A stretch of DNA of 64,000 bases from an uncultured Parabacteroides sp. (GTDB lineage: Bacteria; Bacteroidota; Bacteroidia; Bacteroidales; Tannerellaceae). This document shows positions 1-64,000 of this stretch, in pieces. The stretch spans positions 2,428 to 66,427 of the forward strand of contig CASEGC010000019.1 of assembly GCA_949287365.1 (NCBI GenBank), in the 5' to 3' direction. Within the stretch, counting starts at the first letter, position 1. Every line of letters starts with the position of its first letter. Below the pieces are notes generated by a model. The model did not search any database. It saw nothing but the letters and a program-made list of their open reading frames with translations, and was not told the DNA's origin. The position numbers and the translations under genes were made by a program.

Positions 1-1
1 C

Positions 2-424
2 GGACGCTTCCGGGTGAACAGCTCCTGCGAGCCGGTGGACCAGATTATCGCCCGTCCGTGGTTCATCCTTCCGCCCGCGCAAGAGTACTACTACAAGAAC
101 TATCATATCGATTACCGCCCCCTGCCCCCTTTCAAGCCGGGCTGCGGGCAAGACCCGGAGGCACGAATCGACCTGATTTATCCGGAGCACGGCGCCGTGC
201 TCTACCTGCCGAAAGGCTTCACGGGGAAACCGGAGAGGTTCGTGTTCAAGGCGGCGCACGCCCGCGAGGACGCGACGCTCTACTGGCATCTGAACGACAC
301 CTACATAGGCAAGACGACCGCGAGCCATCAAATCAGCCTCGCGGTCGCCCCCGGAACTTACCTCCTCACCTTGGTCGATGACGAAGGCAATCAGAAAAAA
401 ATACGTTTCGAAGTGAAAGAGTAA
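2..424 (+). CDS. pbpC: Penicillin-binding protein 1C, C-terminal end (partial; begins before window)
   Basis: Frame open from window edge; WFILPPAQEYYY...IYP..G..LYWHLN...G.Y.LTLVD..GN is typical of the PBP1C C-terminal domain. Confidence 0.8.
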   Translation, partial: GRFRVNSSCEPVDQIIARPWFILPPAQEYYYKNYHIDYRPLPPFKPGCGQDPEARIDLIYPEHGAVLYLPKGFTGKPERFVFKAAHAREDATLYWHLNDTYIGKTTASHQISLAVAPGTYLLTLVDDEGNQKKIRFEVKE

Positions 425-429
425 ACGCC

Positions 430-1779
430 CTACGACACCTTGGGCAAGACCCTCCTCAAGACCAGATAGCCCGCCAAGCCGGAGACGAACGAGCCGGCGA
501 AGACACCGAGCTTCGCCTCGTTCAGGAGGATGGCGCCATCCAACGTCATCGCGTCGAAAGAGAGGTTGGCGATGAAGAGAGCCACCGTAAACCCGATTCC
601 GCCCAACATGGAGACGCCCAGCAAATTCCGCTTGCTCATCCCCGCGGGCATGGAGGCCAACGGCGTGCAGGCGAACAGGTAGGAGAAGCTGAAGATGCCC
701 AACGTCTTCCCCACGAACAGGCCCAAGAAGACCGCCAGCGGGACGTTCATCAGCGTCTGCGGCCGGATGTCGCCGAAGGTGACCCCGGCGTTGACGAACG
801 CGAACAGCGGCAGGATGACGTAATTCACCCACGGATGTAACCGGTCGGCGATAGCCTGCAAGGGGCTGATGGTGCGGTCCGCCAAGGTCTGTATGTTGTT
901 CAGCACCTGAATCTGCTTCGAGGTAAGCACTTCTGCCTTCCGCGACTGTTTCACCTCGCTGTAATCCAGCATCCCGAGGTAGCCGGTCATCTCCTCCGTG
1001 AAGCTGTCCAGCTTGACCACCGGACGGGCCGGCACCGTGAACGCCACCAACACGCCCGCGATGGTCGGGTGTACGCCCGACTCCATGAACAACAACCATA
1101 CGATAAAGCCTCCCACGTAGAAGAACAACTGATTATGTATCCGGAACTTCCCGCCCGCGTATAATGCGCCCAAGATAACCAACGAGAGAAGTAACGGCTC
1201 GAAGGCGATGCTTCCGCTATAAAACAAGGCGATAATGATGATTCCGCCGATGTCGTCCACCACCGCCAAAGCCGTCAGGAAAATCCGCATGCTCAAAGGC
1301 ACCCTTTTCCCCAGCAATCCCAATACCGCCAAGGCAAAAGCGATGTCCGTAGCCATCGGTATGGCCGCGCCGCTCACCTCCGGAGCCGTACCGCACACGA
1401 GCAGATAACACAAGACCGGCACGACCATTCCACCACAAGCGGCGATAACCGGCAACAAGGCTTTCCGCAGAGAGCTCAACTCCCCAATCAAAACCTCTTG
1501 CTTGATTTCCAGACCTATCACGAAGAAGAAAACAGCCATCAACGCATCATTCACGAACGCCAGCATGGACATCGGTTCCCCATGGTGCGCGAAGAAATTG
1601 AACTGCCCCACGTGCAAATCAATAGGAAACGCCAATAGCAAATGATACCGGTCCGCCCAAGGCGAATTGGCCAGAACCATGGCGATAATCATGGCAGCGA
1701 ATAACAACAGGCTGGCGTTCGGCTTTTGGATGGCGAAACGGCGCAAGGGTCTCAAGATAACTTTAATCGTGCGATCCAT
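430..1779 (-). CDS. nhaA: Na+/H+ antiporter NhaA
   Basis: Motifs NDALMAVFFF..GLEIK.E, IPMATDIAFALAVL, ALAVVDDIG, GIGFTVALFIA. Confidence 0.95.
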   Translation of the reverse strand: MDRTIKVILRPLRRFAIQKPNASLLLFAAMIIAMVLANSPWADRYHLLLAFPIDLHVGQFNFFAHHGEPMSMLAFVNDALMAVFFFVIGLEIKQEVLIGELSSLRKALLPVIAACGGMVVPVLCYLLVCGTAPEVSGAAIPMATDIAFALAVLGLLGKRVPLSMRIFLTALAVVDDIGGIIIIALFYSGSIAFEPLLLSLVILGALYAGGKFRIHNQLFFYVGGFIVWLLFMESGVHPTIAGVLVAFTVPARPVVKLDSFTEEMTGYLGMLDYSEVKQSRKAEVLTSKQIQVLNNIQTLADRTISPLQAIADRLHPWVNYVILPLFAFVNAGVTFGDIRPQTLMNVPLAVFLGLFVGKTLGIFSFSYLFACTPLASMPAGMSKRNLLGVSMLGGIGFTVALFIANLSFDAMTLDGAILLNEAKLGVFAGSFVSGLAGYLVLRRVLPKVS

Positions 1780-1811
1780 ATTCTTTAAGTTTTTGAGTTA
1801 TTAAGTAGCTT

Positions 1812-2411
1812 TCAATCTTTTATATAAGCGGTCTCCACTTTCGAGAGACGTTGCCGCAAGCGTTCGGCGGCGCTTTTCCGGATACGCAAGGTCATCTCGC
1901 AATCCATATCGAACTTCTGCGACACGATTGTCGGATTGTCTTCCTTCACGATTCGCATGACACCGTTCAAATACGGATACTCGAAAACGACCGTGATATC
2001 CTCGTCCACCGTCCGGACCTCGACCTCCGCGGCGGAAATCGCCTCGGCCGCCGCCGTGCGGTAAGCGACAATCAGTCCGCTCGTGCCCAGCTCGATTCCA
2101 CCGAAATAGCGCACGACAACAATCAGGATATCGGTCAACTCATTGGAGTTGATTTGCCCGAGAATCGGCTTCCCCGCCGTGGAGGAAGGCTCGCCGTCGT
2201 CGTTGGCGCGAAAAACCTGTCGGTCCGCCCCCAACATATAGGCCCAACAGACATGCCGGGCATCATAATACCGCTTACGATACTCCGCCACATAACGCTT
2301 CACCTCCTCCACCGTACGCACGGGAATGGCGTAAGAGATAAAGCGACTGCGTTTCTCTGTATAGTAACCCTCGGAAATATCCTTTATGGTTTTATAAGTA
2401 TCGTCCATCAT
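1812..2411 (-). CDS. YigZ/IMPACT family protein
   Basis: EKRSRFI, ARHVCWAY, DDGEPSSTAGKPIL, VVRYFGGIELG motifs. Confidence 0.92.
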   Translation of the reverse strand: MMDDTYKTIKDISEGYYTEKRSRFISYAIPVRTVEEVKRYVAEYRKRYYDARHVCWAYMLGADRQVFRANDDGEPSSTAGKPILGQINSNELTDILIVVVRYFGGIELGTSGLIVAYRTAAAEAISAAEVEVRTVDEDITVVFEYPYLNGVMRIVKEDNPTIVSQKFDMDCEMTLRIRKSAAERLRQRLSKVETAYIKD

Positions 2412-2415
2412 CGCG

Positions 2416-2637
2416 TCAATCCGGGATTTTGGTATTGGATATCTCTTCCCTGTAAGCGCGGAAATCTTTCATGATTTCCTCTATTTCCTCGATGAAATAA
2501 GGGTCTTTCACCTTTTTCCTCACCTCCGCGTAATAGGTCTCGATAGCGGCCAAAGCGCATATATCCTGTCCTCTCAGCACGAAATAAGGCTCCTCCTTCT
2601 CCACGCATTGCTTAATCATTTGTATCGGATTCTTCAT
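2416..2637 (-). CDS. Small hypothetical protein (73 aa)
   Basis: ATG-started ORF tightly packed between uvrA and yigZ on the same strand (EPYFVLRGQD.CA). Confidence 0.7.
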   Translation of the reverse strand: MKNPIQMIKQCVEKEEPYFVLRGQDICALAAIETYYAEVRKKVKDPYFIEEIEEIMKDFRAYREEISNTKIPD

Positions 2638-2665
2638 CGCCTTTCAGTTTTCGATTATTTCGTTA

Positions 2666-5515
2666 TCACATCTTGTCTTTGATTTTCAACTCCTCTCTCA
2701 AGAACGGGGCGGTAAAACCTATACCCTTTTCCGTCAAGGCCTCCGGCGTTCCGGCGAAAAGGACATTGCCACCCTTCCGACCGCCATCCGGACCCATGTC
2801 AATCAGGTAATCCGCGCATTTGATGACATCCAGGTTGTGCTCAATTACGATGACCGTGTTCCCTTTGTCCACCAACTTATTCAGGACACCCAACAATACC
2901 CGGATATCCTCGAAATGAAGTCCGGTAGTGGGCTCATCCAGCACGTAAAGCGTCTTTCCCGTATCCCGTTTAGCCAGTTCCGTGGCCAACTTGACCCGTT
3001 GGCTCTCGCCCCCCGACAAAGTCGTGGAAGGCTGTCCCAATTTGATATATCCCAGACCCACGTCCTGCAAGACCTTAATCTTAGACAATATCGAAGGAAT
3101 ATTCTCGAAGAACTCCACCGCCATGTTGATGGTCATGTCCAGCACGTCCGCTATGGATTTTCCCCGAAAACGGATTTCCAACGTCTCCCGGTTATAGCGC
3201 TTGCCTTGGCAATCCTCACAGGGAACCAATACGTCAGGGAGAAAATTCATCTCGATGGTCTTATAACCGTTTCCCTTACACGTCTCGCATCGTCCACCCT
3301 TCACGTTGAAAGAGAACCGTCCCGGCTTATACCCCCTGATTTTCGATTCCGGCAATTCCACGAACAGATTCCGGATATCCGAGAACACCCCGGTATAAGT
3401 GGCCGGATTACTCCGCGGAGAGCGTCCTATGGGCGATTGGTCCACGTTTATAATCTTATCGATATACTCTATACCTTTTATCGCGTCGTAAGGCAAAGGG
3501 TCTTCCAGCGAACGATAAAAATGCTGGCTCAATATGGGTTGCAACGTCCGGTTGACCAAGGTCGATTTTCCGCTACCGGACACGCCGGTCACGCATATAA
3601 ACGTACCCAAAGGGAAAGAGACGCTCACATTCTTCAGGTTATTACCCCGCGCGCCTTCTATCGTGATGACACGCCCGTTACCTACCCTACGTCCCTTGGG
3701 AACCGGGATTTCCATCTTCCCGTTCAAATAAGCGGAAGTCAAGGTATCCACCTTCAGCATCTCTTTGGGAGTCCCCGCGAAAACCACCTCTCCGCCCAAA
3801 CGTCCCGCTTTAGGGCCCATGTCGATAATATAGTCGGCGTTCAGCATCATGTCCTTGTCATGCTCGACCACGATCACCGAGTTTCCCGTATCGCGTAACT
3901 GCTTCAACGAGTTAATCAACCGTATATTATCCCGTTGATGCAATCCGATGCTCGGCTCGTCCAAGATATAAAGGACATTCACCAATTGGCTGCCTATTTG
4001 TGTCGCCAAACGAATCCGCTGGCTCTCACCCCCCGACAAAGAGGCCGAAGCCCGATTCATGGACAAATAATCCAGTCCCACATCCAACAGGAAACGAAGG
4101 CGGGAACGAATCTCTTTCAATATCTCGGTAGCGATAGTCCGTTGCCTCTCGTCCAAGCGATTTTCCAGCCCCTCCAGCCATTCATACAATTCGGAAATGT
4201 CCATCTCCGCCAATTCCGCGATATTCTTACCCGCTATCCGATAGCTCAAGGCCTCCTTGTTCAAGCGTCGGCCCCCACATTCCGGACAGGTGGTGACCTT
4301 GATGAACTGGTTCGCCCATTTTTGGGCCGTGGCCGACGCGTCCGCGTCTTGTTGCATCAAGATATATTTGGCGACGCCTCCATAAGGAAAAGAAAATCCG
4401 GAAACCTCCAAGGCATGGTCCAAACGTAAGCTTCCGTTCGTCCCGTTCATGATCTCATCCATCGCCTCCGCCGGAATCTCCTTGATGGGAGTCTTAAGCG
4501 TTACGCCATATTTCTCGCAGATAGCCTGTATTTGCATAAAAATCAAGCTCTTCTGATATTTCCCCAACGGAGCGATACCTCCATTATAGATAGTTAAGGA
4601 AGAATCGGGCACTATCTTGTCCATATCCAGCAAGTTGACCTGTCCCAATCCCTTACACTTAAGACAAGCGCCCTGAGGAGAGTTAAACGAGAAGTTATGC
4701 GGGGCCGGCTCGCTATAAGACAAGCCCGTCTTCGGGTCCATCAGGCGGCGACTATAATGACGTATCTCATTCGTATCCGCGTCCAATATCATGACAAGCC
4801 CGTCGCCCTGCTTCATGGCTATTTTCAAGCTCTCTTTCAAGCGACGCTCATCATCTCTGGAAACCGCCAATTTATCGATTACGACCTCGATGCTATGCAT
4901 CTTATAACGGTCCAGTTTCATGCCATGATAAATCTCCCTTAATTCCCCGTCAACCCGGACGGTCAAATACCCTTTTTTCCGTATTTGCTCGAATAATTCC
5001 TTATAATGTCCCTTCCGATTACGCACCAATGGAGCCAAGAGATAAATCTTCCTATTCTCGTATTTATCGAGGATTAACCGTAAGACCTGTTCCTCCGTAT
5101 ATCTGACCATCCTCTCGCCAGTCAGGTAAGAATAAGCCTCTCCCGCCCTCGCGTATAACAAACGGAAAAAATCGTACACCTCTGTCGTCGTACCCACCGT
5201 GGAGCGCGGGTTTTTATTTGTCGTTTTTTGTTCGATAGAGATGACGGGGCTCAACCCCGTTATCTTATCCACGTCGGGACGCTCCATATTCCCCAAGAAG
5301 TTCCTCGCGTAAGCCGAGAAAGTCTCCACATATCGCCTCTGGCCCTCGTTGAATATCGTGTCGAACGCCAGCGAGGATTTGCCGCTACCGCTCATTCCCG
5401 TGATTACGGTGAGTTTATTCCGGGGAATCTCCACATCTATATTTTTCAGATTGTGAACGCGCGCTCCCCATACGGATACGCGCCCACCTTCCAAAGCTCG
5501 CTTGTCTTTTACCAT
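2666..5515 (-). CDS. uvrA: Excinuclease ABC subunit A
   Basis: GARVHNLKNI, two Walker A (GMSGSGKSS, GVSGSGKST), LSGGESQR signatures, CxxC zinc fingers. Confidence 0.98.
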   Translation of the reverse strand: MVKDKRALEGGRVSVWGARVHNLKNIDVEIPRNKLTVITGMSGSGKSSLAFDTIFNEGQRRYVETFSAYARNFLGNMERPDVDKITGLSPVISIEQKTTNKNPRSTVGTTTEVYDFFRLLYARAGEAYSYLTGERMVRYTEEQVLRLILDKYENRKIYLLAPLVRNRKGHYKELFEQIRKKGYLTVRVDGELREIYHGMKLDRYKMHSIEVVIDKLAVSRDDERRLKESLKIAMKQGDGLVMILDADTNEIRHYSRRLMDPKTGLSYSEPAPHNFSFNSPQGACLKCKGLGQVNLLDMDKIVPDSSLTIYNGGIAPLGKYQKSLIFMQIQAICEKYGVTLKTPIKEIPAEAMDEIMNGTNGSLRLDHALEVSGFSFPYGGVAKYILMQQDADASATAQKWANQFIKVTTCPECGGRRLNKEALSYRIAGKNIAELAEMDISELYEWLEGLENRLDERQRTIATEILKEIRSRLRFLLDVGLDYLSMNRASASLSGGESQRIRLATQIGSQLVNVLYILDEPSIGLHQRDNIRLINSLKQLRDTGNSVIVVEHDKDMMLNADYIIDMGPKAGRLGGEVVFAGTPKEMLKVDTLTSAYLNGKMEIPVPKGRRVGNGRVITIEGARGNNLKNVSVSFPLGTFICVTGVSGSGKSTLVNRTLQPILSQHFYRSLEDPLPYDAIKGIEYIDKIINVDQSPIGRSPRSNPATYTGVFSDIRNLFVELPESKIRGYKPGRFSFNVKGGRCETCKGNGYKTIEMNFLPDVLVPCEDCQGKRYNRETLEIRFRGKSIADVLDMTINMAVEFFENIPSILSKIKVLQDVGLGYIKLGQPSTTLSGGESQRVKLATELAKRDTGKTLYVLDEPTTGLHFEDIRVLLGVLNKLVDKGNTVIVIEHNLDVIKCADYLIDMGPDGGRKGGNVLFAGTPEALTEKGIGFTAPFLREELKIKDKM

Positions 5516-5654
5516 TTTTCCACCTATCTGTTTTAGGGACGGTAAAATTAGTAAAAAAAGCGGACATACCGGCCGACAGGGACAAAAAGTCCGTATGTGA
5601 CGTGGAAAAACTTGAGAGCCCGGCGGAAAAAGTCGGGAACCTCACGGAGAAAAG

Positions 5655-5740
5655 TCTATCTTTAGGCTGAAGATATATATCTTTAGGTTAAAGATACGCG
5701 TCTTTAGGTTGAAGATATGTATCTTTAGGCTAAAGATAGA
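5655..5740 (+). repeat. 86-bp 4x21-bp palindrome array, copy 1 (arms extend ~5578-5831)
   Basis: tc-tatctttaggctgaagata-ta-tatctttaggttaaagata-cg-cgtctttaggttgaagata-tg-tatctttaggctaaagata-ga; arms align with copies 2, 4 and 6; degenerate end motif ttatagcggacgcatgac at 5814-5831. Confidence 0.95.
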
Positions 5741-5966
5741 GAAAAGTCCCGCATGTTCCGGATTTTTTCCCGTGGTATCCGGAAGTTTATTTCCCCATGT
5801 CCCTATTTTTTCCTTATAGCGGACGCATGACATTAATATATAAGAAGGAAAAAGCGAGCGTATCTCAAAATATAAATATTTGGAATATTCCACTTTTATC
5901 TATGTCAGTTATAGAATTATGATTATCTTTGTCAAAACATTCATAACAAATAAATTTTATAAAGCT

Positions 5967-6179
5967 ATGGCAAGAACGATTGACTATTCAAAAAAAGCGG
6001 ACAAAATCAAGGAACAAGTAGACGAATTAGTACAAGAATTAATGGCGGCGAAAGCGGCTCCGGTCGTTACGAAAAGAAGCTTAAAAGCTAGCGATATAGA
6101 TTTCGAAAGCGAGGATATCAGAACCTTACAGCAACTGCAAGTTCGTATCGCCCGTATTATTCTAGAAAAGAGTAAATAA
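5967..6179 (+). CDS. Small helical/coiled-coil hypothetical protein (70 aa, MARTIDYSKK...)
   Basis: ATG at 5967 after AT-rich leader and TATCTTTG -7 motif (~5924); followed by terminator. Confidence 0.7.
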   Translation: MARTIDYSKKADKIKEQVDELVQELMAAKAAPVVTKRSLKASDIDFESEDIRTLQQLQVRIARIILEKSK

Positions 6180-6214
6180 ACGGCTCTTCTCTCATTACGA
6201 TATCAGGAAAAAAC

Positions 6215-6262
6215 AAAAACGTCCTTCCCTCGGATTTCCGGAAAAGGGAAGGCGTTTTTTTT
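6215..6262. terminator. Intrinsic terminator (possibly bidirectional)
   Basis: aaaaacgtccttccct...agggaaggcgtttttttt stem flanked by A and T runs. Confidence 0.75.
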
Positions 6263-6324
6263 CATCTCTTTTCCCAATCCGCAAAGAAAAACGCGTATAT
6301 TTGAGAGTCAAATCAATACGAGAT

Positions 6325-7884
6325 ATGGAACTGATACTCCCGGCGAAATCAAATAAGGCCTGCCCCGTCAAGCTTGACACGAGGATACTTGTCGTGATCG
6401 GAACCAATGGCGTAGGAAAAAGCTCATTCGGTAGAGACTTGTTGGAAAGATATTCCGGACAGGCGGAGAAAATCTCCGGAATACACGCGTTATTCATCAA
6501 TAGCGGGGACGAACCGCTGCATCAAGACCCCGACGGATTCATGCGCTTGCGTTCGTTATTCGAGACGCGCCTCTCCATGCCGTTCGTCTCGGAGTACGAG
6601 AAATTGATTCTGCGATTGCGCCAGGAAGAGTTCGAGGCCGCCGTGGAATTCAAGGAGGCGTGCAAGACCGACAAGGAAAGGGTCACTCCCGTCACGAAAC
6701 TCGATACGATACAAACCATCTGGGAAAAGATGTTCCCGCATAACCGGCTTATCCGGAAATCCGGTTTTATCGAGATTGTCTCCGCCGGACGGGATTCCGA
6801 CGCGTATACGGCCGAGAACATGAGCGATAGCGAGAGACTCGTTTTCTACCTTATCGGGGCGGTATTGTGCGCCTGCCCGAACGCCTTGCTCGTCATAGAG
6901 GAGCCGGAGACCTTGTTGCACGATTCCATCAAGAACCAACTTTGGGACGAGATAGAGGCGATACGCCCGGATTGCACGTTCGTCTACCTGACGCACGATA
7001 TCGACTTCGCCGCCTCCCGTTCCGACAGCGAACGGATTTGGATTCGCTCGTACGACGCGGACCATTCCGTATGGGACTATGAGTTGATAGAGAGCGACGA
7101 GAGTTTCCCGGAAGAGCTGTACATGGAAATCCTCGGAAGCCGGAAACCCATATTGTTTATCGAGGGTACCGACACGAACAGCATCGATAGCAAGCTCTAT
7201 CCGCTCATATTCCCCGACTATCTGGTGAAACCCGTGGGCGGATGCCAAAAGGTTATCGAGACGGTCAAGGCGTTCACCCAACTGAAGGATTTCCATACGC
7301 TGGACAGCATGGGTATCGTGGACCGCGACCGGCGAACCCAAGGCGAGATTGATTATCTGAGGGAACGGCACATCTACGTGCCCGACGTGGCGGAGGTAGA
7401 AAACCTGCTGATGCTGGAGGAGGTCATCAAGACCGTGGCCAAACGGTTGATGAAAGACCCGGAAGAGGTGTTCGAGCAAGTGAAAGAGAACGTGATTCAT
7501 CTTTTCCAAAAAGACTTGGAGCAACAAACGCTCTTGCACGCGAAACATATAGTCCGAAAAAGACTGGAGACCGCCATCAACCGGAAAATCTCCACGATAG
7601 AGCAATTGAACAAACACGTGGAGAACATCCGCGAGACCATCCACGTGGAGGACATCTACAAGAGCATCAAGAGCGAATTCACCCATTACGCGGAAACGGG
7701 AGATTACAAAAGCGTCTTGCGCGTATACAACCAAAAAGGGATGTTGCCTCAAAGCCGTCTGTGCGCAATATGCGGTATAAGCAACAAAGAGAGTTATTTG
7801 AGCCTCGTCCTCTCTATCCTCAAAGAGAACAAGGAGGACGCGGAGGTGATACGGAACGCGATCAAGCGTTCTTTGGAGACCTAA
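6325..7884 (+). CDS. ABC-type ATPase fused to DUF4435 (TOPRIM-like) domain
   Basis: Walker A GTNGVGKS, signature-like MSDSER, Walker B VIEEPE, H-loop YLTHD; C-terminal LFIEG...D, GGC..V, GIVDRD, EVENLL. Confidence 0.75.
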   Translation: MELILPAKSNKACPVKLDTRILVVIGTNGVGKSSFGRDLLERYSGQAEKISGIHALFINSGDEPLHQDPDGFMRLRSLFETRLSMPFVSEYEKLILRLRQEEFEAAVEFKEACKTDKERVTPVTKLDTIQTIWEKMFPHNRLIRKSGFIEIVSAGRDSDAYTAENMSDSERLVFYLIGAVLCACPNALLVIEEPETLLHDSIKNQLWDEIEAIRPDCTFVYLTHDIDFAASRSDSERIWIRSYDADHSVWDYELIESDESFPEELYMEILGSRKPILFIEGTDTNSIDSKLYPLIFPDYLVKPVGGCQKVIETVKAFTQLKDFHTLDSMGIVDRDRRTQGEIDYLRERHIYVPDVAEVENLLMLEEVIKTVAKRLMKDPEEVFEQVKENVIHLFQKDLEQQTLLHAKHIVRKRLETAINRKISTIEQLNKHVENIRETIHVEDIYKSIKSEFTHYAETGDYKSVLRVYNQKGMLPQSRLCAICGISNKESYLSLVLSILKENKEDAEVIRNAIKRSLET

Positions 7885-7985
7885 AATATTCACCCGAAAT
7901 TCGGGAAAAGTCCATAAAAAATCGTTCTTTTGCAAATCATTTAGACAACATATAATAATAGGAGAAATCTCTTTAATCATTTATT

Positions 7986-9752
7986 ATGCGTACACCTACA
8001 CTTCAATATCTTTATTTACAGAAGCCTGTGACCTTGATAATCCTTATCTGCGCCATCTCCGTATTGCCGTGGATTGGTCTAGGCGACTTTTCCACCAAAG
8101 GCGAACCCCGCGAGGCGCTCGTCGCGATCTCGATGTTGGAGACAGGTAATTGGGTCTTGCCACAAGCGTACGCCGACGAGTTCGCCTACAAACCCCCGAT
8201 GGCGCATTGGCTGATGGCACTCTTCTCCTATCCGCAAGGATATGTCTCCGAGTTCACCTCCCGCCTGCCTTCCGCCTTGGCGTTCCTCACGTTGATAGGC
8301 TTCGTGCTGGTATTTTTCGGGAGGAGAATCGTCAAGTTCCAAGAAGCCTTCATCGCCACCTTGCTATTGGTGACGTGCGTCGAGATACACCGAGCGGCGA
8401 TGACCACCCGTGTCGATATGCTGCTCACCACCTTTATCGTATTGGGACTGTTCCAATTATACCGATGGGAAGATAAACTGGAGCTGAAAGGCTTGCCAAT
8501 TACCATCCCGTTGTTACTGGGATGCGCCACGCTCACCAAAGGGCCGGTAGGCATCGTACTGCCTCTATTCATATTCGCCATTTACCTGCTGATGTTGAGG
8601 CGTTATAGTTATCTAGTCATGTTCAAGGCGTTACTATACGCTGGGGTCTCATCGTTGTTCTTACCGATGTTATGGTATATCGCCGCATGGAAACAAGGGG
8701 GCGAGGATTTCCTGAACGTCGTCTTGGCGGAGAACTTCGGGCGTTTCTTCCATCTAAGTACACCCAATATCCACTACGACCTCGGCCACGAGAATGGCGC
8801 ATGGTATAATCTCGTGACATTGGCCGCGGGCTTCATTCCTTGGACCGTCTTTTTCTTCTTCTCCCTGTTCGGACTGAAGATAAGCCGGCCGAGAGATTCT
8901 TTTAAGACAATCATCAAAGATACGTGGAACCGTATCCTCGGAATGGATAAGGTACGCTTGTTCAGCTTGGTCGCGTTGGTAGGGATTATCTTTTTCTATT
9001 CCATACCTTCCAGCAAACGGAGCGTTTACCTGATGCCGGCTTATCCGTTTATCTCTCTTTTCTTGGCCCAATACGCATTGTATATCACGGAATACCGCAC
9101 GAAAGTGACACGTGTGTTCGCCGCTTTTCTCACGGCGTTGGTCAGCGTGGTCTTAATAGCCATCCTGCTCACCTCGTTTGGAGCGATTAATCCGGTCTTC
9201 ATCATCGGCCAATATACGGACCACGCCTCCACGCTGGACTTAGTTCGGATGGTCACCGACGTACTGGCGCATTCCAGCGCGCTCACGATTTGTATCATCC
9301 TGATAAACCTCGTGGCTTTGGGCACCGTGTTCTACCAGATGTTCAAGAAAATCAATATCAAGATTCTTTACGCCACCATCGCATTGACTTTCTCCATGAA
9401 CCTCCTGATTGACGGTGTCATCATGCGAGGCATCCGCGAGGGAAGCTCTTGCAGACCCTTCGCCGAACGAATCATGGAAGAGTATCCTTTAAATAAGGAC
9501 AACGTGTTCGTGATGAACGATTTGAAGAAATACAGGAACCTCTACGGCTTGAATTTCTACATGGGAAATATTTTCCACAACTTCGAGAAAGAGGCTCCGA
9601 GCGAAGGCTACTTCTTGGCCGGAGAGGATGACATGGCTAAAGTGCGCGCCTCCTATGGCGACAGGTACGATTTTCGTACGTTGACCGTGTCCGACGTGGC
9701 GTTCAAGGAGTTGAGACAAAAGATAGTTCTCTGCGAGTTCGCACTGAAATAA
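7986..9752 (+). CDS. ArnT/PMT-family (GT-C) membrane glycosyltransferase
   Basis: GEPREA, YKPPMAHW, SRLPSAL, RVDMLL, LTKGPVG, SKRSVYLMP; multiple TM segments. Confidence 0.88.
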   Translation: MRTPTLQYLYLQKPVTLIILICAISVLPWIGLGDFSTKGEPREALVAISMLETGNWVLPQAYADEFAYKPPMAHWLMALFSYPQGYVSEFTSRLPSALAFLTLIGFVLVFFGRRIVKFQEAFIATLLLVTCVEIHRAAMTTRVDMLLTTFIVLGLFQLYRWEDKLELKGLPITIPLLLGCATLTKGPVGIVLPLFIFAIYLLMLRRYSYLVMFKALLYAGVSSLFLPMLWYIAAWKQGGEDFLNVVLAENFGRFFHLSTPNIHYDLGHENGAWYNLVTLAAGFIPWTVFFFFSLFGLKISRPRDSFKTIIKDTWNRILGMDKVRLFSLVALVGIIFFYSIPSSKRSVYLMPAYPFISLFLAQYALYITEYRTKVTRVFAAFLTALVSVVLIAILLTSFGAINPVFIIGQYTDHASTLDLVRMVTDVLAHSSALTICIILINLVALGTVFYQMFKKINIKILYATIALTFSMNLLIDGVIMRGIREGSSCRPFAERIMEEYPLNKDNVFVMNDLKKYRNLYGLNFYMGNIFHNFEKEAPSEGYFLAGEDDMAKVRASYGDRYDFRTLTVSDVAFKELRQKIVLCEFALK

Positions 9753-9868
9753 GGCGAAAATTCCCGCTTGCCATGGAAATGTAACATCTATTTCATTTCC
9801 TCGAAATAAAAACACGCGTTCTTTGCCCATTATAAATAATTGTATTTTCAAGATAAAACGAAGTAGAT

Positions 9869-10555
9869 ATGGAAACGACCCGTATTCTCGTGGTAGACGA
9901 TGAGGAGGATTTGTGCGAAATACTCAAATTCAACCTCGAAACGGAAGGTTATGAGGTAGACACGGCTTTCAGCGCGGAGGAAGCGTTGAAAAAAGAGCTG
10001 GAGCGTTACGATTTGTTGTTGCTGGATGTCATGATGGGAGAAATCTCCGGCTTCAAGATGGCGCGTATGCTCCGGAAAGAGGAGAAGACCGCGGATATCC
10101 CCATTATTTTCTTGACCGCCAAGGATACGGAGAACGACATGCTTACCGGATTCAACCTTGGGGCGGACGATTATATCTCCAAGCCGTTCTCAATCCGTCA
10201 ACTGGTCGCACGTGTGAAAGCGGTGCTCCGGAGGACTTCCGAGAGGAACCTCGCCAAGGAGACCGGAAAACTCGAATACAAGACCTTGTCCTTAGACACC
10301 AAACGAATCAAGGCCTCGGTCGATGGCAAGGAAATCCCTTTGACCAAAAAGGAGTTCGAGATATTGAAGCTTTTGCTGGAGAACATAGGGAATGTGTTCA
10401 CGAGAGAGGAGATATTGTCTCGCGTGTGGAAAGACGAGGTCTACGTGCTGGACCGGACAATCGATGTCAACATCACCCGGCTGAGAAAGAAAATAACTCC
10501 TTACGGCAAGAATATCGTGACTCGGTTAGGCTTCGGTTATTGTTTCGAGGGTTAA
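9869..10555 (+). CDS. OmpR/PhoB-family response regulator
   Basis: VVDDE, LLDVMM, FLTAKD, GADDYISKPF, RTIDVNITRLRKK winged helix. Confidence 0.95.
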   Translation: METTRILVVDDEEDLCEILKFNLETEGYEVDTAFSAEEALKKELERYDLLLLDVMMGEISGFKMARMLRKEEKTADIPIIFLTAKDTENDMLTGFNLGADDYISKPFSIRQLVARVKAVLRRTSERNLAKETGKLEYKTLSLDTKRIKASVDGKEIPLTKKEFEILKLLLENIGNVFTREEILSRVWKDEVYVLDRTIDVNITRLRKKITPYGKNIVTRLGFGYCFEG

Positions 10556-10577
10556 GATTCATCACGGAACGGTTTTT

Positions 10578-12350
10578 ATGGTACAAATAGAGAACGAGAA
10601 AAAAAGCCGGATATCGTTCAGCCAACGGCTTTTTTGGTCTGTCTTCTTCATGTTCTTGGGTTTCACGGTCTGCTTCCTTCTTTTCCAGTACCAACGGGAG
10701 AAGGAGTTCGCGCGAGATAAGCTGAACGGCGTGCTGGGCAATTACAATTACCAATTGTTCCGGAAATGCCAACAAGGCGCGGATATCGGCGAGTCGGTCT
10801 GCGCCTTCCTTAAGGATATCCCGCATAAGGACTTGAGGGTGACGATTATCGACCCCTCCGGGAAGGTCTTGTTCGACAATAGCGGCACGGAGGAGTTCAA
10901 CAACCATAACGACCGGAGCGAGGTCCGCGAGGCGCGCCTGCGCAACAGGGGGTTCGCCATCCGTTCCTCCGAGTCCACGGGGAAAAGGTATTTCTACTCG
11001 GCGTCCAACATAGGCGGCTACATCTACCGCTCCGCCTTGCCTTTCGACCCTTACGTGAAATGGGTCTTGACGGTCAACAAGGACTTCATCTACTTCATGA
11101 TATTGATGATGTTGATATTCTTCTTCGTGCTCTCCCGATTCACCTTCAGCATCGGGAAGACCATCGCAAGGCTGCGAGATTTCGCCTTGAACGTCGAGAA
11201 AGACCAGATTCCGGCGGTCGATTACGTCTTCCCCAACGACGAGCTGGGCGACATCTCCCGGAATATCGTCACCCTCTATCATCAGCAACAAAAAGCGAAG
11301 AACGAGCTCTCGATGGAAAGGGAGAAAATCATCAAGCACTTCCAATACTCCAAGGAAGGTTTCGCCATGTTCACGAGCGAGGGCCGGGAAATCCTGTCCA
11401 ACATCCTCTTCATACAGTTCATGAATGTCATTTCCGACATACGCATCCATCAAGCCGAGGAGGCGATAGAGGTGCCGGACCTTGGGCCTATCAACGAGTT
11501 CTTGAACAAGAACATACGAAGCTCCAACCGGAAAAGGAAGGTGATGAGGGAATCGGTGACCATCGACAAGAACGGAAAAATCTTCCTCATCGAATGCATC
11601 CTGTTCCTCGACAACAGCTACGAGATATCCATCAACGACATATCGCGCCAAGAGGAGGAGAGCCGAATGAAACGCCAGCTCACGCAAAACGTCTCCCACG
11701 AGCTGAAAACGCCGGTCAGCAGCATCCAAGGCTATTTGGAGACGATACTCGACAATCCGGACCTCAGTCCCGAAAAACGGCAGTTCTTCTTGGAGCGTTG
11801 CTATTCGCAAAGCACACGCCTAACGGGATTACTAAGGGACATCTCCGTGCTCAACCGGCTGGACGAGGCTTCGGAGATGTTCGAGCTGTCCGAGGTCAAC
11901 ATCACCAAGCTGGTCACGGAAATCGAGAAAGAGTGCTCCAAGGAAATGGAGGAAAAACATATCACCTCGGAAGTAATCCTTCCCGGAGACCCGACCGTCA
12001 TCGGGAACGCCTCCTTGCTTTATTCCATCTTCCGGAACCTGTATGACAACGCCATCGCATACGCCGGAGAGAATATCAAAATCACGGTGAACTGCTATAA
12101 GGAAGACCCAAAATATTACTATTTCAGCTTCTCCGACAACGGAACGGGGATTCCGGAAGAACACATCAATCGCATCTTCGAGCGTTTTTACCGGGTAGAT
12201 AAAGGACGGAGCCGCAAGATTGGGGGAACCGGACTGGGCCTGTCCATCGTCAAGAACGGGGTCAATTTCCACAAAGGACAAATCTCCGCCAAAAGCGGAC
12301 CGGGGAAAGGAGTCACCTTCTTCTTTACCTTGAAGAAAAGATTGCGGTAA
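10578..12350 (+). CDS. Sensor histidine kinase (PhoR-like)
   Basis: Two TMs, H-box NVSHELKTP, N-box NLYDNAIAY, DNGTGI, FERFYRVDK, GGTGLGL. Confidence 0.93.
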   Translation: MVQIENEKKSRISFSQRLFWSVFFMFLGFTVCFLLFQYQREKEFARDKLNGVLGNYNYQLFRKCQQGADIGESVCAFLKDIPHKDLRVTIIDPSGKVLFDNSGTEEFNNHNDRSEVREARLRNRGFAIRSSESTGKRYFYSASNIGGYIYRSALPFDPYVKWVLTVNKDFIYFMILMMLIFFFVLSRFTFSIGKTIARLRDFALNVEKDQIPAVDYVFPNDELGDISRNIVTLYHQQQKAKNELSMEREKIIKHFQYSKEGFAMFTSEGREILSNILFIQFMNVISDIRIHQAEEAIEVPDLGPINEFLNKNIRSSNRKRKVMRESVTIDKNGKIFLIECILFLDNSYEISINDISRQEEESRMKRQLTQNVSHELKTPVSSIQGYLETILDNPDLSPEKRQFFLERCYSQSTRLTGLLRDISVLNRLDEASEMFELSEVNITKLVTEIEKECSKEMEEKHITSEVILPGDPTVIGNASLLYSIFRNLYDNAIAYAGENIKITVNCYKEDPKYYYFSFSDNGTGIPEEHINRIFERFYRVDKGRSRKIGGTGLGLSIVKNGVNFHKGQISAKSGPGKGVTFFFTLKKRLR

Positions 12351-12450
12351 AATCCTTGTCACATAAACGCGCCTATACTCGTAAAGCGGCGCGAGAAAAG
12401 CTTGGTAAGCGGACCGAAAACTGCTTACTAAGCCGACGAGCGTCTACAGC

Positions 12451-12747
12451 AACACGAGTTCGATATAAACTCCAAACGGATAAGAGGATAACAAACCGGA
12501 AAAAAGTTCGATAGCCGGGAAGAAAACTTGGAAAGTCGGCGAAAAAAACCGGAAACTCCATAGGAAAAAGTCTATCTTTAGACTGAAGATATATATCTTT
12601 AGGTTAAAGATATGTATCTGTAGGTTGAAGATATGTATCTTTAGGCTAAAGATAGAGAAATATCCGGCGTATGGCGAACTTTTTCATATAAGGTTCGAGT
12701 TTTTTTGTCCCTTCTTTTCCTTTTTTTCCTTGTGTCGAACTCGCGCT
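12451..12747 (+). repeat. Palindrome-array element copy 2 (core 12571-12656) with inverted ends
   Basis: 86-bp four-unit core; left end aacacgagttcgatataa (12451-12468), right end ttgtgtcgaactcgcgct (12730-12747). Confidence 0.93.
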
Positions 12748-12753
12748 AAAATC

Positions 12754-13215
12754 ATGGCACTCCGAACACGAAGAATAAAAAAAGCTTTTGGATTTGACAA
12801 AAGCAAGACCGAGAAATATGTAATCGTCCCTGATAGGGCGACAGTGGTCACGTTCGAGGACCTTTGCGAGCAAATCGCTACAGTATCAAACTCTAATATC
12901 GGTATGGTCCGGCTGGTACTTTATGGGCTGGTGAATTCCATGAAGACCTTTATCCGGCAAGGACATTCCGTGCAAGTAGACGGCTTCGGCACCTTCATCC
13001 CCTCTTTCAACGCGAAAAGCAGCTTGATAGAGGACGAAGCGAACATCGATTCCATCACGAAGGTAAAACTCCGGTTCCTGCCAAGCTCGGAATTGCGGCA
13101 GGTCATCAACTCGATAGAGTTCGAGTTTGACGTGACAGACAGTACGAACGACACTCAAGAGGCATCGGAAACCGAGCCCGACGAGGAAGAGGAAGAAACT
13201 CCGGGTACGGTATAA
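12754..13215 (+). CDS. HU-related (Bacteroidetes HU/IHF-like) DNA-binding protein with acidic tail
   Basis: ATG 12754; GHSVQVDGFGTFIPSF..KS, KLRFLPS.ELRQ; ends EPDEEEEETPGTV. The track's upstream extension is repeat-derived. Confidence 0.85.
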   Translation: MALRTRRIKKAFGFDKSKTEKYVIVPDRATVVTFEDLCEQIATVSNSNIGMVRLVLYGLVNSMKTFIRQGHSVQVDGFGTFIPSFNAKSSLIEDEANIDSITKVKLRFLPSSELRQVINSIEFEFDVTDSTNDTQEASETEPDEEEEETPGTV

Positions 13216-13262
13216 CCCATCCGTGAGGTAAACACTAAGCCCCTGTCCGGTAAGCCCCAAAG

Positions 13263-14174
13263 CTACCGGATGGGGGCTTTTTCATAACGCGCCAGCATTT
13301 GCCGCAAGAGCTCGCGTATCTCGTCCCGAAGCGAAGCGGGACGCAAGACTTCCACATTCTCCCGATGCCACAGCAGGCGTTGGATGAAATCATACGAAGG
13401 ACGTACGTAATATTGGAACAAGACATACTCTTCCGTCGTCTCAATCTCTTTTTGCGAAGTGTGGATAGGTGTCGAACGTACATAATCCACTTGATGTCCG
13501 TAAACCTTCAGTACGATTTCCTCCGGTTGCTTGTTGTCGTGGATGATGCCGAAACAGTCTTGATAAAACGTTTGCGGAGTAATGTCCGGAGACGGCAGGC
13601 AAGACTTTTCCCCAATGGATAAATCGCGCATCCGCTCCAATGCCAATACCCGTGTTTGGCTATGGTCTAAATACTCGCAAATCAAATACCAGCGATGCTC
13701 AAATAAACGCAAAAAACAGGGAATTACCTCATACGAAAAAACACGGTCTTTCGCATAATAGGAAACGTAGTCGAAACAAACCGTTTTCTCTTTGTCAATG
13801 GCATCCAATAGAATATGTAGGGATTCAACCCCGGTCGGTATCTCTTGCAACATGATTTTCTCTCGATGTCGCAAAGCCAACGTGGAAAGATTATTCACGT
13901 GGATACTCCCCAGCAAGTACTTGTAAAGCGGGTTCTCTCGCACCTCCTCCGGATTCGCCAAGTGATATTTCCTCAAGCGCGGGTCGAAGTCGATGTCGAT
14001 TTGGAACGTGAGCGCGATATACCGTCGGTCGCGGTCGAATGTCCGTGCCGAAATCTCCTCGCCGTCATAATTCAGTGAATACTCCCGAAAGCGTTCGTTC
14101 AACTCTTTCAGTGACATATCCCCATAGTCGATAAACGTACCGACCTCCCAAAGGCAACGTTCGTATTTGTCCAT
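13263..14174 (-). CDS. WYL-domain transcriptional regulator (wHTH-WYL-WCX)
   Basis: ISARTFDRDRRYI wHTH; VIPCFLRLFEHRWYLI, RVLALERMRDL; PIHTSQ..., VEVLRPASLR. Confidence 0.92.
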   Translation of the reverse strand: MDKYERCLWEVGTFIDYGDMSLKELNERFREYSLNYDGEEISARTFDRDRRYIALTFQIDIDFDPRLRKYHLANPEEVRENPLYKYLLGSIHVNNLSTLALRHREKIMLQEIPTGVESLHILLDAIDKEKTVCFDYVSYYAKDRVFSYEVIPCFLRLFEHRWYLICEYLDHSQTRVLALERMRDLSIGEKSCLPSPDITPQTFYQDCFGIIHDNKQPEEIVLKVYGHQVDYVRSTPIHTSQKEIETTEEYVLFQYYVRPSYDFIQRLLWHRENVEVLRPASLRDEIRELLRQMLARYEKAPIR

Positions 14175-14216
14175 AGCGTATTTTCCTATTTGTTTCCGCA
14201 AAGAAAAGCATAATAG

Positions 14217-14235
14217 TCGGACTTATTTTGTCCGA
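14217..14235. promoter_or_regulatory. Candidate WYL operator TCGGAC-N7-GTCCGA between divergent promoters
   Basis: Perfect 6-7-6 inverted repeat centred between symmetric gcaaagaaaag / ctttttcttttgc (-7-like TTTG boxes on both strands). Confidence 0.55.
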
Positions 14236-14390
14236 GCTAACTTTTTCTTTTGCAATGTAAAAACAAATAAAGGAAACAGGTTGATTTATAAATGGCTTTT
14301 CGTTACATTTGCGGTAATTCCAGGTAGAACCAAGCGAGGCATCGAACGGAAGGACATACCGAAAGCGAAAAAGCGTTTACAATATTATTC

Positions 14391-14557
14391 CCAACTCCGG
14401 AAATCGCCAATTTTCAACTGTACGGGAATAGTAGACAACAAATGCTTACGCTCTGCTGTATTATTCTATGTCTCAGACAAGAACTATCACAGTATAGAGC
14501 GTGGGCTGTTGTTTAATTATCCGTACAGTGGGTTATTTGGCGATACCTCGGGGTTGG
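14391..14557 (+). ncRNA. Long imperfect hairpin (structured leader or ncRNA) ahead of island operon
   Basis: Nested pairings ccaactccg/cggggttgg, atcgccaa/ttggcgat, actgtacgg/ccgtacagt, acaaca/tgttgt, gcttacgctct/agagcgtgggc, tgtc-tca-gaca; TACATTTG -7 motif at 14304. Confidence 0.5.
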
Positions 14558-14660
14558 ATAATTGAGTAACAGTTCCCACGCTTTTTCTATTACGTAATTA
14601 AAAAATCCGAACCGGAGGGGAACAGGGGAAGGCAAAAAACTAATATAATTAATCATCGAC

Positions 14661-15674
14661 ATGGAAAAAGCTTGTTCTATCTTTGGATTGACAATTGAGC
14701 AAACGCAATTATTGTTCAGTTTACAACGTCTTATTACAGAAGGAGATTGCTCTTATACATTAGCCAACGGTGGTGGACTATTTGCAAAATCTGATGTAGC
14801 TCAAAACAAAAGACTATGGTTACATAAATGGGATACTTCTATTGCTGATTATTTGAAGAAACTTTCCAATAAGAATTTAGCTCCACTTCGTTCGGATATT
14901 GAAATACAAAATCTTATCCACAGTATCAAAAGTGAAACTAACATATGGAAATATATGATTTTCTTAGAATGTGTTCTCTATAGCCCTTATTATCCGTTAA
15001 GTGAAAATAAGGATGACTATAAACAATTCAAAGGATTAAAATTACACAAAGAGAAAAGAAAAGAAATACTTTATCATATATGCTCTTTATTAGAAATAGA
15101 CTCCAAATATATAGAACGATTTGAAAGTGCGCATTCAAAATCAATAAAATCTTTGTCTGGATATTGGACAAAAGTAGCTGCTGCTGCAGGTGTAGGTTTA
15201 ATCCTTATACTTATAGCAATAGCTACATTTCAATATCAAATTATTGCCTTCTTTGCAGCAAACGGTCTTCATGGTGCAGCTGCTATATCTGCAGGTCTTG
15301 CCGCATTAGGAGGTGGCGCTATTGCTGCAGGAGGTTTTGGCATGGCTGGAGGTATTGCCGTGCTTATTGGTGGAGGATCTCTCCTTGGTATTTCTGCGGG
15401 AGGAGCTGTAGGAATGGGTATAGCTTCTTTAGGTGCCGGAGCCGTGCTATCTGAAGCTGCAAAAATGCAGGTAGTTCTTTCGGAAATAGTTTTAGCAATT
15501 CAAAAAGATACGAAGTCTTTCCAAGAAATTTTATTCAATCTACAGCGACAAAATCAGAATCTCAAACAAGAACTTAGCATATTAAAAGCTGAGACAGAAA
15601 AAAATAAGAAGCAAATTAAGAACTTGGAGAAGAGTATTGAGTATCTGGAAAAACTAATAAAAAGAAATATATAA
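14661..15674 (+). CDS. Glycine-zipper membrane protein with C-terminal coiled coil
   Basis: GLHGAAAISAGLAALGGGAIAAGGFGMAGG hydrophobic Gly/Ala tract; heptad C-terminus LQRQNQNLKQELSILK. Confidence 0.8.
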   Translation: MEKACSIFGLTIEQTQLLFSLQRLITEGDCSYTLANGGGLFAKSDVAQNKRLWLHKWDTSIADYLKKLSNKNLAPLRSDIEIQNLIHSIKSETNIWKYMIFLECVLYSPYYPLSENKDDYKQFKGLKLHKEKRKEILYHICSLLEIDSKYIERFESAHSKSIKSLSGYWTKVAAAAGVGLILILIAIATFQYQIIAFFAANGLHGAAAISAGLAALGGGAIAAGGFGMAGGIAVLIGGGSLLGISAGGAVGMGIASLGAGAVLSEAAKMQVVLSEIVLAIQKDTKSFQEILFNLQRQNQNLKQELSILKAETEKNKKQIKNLEKSIEYLEKLIKRNI

Positions 15675-15678
15675 TCAC

Positions 15679-16950
15679 ATGGAAGATTTTCATAAGTTAT
15701 CTCAAAAAGTAAATGCGATCAAGAATATCCAAAAAGAAATAGAGATTGAAACTTCATCATTAAACGAAGAAGTTAAAATCAACACTTCCGCATTGGATGC
15801 ATTAACTCAAAGAATTAATAATTTACATCAAAATACAAATACATTACCTATAGCTTCAGAGTTTGATATTCAAGACAAGATGTTTTGTGTAAATTCAAGA
15901 GAAATAGATTCGCTGTTGAATGAAGATTTATTCAAGAGAAATAAATCTTTATCGGATAAAGTATATGATCTAAATAATGTTGATATTTTGGTAGCATGTG
16001 TAACAGGAGGTATTGCAGTACTTACAGATTTCCTAATAGTCAAAACACCTAAAAATATTAGAATTGAAGGAGAGATAAAAGAAGCTAGCATATTGACGCA
16101 ATTGATTAAGAAAATAGGTTTTACAGAAGATAAAAAAAAAGCAAAATGGATTCGTGCTTTGGAGAGATGGTTTCCTGTAAATTATGATATTGCTATATCT
16201 GAAAATATAAAAGGAATGGGACCTAAAAACCATCGGATATTTAGTTTAGGTCATGACCCAAGCATAATGGGACTTATTTGGGGTATAAAAGATATTGTCT
16301 GTGGTACATTCTCATATATAGACAAAAATGGTATATTACATATGGATAAGGTTCGTGACGCTGATATCAAAAGAATATTTTATGCTCCTATTCTATGGAT
16401 AGGACATTTACTATCTGATATATTTACAAAAGCGGGTTTGCCAATTCCAGGTGGCTGCGCTCTTAGAATTTTGAAATTCGGAAGTTTTGGTGAAAAAAAT
16501 AGAACAATAGGAGATATTATTGAATATATGTATATAACTGGATATGATTTACGACATTTAGCAACAGCTTCTATATGCAATGTCGTTATTGAATTACTCA
16601 TCCGAACATATTTGTTTCTAATCGGAAATAAAGTATTTGAAGAGAATGCTCCCCTATTTGAAAAGGAATATGACAGAGTTAAAAATTATCAGAAAAAACA
16701 CAAACTTCTTATGACTTCTTATTCTGTTGCTATATATGGCAATATTTCTAAAGTTGCTATTTATCATGGACAGCCAAACGCAATTAATATTCCCATTTGG
16801 TACTCTTTTGCAAAAGAGTCTATTTCACAATTTACTATATATAAAAACAGCAATAATGACAGCATAAAATCAATAGAAAACAGACATTTAATAGATGAAA
16901 GATTTGCAGATTTAATAAAATACGACAAAAATTGTGAGTCCGAAAAGTAA
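15679..16950 (+). CDS. Hypothetical protein with N-terminal coiled coil and HRxxSLGHDP motif
   Basis: 423-aa ORF 4 nt downstream of previous gene; HRIFSLGHDP, HLLSD..T..GLPIPG, GYDLRH. Confidence 0.8.
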   Translation: MEDFHKLSQKVNAIKNIQKEIEIETSSLNEEVKINTSALDALTQRINNLHQNTNTLPIASEFDIQDKMFCVNSREIDSLLNEDLFKRNKSLSDKVYDLNNVDILVACVTGGIAVLTDFLIVKTPKNIRIEGEIKEASILTQLIKKIGFTEDKKKAKWIRALERWFPVNYDIAISENIKGMGPKNHRIFSLGHDPSIMGLIWGIKDIVCGTFSYIDKNGILHMDKVRDADIKRIFYAPILWIGHLLSDIFTKAGLPIPGGCALRILKFGSFGEKNRTIGDIIEYMYITGYDLRHLATASICNVVIELLIRTYLFLIGNKVFEENAPLFEKEYDRVKNYQKKHKLLMTSYSVAIYGNISKVAIYHGQPNAINIPIWYSFAKESISQFTIYKNSNNDSIKSIENRHLIDERFADLIKYDKNCESEK

Positions 16951-16953
16951 GAG

Positions 16954-16972
16954 TTAGACCACTTTTGTCCGA
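16954..16972 (+). promoter_or_regulatory. Second candidate WYL operator/internal promoter (TTAGAC-N7-GTCCGA)
   Basis: agttagaccacttttgtccgacctatctttttcctttgc aligns with agtcggacttattttgtccgagctaactttttcttttgc at 14215. Confidence 0.5.
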
Positions 16973-17015
16973 CCTATCTTTTTCCTTTGCGCCATAAAAC
17001 ACAACACAATACTTT

Positions 17016-17918
17016 ATGGACATGCAAAAGATACAAGAACAAATTGAAGGAATCAGCCAAAAAGTAAATGTTCCGGCTGAGTTAGCCTCTCTATGCGGTC
17101 TTTACCTTTCCGCATTAGATAATCTGAAAGGGGATGTAACGGATAGTTCTTTCTTAAGAACGCTAAATGAGACCTGCGATAAATTAAAGGAAAACACGGA
17201 AGAAAGGTTACGAATCGCTACGATTATAGATGTCTTGTTGGCCGCATCCTTTTATTATAAGCGGGCACATCTTTGGTCGTCGAAGCGAAAGGAGTTTCAG
17301 ACATCCTTTGCGTTGCTACTTTGGGAAGGGTATAATCTGTTGATGGATTGGCACGATGAATACAGCGAAGAATATTATGAGCGCATAAACTACTCTGAGC
17401 GATTGTTTAACGAATTCGCATTAGAAGCAAGCCGGACAGATTTCAACCGATTCAATTTGTGGAGAAATATGGTGAAGCAATACCGGATTATTTTAAGCCA
17501 TGGCTTGAAACGATTAGACAGCCGTTTGAAGAATATTTTCGCCAAATATGCCAAAGAGATATTTATTTTCAGCAGCTGGATATTGGGGAACTTTTATCTT
17601 CTTGCTTGGAGTATAACTACATTATCCGGAGGGCTTGTTTTACTCGCTTTATCCCACCTGTTTTACAAATTCTATGTAGAGAAACCCTACTTTTCATTAT
17701 TGGTTGGAGAAGGTATTAAAAGGCATAAAATAGAATCTGGAGAACTCTATATTGCCCGTGAAGCTTTTTGGGATTGGGGGCTATTTGCGTTGGGAACACC
17801 CTTACGAGTATTTCTATTTGGATTATTGACTCTACTTTTTATAGAACTCATACAAGGATTCTTTGGGTGGAAGATTTTGTTCAGACAAAAAATAGTTTCG
17901 CAGCCAATCAAACGGTAG
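17016..17918 (+). CDS. Hypothetical membrane protein (C-terminal TM helices)
   Basis: 300-aa ORF; hydrophobic segments in last ~120 aa. Confidence 0.75.
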   Translation: MDMQKIQEQIEGISQKVNVPAELASLCGLYLSALDNLKGDVTDSSFLRTLNETCDKLKENTEERLRIATIIDVLLAASFYYKRAHLWSSKRKEFQTSFALLLWEGYNLLMDWHDEYSEEYYERINYSERLFNEFALEASRTDFNRFNLWRNMVKQYRIILSHGLKRLDSRLKNIFAKYAKEIFIFSSWILGNFYLLAWSITTLSGGLVLLALSHLFYKFYVEKPYFSLLVGEGIKRHKIESGELYIAREAFWDWGLFALGTPLRVFLFGLLTLLFIELIQGFFGWKILFRQKIVSQPIKR

Positions 17919-17998
17919 AATCAGAAAAAAGAGGTAACAAAGATTGTGGCGTCTAATGAATAAGTCTTTTATGAATACACATTAAAAGATTACATAAT

Positions 17999-19051
17999 AT
18001 GAAAAAGAAATTTTTAGTAGGTAGCCTATCCGTCTTGGCTATCGTGTTAGGTGTTTATTTTCTGTCCCCTTCAGTGGCTGAATATAATGAAAAGGCGGAT
18101 GTGTTGTTCGATCAGCAGAAGTATACAGAAGCGTTTACTTACTATAAAAAAGCAGCTGATAAAAAAGATGGTTATGCATGTTATCGATTAGGAATACTTT
18201 ACTTGAAGGGATTAGGAATAACAGCATCCGAATCAAAAGCCGTAGACTATTTTCAAAAATCGGCAGATTTGAATGACGCAAACGGGCAATATGAATTAGC
18301 CTATCATTACTATGAAACTCATGATTATAGGAAAGCTCACTTTTATGCGATGAAATCTGCGTTACAAGAAAATTTAGATGCAGCATGTCTGTTAGGATTC
18401 CTCTATGATCAAGGGAAAGGCGTAACTAAAGACGAAAAAAAGGCTTTTGGTTGGTATGAAAAAGCAGCCACTAAGAATACAGATGCCAAAATGAATCTAG
18501 CTATGGCTTATTTCACCGGAAGAGGAACAGAAAAAAATTACAATAAAGCATTCCAATTATTTACAGAATTAGCAGGAAAAGGAGAAACTGATAGTTTTAA
18601 TTTCATTGGGTATATGTACGATCATGGTTTTGGTACATCTAAAAATGTTCAGCAAGCCTGTATGTGGTTCAAAAAAGGAGCTGAAGCAGGGGATTTAATC
18701 GCACAATATAATTGGGCTACCAAATTGTGGAGAGGAGAAGGAGTTCCCCAAGACCAAGATGAAGCATTGCGTTGGTACAAGAAATCAGCGACAGGAGGAA
18801 ATGAACAAGCACTTCAGTTTATAAATGGATACGAGGAATGGAAACGCAATGAAGAAATTAGAAAAGAAAAAGCACGTAGACAGAAAGAGTCAGAAGCTCC
18901 CCGTATCTGTCCGGGCTGTCAAGGCACAGGTCGTGTATTGGCAGGAACAGGCAAATGGGAAAATTGTGGACTGTGTGGTGGTACCGGTGTTTTTCAATCT
19001 TTTACTGGTAGATGGAAAGATATGATTGATGCGATAGATAATATGTGGTAG
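17999..19051 (+). CDS. Sel1-like repeat protein with C-terminal DnaJ-type CxxCxGxG zinc finger
   Basis: N-terminal signal/TM; repeated LG..Y..G.GV..D..KA..WY.KAA; CPGCQGTG...CGLCGGTG. Confidence 0.88.
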   Translation: MKKKFLVGSLSVLAIVLGVYFLSPSVAEYNEKADVLFDQQKYTEAFTYYKKAADKKDGYACYRLGILYLKGLGITASESKAVDYFQKSADLNDANGQYELAYHYYETHDYRKAHFYAMKSALQENLDAACLLGFLYDQGKGVTKDEKKAFGWYEKAATKNTDAKMNLAMAYFTGRGTEKNYNKAFQLFTELAGKGETDSFNFIGYMYDHGFGTSKNVQQACMWFKKGAEAGDLIAQYNWATKLWRGEGVPQDQDEALRWYKKSATGGNEQALQFINGYEEWKRNEEIRKEKARRQKESEAPRICPGCQGTGRVLAGTGKWENCGLCGGTGVFQSFTGRWKDMIDAIDNMW

Positions 19052-19065
19052 TTAAATATTCGATT

Positions 19066-19287
19066 ATGCCATTATTTAGAATTACAACCAAGCAATCCAA
19101 GAATGCGAATGGCATTCGGATTGAAAAAGGAATGAGTGTCGAAGTCGTAACCTCTTCGATGAGTAATCCGTTGACAACAAACGGAGGACAAGCAGTTGCC
19201 GATGCTTTCATGCGCGTTTATGGTATTGACGCCAAGAAAGCTGGGATTCTTTCAACAGTCTATTTGGATGTTGTGAAGGTACGGTAA
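19066..19287 (+). CDS. Small conserved Bacteroidales protein (resembles DUF6140 from memory; unverified)
   Basis: MPLFRITTKQ...NGIRIEKGMSVEV...NGGQAVADAFMRVYGID. Confidence 0.6.
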   Translation: MPLFRITTKQSKNANGIRIEKGMSVEVVTSSMSNPLTTNGGQAVADAFMRVYGIDAKKAGILSTVYLDVVKVR

Positions 19288-19359
19288 TCTAAAGAGAATG
19301 GAACGGGGAATCAATTCTCCGTCCTATTCTTTGTATAAGAATTCGATTTCCCAACAAAT

Positions 19360-20274
19360 ATGATATATTTAGAACACTTCCGATTACCACGAAACAAATG
19401 GGTTGATTGGTATTTTTCTTTTCCTTCTCCCGGGCTAGAACCTTCTCCTGAATTCTTAGCTACATTGGAAGAATTGGAAAAGCGTTTTCCTGAAGGCATA
19501 CCACAAGCGAATAAGATGACAGGTTTCACATCTTGGTATCCATGGAATATATTTTACCAGCGAGGAATAGTAGATTTCCATTTTGATGATATTACAATTC
19601 TTTATGGCGGGAATGGTTCGGGTAAAACAACTTTGTTGAATGTGATTACACAAAAGTTGGAATTGCATCGTTCGACTTTGTATAATAGAAGTCCCTTTTT
19701 TGATGATTATCTGAAATTTTGTGATGCTTTTCTTATAAAAGATGTCACAAGCAAATATGCTATTCAAAAAGGGAAAATTATAACCAGTGATGATGTGTTC
19801 GACAATATGCTCAGAGTGCGAAATGAGAATCAAGCAATCGATTTTGAGCGTGAACGTTTGGTAAAAGAATTCATAGAAAGACCCGTGCGAAAGAAAAATG
19901 ATCCTTCTTGCTCTAAGTATGTCCGTTCTCGTTTGTCTCAAAACCACCCTGAACAATCGAACGGTGAAACCGCATTCAATTATTTCGTAAAAGAGATACA
20001 AGATGATTCTCTGATATTATTGGATGAACCGGAAAATAGCCTATCCGCTAAATGGCAAATTGAATTGGCGCAATTCCTACAAGGAGCCGCTCGCACTTTT
20101 CATTGCCAACTGATAATAGCTACTCATTCTCCATTTATTTTATCAACACCGGGAGCATGGATTTATGATTTGGATGCACAACCTATCCGAAGAAACAAAT
20201 GGCAGCATCTCGAAAACGTTCGCTGTTATTATGAACTGTTTAAACGATATGAGGAACTATTTGTTGAAATATAA
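19360..20274 (+). CDS. Stand-alone ABC-type ATPase (COG3910/AAA_21-like)
   Basis: Walker A GGNGSGKT, QSNGE signature, LLDEPENSLS, IIATHSP. Confidence 0.88.
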   Translation: MIYLEHFRLPRNKWVDWYFSFPSPGLEPSPEFLATLEELEKRFPEGIPQANKMTGFTSWYPWNIFYQRGIVDFHFDDITILYGGNGSGKTTLLNVITQKLELHRSTLYNRSPFFDDYLKFCDAFLIKDVTSKYAIQKGKIITSDDVFDNMLRVRNENQAIDFERERLVKEFIERPVRKKNDPSCSKYVRSRLSQNHPEQSNGETAFNYFVKEIQDDSLILLDEPENSLSAKWQIELAQFLQGAARTFHCQLIIATHSPFILSTPGAWIYDLDAQPIRRNKWQHLENVRCYYELFKRYEELFVEI

Positions 20275-20287
20275 ATAAAGGAAACCT

Positions 20288-21613
20288 ATGAAATTCAGCA
20301 AAAGAATATTAGACATATTGGACAAACAAGAAGCCCGGTTGGAAAGATTAATTGAAAAGAAACAAATCGAACTGATTCATCATCCGGAGAGACGAGATAA
20401 AGTAAGTATTATATTACCGATAGAAGGTCCGGGAACCTCTTGCCTTTACATTTACAAAGAGGATACGCCAATGTCCGTCTTTCGGGAAGTGGCTCAATTG
20501 ATGTTCTTTTTATATTACCCATACCAATATCCTCCGAAGGAATGTTTGCTTAAATGCGTGAAATATCTCCGGATGCTTCCTGAAGATATACAGGAAATAT
20601 ACCTTTATGCTTATCACAAACAAGCCGCACAAATATATAGCGGGAAGAAAGCGGATTACCACTTGCGGCAAGCGATAAAATACAAATTGGATGATTATGA
20701 AGAACCTGAAGAAATACCTACACTTCAGGAACTACTGGAGAAATGGCATCAGGCACCTAATACCTATTTGGTTGTCCTGATGAAGATTCTTTCATTTATA
20801 CTGTCTGATAGAGACAAAGAGCATCCGGATAACTTCTACGAGTGGAACAGGGAGCAGTATGAATTGATGGAAAAATCATTGGATGAAGCCATTACCCTTT
20901 ACGGAGAAAATGAATCCTATCCTTCTATTTATCGGGCTTATTTCTACTTTTGCCAATCCATCTATTACCGGCAAACGCACAGATACACGTTGGCTGAAAA
21001 AGCCATACAAAAAGCCAAAGAACTTTTACCTTCCATAGAAGAGGATAATATGGAAGATTTTCTTTTAGAAAATATGAAAGAAAAATTGGATGTGATGGAT
21101 AGAAAAGTCCAAATAGCCATAGAAAACTTTATGACCAATGAAACCTATTATGACGATGAAGAAGAGAACGATGACGAAGAAGAGGATGATGAAGAGAATG
21201 AAGATAATGAATATACATTCGATGAGCTATATGAATTAGCCGAAGAAGGGAATGCTGATGCACAATTCGAAGTTGCTTTAGCTTATGAATATGGAAATGG
21301 CGTAACGGCAAATCCGCGTATCGCCTTTGAGTGGATGTGGATAGCAGCACATAATCATAATTTGTCCGGAATGAATAATTTAGGAAGTTATTATGGCAAG
21401 GGTATAGGTGTAGAACAAAACGATGCTGAAGCATTTAAATGGTACAAATTGGCAGCCGAAGAAGGAGATGCTTATGCCCAATACAATTTGGCGATTTGTT
21501 ATAGCAATGGGGAAGGTGTCTATGCAGATGAAGAGAATGCTTTGCGATGGATACGAAAAGCTGCCGAACAGGGCATGGAAGAGGCGATACTGGTTTTGAA
21601 AGCCTTAGAATGA
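20288..21613 (+). CDS. TPR-like/acidic linker/Sel1-repeat protein
   Basis: Helical N-region, D/E run DDEEENDDEEEDDEENED, three Sel1 repeats at C-terminus. Confidence 0.82.
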   Translation: MKFSKRILDILDKQEARLERLIEKKQIELIHHPERRDKVSIILPIEGPGTSCLYIYKEDTPMSVFREVAQLMFFLYYPYQYPPKECLLKCVKYLRMLPEDIQEIYLYAYHKQAAQIYSGKKADYHLRQAIKYKLDDYEEPEEIPTLQELLEKWHQAPNTYLVVLMKILSFILSDRDKEHPDNFYEWNREQYELMEKSLDEAITLYGENESYPSIYRAYFYFCQSIYYRQTHRYTLAEKAIQKAKELLPSIEEDNMEDFLLENMKEKLDVMDRKVQIAIENFMTNETYYDDEEENDDEEEDDEENEDNEYTFDELYELAEEGNADAQFEVALAYEYGNGVTANPRIAFEWMWIAAHNHNLSGMNNLGSYYGKGIGVEQNDAEAFKWYKLAAEEGDAYAQYNLAICYSNGEGVYADEENALRWIRKAAEQGMEEAILVLKALE

Positions 21614-21685
21614 AACTAAAAAGAATAGTCGTTTAAACAGCTACCAAGCATATATAGATAAACTTTATTCAAAAACAGATACATC

Positions 21686-23789
21686 ATGTACAACTCAGAG
21701 CAACAAACAGAATCTTTGGATGCGCCGCGTCAATTGGCCGAAAAAGGGGACGCGGAAGCGCAATACAAATTAGGAACCTGTTACTATAAAGGAATTGATA
21801 TAGAACCCAATGCGGAAGAAGCATTCAAATGGTTTGTAACGGCTGCAAAACGGAAACAATTGGAAGCCATGTTCCGATTAGCTCATTGTTATGAAAAAGG
21901 AATAGGCACCAAAAGTAGTCAAGCAAAGGCTATCCACTGGCGTTATTGGGCTATGAATAGGATGCCATCAAACCCAAATGATGCATACGACTCTATGGAA
22001 ACACCCATGTGCGGACGAATAAAGGTGAGGAAAGGCGGGAAATATGGCTTCGTGGATATGAAAGGGCATCTTGTTATCCCGACAGAATATGACTGGGCAG
22101 GATCTTTTGATCATATAAAATTGTATGGGAAATGGTACATTGCTTCTCCGGTAAGTGTTCAACAACGTAAATGGTTGATAGATTCAAACAACCAACCTAT
22201 TACCTCACCGATAGATATTGATAAGCAGTATTTTATCATTAATGATAAGTTGTGGGTAAAACAAGAACAGGGATATGCTTTAGTAAACCTCAAATGGGAA
22301 ACGTTACTTCAAACCGACTATCAATATATTGTGAATGATCGAATCCATCGACCCGAGAATGTTTTCTTGGTCAAGAAGCAGGATTATTTCGGTGCTATCC
22401 GTGTTTGTGACAATAATCGAGAGCAAATAATATTGCCTTTTTAAATTTGAATCGTGTAAGTTTTGGAAAATATCCGGTATGGAAGTTCTCATACAAGGTA
22501 TATTAGATGGGAAGAATGAGCTTTTTGATTTACAAGGTAATAATGTAGTTGATACCCCTGCGGAAAGATCCATCTGCAGACGAATTAGAGTGAGGAAAAA
22601 TGGAAAGTATGGCTTCATAGATATGAACGGGAATCTTGTCATCCCGGCAGAATATGATTGGGCTGATACTTTCGATCGCATAAAATTGTATGGAAAATGG
22701 TACATAGCTACTACAGTAAGTATTCAACAACGTAAATGGTTGATAGACTCAAACAACCAACCTATTTCTTCGACATTAGATATTAATAATCAACACTTTA
22801 TTATTAATGATAAATTGTGGGTAAAACAAGATAAAGGATACACCTTAGTGAACCTCAAATGGGAAACGCTTCTTCAAACCGATTACCAAGACATCGTTAA
22901 TGACCACTCTCAACAACCCCAGAATATTTACTTGGTTAAAAAACAAGATTATTTTGGTGTCATCCGTATTTGTGACAATAATCGAGAGCAAGTAATATTA
23001 CCTTTCAAATTTGAATCGTGCAAGTTTTGGAAATTACACGGTACAAGATTTCTTATACAAGGCACAATAAAAGGGAAGAAAGGACTTTTTGATTTGGATG
23101 GGAATAATGTAATACCTTGCACATATAACAAGTCTGATGTTATCATTGCGGAATATAGCTTTGATTGTGAAAAACAATATTACACGATCTATACAATAGA
23201 AGAAGAATATCTGTTGGATGAAAACTGCCTTGTTATCGCAAGAATAAATAAACGAAATGATGTTTCCTATTTCCATTTCCTGATGAACCAACAGCGTAAA
23301 CAATTCCGCTTCAAAACAATAAATGAGCTTCTTTCGTATTGTAAAAATATAGATGAAAAAACAATTAGTTATACAGACAAAGAAGACATCATTACTTACG
23401 CCTACTTCTTTTTAGAAGAAATACTGCAAAAGTATGCGGCTCAATATGATTTGCGTTATACGAGATTTAGATTTCTCAATAATAGATGGCAAACACGGTG
23501 GGGAGAATGTGAGTATTGGAATCGAAGTATTAACCTAAATTTGTCATTGTTACTACAATCTGAGAGGAACATACGAAAAGTAATACTTCATGAGCTTGCC
23601 CATTTAAAATATCCGAGGCATACAAAGAATTTTTATGAATTTCTGGGTAAGTTATTAGGTACTAATACCCAAGAAGCAAAAAAGAAATTTGGAGGGAAAA
23701 TGACTTTCTTAAAAGAGGAAAATTGGTTCGCTATAATCAATCAAAAAAAGAAAGAATTGTTCGCTTTGGCAGAACAAGGTATCTCGTAA
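21686..23789 (+). pseudogene. Frameshifted Sel1 + 2x WG-repeat module + YgjP/M48-like HExxH protein (ORFs 21686-22444 and 22479-23789)
   Basis: Sel1 repeats, KYGF.DM.G.LVIP.EYD WG repeats, RWGEC...VILHELAHL...H; one extra T at CCTTTTTAAA (22436-22445) versus CCTTTCAAA in the second repeat; joined product would be 700 aa. Confidence 0.75.
22007..23111 (+). repeat. Intragenic tandem duplication (~540-bp units, 22007-22547 and 22572-23111)
   Basis: Near-identical peptide blocks CGRIKVRK.GKYGF...LFDL.GNNV; offset 565 before and 564 after the extra T. Confidence 0.9.
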
Positions 23790-23873
23790 AAAGCACCAGC
23801 ATAAACATTATCAGATTCAAAATAGAAACTTTTTCCGTACATTCGCGAACCGATAAGATAATGAGACGAACGC

Positions 23874-25817
23874 ATGGCAAATAATCAGCTTTCCCCAATC
23901 GCGGATTTACAACGGCAAAATGACTTGTTACGGAAAGAATACGAGTATGAGAAAGAATTATACCACCAGCAAGCCGAACGGCAAGACATTCGGAAACGAA
24001 TCGCACGGGGTGTTTGTTGGTTTCCGGTCGCTCCCGGCCGAAGCTATTACAACTCCCTGAACCAATTGGTGATAGAGGTCGAACGCTTGGAAGACAAGGA
24101 GGTAGAGCATGGTTTCGAGCATGGCCGTCCGGTTTGTTTCTTCACGGCGGATTCCGGTCGGAACATCAAGTATCTGGATTTCTCCGCCACGATAAGCTAC
24201 GTCAGGGAAGACCGGATGGTAGTGGCTCTCCCCTCGCCTTCCGCCTTGCTCGACCTGCAAGGGAGAAGCGGGAACCTTGGCGTGCAAATCTACTTCGACG
24301 AGACCAGCTACCGGACGATGTTCACCGCCTTGTCGGAGGTCATGCGGGCGAAAGGCAACAAGTTATCGTATCTCAGGGACGTGTTGCTTGGAACGGCGAA
24401 AACCCAATGGCGCACGTTGTTCCCCATTCGTTTCCCATGGCTGAACCCATCGCAAGAGGCGGCGGTGAACAAGGTATTGGCGGCCAAGGAGGTAGCTATC
24501 GTACACGGGCCTCCCGGCACGGGAAAGACCACCACGCTGGTAGAGGCGATTTACGAGACGCTCCATCGGGAAAATCAAGTGCTGGTCTGCGCGCAAAGCA
24601 ACATCGCGGTGGATTGGATATCGGAGAAGCTGGTGGACCGCGGCATTCCCGTGCTCCGTATCGGGAATCCAACCCGCGTGAACGACAAGATGCTCTCCTT
24701 CACCTACGAACGCCAATTCGAGTCCCATCCGGATTACGCCGAGTTGTGGAGCATACGTAAAGCGATACGGGAAACCCAAGACCGGACGCACGGGAAGAGC
24801 CGCGACGAGAAAGACACGCTACGCAATCGGCTGTCCCGCTTGAGATTCCGGGCCACGGAGCTGGAAATCAAAATCGACACCGAGCTATTCGACGAGGCGC
24901 GGGTCGTAGCGTGTACGCTTATCGGCTCCGCCAACCGAGTCCTGACGAACCATCATTTCACCACCTTGTTTATCGACGAGGCGGCGCAAGCGTTGGAGGC
25001 CGCTTGTTGGGCGGCTATCAGCAAAGCCGAACGGGTCATCTTGGCGGGCGACCACCATCAATTACCGCCTACCGTCAAATGCTTGGAAGCCGAGCGGGGC
25101 GGGCTAAGCCGGACGTTGATGCGGAAAATAGTCGAGGCGAAACCGGAGACGGTCTCCTTGCTGAAAATACAATACCGTATGCACGAGGATATCATGCGTT
25201 TTCCCTCGCGGTGGTTCTATCACGACGAATTGGAGTCCGCGCCGGAAGTGAGCCATCGCGGAATCTTGCAATGGGACACGCCTATCGTCTGGTTCGACAC
25301 CTCAGAACTCGATTTTGGAGAAGAAACGAGAGCGGAGACCCTAAGCCGGATAAACAAACGGGAAGCGGAAACGTTAGTCGAACAGTTGCACGCCTATATC
25401 GAGAAAATAACCCCCGGACGTGTGTTGGAGGAACGCATCGACTTCGGGCTAATCTCCCCTTACAAGGCGCAAGTACAATACATCCGGGAACTCATCAAGA
25501 AAAACCCGTTCTTCAAACCGTTACGCGAGCTGGTCACGATACACACCGTGGATGGTTTTCAAGGACAAGAGCGAGATGTCATACTCATCAGCTTGGTACG
25601 CGCCAACGAGAGCGGGCAAATCGGCTTCCTGAACGACCTGCGCCGGATGAACGTAGCGATTACCCGAGCCCGCATGAAGCTGATGATATTAGGCGACGCC
25701 TCCACCCTGACCCGCCATCCCTTTTACGAGGCGCTTTACCGTTTTATCGCCGAGAGGGGAAAAATCGTCACGCTCAAAAGAGAGGAAGAACCGTCAGAGC
25801 GACCGGATACCGATTAA
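23874..25817 (+). CDS. Superfamily 1 (DNA2/NAM7/UPF1-like) helicase
   Basis: LNPSQ, HGPPGTGKTT, IDEAAQ, GDHHQLPP, QYRMH, TVDGFQGQE, RRMNVAITRAR. Confidence 0.92.
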   Translation: MANNQLSPIADLQRQNDLLRKEYEYEKELYHQQAERQDIRKRIARGVCWFPVAPGRSYYNSLNQLVIEVERLEDKEVEHGFEHGRPVCFFTADSGRNIKYLDFSATISYVREDRMVVALPSPSALLDLQGRSGNLGVQIYFDETSYRTMFTALSEVMRAKGNKLSYLRDVLLGTAKTQWRTLFPIRFPWLNPSQEAAVNKVLAAKEVAIVHGPPGTGKTTTLVEAIYETLHRENQVLVCAQSNIAVDWISEKLVDRGIPVLRIGNPTRVNDKMLSFTYERQFESHPDYAELWSIRKAIRETQDRTHGKSRDEKDTLRNRLSRLRFRATELEIKIDTELFDEARVVACTLIGSANRVLTNHHFTTLFIDEAAQALEAACWAAISKAERVILAGDHHQLPPTVKCLEAERGGLSRTLMRKIVEAKPETVSLLKIQYRMHEDIMRFPSRWFYHDELESAPEVSHRGILQWDTPIVWFDTSELDFGEETRAETLSRINKREAETLVEQLHAYIEKITPGRVLEERIDFGLISPYKAQVQYIRELIKKNPFFKPLRELVTIHTVDGFQGQERDVILISLVRANESGQIGFLNDLRRMNVAITRARMKLMILGDASTLTRHPFYEALYRFIAERGKIVTLKREEEPSERPDTD

Positions 25818-25885
25818 AAATCCAAGGCATACGGGAAAAAAACTTTTCCTTTAGCGGGGAAAACTTGCTTTTACCCCAAAAAAAC

Positions 25886-25971
25886 TCTATCTTTACGCTA
25901 AAGATACATATCTTCAACCTAAAGACGCGTATCTTCAGCCTAAAGATATATGTCTTTAGGTTAAAGATAGA
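25886..25971 (-). repeat. 86-bp palindrome array, copy 3 (mosaic unit orientation; phased arms ~25830-26045)
   Basis: tc-tatctttacgctaaagata-ca-tatcttcaacctaaagacg-cg-tatcttcagcctaaagata-ta-tgtctttaggttaaagata-ga. Confidence 0.93.
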
Positions 25972-26071
25972 ACTTTTCCCCGCATGGAGGAAAGTTTTTC
26001 CCATGGAGAAAAGAATTTTTTCATGGAAGGTGAACGATTTTTTCTAACTATAAAATAAAAGGAAACGAGAC

Positions 26072-26707
26072 ATGGCATCGTATGAAATGCAGGAATCAAA
26101 CCTGCCCAACAAGGAAGGCAAACGTATCCTCTTCCCTCGCATGAGGTTACGGGGACAAGCGAATTTGGACGAGATGACGCAAAAGATTTGTGAAGCCAGC
26201 TCTTTCACGCCCGGCGACGTGAAAGGAATCGTGCAGGCGTTATCCGAGGAAATCGCCCGCGAGATAGCGGACGGTAAATCCGTCAAGATAGAAGGTATAG
26301 GCGTCTTCTCGCCCGCTCTGGGACTGCGCGAGGGCGCGGAGCGCGAGACGGGCGAAGAGGGCGACCCGCGGCGTAACGCCGCGAGCATCCACGTCAAGGA
26401 CATTCATTTCAAGGCGGACAAGAACCTGCTGAGGCAGACCGACAGGCAATGCGCGTTAGAGCGGTCGACGTGGAAATTCCGCAAGTCGTCCACGAAATAT
26501 ACCCCCGAGGAACGGCTACGGCTGGCGAAAGAATATCTGGCCGCGCACCAGTTCCTCACCGTGGCGGACTATTGCCAACTGACGGGCTTGCTCCGCGACG
26601 CGGCCGCAAGGGAATTGAGACGCTGGAACGCGGACGAGGCCTCCGGTATCGAGTCCAAAGGAAGCGGGACGCACAAAATCTATATTATAAAGGAACAGCA
26701 TACGTGA
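26072..26707 (+). CDS. HU-related DNA-binding protein with C-terminal HTH-like extension
   Basis: ASSFTPGDVKGIV.AL, GKSVKIEGIGVFSPAL, IHFKADK; C-terminal LTVADYCQLTGLLRDAAARELRRW. Confidence 0.85.
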   Translation: MASYEMQESNLPNKEGKRILFPRMRLRGQANLDEMTQKICEASSFTPGDVKGIVQALSEEIAREIADGKSVKIEGIGVFSPALGLREGAERETGEEGDPRRNAASIHVKDIHFKADKNLLRQTDRQCALERSTWKFRKSSTKYTPEERLRLAKEYLAAHQFLTVADYCQLTGLLRDAAARELRRWNADEASGIESKGSGTHKIYIIKEQHT

Positions 26708-26882
26708 CACTTTAGCGAGAGAGGGCGTACCAAGACGCACGCGTTATCGGCGCACCCTCTCCCGACAGGGAAGAACGTTCCTAAACCTGTTTTACAGGAA
26801 AACAGGTCTCTTTCGCTATCGATGAACCCGTGGATTCTCGATACTTCTTCGTACATTTGTGTTTTAAACCAAAAATAGCGCC

Positions 26883-28115
26883 ATGAAGTACAAGTTATTA
26901 GTAATTGATGTAGATGGGACGTTATTGAATGACAACAAAGAGATAACTCCCCGCACCTTGGCCGCCTTGCTGAAAGCCCAGCAGATGGGGGTGCATGTCG
27001 TGTTGGCTTCCGGACGCCCGACCAACGGTGTACAACCTTTGGCGGAAGCGCTTGAGCTAAACCATTACGGTGGTTTCATCCTGTCGTATAACGGAGCGCA
27101 AATCATTAACGCCCAAACGGGAGATTTACTGTTCGAGAAACGAATCGACACGAAAATGATTCCTTATTTGAACCGTAAATCGAAAGAAAACGGCTTTACC
27201 ATTTTCACGTACCATAAAGATTTCATCCTGACCGACAACCCGGACAACAAACATGTCTTGGAGGAGGCGGAGTTGAACGGAATGCGTGTCGTAGGCGTAG
27301 AGAACTTCGCGGAGGCGATTGATTTCTCTCCATGTAAATGTATCCTCACCAGCGATGACGAGGAAAGGCTGGTCTCTTTGGAAAATCACTGGAAAAGGCG
27401 TTTGGCAGGCGCACTGGAGGCATTTCGGTCGGAGGATTATTTCTTGGAAGTCGCCCCACATTTCATTAACAAGGGAAATACGTTGGCGGTGCTGATGGAG
27501 ATGCTCCATGTGACGACAGAGGAAGTGATGGCTATCGGCGATGGCGTGGCGGATGTCCCCATGCTCCAGCTCGCAGGACTAAGCGTGGCAATGGGCAACG
27601 CTCGGGATTCGGTCAAGGCCTGCGCCGACTTCACGACACTGCCCAATAACATGGAAGGCGCGGCGGTCGCTATCGAGAAGGCGATTCTCGCGACCATCAA
27701 GCCGACAGAAATCCCGCTGGACCAACTGAACGCAAGGGCGAAACATGCGTTGATGGGGAATCTGGGCATCCAATACACCTACGCATCCGAAGACCGTGTG
27801 GAGGCGACCATGCCAGTCGACGAACGTACCCGCCAACCTTTCGGCATCTTGCATGGCGGAGCCACGTTGGCGTTGGCCGAGACCGTAGCGGGGTTAGGCT
27901 CCATGAGTCTCGCCAAGCCGGACGAGATGGTGGTGGGTATGCAGGTGAGCGGTAGCCACGTCTCATCCGCGCATGAAGGAGACACGGTGCGCGCGGTCGG
28001 GACAATCTTGCACAAGGGACGTTCTTCTCACGTGTGGAACGTGGATATCTTCACCTCTACCGATAAGTTAGTCTCATCCGTACGGGTGATCAACAGTATA
28101 TTAAAGAAAAAATGA
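26883..28115 (+). CDS. Cof-type HAD-IIB hydrolase fused to PaaI/hotdog thioesterase (likely DHNA-CoA thioesterase, MenI role)
   Basis: DVDGTL, ASGR, GDG.ADVPM; C-terminal QPFGILHGGATLALAET; first gene of men cluster. Confidence 0.85.
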   Translation: MKYKLLVIDVDGTLLNDNKEITPRTLAALLKAQQMGVHVVLASGRPTNGVQPLAEALELNHYGGFILSYNGAQIINAQTGDLLFEKRIDTKMIPYLNRKSKENGFTIFTYHKDFILTDNPDNKHVLEEAELNGMRVVGVENFAEAIDFSPCKCILTSDDEERLVSLENHWKRRLAGALEAFRSEDYFLEVAPHFINKGNTLAVLMEMLHVTTEEVMAIGDGVADVPMLQLAGLSVAMGNARDSVKACADFTTLPNNMEGAAVAIEKAILATIKPTEIPLDQLNARAKHALMGNLGIQYTYASEDRVEATMPVDERTRQPFGILHGGATLALAETVAGLGSMSLAKPDEMVVGMQVSGSHVSSAHEGDTVRAVGTILHKGRSSHVWNVDIFTSTDKLVSSVRVINSILKKK

Positions 28116-29227
28116 TTGAAGAATATTCATACGCGGCGATAATTGACAAATTAATCGAAAGCGAGGCAAGTTTCGCTATCTGGCGCATACCCGGAGAAGA
28201 CAAGTTTCATTTCAGGATGCAAAGCAGCGGCTCTCCTCGCCTATTATTCGACATAAAAGATTTAAACAAACGGAGCGGTTTCGTGATCGCTCCGTTTCAA
28301 GTAACAGAGGCACGGCCCATCGTTTTGATAGAGCCTGATCGTTTCGAGATTCCATCCGAAGACGACGCGATTTTCCTTCGAAAGAAAAGCGATTTTCCTC
28401 CGGAAGAAGAATCCTTTTTCTCCGAAGGGAATGAAAAGGAGGAATACGCACGCCATTTCTCGGCGTTTATCGACCTCTTGCTGAAGGGGAGTATGGACAA
28501 ACTGGTACTTTCCCGCCGCAAGGCGATTGGGAGAAATGTGCCTTTCTCACCGGGCGAAGCGTTCCTCGCGGCCGCGGAACGATATGTCCGCTCGTACGTC
28601 TACCTTTGCCACACGCCTATGACCGGCGTATGGATGGGCGGGACTCCCGAGATTTTGCTATCCGGCAAGAATGGCCAATGGCAAACCGTAGCCTTGGCAG
28701 GAACCCAAAACTTACGCGCCGGCAACTTGCCCAAAAACTGGGACCATAAAAATTGGATGGAACAGCAACTGGTAGCCTCTTATATCCAACGTCAACTCTC
28801 CACGTTAGGTATCTCGCCCGAGGAAAAAGGACCTTACGCGGTACGCGCCGGAGAGGTGTCTCACTTGAAGAGCGATTTCGCTTTTTCTCTCCCCTGTTCG
28901 GACAGGCTGGGAGATATCCTTAAGTTATTGCATCCGACTCCCGCGGTTTGCGGTCTTCCCAAAGAGGAGGCTTACCGCTTTATACTTGAGAACGAAGGAT
29001 ACGACCGCGGTTATTATTCCGGATTTATCGGCTGGCTGGACCCTGAAGATCAAACGGATTTATATGTCAATCTCCGTTGTATGCGGATTCAGCGGCGAAT
29101 GTTTACGCTATACGCCGGTGGCGGATTACTCGCCACTTCCCAATTGGGAGATGAATGGCAGGAGACGGAAGACAAGATGGAGACCATGCGACGGTTATTG
29201 CCCAAATCCAACGGCTCAAACGAATGA
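28112..29227 (+). CDS. menF: Isochorismate synthase
   Basis: KLVLSR, TPEILL, ALAGT, LHPTPAVCG, RGYYSGFIG, YAGGG, EWQETEDK; men context. Confidence 0.85.
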   Translation: MIEEYSYAAIIDKLIESEASFAIWRIPGEDKFHFRMQSSGSPRLLFDIKDLNKRSGFVIAPFQVTEARPIVLIEPDRFEIPSEDDAIFLRKKSDFPPEEESFFSEGNEKEEYARHFSAFIDLLLKGSMDKLVLSRRKAIGRNVPFSPGEAFLAAAERYVRSYVYLCHTPMTGVWMGGTPEILLSGKNGQWQTVALAGTQNLRAGNLPKNWDHKNWMEQQLVASYIQRQLSTLGISPEEKGPYAVRAGEVSHLKSDFAFSLPCSDRLGDILKLLHPTPAVCGLPKEEAYRFILENEGYDRGYYSGFIGWLDPEDQTDLYVNLRCMRIQRRMFTLYAGGGLLATSQLGDEWQETEDKMETMRRLLPKSNGSNE

Positions 29228-29290
29228 CCTCGGACCGGGCATAACGCTTATGTCCGAGATTCATTATTAACGAATATAATTTAAAACACT

Positions 29291-30964
29291 ATGTACAGCG
29301 ATAAGAAAAATATACTTCAACTGGCCTCTTTACTGATAGAGCATGGCATAAGCAATGTCGTATTTTGTCCGGGTAGTCGGAACGCTCCGATTGTCCATAC
29401 ATTGGCCAATCACTCGTTTTTCAATTGCCATTCCGTGACAGACGAACGCAGCGCTGGATTCTTCGCCTTGGGCCTGGCGTTGCACGGAGGTAAACCGGCC
29501 GCCATTTGCTGCACATCCGGAACCGCGTTACTGAACATACATCCGGCGGTGGCGGAAGCTTTCTACCAGGAAGTGCCGTTAGTGGTCATTTCCGCGGACC
29601 GTCCCACCGCATGGATAGGGCAAATGGACGGACAAACATTGCCTCAACCCGGCGTGTTCGGTTCATTGGTGAAAAAGTCCGTACATCTGCCCGAAATCCA
29701 TACCGAACAAGATGAATGGTATTGCAACCGGCTAATCAACGAGGCCTTGCTGGAATTGAACCATCATGGAAAAGGACCGGTACATATCAATGTCCCCATA
29801 TCCGAACCCTTATATCAATTCACGACTCCGGAACTTCCGAAAGTCCGGGTCATCACCCGCTACCAAGGCTTGAACGTGTATGACCGGAAGTACGACGACC
29901 TGATAGAACGTCTAAACAAGTACAGTAAACGAATGGTCATAGCGGGCCAAATGAGCCTGATTTACCTGTTCGAGAAAAAGATATGCAAACTTCTCTATAA
30001 ACATTTCGTATGGTTGAGCGAGCACATCGGAAACCGAATCGTCCCCGGATTGCCAATCAAGAATTTTGACGCAATTTTGTATGCCTCCACGGAAGAGGAA
30101 CGGGAAAAACTAACACCCGAAATCGTCATCACTTATGGTGGACACGTCGTTTCCAAACGCTTAAAAGAATTCTTACGCAAACATCCTCCCAAAGAGCATT
30201 GGCACGTCTCGTTAAAAGGAGAAGTGGTGGATTTGTTTGGTTGCCTTACCACGGTAATCGAAATGGACCCGTTCGAATTCTTGGAGAAAATAGCCTATCT
30301 GTTAGAGAACAAGCAGGTGGAATATCCGAAGGCATGGGAATACAAATCCAAGAATATTCCCGAACCTGTATTCGTTTACTCGGAAATGGCGGCAATCGGG
30401 CAATTGCTCCATTCGCTCCCCGAGGAATCCGCCTTACATTTAGGAAACAGCTCGGCGGTACGTTATGCCCAACTGTATTCCATTCCTAACTCCGTAGAGG
30501 TTTGTTGTAATCGAGGGACAAGCGGGATAGAGGGCTCCCTGTCTACCGCTATCGGATACGCTTCTGCGTCGCGGAAACTAAATTTTATCGTGATTGGAGA
30601 CTTGAGTTTCTTTTACGACATGAATGCGCTATGGAACAAGTATTCGCATAACAACCTCCGCATACTTCTCCTTAACAACGAAGGAGGAGAGATTTTTCAA
30701 TCGATTCCGGGATTTGAGGTGAATGAACGTACCCGCAGGTTTGTCACGGCACCTCACCAAACATCGGCGAGTGGCTGGGCGAAAGAGAGAGGTTTCTCCT
30801 ATCTCGCCGTACACGATAACGAGGAATTAGAGACCGCAATGCGCACTTTTACCCAAACCGAACAGCCTACCGAATTTCCAATTTTAGTAGAGGTATTCAC
30901 GGATAAAACGGAAGACATACGATTGCTCAAAGAATATTATCATGGACTTAAAAATAAATCATAA
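29291..30964 (+). CDS. menD: SEPHCHC synthase
   Basis: [46 protein letters not shown]. Confidence 0.95.
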
Positions 30965-30974
30965 ATTGTAATCA

Positions 30975-31793
30975 ATGGAAAGGAATTGGACAACTATCAA
31001 AGAATACGAGGATATATTATTCGATTTCTATAACGGAATAGCGAGAATCACGATTAACAGGGAACGATACCGCAACGCATTCACGCCTACCACGACCACC
31101 GAGATGAGCGACGCGTTCTATATTTGCAGGGAACGTCCGGACATTAACGTGGTCGTATTGACCGGAGCGGGCGACAAAGCGTTTTGCTCGGGAGGCGATA
31201 TGCACGTGAAAGGTCGCGGAGGCTATGTCGGCAAGGATGGCGTACCTCGGTTGAACGTATTGGACGTGCAAAAACAAATCCGCTCCTTGCCGAAACCGGT
31301 TATCGCCGCGGTGAACGGGTTCGCTATCGGCGGCGGGCATGTGCTCCATGTCGTTTGCGACTTGACAATCGCTTCCGAGAACGCCATCTTCGGACAGACA
31401 GGACCGCGTGTGGGTAGTTTCGACGCGGGATTCGGCTCCTCTTATCTAGCCCGCATCGTAGGACAGAAAAAAGCGAGAGAGATATGGTTCCTCTGCCGGA
31501 AATATAACGCGCGGGAAGCGTTGGAAATGGGTCTGGTGAACAAGGTAGTCCCGCTCGATAAATTGGAAGACGAGTACGTGGAATGGGCGGAAGAGATGAT
31601 GCGGCTCAGCCCATTGGCGTTACGCATGATCAAAGCGGGCTTGAACGCCGAGCTGGACGGGCAAGCCGGAATCCAGGAATTGGCGGGCGACGCCACGATG
31701 CTGTATTACATGACCGACGAGGCGCAAGAGGGAGGAAAGGCTTTCTTGGAAAAACGACACCCTCGTTTTGAGGATTATCCTAAATTTCCATAA
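30975..31793 (+). CDS. menB: 1,4-dihydroxy-2-naphthoyl-CoA synthase
   Basis: [46 protein letters not shown]. Confidence 0.97.
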
Positions 31794-31805
31794 ACAACTG
31801 ACCTC

Positions 31806-32882
31806 ATGAATTACCGAACAAGAATAATCCCGAAATTATTGCGCTTCAAACAACCGGCGGGAACTTCCAGAGGGGTTTACACGACGAGGAAATCATGGTA
31901 CGTCCTCTTATCGGCGGAAGAGAGACCGGGCGTTTGGGGCATCGGGGAATGCGCCCCACTCCCGGCTCTCAGTTGCGATGATTTGCCGGATTATGAGCAG
32001 GTCTTGCAGAAAGCGACCGAAGATTTGAAACAACGAGGCTTTCTCGACATAGAGGCCCTACGCCCTTATCCTTCCATACTATTCGGTTTGGAAACGGCCA
32101 TGCGCCATCTGGATAAAGCGAGTTGGACTCTATGGGACACGCCTTTTTCGAGAGGAGAGAAAGGCATTCCCATCAACGGGTTGATATGGATGGGGAATTA
32201 CAAGGAGATGCTGGAACGAATCGAGGTCAAGATACGGATGGGCTTCCGTTGTGTCAAACTGAAAATCGGAGCGATAGGGTTCGAGGAGGAATTGAAGCTG
32301 CTAAAACATATCCGCTCCCATTTCTCCGCCCGCGAGATAGAGCTTCGTGTGGACGCAAACGGCGCTTTCACACCCGAAGAGGCCTTGGAGAAACTCCACC
32401 GCTTGGCCGAGTTGGACTTGCACTCGATTGAGCAGCCCATACGGGCGGGGCAATGGGAAGAGATGGTCCGGTTGACGCGAGAATCTCCCTTGCCTATCGT
32501 TTTGGACGAGGAACTTATCGGCCATAACCAACCGGAAGACAAGCGGAAACTGTTGGAGACCATCCGCCCGCGGTACATTATATTAAAGCCATCCCTGCAT
32601 GGCAGTCTTTCCGGCTGCGCCGAGTGGATTCGATTGGCGGAGCAAGTATTGGGGAGTACGGCGGAACATCCCGCATGGTGGATTACCTCCGCGTTGGAGT
32701 CCAATATCGGTCTGAACGCCATCGCGCAATGGTGCGCCACGTTCGAGAATCCATTGCCGCAAGGATTAGGGACAGGTTTGTTGTTCACGGACAACGTGAA
32801 CCTGCCTTTGACCATCCGAAAGGATTGCCTTTGGTTTCAGCCTCAAGGCTCATTCCCCGATTTAAAAGAAATAGAAGTATGA
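31806..32882 (+). CDS. menC: o-succinylbenzoate synthase
   Basis: Enolase superfamily KLKIG, RVDANG, SIEQP, LDEEL, ILKP, SALES. Confidence 0.9.
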   Translation: MNYRTRIIPKLLRFKQPAGTSRGVYTTRKSWYVLLSAEERPGVWGIGECAPLPALSCDDLPDYEQVLQKATEDLKQRGFLDIEALRPYPSILFGLETAMRHLDKASWTLWDTPFSRGEKGIPINGLIWMGNYKEMLERIEVKIRMGFRCVKLKIGAIGFEEELKLLKHIRSHFSAREIELRVDANGAFTPEEALEKLHRLAELDLHSIEQPIRAGQWEEMVRLTRESPLPIVLDEELIGHNQPEDKRKLLETIRPRYIILKPSLHGSLSGCAEWIRLAEQVLGSTAEHPAWWITSALESNIGLNAIAQWCATFENPLPQGLGTGLLFTDNVNLPLTIRKDCLWFQPQGSFPDLKEIEV

Positions 32883-33979
32883 CAAGCCTGCGTTATCACA
32901 TGGATAGGGAGCGGCAGCGATTGACGCTGGAGGGCGTCACCTACCGCGGGAAAGAGCTTCACCTCATCAAGGAGAAGGCGGAACGGGAGTCCTCCGGTTT
33001 CCTGATGGACCTTTATCTCTTCCTGAAAGACTGGTTCGACGACTCCCCGACCATCCAAGTACACACCTCCGGCTCCACCGGACAGCCGAAAACGCTGACC
33101 GTCCAAAAAGAACGGATGCTCCAAAGCGCGCGAATCACCTGCGAGTTCCTGCGTCTCCAACAAGGAGACAAGACGTTGCTATGCATGCCGCTTCAATACA
33201 TCGCGGGGAAAATGCTTGTCGTCCGGGCGTTGGTGGCCGGGCTGGACCTGATTCTCCGTACGCCTTCCGGACATCCTTTGGCGGATGGGGAGGGCACGCC
33301 CCTACGTTTCGCCGCGATGATACCGTTGCAAGTTTATAATACGCTGCGAGTAAAGGAAGAACGGGAACGGTTAGAGCGCATGGACATCCTCATCATCGGA
33401 GGTGGCGCCATCGACACGGCGTTAGAGGAAGAGATACGGCAAATGCCCAACACGGTTTACTCCACTTACGGGATGACGGAAACCCTCTCGCACGTCGCGC
33501 TGCGGCGACTGAACGGTCCGGAGGCATCGGCCTATTATACGCCTTTCCCGTCGGTGAAAATCTCCTTGTCGCCGGAAGATACGCTTATCATAGACGCACC
33601 ATTGGTCTGCGAGGAGCGGCTGGAGACCAACGACATCGCCCGTATCCAACCAAATGGGAGCTTCATGATACTCGGAAGGAAAGACAATATCATCAACAGC
33701 GGGGGAATCAAGATACAAATCGAGGAGGTGGAAAAAAGGCTCCGCCCCCATCTCGCCGGGCCTTTCGCCATCACCTCCGTGCCCGACGCGAAGTTTGGCG
33801 AGGCGGTGGTCTTGCTGGCGACCGCCCATTGCCCCGCGAGCGTGGAAGAGCTTCTGCCTAAGTACCAACGCCCCAAACGCGTCCTGCGGGTGGAGGCGAT
33901 TCCCCTGACCGGAAGCGGCAAGATAGACCGCCCCGCCTGCCGTGCGTTGGCGGAACGGCTTTTGGGAAGCGACGGATGA
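32879..33979 (+). CDS. menE: o-succinylbenzoate-CoA ligase (short Bacteroidetes form)
   Basis: ATGA overlap with menC; TSGSTGQPK, YGMTET, GRKDNIINSGG, SGKIDR. Confidence 0.88.
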   Translation: MTSLRYHMDRERQRLTLEGVTYRGKELHLIKEKAERESSGFLMDLYLFLKDWFDDSPTIQVHTSGSTGQPKTLTVQKERMLQSARITCEFLRLQQGDKTLLCMPLQYIAGKMLVVRALVAGLDLILRTPSGHPLADGEGTPLRFAAMIPLQVYNTLRVKEERERLERMDILIIGGGAIDTALEEEIRQMPNTVYSTYGMTETLSHVALRRLNGPEASAYYTPFPSVKISLSPEDTLIIDAPLVCEERLETNDIARIQPNGSFMILGRKDNIINSGGIKIQIEEVEKRLRPHLAGPFAITSVPDAKFGEAVVLLATAHCPASVEELLPKYQRPKRVLRVEAIPLTGSGKIDRPACRALAERLLGSDG

Positions 33980-33991
33980 GCGGTGACCCCG

Positions 33992-34130
33992 CGGCGAGGG
34001 CTCGGCAGCGACAAAATACGTTTTTCCGCGCCCGGCGAGGGGTCGCCAACGACGGGAAACGCTTTCCCGCACCTTCCGAGGGGTCGCCAACGACGGGAAA
34101 CGCTTTCCCGTGTCCGGCGAGGGGTCGCCG
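33992..34130. repeat. 41-bp tandem repeat (~3.4 units), each unit with two short palindromes
   Basis: CGAGGG starts at 33995, 34036, 34077, 34118; unit cggcgaggggtcgccaacgacgggaaacgctttcccgcacc (GGCGA/TCGCC and CGGGAAA/TTTCCCG). Confidence 0.88.
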
Positions 34131-34178
34131 GAGGCCAAAAAGAGACAAATAGACGTTTAACATTATATTTTATCGCTT

Positions 34179-36098
34179 ATGATAAGAAGATTTATGACCA
34201 TCGCGGCCATTTCCCTATCGCTCACTCCCGCCGCCCGCGGGCAGGAAGCCGTAAAGGGATACGACCGCGTCACGCTATTGGACAGCACCTCCGTGACGAT
34301 ACAGCCCTCAGGTTCCGGCGCGTTCGTCATACACAAGGCGTTCAAGGTGCAGACCCCGCGTGGAGCCATGGACAGCCGGGTCATCAAGTTTGATTACGAC
34401 CCGCTGACGGCCCACGCCGAGTTCCGCTACGCCACGGTCTACCGGGCGAACGGCGATGTCATCAACCTCGATGTCACCGAGACTCGCGACTACGCCGCTC
34501 CCGCCCGGGCGATTTATTGGGGCGCACGGCAAATCATGCTGGAAATCGGGCGTTTGAGCCCGGGCGATATCGTCGAGTACGAAATCGCCAAGAAAGGTTT
34601 CACCTACGCTTTGCTGGCCTCCGACGACGAGGAGCGTTTCATCCCGCCCATGCGGGGGCAATTTTACGACATCGTCCCTTTCTGGGTGACGGAACCTACC
34701 CTGCGAAAAGTCTATCGGGTCTCCCTACCGATGGAGAAGGAACTGCAGTTCCAGTTCTATCAGGGCGAATGCGCCTCCTCGCTCCGCTACGAGGAAGGAC
34801 GGAAGATTTACACTTTCGCCTCCGACGACATCCTGCCGTTCGAGAAAGAGCCGAACATGGTGGACCTGTTCGACGCAGCGCCGAAGCTGATGATGTCCAG
34901 CACGCCCCGCTGGGAGGACAAATCCTTATGGTTTAACAAGGTCAACGAGGACTACGGCAGTTTCGACGCCATCCCTGAGGCCCAAAAGAAGGTGGACGAG
35001 CTGCTCAAGGGGAAAAAAGGCGAGATGGAGAAGATAGCCGCCCTCACCCACTGGGTGGCCGACAACATCCGCTACTCCGGCATCTCCATGGGCAAGGGCG
35101 AAGGCTACACGCTGCATAACCTGAAGATGAACTACACGGACCGTTGCGGCGTTTGCAAGGACATCGCCGGCACGCTTATCGCCTTCCTGCGCATGGCGGG
35201 CTTCGAGGCTTATCCGGCCATGACCATGGCGGGCAGCCGCGTGGAGAGCATCCCCGCCGACCATTTCAACCACTGCGTGGCGGTCGTAAAACTCTCGGAC
35301 GGCACCTATATGCCGCTCGACCCCACGTGGGTCCCCTTCTGCCGCGAGCTGTGGAGCAGCGCCGAGCAACAACAAAACTATCTGCCCGGCGTGCCGGAAG
35401 GCTCGGACCTACGCATGACTCCGCTCTCCGCGCCAGAGAACCATTATGTTCGCATCCACGCCGATAACCGGCTGGACGAGGCGGGAACGCTGCGGGGACG
35501 GTTCACCATCACCGCCGAGGGACAATCCGACAGCAATATCCGCCGCATATTCACGACCGGTTGGCGTTCGGACTGGGAGAACACGTTGGAGAAGCAGTTG
35601 CTGGCCGTTTCGCCAAACGCCAAGCTGCTCCGCGTGGATTACGGGAAAGACCCCAAGGATTATCAGGCGGCCCCGATACGGATTACCTTCTCGTACGAGA
35701 TTCCAGATTACGCCATCATCGCCGGCGACCAAATGCTGTTCAAGCCCCTCGTCATGAACAATCTCTACAATCAGGTGAAGAGTTTCTTACGCGTCGACAT
35801 CACGCCCGACATCCGTCTTTATGGTTTCAAGGACGCCTGCTCGCGACTCGTCGAGCAGGAGGAGACCATCCGCCTGCCCAAAGGCTATACGCTGGTGAGC
35901 GACACCAAGGCGGACCATCTGGAAAGCGACGCCGCCGATTTCGAAGGCTCCCTGTCGCTGGAGAAGGGACAGGACATCGTCTTACGCCAACGCTTGACGC
36001 TGAAAAAGCGGGTCTACGAGGCATCGGACTGGGAAGGCTTCCGCTCGGCCGTCAACGCGTATAAAGATTATAGCGACTATTTAATCATCAAGAAATGA
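34179..36098 (+). CDS. Secreted DUF3857 + transglutaminase-like domain protein
   Basis: Signal peptide; WVADNIRYSG, GVCKD (Cys), FNHC (His), LDPT (Asp). Confidence 0.85.
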   Translation: MIRRFMTIAAISLSLTPAARGQEAVKGYDRVTLLDSTSVTIQPSGSGAFVIHKAFKVQTPRGAMDSRVIKFDYDPLTAHAEFRYATVYRANGDVINLDVTETRDYAAPARAIYWGARQIMLEIGRLSPGDIVEYEIAKKGFTYALLASDDEERFIPPMRGQFYDIVPFWVTEPTLRKVYRVSLPMEKELQFQFYQGECASSLRYEEGRKIYTFASDDILPFEKEPNMVDLFDAAPKLMMSSTPRWEDKSLWFNKVNEDYGSFDAIPEAQKKVDELLKGKKGEMEKIAALTHWVADNIRYSGISMGKGEGYTLHNLKMNYTDRCGVCKDIAGTLIAFLRMAGFEAYPAMTMAGSRVESIPADHFNHCVAVVKLSDGTYMPLDPTWVPFCRELWSSAEQQQNYLPGVPEGSDLRMTPLSAPENHYVRIHADNRLDEAGTLRGRFTITAEGQSDSNIRRIFTTGWRSDWENTLEKQLLAVSPNAKLLRVDYGKDPKDYQAAPIRITFSYEIPDYAIIAGDQMLFKPLVMNNLYNQVKSFLRVDITPDIRLYGFKDACSRLVEQEETIRLPKGYTLVSDTKADHLESDAADFEGSLSLEKGQDIVLRQRLTLKKRVYEASDWEGFRSAVNAYKDYSDYLIIKK

Positions 36099-37720
36099 AA
36101 CGAGAGAACATGAAAAAGATAAGACACAAACTGCTACTTTTCTTCGGCTTACTCATCCTGACGGCTTCCGCCTTCGCCGTGTCGCCGGAAGCCGAGTATG
36201 GCAAGTTGTCCAAGACATGGACATGGTATGCCGACGGCAGTCAGGAATATCACCGCTATATGGAGTTGACCCTCTTCACGCACACGGCGATGAACAGTAC
36301 GTACGGCGAGAGTTTCATCGTCTATAACCCCGACTACCAAAAGGTGATTATCCATTCCGCATACACGAGGCAGAAGGACGGCACGATTATCAAGGCACCC
36401 GACAACGCCTTCGTGGAGGTCCTTCCCCGCTTCGCCGCCGACGCGCCCGCCTACAACGGGCTGAAAGAGATGGTTGTCGTGCATACCGGACTCGAATTGG
36501 GAGCGACGATTTATCTGGATTATTCCATCCTTACGAAGCCAGGTTATTATCCGGCGTTGGACATCGACGAGCGGCTGCAAGAGACCTCGCCCGTGCGGGA
36601 ATATACGGTAAACCTATTCACCCCGATGGACAAGCCTATCCGCTGGCGAATCTACGGCAGCGACGCGAAGGTTTCGGAAACCACCGCCGAGGGAACGCGA
36701 AAGCTCCAATGGACGCTGCGCAACGTGCCAGCCGCCTCCCGCGAGCCGTTCCAGCCCCAAAATCAGGACGGCACGCCGCGTTTGGTCGCGTCCGGCTACG
36801 CGTCCCTCAAAGACGCGCTGACACTATTGGCGGAACGTTTCGAGGCGTCGGTAAGCTACGAGAGCGAGACTTTCGGCCCCTACCTCACGGAGAAAGCCGC
36901 CAACGACGAGGAGAAGGTGAGAATCCTCCAAGAGCACGTGGCGAGGAACATGGGCTACAGCGCCGTGTCGCTCATCCACACGGGATTCACGCTCAGGGAC
37001 GTAGACGAGGCATTGCGCTCGGCCTACGGCACGCTGGCGGAGAAAACCCAGTTGCTCAACGCCATGCTGAACGCCGCTGGCATTCCCTCGGAGGTAGTGG
37101 CCGTCTACCCGGGCTATCCGGATAGCGAGGTCCTCGGACTGACCGCCATCAAGGACTTGGCGGTAAAGGCGACCATCGACGGGCAAACGCGCTTCCTCTC
37201 GGCGGTCAGCCTCTCGCCCGCCTCCCTGACCCGCCGCGGCGAGCTGGACAAGGTGTACGCCTTGGACGGGACGTCCATCAACGTAAAGGCGGAGCCGTTC
37301 ATCGTCAAGGAAGACATCGCCGTAAGCGTTTCCGCGGCGGAGGCGAAAAACGGCTTCGTCGTCCTTACCCTACCCGCGGCGGCGAAAGGCCTCGACACTT
37401 GGGGTATGGAGACGCTGAACAGCCGACGCGCCCGCCCGTTCGAGCTGCCCGCCTCGCTGAAAGAGGAAATCACCTACAAGCTCGCGGTGGCGGAAGGATT
37501 GACCCTGTGGACACCGATGGAGGAGACGGTCGTGGAGAATCCGTGCGGGAAGGTGACACGGACAATCACCGCGGAGGACGATGGCATCCGTGTGACCCGC
37601 CGCGTCGAGTTGGACAAGCTCCAATACTCTCCCGCCGAATATCCCACCCTCCGCGAACTAATCAACGAGTGGACAGACCCCAACAACCGGGTTTTGCTAT
37701 TCTCTCTCCCGGAAATTTGA
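36095..37720 (+). CDS. Secreted DUF3857-type protein with degenerate transglutaminase-like domain
   Basis: Signal peptide, HTGLELGATIYLDY; GTLAEKTQLL...MLNAAGIP in place of catalytic GxCKD. Confidence 0.78.
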   Translation: MKRENMKKIRHKLLLFFGLLILTASAFAVSPEAEYGKLSKTWTWYADGSQEYHRYMELTLFTHTAMNSTYGESFIVYNPDYQKVIIHSAYTRQKDGTIIKAPDNAFVEVLPRFAADAPAYNGLKEMVVVHTGLELGATIYLDYSILTKPGYYPALDIDERLQETSPVREYTVNLFTPMDKPIRWRIYGSDAKVSETTAEGTRKLQWTLRNVPAASREPFQPQNQDGTPRLVASGYASLKDALTLLAERFEASVSYESETFGPYLTEKAANDEEKVRILQEHVARNMGYSAVSLIHTGFTLRDVDEALRSAYGTLAEKTQLLNAMLNAAGIPSEVVAVYPGYPDSEVLGLTAIKDLAVKATIDGQTRFLSAVSLSPASLTRRGELDKVYALDGTSINVKAEPFIVKEDIAVSVSAAEAKNGFVVLTLPAAAKGLDTWGMETLNSRRARPFELPASLKEEITYKLAVAEGLTLWTPMEETVVENPCGKVTRTITAEDDGIRVTRRVELDKLQYSPAEYPTLRELINEWTDPNNRVLLFSLPEI

Positions 37721-37746
37721 CAAAACCAAACGTTCTTCATTCACTT

Positions 37747-37795
37747 TTTCCTCCCGATTTCGCGAAATTGTCTGTCTCGTGAAATCGGGAGGAAA
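37747..37795. terminator. Long stem-loop downstream of DUF3857 pair
   Basis: tttcctcccgatttcgcga / tcgtgaaatcgggaggaaa. Confidence 0.7.
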
Positions 37796-37804
37796 TGTTT
37801 ATTT

Positions 37805-38084
37805 AACGTGAGTCCGATATAAGAGAAAAAGGAAAAAGGTGGGACAAAAAACCTCGAACCCTATAGGAAAAAGTTCGCCGCATACCGGGAAATTCTCTAT
37901 CTTTAGCCTAAAGATACATATCTGCAGTCTAAAGATACATATCTTTAACCTAAAGATATATATCCGCAGCCTAAAGATAGACTTTTCTCCGTGGTGTTCC
38001 CAACTTTTCCCGCCGGCTTTCCAAGTTTTCTTCCCGGCTATCGAACTTTTTCTCCCTATCCGTTTTTTATATCGGACTCACCTC
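37805..38084 (-). repeat. Palindrome-array element copy 4 (core 37896-37981), wholly reversed, with inverted ends
   Basis: Ends aacgtgagtccgatataa (37805-37822) and ttatatcggactcacctc (38067-38084); arms are reverse complements of copy 2 arms. Confidence 0.95.
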
Positions 38085-38184
38085 AAAAAAACGCGGGCCT
38101 TACGCGGCAAGATTATGGGCTACACATTTCTTCGCGCTTAAACGAATTACGCATATCTTTGTAGGACTTAAAAACAAATTAAAA

Positions 38185-38688
38185 ATGTTTACGATAAAAA
38201 AAGCGACAATCGATGACCGTTTTCTCATCCATGACCTTGCCTCGCGAGTTTGGGAAAACACGTATGGAAAAATTCTTTCGAAAGAGCAGTTGGATTATAT
38301 GTTCGAGATGATGTACGCTCCGGGAAATCTCCTCAAGCAGATGGAAGAGTGGCATCACCAGTTTTTCATCATCTCGGCCGATGGCGTTCCCGCCGGTTAT
38401 CTGTCCATCGAGAAGACGGACGAGAACACTTACAATTTCCAGAAGATATACTCGGTTCCGGAGGCGCATGGCACGGGCATCGGACGTTTCATCATCGAAC
38501 AAGGCGTGAACTACCTGAAAGAGATACATCCGGGTCCTTTCACCGTCGAACTGTACGTGAATAGATATAATCCCGCCGTGGGTTTCTACGAGCACATGGG
38601 ATTGCGTAAAATCGCCACCCGCGACCACAACATCGGCAACGGCTACTACATGAACGATTACATCATGGCGATGGACGTGAACAACTAA
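38185..38688 (+). CDS. GNAT-family N-acetyltransferase
   Basis: KIYSVPEAHGTGIGR, LYVNRYNPAVGFYEHMG, MNDYIM. Confidence 0.9.
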   Translation: MFTIKKATIDDRFLIHDLASRVWENTYGKILSKEQLDYMFEMMYAPGNLLKQMEEWHHQFFIISADGVPAGYLSIEKTDENTYNFQKIYSVPEAHGTGIGRFIIEQGVNYLKEIHPGPFTVELYVNRYNPAVGFYEHMGLRKIATRDHNIGNGYYMNDYIMAMDVNN

Positions 38689-38693
38689 ACGGG

Positions 38694-39674
38694 TCAATTC
38701 CCGGAGACGACCCAAGCAGGATTATGCACCTTCGTATTGGGCGTCTTGTAATACATCTCTTCCTTCAAAGGAATACGCAAGGTATAACGTTTGCCTCCCG
38801 TCACCAACTTACGGTCGCGAAGCCAAGGATTGAAACGTTTCAAGTCGGCGTACGTGATTCCTTGTTCCTTGGCGAACCTCGCCAAGTCCGGGATATCACG
38901 CTCCACCTCCACGCTTTTAGTTCCGATAGGCTTATACAAATCGCGGATGCGAACGACAAAACCGTATTTAGAAGGATTCTCAAAAATCTGTTTAATCGCC
39001 ATGATACGGTAGACATAGCGGGTCGTCTCCTCCACCAGCCAAAGGTCGAACGAGGTCGAGGCATCTTGTTTCCTCAATTCCCCGGAAATACGGCCCATGC
39101 CGGCGTTATACGCAGCCGCCACCGAAGGCCAATCACCATATTTCTCGAATGCCTTTTTCAGGTAACGGCAAGCCGCTTGGGTCGATTTCTCCACATGGCA
39201 ACGCTCATCCACCGTGGAAGTGACCGTCAAGCCGAAATCCCTTGCGGTCCCCTCCATAAACTGCCACATCCCGACAGCCCTTGCGGAAGAAGTCGCCCGA
39301 GGGTCCAAATGACTTTCTATCACGGCGAGGTATTTGAAATCGTCCGGAATACCGTTTTCTTTCAAGATAGGCTCGATTATCGGGAAATACCGGTTCGCCC
39401 TTTTGATAAGCAGCAACGTGGTGGAATGGAAATAGGTAAAACTGCTCAATTCCCTATCGAACGCCTCTCTCATGTTGTAACGGGTAATATCGATCAGTTT
39501 ACCACAGAAAGAGACCGCGGCAGGAATCTCAGGAGAGACAGTCAGCGATGAGACGACCGGACGTGAGTCTTTCAATTTCTCTGCGTCTCCCGAACCCATC
39601 GATATACAAGCCGTCAAGCATATCGCTCCGCCACACAAAAAACTGACCAAATTATTCTTGGATATTCTCATCAT
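38694..39674 (-). CDS. Lytic transglycosylase (SLT/MltD-like)
   Basis: YLAVIES, AVGMWQFM, AAAYNAG, ETTRYV, FNPWLR. Confidence 0.9.
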   Translation of the reverse strand: MMRISKNNLVSFLCGGAICLTACISMGSGDAEKLKDSRPVVSSLTVSPEIPAAVSFCGKLIDITRYNMREAFDRELSSFTYFHSTTLLLIKRANRYFPIIEPILKENGIPDDFKYLAVIESHLDPRATSSARAVGMWQFMEGTARDFGLTVTSTVDERCHVEKSTQAACRYLKKAFEKYGDWPSVAAAYNAGMGRISGELRKQDASTSFDLWLVEETTRYVYRIMAIKQIFENPSKYGFVVRIRDLYKPIGTKSVEVERDIPDLARFAKEQGITYADLKRFNPWLRDRKLVTGGKRYTLRIPLKEEMYYKTPNTKVHNPAWVVSGN

Positions 39675-40995
39675 ATTCCTCTTGGATTGTTTTAGGCCTT
39701 AGGATATTTATATCCCCTTTCTCTTTATAGATAATACCATCGGAACCTTCAGCTTCTATCACATAGAAATAGACACCAGGTTGCACATATTTACCCCCTT
39801 TCTTGCCGTCCCAACCTTGCGCGGGATTGTTCCAATGATAGATTTGCACGCCCCATCGATTGAATATCCACGCCTCGAATTTCACCAACGATTTGTAAGC
39901 GACCCTAAATTCATCGTTCACGCCAGGCGTCGTACCGGGCGAAAAAGCGTTCGGTATCATCAGATAAGATTCCGACACATTGATTTGGACCTCATCCTCC
40001 ACGGTACAAGTGGTGGTTTGGTCGCTCACCTCCAACTTGACGGTAAAATTTCCGGCTTGATTGAACGTATAATCCATCTCCTCTCCCGTGAAGCGAGCGA
40101 GTACATTCTCCTCCTCTCCTTCTGGATAGATCGTCCAATTAAATAAAGCGGCGGTCGGCGTGTTCGCTATCGCGGCGAATTGAATCGTCGCGGGAGCGCA
40201 CAAACCACTTTTGGACGTATTCATATTAGGGGCTTCCTGCTCTATTAGCAAAGTATCGATATGAACATCCACGGCGGAAGCTTGATATTGGTCGATACAC
40301 GAAGTAATCTCTTTCCCGAAATGCCGGGCGAAATAATCTCCGCTCACACATATTTCCGTATCACACCACGGAGCGGGAATTGACACCCCGAATAAATCGC
40401 CCTCGATAACGGCGGTCTCTTGTTTCGAAACGTAAGCCTTTTCATCGGCATTATATTCCAGCGTATTATAAGTCACGTCGAATTGACGAGGTAATTCACG
40501 ACGAGTCCCCGTATTTGGCCAATAATAGTAAATGGGAGATAACGTGTCCGAACCAGTCAACATCAATCCGCCACAAGGATCGCTATTATCAGAAACCCTC
40601 AAATCAGAGATATTCGGTAAGTATTTGCTGTAATCGACAATCCAAACATAACGAGACACGGCTCCTTCTTCCACGAAATATCCATAGCCCTCCTCCACAT
40701 CATATACCGTAGAGGTCGTACCATTTTGGACGGAAGAAACACTCTCCGCCTCCAAGCGCTTTGTCTTATAACGATACCACTGATGGGAAGAATTGGATGA
40801 GGTATAACTAATCGTCACGTTCTCCATCCCATACACCAAGTAAACCTCTATTCGTTCCGCCGAATCGCCCGAGCTTTGCTCCGCTCTTATCGGAGTCCCG
40901 TTCCCTCCTGTCACCACATATTGGGCATACACGCAAATACACGTGGAAACAAAAGCGAACGACAGCAATATCTTTCTCAAATTTCTCTTTCCCAT
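39652..40995 (-). CDS. PKD-containing protein with gliding-motility/T9SS type-B C-terminal domain
   Basis: IPNAFSPG..GVNDEF, IFNRWG, GWDG, GVYFYVI; PKD-like YTFNQAGNFTVKLEV. Confidence 0.85.
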   Translation of the reverse strand: MGKRNLRKILLSFAFVSTCICVYAQYVVTGGNGTPIRAEQSSGDSAERIEVYLVYGMENVTISYTSSNSSHQWYRYKTKRLEAESVSSVQNGTTSTVYDVEEGYGYFVEEGAVSRYVWIVDYSKYLPNISDLRVSDNSDPCGGLMLTGSDTLSPIYYYWPNTGTRRELPRQFDVTYNTLEYNADEKAYVSKQETAVIEGDLFGVSIPAPWCDTEICVSGDYFARHFGKEITSCIDQYQASAVDVHIDTLLIEQEAPNMNTSKSGLCAPATIQFAAIANTPTAALFNWTIYPEGEEENVLARFTGEEMDYTFNQAGNFTVKLEVSDQTTTCTVEDEVQINVSESYLMIPNAFSPGTTPGVNDEFRVAYKSLVKFEAWIFNRWGVQIYHWNNPAQGWDGKKGGKYVQPGVYFYVIEAEGSDGIIYKEKGDINILRPKTIQEEYDENIQE

Positions 40996-41051
40996 ATTTT
41001 TTCGATTACACGCCAAAGTTAAGGAAATATAAGGAGAATATTCAAGAAATT

Positions 41052-42404
41052 CTATAAATAACGGACCTCTCTACCTCTTACCGCATCATTCACTTGCCCG
41101 TCACTATATGCCAACTCTCCGTTTACGAAAGTCTTCCACACGGCATGATGAAACGTATATCCCTCGAACGGAGACCAACCGCATTTATACAAAATGTTAT
41201 CCTTCGAAACAGTCCAAACCTGTTTGGGATCGACCAACACCAAATCCGCGTAATAACCGGGGCGAATATATCCCCTACGGTCTATATGGAACAAATCCGC
41301 CGGAGCATGCGACATCTTCTCCACGACTTTCTCGTATGAGAAAAATCCTTCCATAGCCAACTCCAACATAATCACCAAGGAGTGCTGCACCAAAGGCCCG
41401 CCCGAGGCTGCTTTTAAGCATGATCCCTGCTTTTCCTCCCACAAATGCGGAGCATGGTCCGTGGCGACGATATCCAGTTGATTCGTATTGATCGCCTTAC
41501 GCAAGGCGGCGCGATCTCGAATGGTCTTGATCGCCGGATTCCATTTGATACGATTCCCGAAACGAGCGTAATCCCCATCATGAAACCACAGATGATGAAC
41601 GCAAACCTCACCCGTAATCTTCTTCTCGCCTAACGGTCTATCCGCATCCAATAAAGACAATTCCTTCTCCGTAGAAATATGCAAGATATGCAGATGGGCA
41701 TTCAAACGAGTAGCCAACTCGACCGCCTCCGCCGAACATTGATAGCAAGCCTCCTCGCTACGTATCTTACTATGAAACGAAATATCCAAATCATCTCCAT
41801 ACAGACTCGTATAATATTGAATGTTCCGCCGAATAATCTCCTCTTTCTCGGAATGAATGGCGATCAGCATACCCGTCTCCCCGAAAATACGCTCCAAAGC
41901 CTCTTTCTTATTCACCAACATGTTCCCAGTGGACGAGCCTAAAAATAATTTCAATCCCGGTACACGATGACGGTCCAATCCATGGATTTCTTCTATATTG
42001 TCATTCGTCCCGCCAAAGAAAAACGAATAATTGGCGCGAGAGACTTCCGCCCCACGGTTCAATTTCCATTCCAAATCCGGGATGGTTGTCGTCTGGGGTT
42101 TCGTATTGGGCATATCCATGAACGAGGTTACTCCACCAGCTACGGCGGCACGACTCTCGCTTTCCATGTCACCCTTATAGGTCAGTCCGGGATCCCGAAA
42201 ATGTACCTGATCGTCAATAACACCGGGCATCAGCCATTTACCGGAAGCGTCAATCCTTTGATTCGCCTCCGAAAGCGCATAAGCGGGGACGTCCCCCTCG
42301 AATACGGCGGCTATCTTATCGCCCTCAATATAAACGGAACCCACGAAAGAACGTCCTTCATTAATAATTCTCGCGTCCCGTATCAAGATTTTATTCATAA
42401 TCAT
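41052..42404 (-). CDS. pyrC: Dihydroorotase (multifunctional-complex type)
   Basis: [40 protein letters not shown]. Confidence 0.9.
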
Positions 42405-43141
42405 TGTCGTTTTTGAGGATATTTACGGAAAAAACACCACCATTTCAATTGGAGCACGCCGAACAATGCCTCCCCGAAAATGGAGGAATTCATATTAGAG
42501 ACCCCCAACGCCCTATTGATGAATATGATAGGCACCTCGACCAACTTAAAGCCGCATTTATAGGCGGTGAATTTCATCTCCACCTGAAAAGCGTATCCCT
42601 TGAAATGGACATGATCCAAATCGATTGTCTCCAACACTTCCCGCCGATAACACTTAAATCCCGCCGTGGTATCTTGGATTCGCATACCGGTCACCAAACG
42701 AACATAAACCGACGCGAAATAGGACATCAGCACACGGCCTAAAGGCCAATTCACGACATTCACGCCATTACAATAACGCGAGCCGATAGCCACATCCGCC
42801 CCTTGCTCCACGCATGCGGCGTACAGCCTCGGTAAATCTTTCGGATTATGGCTGAAATCGGCATCCATCTCGAATATGAAATCATACCCATGCGCTATCG
42901 CCCATTTGAAACCACAGATATAAGCCGTTCCCAATCCCTGCTTGCCTTGACGCTCCACGATAAAAAGCCGGTCGGGAAACTCATCTCGCAGGTTCTTCAC
43001 GATAGTGGCGGTTCCATCCGGAGAACTATCATCGATAATCAAGATATGAAAACACTTCTCCAGCCCGAACACGGCACGGATGATAGATTCGATATTTTCC
43101 TTCTCGTTGTATGTAGGAATAATGACGATACTGTCTGACAT
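42401..43141 (-). CDS. Polyprenol monophosphomannose synthase (DPM1-like GT2)
   Basis: [38 protein letters not shown]. Confidence 0.9.
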
Positions 43142-43177
43142 ATACCTCTTTCGTTATAAACATTTATACTAAAGTTA

Positions 43178-43204
43178 TGGGCGATTGCTTCGAACAATCG
43201 CCCA
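43178..43204 (-). terminator. Stem-loop after TonB-dependent receptor gene
   Basis: tgggcgattg-cttcgaa-caatcgccca. Confidence 0.6.
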
Positions 43205-43231
43205 AAGGTATACATTTTATCTCAAAATCGA

Positions 43232-45730
43232 TCAATCCATCTCAAACATATCCGGTCCTTCTTCCCTATTATTATCCGGTCTTTGCGGTTTACGCTTGCC
43301 CATATCACCGAAATTATAGGTCAAGGTGAACCCGAGTCTTCTACCACCCCGCCAGTTCTCTGAGTCCTGCCAGAAACCATCGCCGGAGGTCACAGTGCGG
43401 AACCGGCGCGAGTCCAACAAGTCGCGAGCGTTGATGCTCAGCGTCAGCTTATCTTTCAAGAACGATTTCCGCAAGCCCATATCGAGAGCGTAATTCGGCT
43501 CGCGATAACCTTGCGCCATCAGGCGTTTGGAGTTGTAACTACCGGTGGCTTGCAACGAGATGCCCCACGGCAAGCTGAAATTGGCTATCATACGAGCATT
43601 CCAGTTGAAGCTCTCGTCGGTCTCGCCTATGACCGGAGTCTCCGCGCCTTCCGGCAAATAAGAAAAACCGTCCAGCTTGGAATAATAGAGGTTGACCGTC
43701 GTGGTCAAATCCAAGAACCCGAAAAGGCTGTTCTTCCCTACGATTTCCATTCCGCTCGCCTGCATCCGCGCCACGTTCTCGCTGGTCGTGTACATCACGT
43801 TGTCCGCTGTATTCAAGAAACGGATACGCTGAATCACGTCATCCGTAGAACGATAATATCCGGATAAAGATAACGTGTGGCCCGACTCCCACAGCTTGAT
43901 GTAGTTCAACTCGAAGGAGTGCGAGTACTCCGGGGTCAGTTCCGGATTACCGAAGGAGACGTTCGAGGCATCGGAGATATTGCGGAACGAGTTCAACTGC
44001 CCGCCCCACGGACGACGCAAACGCCGCGTATAATTGATTTGCAACTCATTGTTCTTCGGTAAGGCGTACGAGATGAACGCGCTCGGGAAGAGCTTGAAGT
44101 AATCCTTGTTGAACGCCTCGGCGGGAGCGCCGTTGAACTCCTGGTCGAAATTCTTGGAGAGCGTCTCCACCGTCCAATACTCACCGCGCAAACCAGCCTG
44201 ATAACTCAGGTTACCCCACTTACCGCCATAGGTAAAATAGAGAGCGTGCACGTCCTGATTGTATTTGAAGTTATTGTAAAGGTCCTGATTTTGCTCGATG
44301 GTCTCGGCCGTCGTCCCCTCGTAGGTATCGACGGGACTGGAGTTACGCTGGAACACGCCCTTGTATCCCGCCTCGATCTTGGCGAACTCGGAAAGCGTGT
44401 TCGTGTAGTCCACCTGTGCCTCCCAACTCTTATCATTGATATTATTATCTTGCGTCTGGTAAAGAGGGTTGACCGTTTGCGTCGGATCCGTGTATTGGTA
44501 AGATTGTTGATAAACGCTTAAAGCATCGTTTTTCCATTGGTTATTGCTGAGCGTGATATCGATATTGCTCCGTTCCGAGAAGTCATGGACATAATTCAAC
44601 TCGATGTTGTACATCTTCATGTCCGAATTGTTGTTTGTCGAGCGGTCGCTCGTGTAAATCGTATTTCGCTGGCCATCCGTGGAGACGTAATGGATGTTGT
44701 TGCCATTATCGCCACTGCCCAACATTCCGGTCAGGTTCACGCCAAGGTCGTCATTCTTCGTGATATGCCACGTAGCGCCGAAACGCCCGAACCAGTTGCT
44801 ATGGTCGTTATCCGACTCGCTCGTCTGATTCAGGAAGCTATTGTCCGCCGTATTCTGCCGACTCGTGATGCCACCACCGTTGGAGGCCCGTTTCCGATAG
44901 TTTATGTTCGCGAAAGCGTCCACCTTGCTACTGCTGTAATTGATGTTTCCGCTCGCCCGATAACCGCCATCCGTATCGGCGCCCACCTTCACGCTTCCGT
45001 AATAGCCGGGCTTCCGGTCGTCTTTCAAGACGATGTTGATGATACCCGCCGTACCTTCCGGACTATACTTGGCGGAAGGGTTCGTTATCACCTCCACCTG
45101 CTTGATATCCTCCGCCGGCATCATCTCAAGGATGTCGGCCTGGTTGTCGGAGGTCAAGCCGGAAGCCTTTCCGTTAATCCAAATCGTCACGCTGGAATTA
45201 CCGCGCAAAGAGACCTCGCCCTCGTTGTCCACCTCCACCGAAGGGATGTTGGACAACAGGTCGCTGGCGGAGCCGCCCTCCGAAGAGATGTCTTGCGTCG
45301 CGTCGAACACCTTACGGTCAATCTCGAAGCGCATTTGCGGCTTCTTGGCCACGACCTCCACCTCGCTCAACTGATTGGTGTCCTCGTTCAAAGTCAGTTC
45401 GCCCAAATTCACTATCTGATCATTCCGTGTAATCGATATATTCCTCGATACCTCCTTATAGCCAACGTAAGAGAACGTGACCACGTAATCACCCTTCTTC
45501 AGTCCATTGATAACATATCCTCCATTGTCGCCAGTGATTGAGCCCTGAAGAATCTTATCCGAGCCTTTCGCCTTCACCTGAACCGTGACAAACCCTAAAG
45601 GTCCACCCAGTTCTCCATCCATCACGATTCCTTTTATGCCACCATCTACCGCTACGTTCGCCATTCCCATTCCCGGCATCGCGCACAGCAACGCGCCGGC
45701 CAACAGAATACTCATCTTCCTTTTTTTCAT
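43232..45730 (-). CDS. TonB-dependent receptor-like outer-membrane beta-barrel protein
   Basis: Signal peptide, carboxypeptidase-regulatory-like N-domain, plug LLSNIPSVEVD/VEVITNPSAKY..EG.AGIINI, GNPELTPE, LTYNFG. Confidence 0.88.
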   Translation of the reverse strand: MKKRKMSILLAGALLCAMPGMGMANVAVDGGIKGIVMDGELGGPLGFVTVQVKAKGSDKILQGSITGDNGGYVINGLKKGDYVVTFSYVGYKEVSRNISITRNDQIVNLGELTLNEDTNQLSEVEVVAKKPQMRFEIDRKVFDATQDISSEGGSASDLLSNIPSVEVDNEGEVSLRGNSSVTIWINGKASGLTSDNQADILEMMPAEDIKQVEVITNPSAKYSPEGTAGIINIVLKDDRKPGYYGSVKVGADTDGGYRASGNINYSSSKVDAFANINYRKRASNGGGITSRQNTADNSFLNQTSESDNDHSNWFGRFGATWHITKNDDLGVNLTGMLGSGDNGNNIHYVSTDGQRNTIYTSDRSTNNNSDMKMYNIELNYVHDFSERSNIDITLSNNQWKNDALSVYQQSYQYTDPTQTVNPLYQTQDNNINDKSWEAQVDYTNTLSEFAKIEAGYKGVFQRNSSPVDTYEGTTAETIEQNQDLYNNFKYNQDVHALYFTYGGKWGNLSYQAGLRGEYWTVETLSKNFDQEFNGAPAEAFNKDYFKLFPSAFISYALPKNNELQINYTRRLRRPWGGQLNSFRNISDASNVSFGNPELTPEYSHSFELNYIKLWESGHTLSLSGYYRSTDDVIQRIRFLNTADNVMYTTSENVARMQASGMEIVGKNSLFGFLDLTTTVNLYYSKLDGFSYLPEGAETPVIGETDESFNWNARMIANFSLPWGISLQATGSYNSKRLMAQGYREPNYALDMGLRKSFLKDKLTLSINARDLLDSRRFRTVTSGDGFWQDSENWRGGRRLGFTLTYNFGDMGKRKPQRPDNNREEGPDMFEMD

Positions 45731-45983
45731 TTCCTCCAAAATATCTTAATTCCGTTTTTTCATGATTTTTACTGCCTTTTTGACTACCGCCTATCCAAAA
45801 GGTTTATCACCGAAAATCAAAAAAAAATTTAAATAAATCGACCTCTTCGCTTTCACTTTCGTAGGGAAAAACGCTCTTTTCTAAATAAAGTAAATCCGCG
45901 GAAGCCTAAGGGGAAAAACTCGCGAAAGCCCGTCAAAAACTTTTTCGGCCGCCGGAAAAAACCGTAAAGCCTATGGGGAAAAG

Positions 45984-46069
45984 TCTATCTTTAGGTTGAA
46001 GATATGTATCTTTAATCTGAAGATATATATCTTTAAGCTGCAGATATGTATCTTTAGCCTAAAGATAGA
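45984..46069 (+). repeat. 86-bp palindrome array, copy 5 (phased arms ~45905-46145)
   Basis: tc-tatctttaggttgaagata-tg-tatctttaatctgaagata-ta-tatctttaagctgcagata-tg-tatctttagcctaaagata-ga. Confidence 0.93.
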
Positions 46070-46246
46070 GAATTTGTCCCGTCCGAGAGAAGTTTTCTCG
46101 TGGGTCTCACTGTTTTTTCCCGCCTATATTTTCCTTTTTCTCCGGGGAGGAGGAAACGATAGCGTGAAGAGCGCGATTATTCCGAAACGAATCGGGGCAA
46201 AAATGATTCGTATGTATTAATTTCGCGAACATATAAGAGAATTGCT

Positions 46247-49200
46247 TTGGAAATAGAAGAATTAGTGAACATTTATGCCGCCCATCCCATAGTGACGGCG
46301 GCTGATGCCCTCCTTCGCGACGATAAGGTGCGGGATATTTTCTGGAAAGGACTGAACGGCTCAGGGGCGGCCTTGGTCATCGCCTCCCTGCTCAAGCGAA
46401 GAGGCGGACGATATGTTTGCGTGTTGAACGATTTGGAAGAGGCCGGTTATTTTTATCACGACCTTGAGCAACTCGGCGTGGGCGACGAGGCCTGTTTTTT
46501 CCCGTCGGCCTACCGGCGGGCCATCAAGTATGGGCATATCGATTCCGCTAACGAGATAGCGCGCACGGAAGCGTTATCCCGCTCGCAAGACGCGGAACGC
46601 CCTTTCGTCATCGTCACTTATCCTGACGCTTTGGCGGAGAAGGTGGTGGGGCGAGAGGCGCTGGAGGAGAACACGCTCAAAATCGATGCCGGGGAGAGAT
46701 TGGACCCGATATCCGTGTCCGACGTGTTGGATGGATATGGCTTCGAGCGCGTCGATTACGTCTACGAGCCTGGACAATATGCCCTCCGCGGGAGTATCCT
46801 CGATGTCTTCTCGTTCTCCTACGAGTTTCCCTACCGTATCGATTTCTTCGGGAACGAGGTCGAGACAATCCGCTCTTTCGACGTAGAGACCCAACTTAGT
46901 AAAGAGAAGCTGGAGAGCATACGTATAGTCCCGGAGATGAGCAAACGCGCGCAGGCCGACAATTCTCTTCTAAGCCTTTTGCCGCGGGACACGCTCCTCG
47001 CGGCGAAAGACCTCGGCTGGTGTGGCGAGCGAGTCGGAAGTATCTGGAACGACGAGCCCGTCACGGGAGACGAAGAGTCGTTCGCCGACACCACTCAAAT
47101 GCGCGAGAAACTAATCACGAGGGAAGAGTTCCTACGGGCGGCGGCGAACCTCAGGCGCGTCCATTTCGGAACACGTTCGCCTAAAACGCCGGACGCCACT
47201 ATCCAATTCGCTATGCGGGCGCAGCCGATTTTCCACAAGAATTTTGACCTCGTAAGCGAATCGTTCCGTAAATATCTTGACGAGGGGTACACGTTATATA
47301 TATTAAGCGACCAGGAAAAGCAGACCGACCGTATCCGCACGATTTTCGAGGACCGCGGGGAACAAATCCCGTTCACGCCCGTGAACCGGACGATACACGA
47401 AGGTTTCAGCGACGACTCCTTACGGATATGCCTCTTCACCGACCACCAGCTGTTCGACCGTTTCCATAAGTTCAGCCTACGAAGCGACAAGGCACGGAGC
47501 GGCAAGATTACCCTGTCGCTCAAAGAGCTCAACCAGTTCTCGCCGGGCGACTATATCGTGCATATCGACCACGGCGTGGGACAGTTCGGCGGATTGGTCC
47601 GGACCGAGGTGAACGGGAAGATACAGGAGGTCATCAAGTTGATTTACCAGAACAACGACATCATATTCGTCAGCATCCACTCCTTGCACAAGCTATCCAA
47701 ATACAAAGGGAAAGAGAACGGCGAACCGCCCAAACTGAGCAAACTGGGTACGGGAGCTTGGGAGAAGATGAAGGAACGGACCAAGGCGAAAGTGAAAGAC
47801 ATCGCCCGCGATTTGATACTTCTCTATTCCAAACGTAAGAAGGAAAAGGGTTTCGCTTATAGCCCGGACAGCTTCCTGCAACATGAGCTGGAGGCGAGCT
47901 TCATCTACGAGGACACGCCGGACCAAACGCGGGCGACCGCCGAGGTGAAGGAGGATATGGAGAGCGACCGACCCATGGACCGATTAATCTGCGGGGACGT
48001 TGGCTTCGGCAAGACCGAGGTGGCCATACGGGCGGCGTTCAAGGCCGTGTCGGACAATAAGCAAGTGGCCGTGTTGGTTCCTACGACCGTCTTGGCGTAC
48101 CAGCACTTCCAAACCTTTAGCGAACGGCTGAAGGACTTCCCCTGCAAAATCGATTACATCAGCCGGGCACGCACGCCAGCGCAAATCAAGGCCACGCTAA
48201 AGGCGTTGCAAGAAGGCGAGGTCAATATTCTCGTGGGTACGCACCGAATCGTAGGCAAGGATGTTCATTTCAAGGACTTGGGATTGCTTATCATCGACGA
48301 GGAGCAGAAATTCGGAGTCTCGGTGAAGGAGAAGCTCCGCCAACTGAAGGTGAACGTGGACACGCTGACGATGACCGCCACGCCGATTCCACGTACCCTA
48401 CAGTTCTCCCTGATGGGGGCGAGAGACCTTTCCAGCATCACCACTCCCCCGCCCAACCGGTATCCGGTGCAAACGGAGGTGGAACGTTTCAATCCCGACA
48501 TCATCCGGGAGGCGATAAACTTCGAGATGAGCCGCAACGGGCAGGTGTTCTTCATCAACAACCGCATCCAAAACATCTACGAGATGGAAGCCTTGGTCAA
48601 ACGGGAAGTGCCCGACGCGCGCGTCGCCGTGGGACACGGGCAGATGGAGCCGGAGAAGCTGGAGAAAATCATCCTCGACTTCGTGAACTACGAATACGAC
48701 GTGCTAATCGCCACGAGTATCGTAGAGAACGGTATCGACGTGCCGAACGCCAACACGATTATCATCAACAACGCCCAGCAGTTCGGGCTTAGCGACCTGC
48801 ACCAGTTGCGCGGGCGTGTCGGACGAAGCAACAGGAAAGCCTTTTGCTATCTTCTCTCCCCGCCTCTTTCCTCCTTGACGCAGGAGGCCCGCAGGCGTTT
48901 GCAAGCCATCGAGAACTTTTCCGAGCTGGGAAGCGGCATCCATATCGCGATGCAAGACCTCGACATCCGAGGGGCGGGAAACATGTTGGGCGCCGAGCAA
49001 AGCGGTTTCATCGCCGACTTGGGTTACGAGACGTATCAAAAGATTCTGGAAGAGGCGGTGGACGAGCTGAAGAGCGAGGAGTTCGCCGACCTTTACGCGG
49101 AGGTCGCCGGCAAGAAGCGGGAAACGGGAAGCGAGTACGTGCGGGAAACTTACATCGAGAGCGACCTCGAACTGATGTTCCCGCCCGCCTACATCCCCAA

Positions 49201-49594
49201 CGACTCGGAGCGCGTCTCTCTGTACCGAGAGCTGGACAATATGGAGGAAGAGCGCGACATCCGCGCCTTCGAGGAGCGTTTGGAGGACCGTTTCGGGAAA
49301 ATACCCGAAGAGGGGATGGAACTGATTCGTGTCGTGCGGCTCCGCCGGATGGCCAAAGGACTGGGAATAGAGAAAGTGGTCCTGAAGAAGGGGCAGATGG
49401 GGCTTTACCTCATCAACAACCCGGACAGCCCATATTACCAAAGCGAGATGTTCGACAAGTTGCTGCGTTTCGTGCAAAAACATCCTCGCGCCTGCAACCT
49501 ACGCGAGCAAAACGGCAAACGGAGCATCGTAATCAAGGAGGTGCCTACCGTAGAGAAGGCTTGTGGATATCTGGACGAGATGGAAAAACTATAA
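46247..49594 (+). CDS. mfd: Transcription-repair coupling factor
   Basis: VHIDHGVG (CarD/RID), CGDVGFGKTEVA, DEEQKFG, TATPIPRTL, QLRGRVGRS, TRCF C-terminus. Confidence 0.97.
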   Translation: MEIEELVNIYAAHPIVTAADALLRDDKVRDIFWKGLNGSGAALVIASLLKRRGGRYVCVLNDLEEAGYFYHDLEQLGVGDEACFFPSAYRRAIKYGHIDSANEIARTEALSRSQDAERPFVIVTYPDALAEKVVGREALEENTLKIDAGERLDPISVSDVLDGYGFERVDYVYEPGQYALRGSILDVFSFSYEFPYRIDFFGNEVETIRSFDVETQLSKEKLESIRIVPEMSKRAQADNSLLSLLPRDTLLAAKDLGWCGERVGSIWNDEPVTGDEESFADTTQMREKLITREEFLRAAANLRRVHFGTRSPKTPDATIQFAMRAQPIFHKNFDLVSESFRKYLDEGYTLYILSDQEKQTDRIRTIFEDRGEQIPFTPVNRTIHEGFSDDSLRICLFTDHQLFDRFHKFSLRSDKARSGKITLSLKELNQFSPGDYIVHIDHGVGQFGGLVRTEVNGKIQEVIKLIYQNNDIIFVSIHSLHKLSKYKGKENGEPPKLSKLGTGAWEKMKERTKAKVKDIARDLILLYSKRKKEKGFAYSPDSFLQHELEASFIYEDTPDQTRATAEVKEDMESDRPMDRLICGDVGFGKTEVAIRAAFKAVSDNKQVAVLVPTTVLAYQHFQTFSERLKDFPCKIDYISRARTPAQIKATLKALQEGEVNILVGTHRIVGKDVHFKDLGLLIIDEEQKFGVSVKEKLRQLKVNVDTLTMTATPIPRTLQFSLMGARDLSSITTPPPNRYPVQTEVERFNPDIIREAINFEMSRNGQVFFINNRIQNIYEMEALVKREVPDARVAVGHGQMEPEKLEKIILDFVNYEYDVLIATSIVENGIDVPNANTIIINNAQQFGLSDLHQLRGRVGRSNRKAFCYLLSPPLSSLTQEARRRLQAIENFSELGSGIHIAMQDLDIRGAGNMLGAEQSGFIADLGYETYQKILEEAVDELKSEEFADLYAEVAGKKRETGSEYVRETYIESDLELMFPPAYIPNDSERVSLYRELDNMEEERDIRAFEERLEDRFGKIPEEGMELIRVVRLRRMAKGLGIEKVVLKKGQMGLYLINNPDSPYYQSEMFDKLLRFVQKHPRACNLREQNGKRSIVIKEVPTVEKACGYLDEMEKL

Positions 49595-49651
49595 GGTGAA
49601 AGCCCGCTTGTGGTTCCAACCGCATCAGCATACGTCGTCCGCGGCGGTACG

Positions 49652-49993
49652 CTACCGTAAGCCGTTTTTCCGCAGCAACTCCTCTATCTCCGCGGCGGAA
49701 ACGCTGTCGCGATCGGCCCTGTCATAAATGTAGAGCAGGTCTATCTCGGTCTCGTCCACCGCTATAATCACGTTATAAGTGATGACCCTCGCGCCGCCGC
49801 TCTTGCCCCGTCCCTTGGAGGCGATACGCATACGCACCTTGCGCAGGCCGCCTCCCAAGTCGGTGCCGAGCGTGGGGTTGGCGAGAAGTTCTACACACAA
49901 CCCCCTCACGTCGTCCATCAACGAGCGATAACGTTTGGTCAGTCGTTTGACTTCCTTATCGAACGACTCGGAAGATTTAATCCTGTACCTCAT
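49652..49993 (-). CDS. RelE/HigB-like toxin
   Basis: F.KEVKRL.KRYRSL, GGGLRKVRMRIASKGRGKSGGARVITY. Confidence 0.85.
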   Translation of the reverse strand: MRYRIKSSESFDKEVKRLTKRYRSLMDDVRGLCVELLANPTLGTDLGGGLRKVRMRIASKGRGKSGGARVITYNVIIAVDETEIDLLYIYDRADRDSVSAAEIEELLRKNGLR

Positions 49994-50216
49994 GTTCCAG
50001 CTCTTTAAATAACTCCTCGATAGGCCTTGTCCTACCGGCTTTCAGGTCCTTCAGCCCGGCGTCGATGCCGGCGAGGAGCTCTTCCTTGCTGATATACTCC
50101 GTCTCCTCCCGCTGGCGGATGCTCTCCTCCAGCTTCCCCGCCAGCCACTTCTGGTTGCGGAGCGAGAGGGAACTGACGATTTGCCAAAGGCCGTCTAACG
50201 AAATGGTCGCTTTCAT
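49977..50216 (-). CDS. Putative antitoxin (79 aa) upstream of and overlapping the toxin
   Basis: MKATISLDGLW...SKEELLAGIDAGLKDLKAGRTRPIEELFKEL; TATCTTTG -7 motif upstream (caaagata ~50249). Confidence 0.75.
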   Translation of the reverse strand: MKATISLDGLWQIVSSLSLRNQKWLAGKLEESIRQREETEYISKEELLAGIDAGLKDLKAGRTRPIEELFKELEHEVQD

Positions 50217-50282
50217 CTCTCTTTCCTCCTTGATTTGGTTCACGGTCTCAAAGATAAGGAAAGATTCCGATAACCCAAAACA

Positions 50283-50325
50283 AAATCCCCGGAAGGTAGA
50301 GTCCATGCTCATCTTCCGGGGATTT
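50283..50325 (-). terminator. Intrinsic terminator of HU-like gene
   Basis: aaatccccggaag...cttccggggattt followed by T-rich run on minus strand. Confidence 0.7.
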
Positions 50326-50331
50326 CCAATT

Positions 50332-50775
50332 CTACACCGTGCCCGGGGTCTCCTCCTCTTCCTCCTGCTCCTCTTTCTTGCGGCGGGCGGGGTTGTCCAC
50401 GCTAAGCTCCACGCTGAGGGCGGCGGTACGCATCTTCTGCTTGGGGGTGAAGACAATCTTCGGGGTCTTCAGCGAGTCCGCCACACAGACATCTTCTTCG
50501 GCGTCCATCATCTTCGAGGGGACCACGAGGCGGAGGCTGCCCAGCTCGGCGAGGTCCACGCTCATGCCCATACTCAGCGCCTCGCACACCACGTTGCTCA
50601 GGCTAATCAAGGCGTTACTCACGTCACCTGCCGACAGGAAGGTCTCGCGAACAATGCGATCGACGACCTTTTCGTTGGTCAGCTTCTGTTGCGACTTGGG
50701 ATAGGCGTAATACACCGTCTGCCCCTTACGGTCACCCAAAGGAGCGATTTTGGATTTAACCTCAAACTCGATCAT
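50332..50775 (-). CDS. HU-related DNA-binding protein with acidic tail
   Basis: ETFLSAGDVSNALISL, GMSVDLAELGSLR, KIVFTPK; ends EEQEEEEETPGTV. Confidence 0.85.
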   Translation of the reverse strand: MIEFEVKSKIAPLGDRKGQTVYYAYPKSQQKLTNEKVVDRIVRETFLSAGDVSNALISLSNVVCEALSMGMSVDLAELGSLRLVVPSKMMDAEEDVCVADSLKTPKIVFTPKQKMRTAALSVELSVDNPARRKKEEQEEEEETPGTV

Positions 50776-50830
50776 AACTTCTTTTTTTGTTAGTTAATAC
50801 TCTATTTAAAATCTCAAACAATAATTCTTA

Positions 50831-50910
50831 TCAAGGGTCATAATGACTGTTAAGCAAGGGTCATAATGACTGTTGGCGAAGGGTCATTATGACCCTTGAA
50901 CAGGGGTCAC
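50831..50910. repeat. 23-bp-period palindromic array upstream of HU-like gene
   Basis: caagggtcataatgactgttaag / caagggtcataatgactgttggc / gaagggtcattatgacccttgaa / caggggtca; perfect 17-bp IR 50831-50847 vs 50883-50899. Confidence 0.88.
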
Positions 50911-50979
50911 CGTTAGTGTTTTCAGCGCCATTGCCGTCCGCGGCCTACATAGACGCGACAGACGGAAACGCGCCTAAAC

Positions 50980-52932
50980 TCACTGACCCTCCGTCCACTG
51001 CGCAATGCCGTCCGCGCTGGTCTGTGTGCCGTCGCTGCCCGTGAGCGTCACGCCGCCGAATGTCACGGTTACGATGTCAGGCGAATATCCTCCTTTGCCT
51101 ATTTTATAGGGGGGCAGATATGTTCCTCCGGTGGCTCCACGGTCGCCAATCGTCAGTCGGCTTAGGAATGTGTCGGCGGATTCGTCTGTCGCGATAGTGA
51201 TGGTTCCACCGGTAACTTCCAACTGATAGGTGTCTGTATACGCAAAACCTATAACCGCCGCTCCGCTTCCACTTGTCGCGGTAATTTCTGAACGGGTTAT
51301 GCTAATATTTCCCATCTTGCTGTTTTCGGAGGTAGACAAAAATGCTGAATATCCCATCCCTATGGCTGCGGAATGGTATCCTCCTTTGGCCGTGATGGTG
51401 GCATTGGTTATGGTGATGTCGCCGCAACATCCGGGCCCGGAACAGCCGATGCCGGCACCTCCATGTAGAGGATTCTCATCCTCATCAGTTGTTGTTGCTC
51501 CCGTAGCGTCGATGGTGACGTTCTCTATGATGATGTCGCCACCCGCTGTGGCACTGGTGGCGGCGCCGATGCCGGCTCCGGCTGCACCACCTTCTCCCCA
51601 AACAGTGTTTGTACCTCCGCCTTTAACCGTCAGTTTGTCGGTCTTGCCATTTATGCCCGTGATGGTGACCGATGCGCCACTGGCTACCGCCACGGCGGTA
51701 TTGGTCCGCGAGGTCACGCTGTTCTCCGTTCCGGACACTTGGATAGTAGGATTGCCGCCCGTTATGTTGATACCGATGCCGGAAGTGTTGATAGTCGCGC
51801 CGTACAGCGTGAGGTTGATACCATCGCCGTTAATGGTGACGCCTTGGGTGTATGTGCCGCTCATGGTGTATGTGCCCGCTTCGGTGAGGGTTTCCCCATC
51901 TTTTACTATGGGGGCTTCCAGCACCCTTGATGCCGTCACCTTGCCGCCGTCCGCACGGATAAGGGAGACATCGAGCAACGCCTTACCGCCAGTGGCGGGG
52001 GCGGTGACGGTCACTTTCTTGTTCTCCAAGTCCGCCGTTACGCTCCAGCCGCCTACGTTGTCACCCGTGCGGGTGTCGATGGCGGTAAAAGTACCGTCCG
52101 CTCCCTCAGGCGTGAGCCGCGCCACGAGCGAGGCGTATTCGCCCTCGAAGCTCAGCGTGATGTCGGTCGTGCCGCCTGCGGTGACCTCCAGCGAGCCATC
52201 GCCCGTGCCTATGGTGAGGGGCTGGTAACGGGGCACTTGGAAAGAGGTCGTACCGTCCGCCAGCGTGAAGGTGACGTAATCGGGGTCGGTGGTATCCACG
52301 CTCGCGAAGAGTGACTCGCCGCTCTCGCCCGTGGCTTTCACCTCGGTGGAAGTCCACGTCCGCCCGCCGTCGGTGGATATTTCCCACTCGTTCGTATCCT
52401 CATTGATACGCACCTGCGGGGCGACAGCGTCCTTGCCCGGCTCGCCTTGCGGACCCTGCGGACCGGTGGAACCCGGTCTGCCGTCCGAGCCATCATCGCC
52501 ATCCTCTCCGTTGGCGCGGATAGGGTCGCCGTCGGTGTCGGTCATCAGCTCGCCATTGAGTGTCCAATACCAATTGCCGTCCTCCCCTTCCTTGAGGCCG
52601 ATGAGCGGCGTGGCTCCCGCCTCGCCTTTCGTCCCGTTATATATGGTGACCGGCTCGGAACGCAGGAAGGCGATGGTGTAACCCACCGTCTCGCCACCTT
52701 CCGTCAAGGGCGTTACAGAGGTTATCATGTCGTTGGCGTTCAAGAGTTCCTGTAGGGCGGCGAGGTTACTGTTCGTCTCCTCCTGCCACTCCTCCAAGGC
52801 GGCGAGGCGTTCCTCGTGCTCGTTCACCTTCTGCCACAGCTCGGTGTCGTCGTAGTCGTCACCACAAGCGGCGGTGAGACAGAGAACGGCTCCCAACAAC
52901 AGGCCTCCCAAGCGACGACGGGGAGCGGTCAT
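50980..52932 (-). CDS. Surface lipoprotein with PL29-N/DUF4988-type N-terminus, collagen-like linker and beta-helix-like C-terminus
   Basis: Lipobox LTAAC, YDDTELW...HEERLAALEEW, DGNWYWTLNGE, GxxGPQGPQGEPG, repeated GAGIG/AAIG. Confidence 0.75.
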   Translation of the reverse strand: MTAPRRRLGGLLLGAVLCLTAACGDDYDDTELWQKVNEHEERLAALEEWQEETNSNLAALQELLNANDMITSVTPLTEGGETVGYTIAFLRSEPVTIYNGTKGEAGATPLIGLKEGEDGNWYWTLNGELMTDTDGDPIRANGEDGDDGSDGRPGSTGPQGPQGEPGKDAVAPQVRINEDTNEWEISTDGGRTWTSTEVKATGESGESLFASVDTTDPDYVTFTLADGTTSFQVPRYQPLTIGTGDGSLEVTAGGTTDITLSFEGEYASLVARLTPEGADGTFTAIDTRTGDNVGGWSVTADLENKKVTVTAPATGGKALLDVSLIRADGGKVTASRVLEAPIVKDGETLTEAGTYTMSGTYTQGVTINGDGINLTLYGATINTSGIGINITGGNPTIQVSGTENSVTSRTNTAVAVASGASVTITGINGKTDKLTVKGGGTNTVWGEGGAAGAGIGAATSATAGGDIIIENVTIDATGATTTDEDENPLHGGAGIGCSGPGCCGDITITNATITAKGGYHSAAIGMGYSAFLSTSENSKMGNISITRSEITATSGSGAAVIGFAYTDTYQLEVTGGTITIATDESADTFLSRLTIGDRGATGGTYLPPYKIGKGGYSPDIVTVTFGGVTLTGSDGTQTSADGIAQWTEGQ

Positions 52933-53118
52933 TATGTTATCGAATGTTAAACGGGGGGTAAAATGGAGAGGACCACCGCACGGACGCACGGCCTTCCCTC
53001 GCAAGGTAAACAGTTTCTTTCTTGTTCTTATACATATTATTATACGTTTGTTTATCGGAGGTAAAAGTAAGGAACATTTTCCATTAGACAAAGAAGAAAA
53101 GAAGGAATATCACGCGAA

Positions 53119-53355
53119 CTATTCAATATCTATCATTCCAGAGAATTGCCCGATAACACCCGCATGAGACTTGGCCGATATATGCTTATAAAGCAACAAA
53201 GCGGAAGCGGAATAGAAACAAGCGTAATACAAACTGTTCACGGCCGAATTCCACTGTCCTGCCTCGTACAATATCCGAGCGGCCTCGTATACTTCCCGTG
53301 CCTTCTCCAAACGGTAACGGATATAAGCCGTCATGTTTCCCGCGTCTTCTTTCAT
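53119..53355 (-). pseudogene. Truncated HEPN-domain protein
   Basis: AVNSLYYACFY...SHAGVIGQF then stop at 78 aa; C-terminal half with R..GDY motif missing. Confidence 0.7.
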
Positions 53356-53672
53356 ATTCGTATAGCTTCCGATTGTATTTGTTTATAAAAAGGGGTGATA
53401 GCGTGACGCGTATGCCAATCTCGCTTGCCATAGGCGAACAATTGGATAACCTGCCCCGTCTCAACCATAAGGTCGCAAATATGGTCCATAAAGAGCTCCT
53501 CCTCCCGAAACGTCAACTTCGGCTTGGAAGAGAGCACCAACACGTCCCAATCCGAATCGGTACGCGCGTCCTGCCTCGCACGGGAACCATAAAGCCAAAC
53601 TTCGGCATCGGGTTCCACCTCATGCACGTTCTGGCTGATACGTCGTAACATCTCTTGATAGTCTGTTCTCAT
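53352..53672 (-). CDS. Minimal nucleotidyltransferase (MNT)
   Basis: LYGSRARQDA..DSDWDVLVL; overlaps HEPN start. Confidence 0.88.
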   Translation of the reverse strand: MRTDYQEMLRRISQNVHEVEPDAEVWLYGSRARQDARTDSDWDVLVLSSKPKLTFREEELFMDHICDLMVETGQVIQLFAYGKRDWHTRHAITPFYKQIQSEAIRI

Positions 53673-53771
53673 AATCCCAATCTTTTACATTCGACCTCCA
53701 CAAAGATACGTTTTTCCCTTCTCTTTCCCTCGTCAATCCACAAAAAAGGTGGATATAAGGGAAGCCTTTTA

Positions 53772-55823
53772 CTATATATTGTAGGTCAGTGTCAGCCACG
53801 CCACACGAGGGTCGCGGTTGCGGCGTTGCGTCATGCGCAGGTCGGGCGTGTCTATCACCGTCACCTCCTCCAAGCTATCGAAGATGTTGTTGACGCTCAG
53901 ATTCAGCCGCAGCTTACGGTCGAGGAGGTATTGCGACAGGCCGGCGTTCACGCTGTAATGGCTTCCTATCTCGCCTTGAGGCGTGAGCTGGTCGGAGATA
54001 TAGAAGCCGTCTATCTGCACCTCCGTGGTGGGCGTGAGGCGCAGGTTCACGTTCCCCTTCACGTCCCAGCAGAGCAACGATTTCCTCTCGCCATAGCCTA
54101 CCGTCCGCCCGTCTATCTCATCCCGATACAGGTCGCCGGAGAAACCTATCGTCAGGAAGCGCGCGGGGTTCCACGAGCCGGAGAGGTCCGCCCCCACGGT
54201 CCGGCTATGCCCCATGTTCACCCTCCGCCATACGGTCTCCTCCTCCACCTGGCTCGCCACCTCCATGATACGGTTCGAGCGGTTCCGGTAATAGACCGCC
54301 GGGGTGAGGCGGAAACGAGGGACGGAGAGTTGATAGCCCAACTCCACCTGATGGATGAACTCGTCCTTCAGGTCCGGATTACCCTGTATGATATGAGTCG
54401 CGTCACTATTGTCCAAGAAAGAGCAAAGGTACGCGCCCGTCGGACGGATGACCCGTTGCTGGTAACTCAGGCTGAAAGCGCCACTCTCCGACACCTCATA
54501 CGAGAGACGGGCCCTCGGATAGAGATGGAAGCGGGAATGATACACGCCATCCATGCCGGAACGGTTGAACTCCGCCTGCGCGCCCAGCTCCACGCCGAAG
54601 TCGCCCCAGCGTTTCCCCACCGAGGCGTAAAGCAGGTTCAAGTAACGGTTATACGCGTATCGGTACGACTTCGCCGGGTTCAAGACGAAGCCCTCCTCCT
54701 TCTTGTCGTTGGCGATAGAGACGTAATCCTCGTCGCGGGCCCTGCCTATATAACCCACCCGGATGTCCCAGTCCTCGGCGGAGTAGTCGTAACCCATGCT
54801 CCAATAATAGTTCCGCTTCGTCTGGTCGATGAACTGGTTGTCCTCCGCCACGATAGTCTCGTTCCGCGGGTTCTCGTTCTTGTAATCGTTATCCTCGTCG
54901 TACGCGAAGTTATTGTAGTTGAAGAGCGCGTGGAAGCCGTTCGCCTCCGAGAAACTATGTCTCCAACGAGCCTCCGCCGCGTAAGCCTCCTGCCGCTGGT
55001 CGTTATACCGGTTCCGGAGCACGTGTTTCATCTGCTCGCCCTTCAGGTTGAACACCTGATTATCGATACGCCCATACCGGCTATAATCCATCAGGTGATA
55101 CAATCCGCCCACGGTTATCCGGTCCTTCGGGGACAAATCATAGCCTATCCTCAAATCGGCCACATGCACGTCCGGCCGGGCGGAAGCGTTATTATTCATG
55201 AGCGTCTCGTTGGCTTGGTTCTCGGTCAGCTTACTAAACGTCCGCGCCCTGTACTCCTTCCTGTAATTGTACTTGGCGTTGATATGGAACTTCCCCGGAT
55301 GCAGGTTCAACGCCGCCCCGACGTTATAACGCTCGTGCCATCCCGCACCCAAGGTGACCGAAAAGGGAGAGTCGCCCCGCTCGCTCGACTCCAAATCGAG
55401 CGCACCGGCCGCCCCGTCCGGCACCACCGTGATGGCAGGATAAGTCCCCATGGAAATCCTATCGAAGAACATCGCCGGCAACTGAATCAGCACGTCGCCT
55501 CCATATTCCTCCAGCAAGCCGTAAGGGACACCATTAATCAACATCCCCACCCTGTTCGAGCCGCGATAAGTGACCCCGCCCTCGATATCCGTCACCACGG
55601 AAGGAATCTGGCGGAAAACGTCCGCCGCCGTGCTGGGGAGACCGCTCAAATTATGCTCCACTCGCAACGCGCTTACGCCACTCTTTATACTCAGTCCGGA
55701 GAACCGCGCCCCACGTACCTCTATGTCCGGTATCACGACCGCCGTATCGGCCGGAGTCTGCGCGAGAACGGGTGTCGCCAGCAACGACGCGAGAAGAAAA
55801 CGCTGCATTGTCATCTTATTCAT
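53772..55823 (-). CDS. TonB-dependent receptor-like outer-membrane beta-barrel protein
   Basis: Signal peptide, plug DVFRQIPSV.TD.EG.VTYRG, GNPDLKDE, terminal LTLTYNI. Confidence 0.82.
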   Translation of the reverse strand: MNKMTMQRFLLASLLATPVLAQTPADTAVVIPDIEVRGARFSGLSIKSGVSALRVEHNLSGLPSTAADVFRQIPSVVTDIEGGVTYRGSNRVGMLINGVPYGLLEEYGGDVLIQLPAMFFDRISMGTYPAITVVPDGAAGALDLESSERGDSPFSVTLGAGWHERYNVGAALNLHPGKFHINAKYNYRKEYRARTFSKLTENQANETLMNNNASARPDVHVADLRIGYDLSPKDRITVGGLYHLMDYSRYGRIDNQVFNLKGEQMKHVLRNRYNDQRQEAYAAEARWRHSFSEANGFHALFNYNNFAYDEDNDYKNENPRNETIVAEDNQFIDQTKRNYYWSMGYDYSAEDWDIRVGYIGRARDEDYVSIANDKKEEGFVLNPAKSYRYAYNRYLNLLYASVGKRWGDFGVELGAQAEFNRSGMDGVYHSRFHLYPRARLSYEVSESGAFSLSYQQRVIRPTGAYLCSFLDNSDATHIIQGNPDLKDEFIHQVELGYQLSVPRFRLTPAVYYRNRSNRIMEVASQVEEETVWRRVNMGHSRTVGADLSGSWNPARFLTIGFSGDLYRDEIDGRTVGYGERKSLLCWDVKGNVNLRLTPTTEVQIDGFYISDQLTPQGEIGSHYSVNAGLSQYLLDRKLRLNLSVNNIFDSLEEVTVIDTPDLRMTQRRNRDPRVAWLTLTYNI

Positions 55824-55996
55824 TGTTATTCATTATCCGATAAATTCGCGAATCGCCGGCAAAAGTAGGAACATTTAAACGAATACACAACCCGCAGACG
55901 GCATCCCGGCGCCATCCGCCCCGACAAAAAAAGAAAAGAGAGGGGGAAAAATTTCCCTACCCCGCAAGAAAAACTTCCGCACATAACGGATATTTC

Positions 55997-56082
55997 TCTA
56001 TCTTTAGGCTGAAGATATCCATCTTTAGGTTAAAGATATGTATCTTTAGATTGAAGATATGTATCTTTAGGCTAAAGATAGA
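55997..56082. repeat. 86-bp palindrome array, copy 6 (core forward, arms reversed; arms ~55935-56160)
   Basis: tc-tatctttaggctgaagata-tc-catctttaggttaaagata-tg-tatctttagattgaagata-tg-tatctttaggctaaagata-ga; right arm is reverse complement of copy 1 left arm. Confidence 0.95.
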
Positions 56083-56236
56083 CTTTTCTCCGGGAGATTC
56101 TCGTTTTTTCCCGCCGAGTCTCGAAGTTTTTCCCATGTCCTACGAACTTTTATCCCGTATCGTCCCGCTTTCGATGTCCGACGGACGCGCGCCGAAGCAA
56201 ATAATCATTACCTTCGCGAAGGTTTAACAGGAAATT

Positions 56237-56953
56237 ATGAAGACATTACTTGACGTGCATACCCACACGATAGCCAGCGGGCATGCGTTCAGCACCTTAC
56301 ATGAGATGGTCATGGCGGCGTCCGAGAAAGGAATCGAGTTATTGGGCATTACGGAACACGCGCCCGGCATACCGGGGACATGCGCGCCGATTTACTTCCG
56401 CAACTTACACGTGGTCCCCCGAAAAATGTATGGCGTGGAGCTTCTGCTGGGGGCGGAATTGAACATCATCGACTATCGGGGAACCATCGACCTGGACGAG
56501 GAATACCTGCGGATGCTGGACATCAAGATAGCGGGCATTCACTCGCTTTGCTATAATCCGGGCACGGTAGAGGAGAACACGGCGGCGATGCTCGGAGCCA
56601 TCCGGAACCCACATATCCATATCATCAGCCATCCGGGAGACGGCACCGCCACTGTGGATTTCGAGCCAATCGTGTTAGCATCCAAGGAATATCATACCTT
56701 ATTGGAAATCAACAACAGCTCCCTCAATCCCGCCCGGAAAAAGCTTTTCGCGCGGACGAATAACCTCACGATACTGCGCCTGTGCAAGAAGTATGAGGTC
56801 CCCGTCATCTTGGGAAGCGACGCGCACATCTCCTTCGACATCGCGCGATACGACCATATCCATGAGTTATTGCGAGAGACGGAGTTTCCGGAAGGATTAA
56901 TCATGAACGACAAAGTGGAGCGGTTCAAACGGTTCATCGAGAGCAAACCCTGA
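56237..56953 (+). CDS. PHP-family phosphatase (YcdX-like)
   Basis: DVHTHT.ASGHA.S, ITEH, ISHP, EINNSS, GSDAH. Confidence 0.9.
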   Translation: MKTLLDVHTHTIASGHAFSTLHEMVMAASEKGIELLGITEHAPGIPGTCAPIYFRNLHVVPRKMYGVELLLGAELNIIDYRGTIDLDEEYLRMLDIKIAGIHSLCYNPGTVEENTAAMLGAIRNPHIHIISHPGDGTATVDFEPIVLASKEYHTLLEINNSSLNPARKKLFARTNNLTILRLCKKYEVPVILGSDAHISFDIARYDHIHELLRETEFPEGLIMNDKVERFKRFIESKP

Positions 56954-56961
56954 ACCGACTC

Positions 56962-59457
56962 TCATTCAAGCCGTAGCTTCAATATCGTCACCGAATAAGG
57001 CGGGAAACTATACCGTATAGGTTCTGTCGCGGGGAAAACGAGCGTCCGCGTCTCCGGCTCTATCGCGTCCGGTTCCCCGAGCGTATCGCGAGCCTCCAAG
57101 GCCCCTCCCAGCTGGACCAGCTCCGCCTCCCCGCGTATATTCCCGCCTTCCACACGCAAGGCGGTCGTCTCCTCATGGGCGGTCGTATTCACCACTTTCA
57201 GGTAAATCATCCGTCTCTCCTTATCCAAAGTGGCCACCGACACGAGCGAGGGGATGGGATTCAAATCTACCTCATGCAACAAAACGTTATCCACGTAACA
57301 CCGTATCCGCTCGTTTACGCAAGTCATGCGCACCGTATACCAACGGCCGCTCTCGAACGGGAACGGCACGGTGGATACCAAGCTATCCTTCACGCCTCCC
57401 GCCTGATGATACAACTCGCTCACTCCCCGGCCGATGGTCATACAAATATAGTCCGCCTGCTCTCCCGACTCCCCGTTATTGCGCAAGCGAAGCTGTATCT
57501 GTCCGCTACCTTTCGTCCGGCGAATCATGAGCGAATAATCATAATCGTACCGGGTCGAATCGCCAAACAAGACATGGTTCCAACGGTTCGCGTCAGGCAC
57601 CAACACACCCTTCTCCGCCACCCGCCATCCGCCTCTCAAGACGGAGATTTCCCCGACCGGAGTTTGGTCGACCTTCACCTCCTTGAACTCAAAGCTATTA
57701 TCGAACATCTCGATTCCCACCCTGCCCGCTTGAATCTGGGGACGTTGATAGGTATCGACCTTCGTCCGCAAAACCTCGTCTCCCCGATGGCGGGAAAACA
57801 TCTTCAACAAATGATAGGAGGGCGAAAGCGAGACCCGGTTCCCGTCAATAGTGATTAACGGATGACGCGGATTGTCGAAACGGGCGTTTCCCAAAACCGG
57901 AGCGTAAGCCAAACGTTGTACGATATCCGGGTTACGCTCCACTCCTATCAAGAAGCAAGCCTCCGCCACGGCCGCCCGCGACGTGCCCGCCAAGGGACGC
58001 TCTACCGTTCCGAACTCGCCGATGAACACCCTCGGAGAACGCCACGTGTTCCGCTCGCCATCGAAACGCGTGGAATTGGACATGAAAAAATCGCCCCTCG
58101 AATAATAATGCGAGTCCACCCACGCGCCCCGGCTTCGCTTTTTCACGTTAGAGCTGCTGATTACCGTGACCTCCGGATAAGCCTTCTCTATCGCCTCCCG
58201 GAACAGATTGAACCTGCGGACATATTCCGGCCCGTAATTCTCGCTCCCTATCTCTATATATTTCAGATGGAAAGGCTCCGGATGCCCGTTTCTCGCCCGT
58301 AACGCGCCCAAGGTCGAATCCACGGGAGCGTTGGCGTAAGCGATAGCGCCCAAAGCGTCATCCACCAGCTTGCCCATCGCCGTGATGTCCTCATAACGCG
58401 GTCTTCGGTTTTGGCTCGTCACGCCGCTATTGACGACATAAACCGGCTCCGCCCCCACATCCTCGCAAAAACACAAGTACTCATGAAAACCCATGCCATT
58501 GCTCGTTCCATATCCCCACACGTTCCAAAAATGTTTCCGTTCCGATATGTCGCCCAAAGTCTCTCTCCAAATCGGGTAAGTGCCCGCCGTATAACCCTCC
58601 ACGAAAGCGCCCCCCGGGAACCGGATGAAGCGTGGCGATAACGAGTCTATCAACGCCGCCAAGTCCTTCCGCACGCCATTCTCTCTCATTTTCCAGGTCT
58701 CTTCGGGGAAAAGGGAAACCACGTCCATCCAAAAGAGCGTAGACGAATCCGCAGAGAAGGTCAGGACCGCGTTATCCACGTCATCGCTTGCCGTGAACGT
58801 ATGCTCCACACGCCGCCATTCCAACGAGGGAGCGAGATTGAAGACATCGCTCAAGGTATGTTCCATCACGGAGTCCTCCAACACCACCCGGATAGTCTTG
58901 GGAATCATGCTGGCCCCTTTCGCGAACAAAGACAAGCGATACTTTTCCCCTTTCCGAAGCGGAATACCCCGATAACCTTCCGCCACGACTCCCCCTCTCC
59001 CGGTCTCGGAGGAGGCGGATATGGAGACCAACAACGAGCGACGGTTCTTATCGTTGATTCTCTCTTCCGTATCCAGCCACATGAAGGTATTACGCGCCAT
59101 CACTCTCCATCCGGGCACCGAATCCCTCGGTACGAACGGAATCGTCCATCCGTTAGGTGTCCTCAACAAATTCCGCGAGGCGTCGTAAGGACAATTCAAG
59201 GGAGGGACACCATCCTCGAAACTCCGATTCCGGATTAGCTCCGCGTACAAACCTCCCTCTATACCATGGTTGATTTCCTCAAGGGTAAGACCATACAAAT
59301 CCGAATTCACGGGCACGGACAAGGCGTCCGCTTGAATCGTAATGGCGGATGTTACGGGCATCTCCGGCTGGCACGAGAAAAGACACCCCGACAATATCGA
59401 ACATACGACCAGCCTCAACCCTAAAGCGATAAAACGCGTAAACCTGTCAATATACAT
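56962..59457 (-). CDS. GH51 alpha-L-arabinofuranosidase-like lipoprotein with inserted beta-sandwich
   Basis: EEINHG.EGGLYAEL..NRSFE, FIRFPGG, G.GFHEY, IEIGSEN, FIGEF, PPYSVTIL. Confidence 0.85.
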   Translation of the reverse strand: MYIDRFTRFIALGLRLVVCSILSGCLFSCQPEMPVTSAITIQADALSVPVNSDLYGLTLEEINHGIEGGLYAELIRNRSFEDGVPPLNCPYDASRNLLRTPNGWTIPFVPRDSVPGWRVMARNTFMWLDTEERINDKNRRSLLVSISASSETGRGGVVAEGYRGIPLRKGEKYRLSLFAKGASMIPKTIRVVLEDSVMEHTLSDVFNLAPSLEWRRVEHTFTASDDVDNAVLTFSADSSTLFWMDVVSLFPEETWKMRENGVRKDLAALIDSLSPRFIRFPGGAFVEGYTAGTYPIWRETLGDISERKHFWNVWGYGTSNGMGFHEYLCFCEDVGAEPVYVVNSGVTSQNRRPRYEDITAMGKLVDDALGAIAYANAPVDSTLGALRARNGHPEPFHLKYIEIGSENYGPEYVRRFNLFREAIEKAYPEVTVISSSNVKKRSRGAWVDSHYYSRGDFFMSNSTRFDGERNTWRSPRVFIGEFGTVERPLAGTSRAAVAEACFLIGVERNPDIVQRLAYAPVLGNARFDNPRHPLITIDGNRVSLSPSYHLLKMFSRHRGDEVLRTKVDTYQRPQIQAGRVGIEMFDNSFEFKEVKVDQTPVGEISVLRGGWRVAEKGVLVPDANRWNHVLFGDSTRYDYDYSLMIRRTKGSGQIQLRLRNNGESGEQADYICMTIGRGVSELYHQAGGVKDSLVSTVPFPFESGRWYTVRMTCVNERIRCYVDNVLLHEVDLNPIPSLVSVATLDKERRMIYLKVVNTTAHEETTALRVEGGNIRGEAELVQLGGALEARDTLGEPDAIEPETRTLVFPATEPIRYSFPPYSVTILKLRLE

Positions 59458-59616
59458 TTCTCCCTCATTTCATATATGCCGCGAACTTACGGAAATTAAA
59501 CTAAAATTTCGCCAAGTTTCTCGCGAGTAACCATTATTTTCGCGGTCAGATATTGAGATTATCGCGTGTCGAGGTGACATTAGACACGTTTTCATTTAAA
59601 AACATAACGAGCGAAA

Positions 59617-59952
59617 ATGTATATAGTTATCAAACGAATGGAAATCTCGGCCTCGCACAGGCTCAGGTTATCCTATCCCAGTAAATGTGAGAACCTGCAC
59701 GGTCACAATTGGAATATCACCATTTACTGCCGTTCCCAGCGATTGAACGCGGATGGCATGGTCGTTGATTTCAGCCACGTCAAGGAATGCATAAAATCGA
59801 AACTTGACCATCAGAACCTGAACGACATCCTACCTTTCAACCCGACCGCGGAGAATATCGCCCATTGGGTTTGCGAGCAGATTCCCACCTGCTTCAAGGT
59901 AGAGGTACAAGAGTCCGAGAATAACATCGCCATCTATGAAAAAGATCAATGA
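59617..59952 (+). CDS. queD: 6-carboxy-5,6,7,8-tetrahydropterin synthase
   Basis: SASH, KCENLHGHNW, LDHQNLN, NPTAENIA. Confidence 0.92.
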   Translation: MYIVIKRMEISASHRLRLSYPSKCENLHGHNWNITIYCRSQRLNADGMVVDFSHVKECIKSKLDHQNLNDILPFNPTAENIAHWVCEQIPTCFKVEVQESENNIAIYEKDQ

Positions 59953-60481
59953 GATTTTCTATAGCTTGCAAGGCGAAGGGTTACACGCCGGGATACCCGC
60001 CATTTTCGTGCGTTTCTCCGGATGCAACCTGAAATGCGATTTTTGTGACACGCGGCACGAGGAGGGACCGTGGATGAGCGACACCCAAATCATGGAAGCC
60101 ATAGCCAGCTATCCCGCCCGGATGGTCATATTGACCGGGGGAGAACCCGGATTGTGGGTCGATGACCGGTTGGTCTCTCTCTTACATGAGGCGGACAAAT
60201 ACATTTGCGTCGAGACGAACGGGACACGCCCTCTCCCCGAAGGTATCGATTGGATAACCTGTTCCCCCAAAGAGAACGCTCCTGTCCTCTTGGAAAGGAT
60301 AGACGAGATAAAGGTCGTTTACACGGGACAGGATTTATCCCCATATCTACGGATACCGGCGCGATGCCATTTCCTGCAACCCTGCTCCTGCCGGAACACG
60401 GACGAGGTGATAACCTACATCCTCAAGCATCCCGAATGGCGGTTAAGCCTGCAAACACATAAGCTAATCGGTATCCGTTAA
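59936..60481 (+). CDS. queE: 7-carboxy-7-deazaguanine synthase (radical SAM)
   Basis: [36 protein letters not shown]. Confidence 0.93.
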
Positions 60482-60530
60482 ATTAAAAATATGTACTTTT
60501 GCGATCGATAACACACAAAAAGGAGTCCTT

Positions 60531-61205
60531 ATGCGTATAGATATACTTACCGTCCTCCCCGAGATGATAGAGGGAACGATCAATTGTTCCATATTGAAAA
60601 GAGCGCAGGATAAAGGCCTGGCGGAAATCCACTTGCACAACCTGAGAGATTACACGACGAACAAATGGCGACGCGTGGACGATTATCCTTTCGGAGGCGA
60701 GGCCGGAATGGTCATGCAAATCGAGCCGATCGACCGCGCCATCTCCGCTTTGAAAAGCGAGCGGGAATACGACGAGATAATCTACACCTCGCCCGATGGG
60801 GAGACATTCAACCAGCCAATGGCCAATAGCATGTCATTATTGAACAACCTGATTATCCTGTGCGGGCATTACAAAGGCATCGATTATCGTATCCGGGAAC
60901 ATCTGATAACGAAAGAGATATCGGTGGGCGATTACGTGCTGACAGGAGGAGAGCTGGCGGCCGCTATCATCGCGGACGCCGTGGTCCGCCTTATCCCCGG
61001 CGCGATAGGCGATGAGCAAAGCGCTCTCTCCGACTCATTCCAAGACAATTTGTTGGCTCCACCGGTTTATACACGCCCCGCCGAATACAAAGGATGGAAA
61101 GTACCTGAGGTATTGTTATCCGGGCACCAACGCAAGATAGAGGAATGGCGTTTGCGGGAAGCGCAAGAACGCACCGCCCGCTTACGTCCCGACTTGCTGA
61201 AATAA
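60531..61205 (+). CDS. trmD: tRNA (guanine37-N1)-methyltransferase
   Basis: [37 protein letters not shown]. Confidence 0.97.
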
Positions 61206-62249
61206 TCAACGAGCCCCCGACAAGGCCTTTTCCAACGTCGTTCCATATTCATGAAGGAAAGACAAATCCTCATGCTCCGAGACGTACGCGCTATCTATGT
61301 ACGCGGCGAATGTCGTGATATTACGGATTCCCAAGCGGGTATATTCTTCGACATCCTCCTTGAAGATATCCCCTCGCCAAGGGAGTTTCATCGCGGGCTT
61401 TTTCCAATCGCTAAACAAGGATACATCCATCCAATACTCCAATACCTCGGCGGTTTCCACGGGAAACACGGCAAGGTTCTCCAACAACCGTTTATACGTC
61501 TCCTCATTCGAGATACCGGTCCGCCCGCTCGCGTCACGCGCCGTGATCGGGGCGTCCCACGAACGGAAGAAAGGAGCGAATTCAAGGAAAACCCCTTCCG
61601 CGGGTTTCACCTTCCGCGGCGCCTCTATCGTATTTTGATAGGCGAGATGAGCCAATAACGCGTCCTTGTCGACACGCCTCAACGCCTCGATAATCCGGTT
61701 CTCGATAAGCAAAGCCTTCTCGCTATCCGAATACTTGGAGCACTCCGGACATTGGCAAGTAGGCGCGCCATCATCCAGCCAAAAATAATAACGATGGTTG
61801 GTAGGTGGCATCAACCGGGCGTATTCGACCGCCTTACCCGCGATGATGCCCAAGGCCTTGTCCGAGGTGGCGCAACAATTGAAGTCAGCGACACGCCGTC
61901 CCTCTCCATCCATCCGGAAAAGGGTAGAGTCTTCCGCGAAAAGCTCGCGGGGCAGAAGATAGGACATCGCATGTAATTGATGCTCCACTTGTATGCCCAA
62001 GGAATCACATTCCGAGAGGAAGCGTTTTCCCTTTTCCGAACGTAAGAACGGCAAGACATCGCCTGGCCCCACATGCGTGCCTATCGTATTGATGCCATTC
62101 TCGGCCGCCAATCGGGGCCAGTCCAACGTCTTCAGGTCGTCCACGGATGCCACTACGCCCACCTTCCCCCCGGAAGAGGTTCCGGGGGTGCAGGCGCATA
62201 ACCACGAAACGAGGCACAAGCAAACGCAGGCGCGTATGACCGCTCTCAT
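61206..62249 (-). CDS. Putative lipoprotein, TIM-barrel/DUF4838-like
   Basis: Lipobox LCAC; WLDDG..CQCPEC, AHLAY, FLEFAP, LEYWMDVS. Confidence 0.65.
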   Translation of the reverse strand: MRAVIRACVCLCLVSWLCACTPGTSSGGKVGVVASVDDLKTLDWPRLAAENGINTIGTHVGPGDVLPFLRSEKGKRFLSECDSLGIQVEHQLHAMSYLLPRELFAEDSTLFRMDGEGRRVADFNCCATSDKALGIIAGKAVEYARLMPPTNHRYYFWLDDGAPTCQCPECSKYSDSEKALLIENRIIEALRRVDKDALLAHLAYQNTIEAPRKVKPAEGVFLEFAPFFRSWDAPITARDASGRTGISNEETYKRLLENLAVFPVETAEVLEYWMDVSLFSDWKKPAMKLPWRGDIFKEDVEEYTRLGIRNITTFAAYIDSAYVSEHEDLSFLHEYGTTLEKALSGAR

Positions 62250-63199
62250 TTCTTCAACCGTTCCGCCAACTTTTCCAACATATCTTTCGTCATCGCGTCC
62301 AAGTCATACTCCGGCTTCCACCCCCACTCTTCCCGGGCGCAAGTGTCATCCAAGGAATTGGGCCACGACTCGGCGATAGCCTGACGCAAAGGATCCACCT
62401 TATATTCCATCTGGAAATCAGGCTTGTATTTCTTGATATTATTGTAGATAATCTCCGGATCGAAACTCATCGAGGCGAGATTGAACGAGTTCCGGTGGAC
62501 GAACTTGGAAGAATCGGCCTCCATGATCTCGATAGCGGCGCGCAAGCCATCCGGCATATACATCATGTCCATGAACGTTCCCGCCGCGATAGGACAAGTG
62601 AATTTCTCACCCCGCGTAGCCGCGTAATAAATATCCACCGCGTAATCGGTCGTACCCCCACCCGGAGGAGTCACGTAAGAGATCAAGCCCGGGAACCGGA
62701 CCGAGCGCGTATCCACCCCGAAGCGGATATAATAATAATCGCTCAGCAACTCGCCGGAGACCTTTGTCACGCCATACATCGTACGAGGGTTCCGTATCGT
62801 GTCTTGCGGAGTCTTGTCCTTCGGCGTATTGTTCCCGAACACGCCGATGGAGCTTGGCGTGAACACCGCGCAATGCATCTCTCTCGCCACCTCTAAGACG
62901 TTGAACAAACCGCCCATGCCGATTTTCCACGCGAGCTGGGGTTTCGCCTCGGCCACGGCCGACAATAGGGCCGCCAGATTGTAAATCGTGTCGATATTAT
63001 ACCTCGATACGGTCTCCGCTATTTGTTGCTCGTTCGTGATATCCACGATGGCGGAAGGACCCGATTCCAGCAATTCACCTTTCGGCTCCGCTCCGGGAAT
63101 ATACCCGGCCACTATATTTCCACTATACAGACCTCTCAATTTCATGGTCAGCTCCGAGCCTATCTGACCGGTGGAGCCTATCACTAATATATTCTTCAT
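62246..63199 (-). CDS. L-threonine 3-dehydrogenase-like extended SDR
   Basis: GSTGQIG, LAALLSA, PSSIGVFG, YGVTK, RFPGLIS...PGGGTTDYAV, RQAIAESWP. Confidence 0.85.
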   Translation of the reverse strand: MKNILVIGSTGQIGSELTMKLRGLYSGNIVAGYIPGAEPKGELLESGPSAIVDITNEQQIAETVSRYNIDTIYNLAALLSAVAEAKPQLAWKIGMGGLFNVLEVAREMHCAVFTPSSIGVFGNNTPKDKTPQDTIRNPRTMYGVTKVSGELLSDYYYIRFGVDTRSVRFPGLISYVTPPGGGTTDYAVDIYYAATRGEKFTCPIAAGTFMDMMYMPDGLRAAIEIMEADSSKFVHRNSFNLASMSFDPEIIYNNIKKYKPDFQMEYKVDPLRQAIAESWPNSLDDTCAREEWGWKPEYDLDAMTKDMLEKLAERLKK

Positions 63200-63242
63200 C
63201 GTATTAAAATTTAAAAATATTTCTTGCGCGAAGATACGAAAA

Positions 63243-63266
63243 AAGTCCCCTTATACAAGGGGACTT
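63243..63266 (-). terminator. Terminator after rplT
   Basis: aagtcccct...aggggactt with T run on minus strand. Confidence 0.75.
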
Positions 63267-63295
63267 CCTCCTATAAAATTACGTCCGTATAAGAT

Positions 63296-63640
63296 TTATT
63301 TCACCTTAGCGACGATGGCCTTGAACGCTTCCGGATGGTTCATGGCCAAATCGGCCAGCACCTTACGGTTGATCTCGATTCCGGCGGCGTGCAAAGCGCC
63401 CATCAGACGAGAATAAGACAAGCCTTCCAAACGAGCGGCCGCGTTAATACGCTGTATCCACAAGGCGCGGAAATTACGTTTCTTGTTCCGGCGATCGCGG
63501 AAAGCGTAGGTCAAACCCTTCTCCCACGTGTTTTTCGCTACGGTCCAAACGTTCTTACGCGCTCCGTAATAACCGCGTGTCAATTTCAAAATCCGTTTTC
63601 TTTTCGCTCTCGAAGCGACATGATTTACTGATCTAGGCAT
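63296..63640 (-). CDS. rplT: 50S ribosomal protein L20
   Basis: [36 protein letters not shown]. Confidence 0.98.
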
Positions 63641-63747
63641 AATTCTAATTTGTTTTTGAATGTTAGCGTCATCCCTTCACGGGACAATCTTAAGGCTAAA
63701 AACATCCGGTTAATAAAATCGTTTTAAAACTCGCTGATAAATAAAGG

Positions 63748-63945
63748 TTACCGTAAGCAAAGCATTCTCTTCACGCTTGCCTCATCGACTTTCGCGATCA
63801 AGCCCATGTGCGTCAAATTTCTCTTCTGCTTTTTAGTCTTCTTCGTCAGGATGTGACTCTTAAAAGCGTGTTTTCTCTTGATTTTTCCTGTTCCGGTAAG
63901 GGCGAACCTCTTTTTGGCACCGGAATTAGTCTTCATTTTAGGCAT
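63748..63945 (-). CDS. rpmI: 50S ribosomal protein L35
   Basis: [31 protein letters not shown]. Confidence 0.98.
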
Positions 63946-64000
63946 CTCTAAATCTGTTTTAATTATTAATTAAACTCTCCCATCATTGGGGTTTATTATC

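Follow-up and report, generated by a model that had tools for sequence, protein, structure and literature searches.

The 64,000 nucleotides analysed in this study (the window), which derive from an uncultured Parabacteroides sp., contain six copies of a MITE-like interspersed repeat of about 280 bp, the core of which is probably (at roughly 55%) under selection as an array on which a sequence-specific DNA-binding protein docks. The assembly surveyed, GCA_949287365.1, is a metagenome bin of 2.5 Mb and 76% completeness (hereafter the study genome). Counted across it, the arrays number 113, of which 101 have exactly four units, and phase is conserved.

The four-unit core and its phased arms

Each of the six cores in the window is 86 bp in length and consists of TC, four units at an exact spacing of 21 bp, and GA, as had been predicted. 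Four of them are found on the forward strand, at 5655–5740, 12571–12656, 45984–46069 and 55997–56082, within lattices of phased A/T runs that extend over approximately 5581–5814, 12497–12730, 45910–46143 and 55923–56156, respectively. The reverse strand holds a core at 25886–25971 (lattice approximately 25812–26045) and a complete 280-bp element at 37805–38084 (core 37896–37981). This complete copy belongs to a young subfamily and has terminal inverted repeats, with GAGGTGAGTCCGATAT at 38084–38069 on the minus strand and ATATCGGACTCACGTT ending at 37805. At 55997 the core runs opposite to the sequence immediately flanking it, an arrangement that is rare (3 of 101 copies), and the copy at 45984 is flanked by a divergent TonB-dependent receptor gene and mfd.

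The units had originally been described as four alike 9-1-9 palindromes, and whilst the four-unit layout stands, the units are not equal. The left half-sites are invariant (TATCTTTAG in all), the right halves of units 1–3 are of a second half-site type with three or four variable positions, and only unit 4 is a perfect palindrome; the core is therefore directional. This polar core is present in every copy in the study genome and in three other genomes. Variant units found elsewhere remain palindromic, such as TATCTCCAG-C-CTGGAGATA and TATCTCTAA-G-TTAGAGATA. The number of units is near-fixed, but not strictly invariant as had been claimed, with the other 12 arrays comprising one of five units and 11 of one to three units, two of which sit at contig ends. 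Arrays of three other species and of a further genus likewise have four units. The latter is represented by the genome G063, which has at least 20 loci; in five of these, all that were inspected, the four units are spaced at 21 bp but built from different half-sites.

The arms continue the 21-bp period in exact register, with A-runs to the left and T-runs to the right. All seven run positions are filled in 69 of the 101 copies and at least six in 88, compared with two or fewer in 81 copies when a control shift of 10 bp was applied. The runs are mirror-symmetric about the core centre and periodic at 21–22 bp, and an ungapped profile of the copies shows zero indels from −76 to +157, with 1.3–1.9 bits of information at run positions and approximately 0.1–0.9 bits at the remaining arm positions. 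Among all pairs of copies in the study genome, invariant core positions are 97.8% identical, runs 77% and non-run arm positions 36% (median). In the majority of copies the arms resemble those of no other copy, yet the core and the seven runs are in exact phase. Both the tracts and the divergence of the arms around a fixed phase had been part of the original prediction, and both are borne out, the lattice and runs being much more strongly conserved than the arm sequence around them. Pairing of the arms into a hairpin was ruled out, as the likeness between the left arm and the reverse-complemented right arm is no greater within a copy (0.449) than between copies (0.442), and complementarity is thus not specific to a copy.

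Spread of the element and conservation between genomes

The repeat is built like a non-autonomous mobile element, which had been among the possibilities first raised. It is a dispersed core with arms, as expected, and its extent can now be set at approximately 280 bp, non-coding, some copies having terminal inverted repeats; the 113 arrays are dispersed over 2.5 Mb, a young subfamily can be recognised, and different species have different insertion sites. The young subfamily comprises 31 copies that have terminal inverted repeats and arms 80–88% alike. Outside it, the median nearest-neighbour arm distance is 0.38 and the terminal inverted repeats have been lost. With up to four mismatches allowed, the terminal repeat AACGTGAGTYCGATAT and its inverse were located at 21 left ends and 25 right ends, and at both in 11 copies, with most of the older copies having none. 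The ends of most intact copies are preceded by T and followed by A; these bases may belong to the inverted repeat or represent a duplicated TA, and no target duplication longer than TA was seen.

The possible TA ends prompted consideration of an IS630-type transposase as partner, which was rejected because DDE_3/IS630-type transposases were found in none of four carrier genomes, all of them drafts. A RAYT/Y1 transposase was also rejected as partner, with Y1_Tnp present in one of five carrier genomes and absent from the study genome. No larger, autonomous element with matching ends was found in the study genome, which is a draft assembly, and neither a plasmid collection nor viral contigs gave a match to the element.

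Insertion sites differ between species, with the region upstream of uvrA, for example, being element-free in three other genomes. The study genome and the An277/bin45 genomes have eight sites in common, which does not exceed chance (5.9 expected, p = 0.26). Transposition would have carried the element through a clade that comprises gut Parabacteroides and their relatives. A clean empty site was not found: one An277 locus compared with bin45 is a rearrangement breakpoint, at three An277 loci checked as candidates the element is still present in bin45, and public metagenome contigs, in which the organism has a depth of only 2–6, contain no joint that skips an element.

The An277 and bin45 genomes, which represent two other species, both carry the element at six loci. 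In five orthologous pairs, 258 of 260 invariant core positions are identical, compared with 86% of flank, 80% of run and 65% of non-run arm positions, and third codon positions of the two genomes are approximately 75% identical. At the variable positions of the core, identity is 0.84 for orthologous and 0.73 for non-orthologous copies, a modest difference drawn from three pairs. The partners of one orthologous pair differ by a clean 21-bp deletion.

Genomic placement and possible role

All of the 101 four-unit copies are intergenic, in agreement with the placement described at first. The accompanying claim that copies always lie upstream of a gene and never between convergent genes did not hold, with 7 of 87 copies in gene gaps being between convergent genes, a context that makes up 12.5% of all gene gaps. 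The gaps of 80 of the 87 border at least one gene start, a share that is not above that of all gene gaps. In tandem contexts, orientation relative to flanking genes is unbiased (24 vs. 23), and no link was observed between element orientation and GC skew or local gene strand. No internal promoter was evident: most strict TAnnTTTG boxes fall beyond the conserved arms, and their distance from the element is not fixed. As measured along the contigs of the 76% complete metagenome bin, and not at chromosome scale, the spacing of the 113 arrays has a CV of 0.54 (0.86–0.94 expected) and 7% of inter-array distances are below 5 kb (29–36% expected), which was matched by none of 3000 simulations; within contigs there is one copy per approximately 10 kb.

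HU-like genes start at 12754, just past the right arm of the second copy in the window, and at 26072, beside the third. As a general link an HU-like partner was rejected, because only 2 of the 11 HU-HIG genes in the study genome adjoin an element and, in other species, none of 45 element loci contains such a gene. No partner gene was found in the study genome or the carriers examined, and the analysis identified no protein that binds the core.

The arrangement of the sequence leads us to infer that a protein binds the core, and that the host, or a resident protein, maintains the core and the run phasing by selection. The central 86 bp would be a cooperative docking array for a putative sequence-specific DNA-binding protein. 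Within the array, unit 4 would be the single strong, symmetric site and units 1–3 would be hybrids; spaced two helical turns apart, all four would lie on one face. Each arm has four A-runs or T-runs at approximately 21.3 bp, mirror-symmetric about the core centre, which may give it a fixed intrinsic curvature. The array would then affect local DNA architecture upstream of promoters, instead of acting as RNA. The conserved 21-bp lattice and phased runs are compatible with a protein platform with shaped arms, much as had been envisaged, but the polarity of the core does not agree with the four equal dimer sites of that proposal. Binding by four dimers, and any nucleoid or regulatory role, are conjecture. 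Conservation of the core could instead reflect gene conversion among copies, and the even spacing could be due to transposon target immunity or to selection against recombination of neighbouring copies.

The best surviving alternative, although we consider it unlikely, is that the repeat is a purely selfish MITE, in which the core and arm motifs are sites for its own transposase or recombinase, similar to the multiple end sites of Tn7, Mu and IR/DR mariner elements. Even spacing would then stem from target immunity, and uniformity of the core from gene conversion or recent spread. The terminal inverted repeats and the young subfamily of 31 copies, the difference in sites between species (including the empty region upstream of uvrA), the periodic and mirror-symmetric arm motifs, and the mutual avoidance of copies within 5 kb are all in keeping with this. 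However, the centre is the most conserved part and the ends the least, which is the reverse of the usual transposase substrate; copies without terminal repeats still retain the core and run phase with no indels; and orthologous copies keep nearly all invariant core positions while their arms drift. The transposase searches of the carrier genomes, and the search of the study genome for a larger element bearing these ends, also argue against it. Were the repeat merely selfish, it would still be unusual as a mobile element preserved at its centre and not at its ends.

Domestication of the element is a further proposition, which we consider unlikely. A Bacteroidales nucleoid protein would load cooperatively on the four-site core and the pre-curved arms would wrap around it, with complexes approximately 10 kb apart, and at least about 3 kb apart in every case, forming chromosome domain or supercoil barriers upstream of promoters. 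No IHF, Fis or H-NS of the E. coli type is known from Bacteroidales.

It is improbable that the core acts as a single-strand structural element, through hairpins in RNA or ssDNA that affect transcripts, replication or transposition. Substitutions in the right halves are often A>G or C>T, and these leave G-T/G-U pairing intact on one of the strands; in 98 of 101 copies it is this strand that gives the better fold. Variant units found elsewhere also retain their palindromy. This strand asymmetry is, however, partly a product of how orientation was defined, the commonest variant, CTGCAG, introduces a true mismatch, and a centre of 1 nt makes a loop impossible. Orientation is unbiased with respect to genes and GC skew, arm complementarity is not specific to a copy, and copies are located upstream of promoters and not at gene ends. 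A search of the window against Rfam gave nothing at the gathering threshold, and below it only weak microRNA-precursor matches, which are expected for any palindrome.

A slippage minisatellite or an unconstrained chance cluster of palindromes can be set aside as very improbable, as was argued from the outset for slippage: arrays of one, two, three and five units and the 21-bp deletion in one orthologous pair would suit a minisatellite, but the distribution of unit numbers contradicts it, phase is held and the number is kept in other species and another genus, and the core pattern has 22 matches in the window where chance would give 0.01.

Bacteroidales dominate the gut microbiota, and their chromosome organisation is little understood. 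For the docking-array reading, the combination of a near-fixed four-site core, phased runs kept amid decay, a spacing of around 10 kb and versions in other genera offers a concrete handle for finding a DNA-architectural protein, and since a cultured isolate, Parabacteroides sp. An277, is among the carriers, the binder can be sought directly.

Comparison with known systems

A description of the element was not found in the literature, although it may be included, without description, in a bulk MITE census of Bacteroidota (PMC11602168). BrickBuilt, a MITE/minisatellite of Porphyromonas gingivalis (Klein et al., 2015, PMC4596501), resembles it in having a Bacteroidales host, strictly intergenic and non-coding copies near promoters, terminal inverted repeats and tandem units of about two helical turns. 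BrickBuilt is, however, made of 23-nt direct repeats in variable number (18 full repeats in one element), is present in 19 copies, and has ends (GAGACCTTTGCA) that match IS5-type ISPg elements, with palindromy of its units nowhere described (PMC4596501). The Parabacteroides element instead has 21-bp palindromes, mostly four in number, phased A/T arms, approximately 113 copies and unrelated ends, and membership of BrickBuilt was rejected on unit length, unit number and ends.

Correia elements have lengths of 100–155 bp, a single IHF site, well-kept 26-bp terminal repeats and TA at their ends. In Neisseria they are high-copy MITEs that carry the site of a DNA-bending protein, a central IHF site, into promoter regions (PMC10969869). 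High copy number, proximity to promoters and possibly TA at the ends are common to both, but the Parabacteroides element has an array of four sites, and it is the ends that decay and the centre that is kept. Bacteroidota are not known to possess IHF.

REP/BIME elements of enterobacteria, including the IHF-binding RIP/RIB, are palindromic mosaics bound by host proteins and proposed as nucleoid organisers, with REPs being GC-rich hairpins that are associated with RAYT genes and, for the most part, follow the ends of genes. Dispersed palindromic units are a shared feature, but those of Parabacteroides are AT-rich and, in 80 of 87 cases, are in gaps bordering a gene start. Membership of REP/BIME with RAYT was rejected on this placement (only 7 of 87 convergent) and on the occurrence of Y1_Tnp in one of five carriers and not in the study genome. 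Membership of the VNTRs was rejected, with four units in 101 of 113 arrays and in four other genomes and a single 21-bp loss between orthologues, as was membership of an Rfam RNA family, given the result for the window. Iteron arrays and tandem operators, as in plasmid origins and in ARG-box pairs at 21-bp spacing, provide cooperative binding on one face. The two-turn spacing is similar, and direct repeats with one inverted repeat recall iterons with an operator, but such arrays are single loci beside a rep or regulator gene, whereas the Parabacteroides element has no associated gene and is dispersed in approximately 113 copies.

Copy number and anatomy of the element

The element, a dispersed repeat of about 280 bp, is real and abundant. 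With up to three mismatches allowed, the 19-bp palindrome pattern occurs 22 times in the window, where 0.01 matches would be expected, which bears out the six cores predicted at 5655, 12571, 25886, 37896, 45984 and 55997. Tandem Repeats Finder reported six arrays here, of period 21 and 3.4–3.9 copies each, among genes typical of Bacteroidota, and alignment of the six copies confirmed that A-runs on the left are mirrored by T-runs on the right around a TC...GA core. In the whole source assembly (GCA_949287365.1; 2.54 Mb, 144 contigs, 76% complete, 49.7% GC), 101 arrays possess exactly four units at 21-bp spacing, alongside one five-unit, four three-unit and five two-unit arrays and two single units with 0–1 mismatch to the consensus; two of the three- and two-unit arrays are truncated by contig ends. 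This copy-number distribution excludes a slippage minisatellite, which the original prediction had already doubted. Unit number can change while the rest of the element stays, as seen at C10:11770-11990, where both arms and recognisable ends are present, yet the core has one unit.

The core had been described as four 9-1-9 palindromes, and this stands for unit 4, a perfect palindrome followed by GA in 101/101 copies, but not for units 1–3. With all copies oriented alike, the core is polar: all four units share an almost unchanging left half, TATCTTTAG, whereas the right half of units 1–3 varies at three or four positions, with forms such as CTGAAG, CTGCAG, CTGCGG, CTTGCG and TTAAAG. The linker between units is mostly pyrimidine-purine, and in most copies the immediate flanks, AAAGTC before and GAGAAT after the core, follow the core direction. 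The copy at 55997 has its core inverted relative to its immediate flanks, an arrangement found in 3/101 copies.

In an ungapped profile of the 101 copies, conserved positions occur between about −76 and +157, counted from the core start, without apparent indels. The A-runs are centred at −70, −49, −27 and −6 and the T-runs at +87, +108.5, +130 and +151; the two sets mirror each other across the core centre and are spaced by about 21.3 bp. Of the seven scored run positions, 69 copies fill all and 88 fill six or more, whereas in a control with a 10-bp shift 81 copies fill two or fewer. Across all copy pairs in this genome, identity is 97.8% at invariant core positions and 77% at run positions, with a median of 36% at other arm positions.

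A young subfamily of 31 copies has arms that are 80–88% alike, and here the similarity extends to terminal inverted repeats (left AACGTGAGTYCGATAT, right its inverse), giving a total length of 276–285 bp; the window copy at 37805-38084 is a complete member. Intact ends are mostly preceded by T and followed by A, which could represent a TA duplication or an extension of the inverted repeat. The other ~60 copies resemble no other copy in their arms (median nearest-neighbour distance 0.38 over 160 bp) and have lost the terminal repeats, while core and run phase are kept.

Other repeats in the window include an array of 23-bp period at 50832-50909 (3.4 units, containing the palindrome GGTCATAATGACC/TG), which sits immediately upstream of the third HU-like gene (50332-50775, minus strand) and, as a single occurrence in the genome, is not dispersed. 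A GC-rich 41-bp tandem repeat at 33992-34129 (3.4 copies, score 171) lies in the gap between an ORF ending at 33979 and one starting at 34179.

Genomic context and spacing

Based on ORF calls made in this analysis, the flanking genes are divergent for 33 copies, tandem for 47 and convergent for 7. Overlap with an ORF, seen in 11 cases, came from small ORFs that the element itself creates or from real ORFs called too long at the 5' end, so that every copy is intergenic. The intergenic location seen in the window therefore extends genome-wide, whereas the rule that no copy lies between convergent genes fails with these seven. A gene start adjoins 92% of copies, close to the 87.5% for gene gaps overall, and divergent gaps are enriched about three times by count among element sites. 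The two orientations are equal in tandem contexts (24 vs. 23), and no relation of orientation to local GC skew or gene strand was found among the copies of this genome. Outward gene starts lie a median of 166 bp from the core edge, and strict Bacteroidota −7 boxes (TAnnTTTG), where present, are mostly beyond the conserved arms at no fixed distance, which places the element upstream of host promoters, without a canonical promoter of its own. The nucleotide-excision-repair genes uvrA (2666-5515) and mfd (46247-49594) each have an element directly upstream. An AT-rich island at ~14000-24000 (GC 34–39% vs. ~50% elsewhere), in which several ORFs were missed by codon-based gene calls, adjoins a WYL/WCX-domain regulator gene (13263-14201) and was probably acquired horizontally.

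Neighbouring elements on the same contig are spaced much more evenly than random placement among eligible gene gaps would give. For all 113 arrays, the inter-element distance (minimum 2.9 kb, median 10 kb) has a CV of 0.54 vs. 0.86–0.94 simulated, and 7% of distances are below 5 kb vs. 29–36% simulated; the observed values were reached in 0/3000 simulations. Only ~8/288 contig ends fall in elements, making assembly breakage an unlikely cause, although the assembly is a draft bin.

Occurrence and turnover in other genomes

The element was absent from 24/24 randomly drawn genomes of the same genus. Among the species-representative genomes scanned, three records contained it, likewise with four units and an identical polar core: Parabacteroides sp. 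An277 (~32 copies) and the MAGs BRZ_KC__bin45 and BRZ_PQ__bin90, the latter labelled Paraprevotella. Lattices of this type occur in 6/151 family genomes sampled. G063, a genome from another genus, has at least 20 loci that fit the lattice pattern in a two-junction form, and the five loci inspected, three of them in full, again have four units at 21 bp, with the different half-sites TATCCGCAG and TATCCTAAG and flanks AAACTG...CAGTTT. The variable right halves of the element (reverse complement TATCYGCAG) resemble the second half-site type of G063, which makes the interior units appear to be hybrids between two types of site, not palindromes that have decayed. In a further Tannerellaceae genus, 21-bp arrays of 10 units (G144, L073 1436-1640) and 16 units (G150, L074 1448-1784) are palindromic around the same GATA-CG-TATC junction as the element, and may be relatives of the four-unit elements with a variable number of units. 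The summed depth of contigs from four public gut metagenome runs was 116–972 over two elements (37824-38154 and 45768-46098) vs. ~0–25 on their flanks, and related units, TATCTCCAGCCTGGAGATA among them, appear at loose ends, so that many related copies, including variant types, are present in those communities.

Flanking DNA is ~85% identical between An277 and bin45, and six An277 loci that were checked have a copy in the matching position in bin45. One pair of these (L047 vs. L082) differs by a clean 21-bp deletion of a whole unit, four vs. three. In five four-unit pairs, identity is 86% in flanks, 65% at arm positions outside runs, 80% at run positions, 82% at variable core positions and 258/260 at invariant core positions. 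As nearby third codon positions are ~75% identical, the arm filler changes at least about as fast as neutral sequence, whereas the core half-sites are kept in place and so, less strictly, are the runs. At another locus (L056 vs. L078), the break in synteny falls exactly on the outer edge of the element, and homology returns at the downstream gene's promoter; elements may coincide with rearrangement breakpoints. Against An277 and bin45, with which this genome shares ~70% coding identity, elements adjoin orthologous genes no more than by chance (8 vs. 5.9 expected, p = 0.26), and none lies upstream of uvrA in any of the three other carrier genomes, suggesting that sites turn over on a longer time scale.

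A MITE-like element with a conserved internal array

Three features show a mobile origin of the MITE kind, namely its ends, its young subfamily and its site turnover, and the element is classed as a MITE carrying an internal repeat array. Unusually, it is the centre that persists and the ends that decay: copies whose ends can no longer be functional still have all four units, with the strong and the hybrid sites, as well as the seven phased runs, and show no indels. There is good evidence that array and phasing are under constraint, and selection on a platform of double-stranded DNA would produce such retention; a putative docking platform, judged from sequence, is the favored reading (probability roughly 0.55). 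Four sites at two-turn spacing would lie on one helical face, cooperative binding would start from the strong site, and the arms would be pre-shaped by the phased A-tracts. The main rival, which we consider rather unlikely, is a purely selfish element with its own recombinase or transposase site as core, its cores kept alike by gene conversion and its copies spaced by target immunity. A single-strand or RNA role is improbable: G-T-compatible changes on one strand agree with it, but orientation bias is missing, the two arms of one copy have no extra complementarity, and the element lies upstream of promoters.

No description of the element was found in the literature, as far as searches reach, nor any match among Rfam families, plasmids and viral contigs. 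BrickBuilt of Porphyromonas gingivalis has units of another length and number and other ends, and they are not called palindromic in its description (PMC4596501). Correia elements offer an example of a MITE that carries a site for a DNA-bending protein (PMC10969869).
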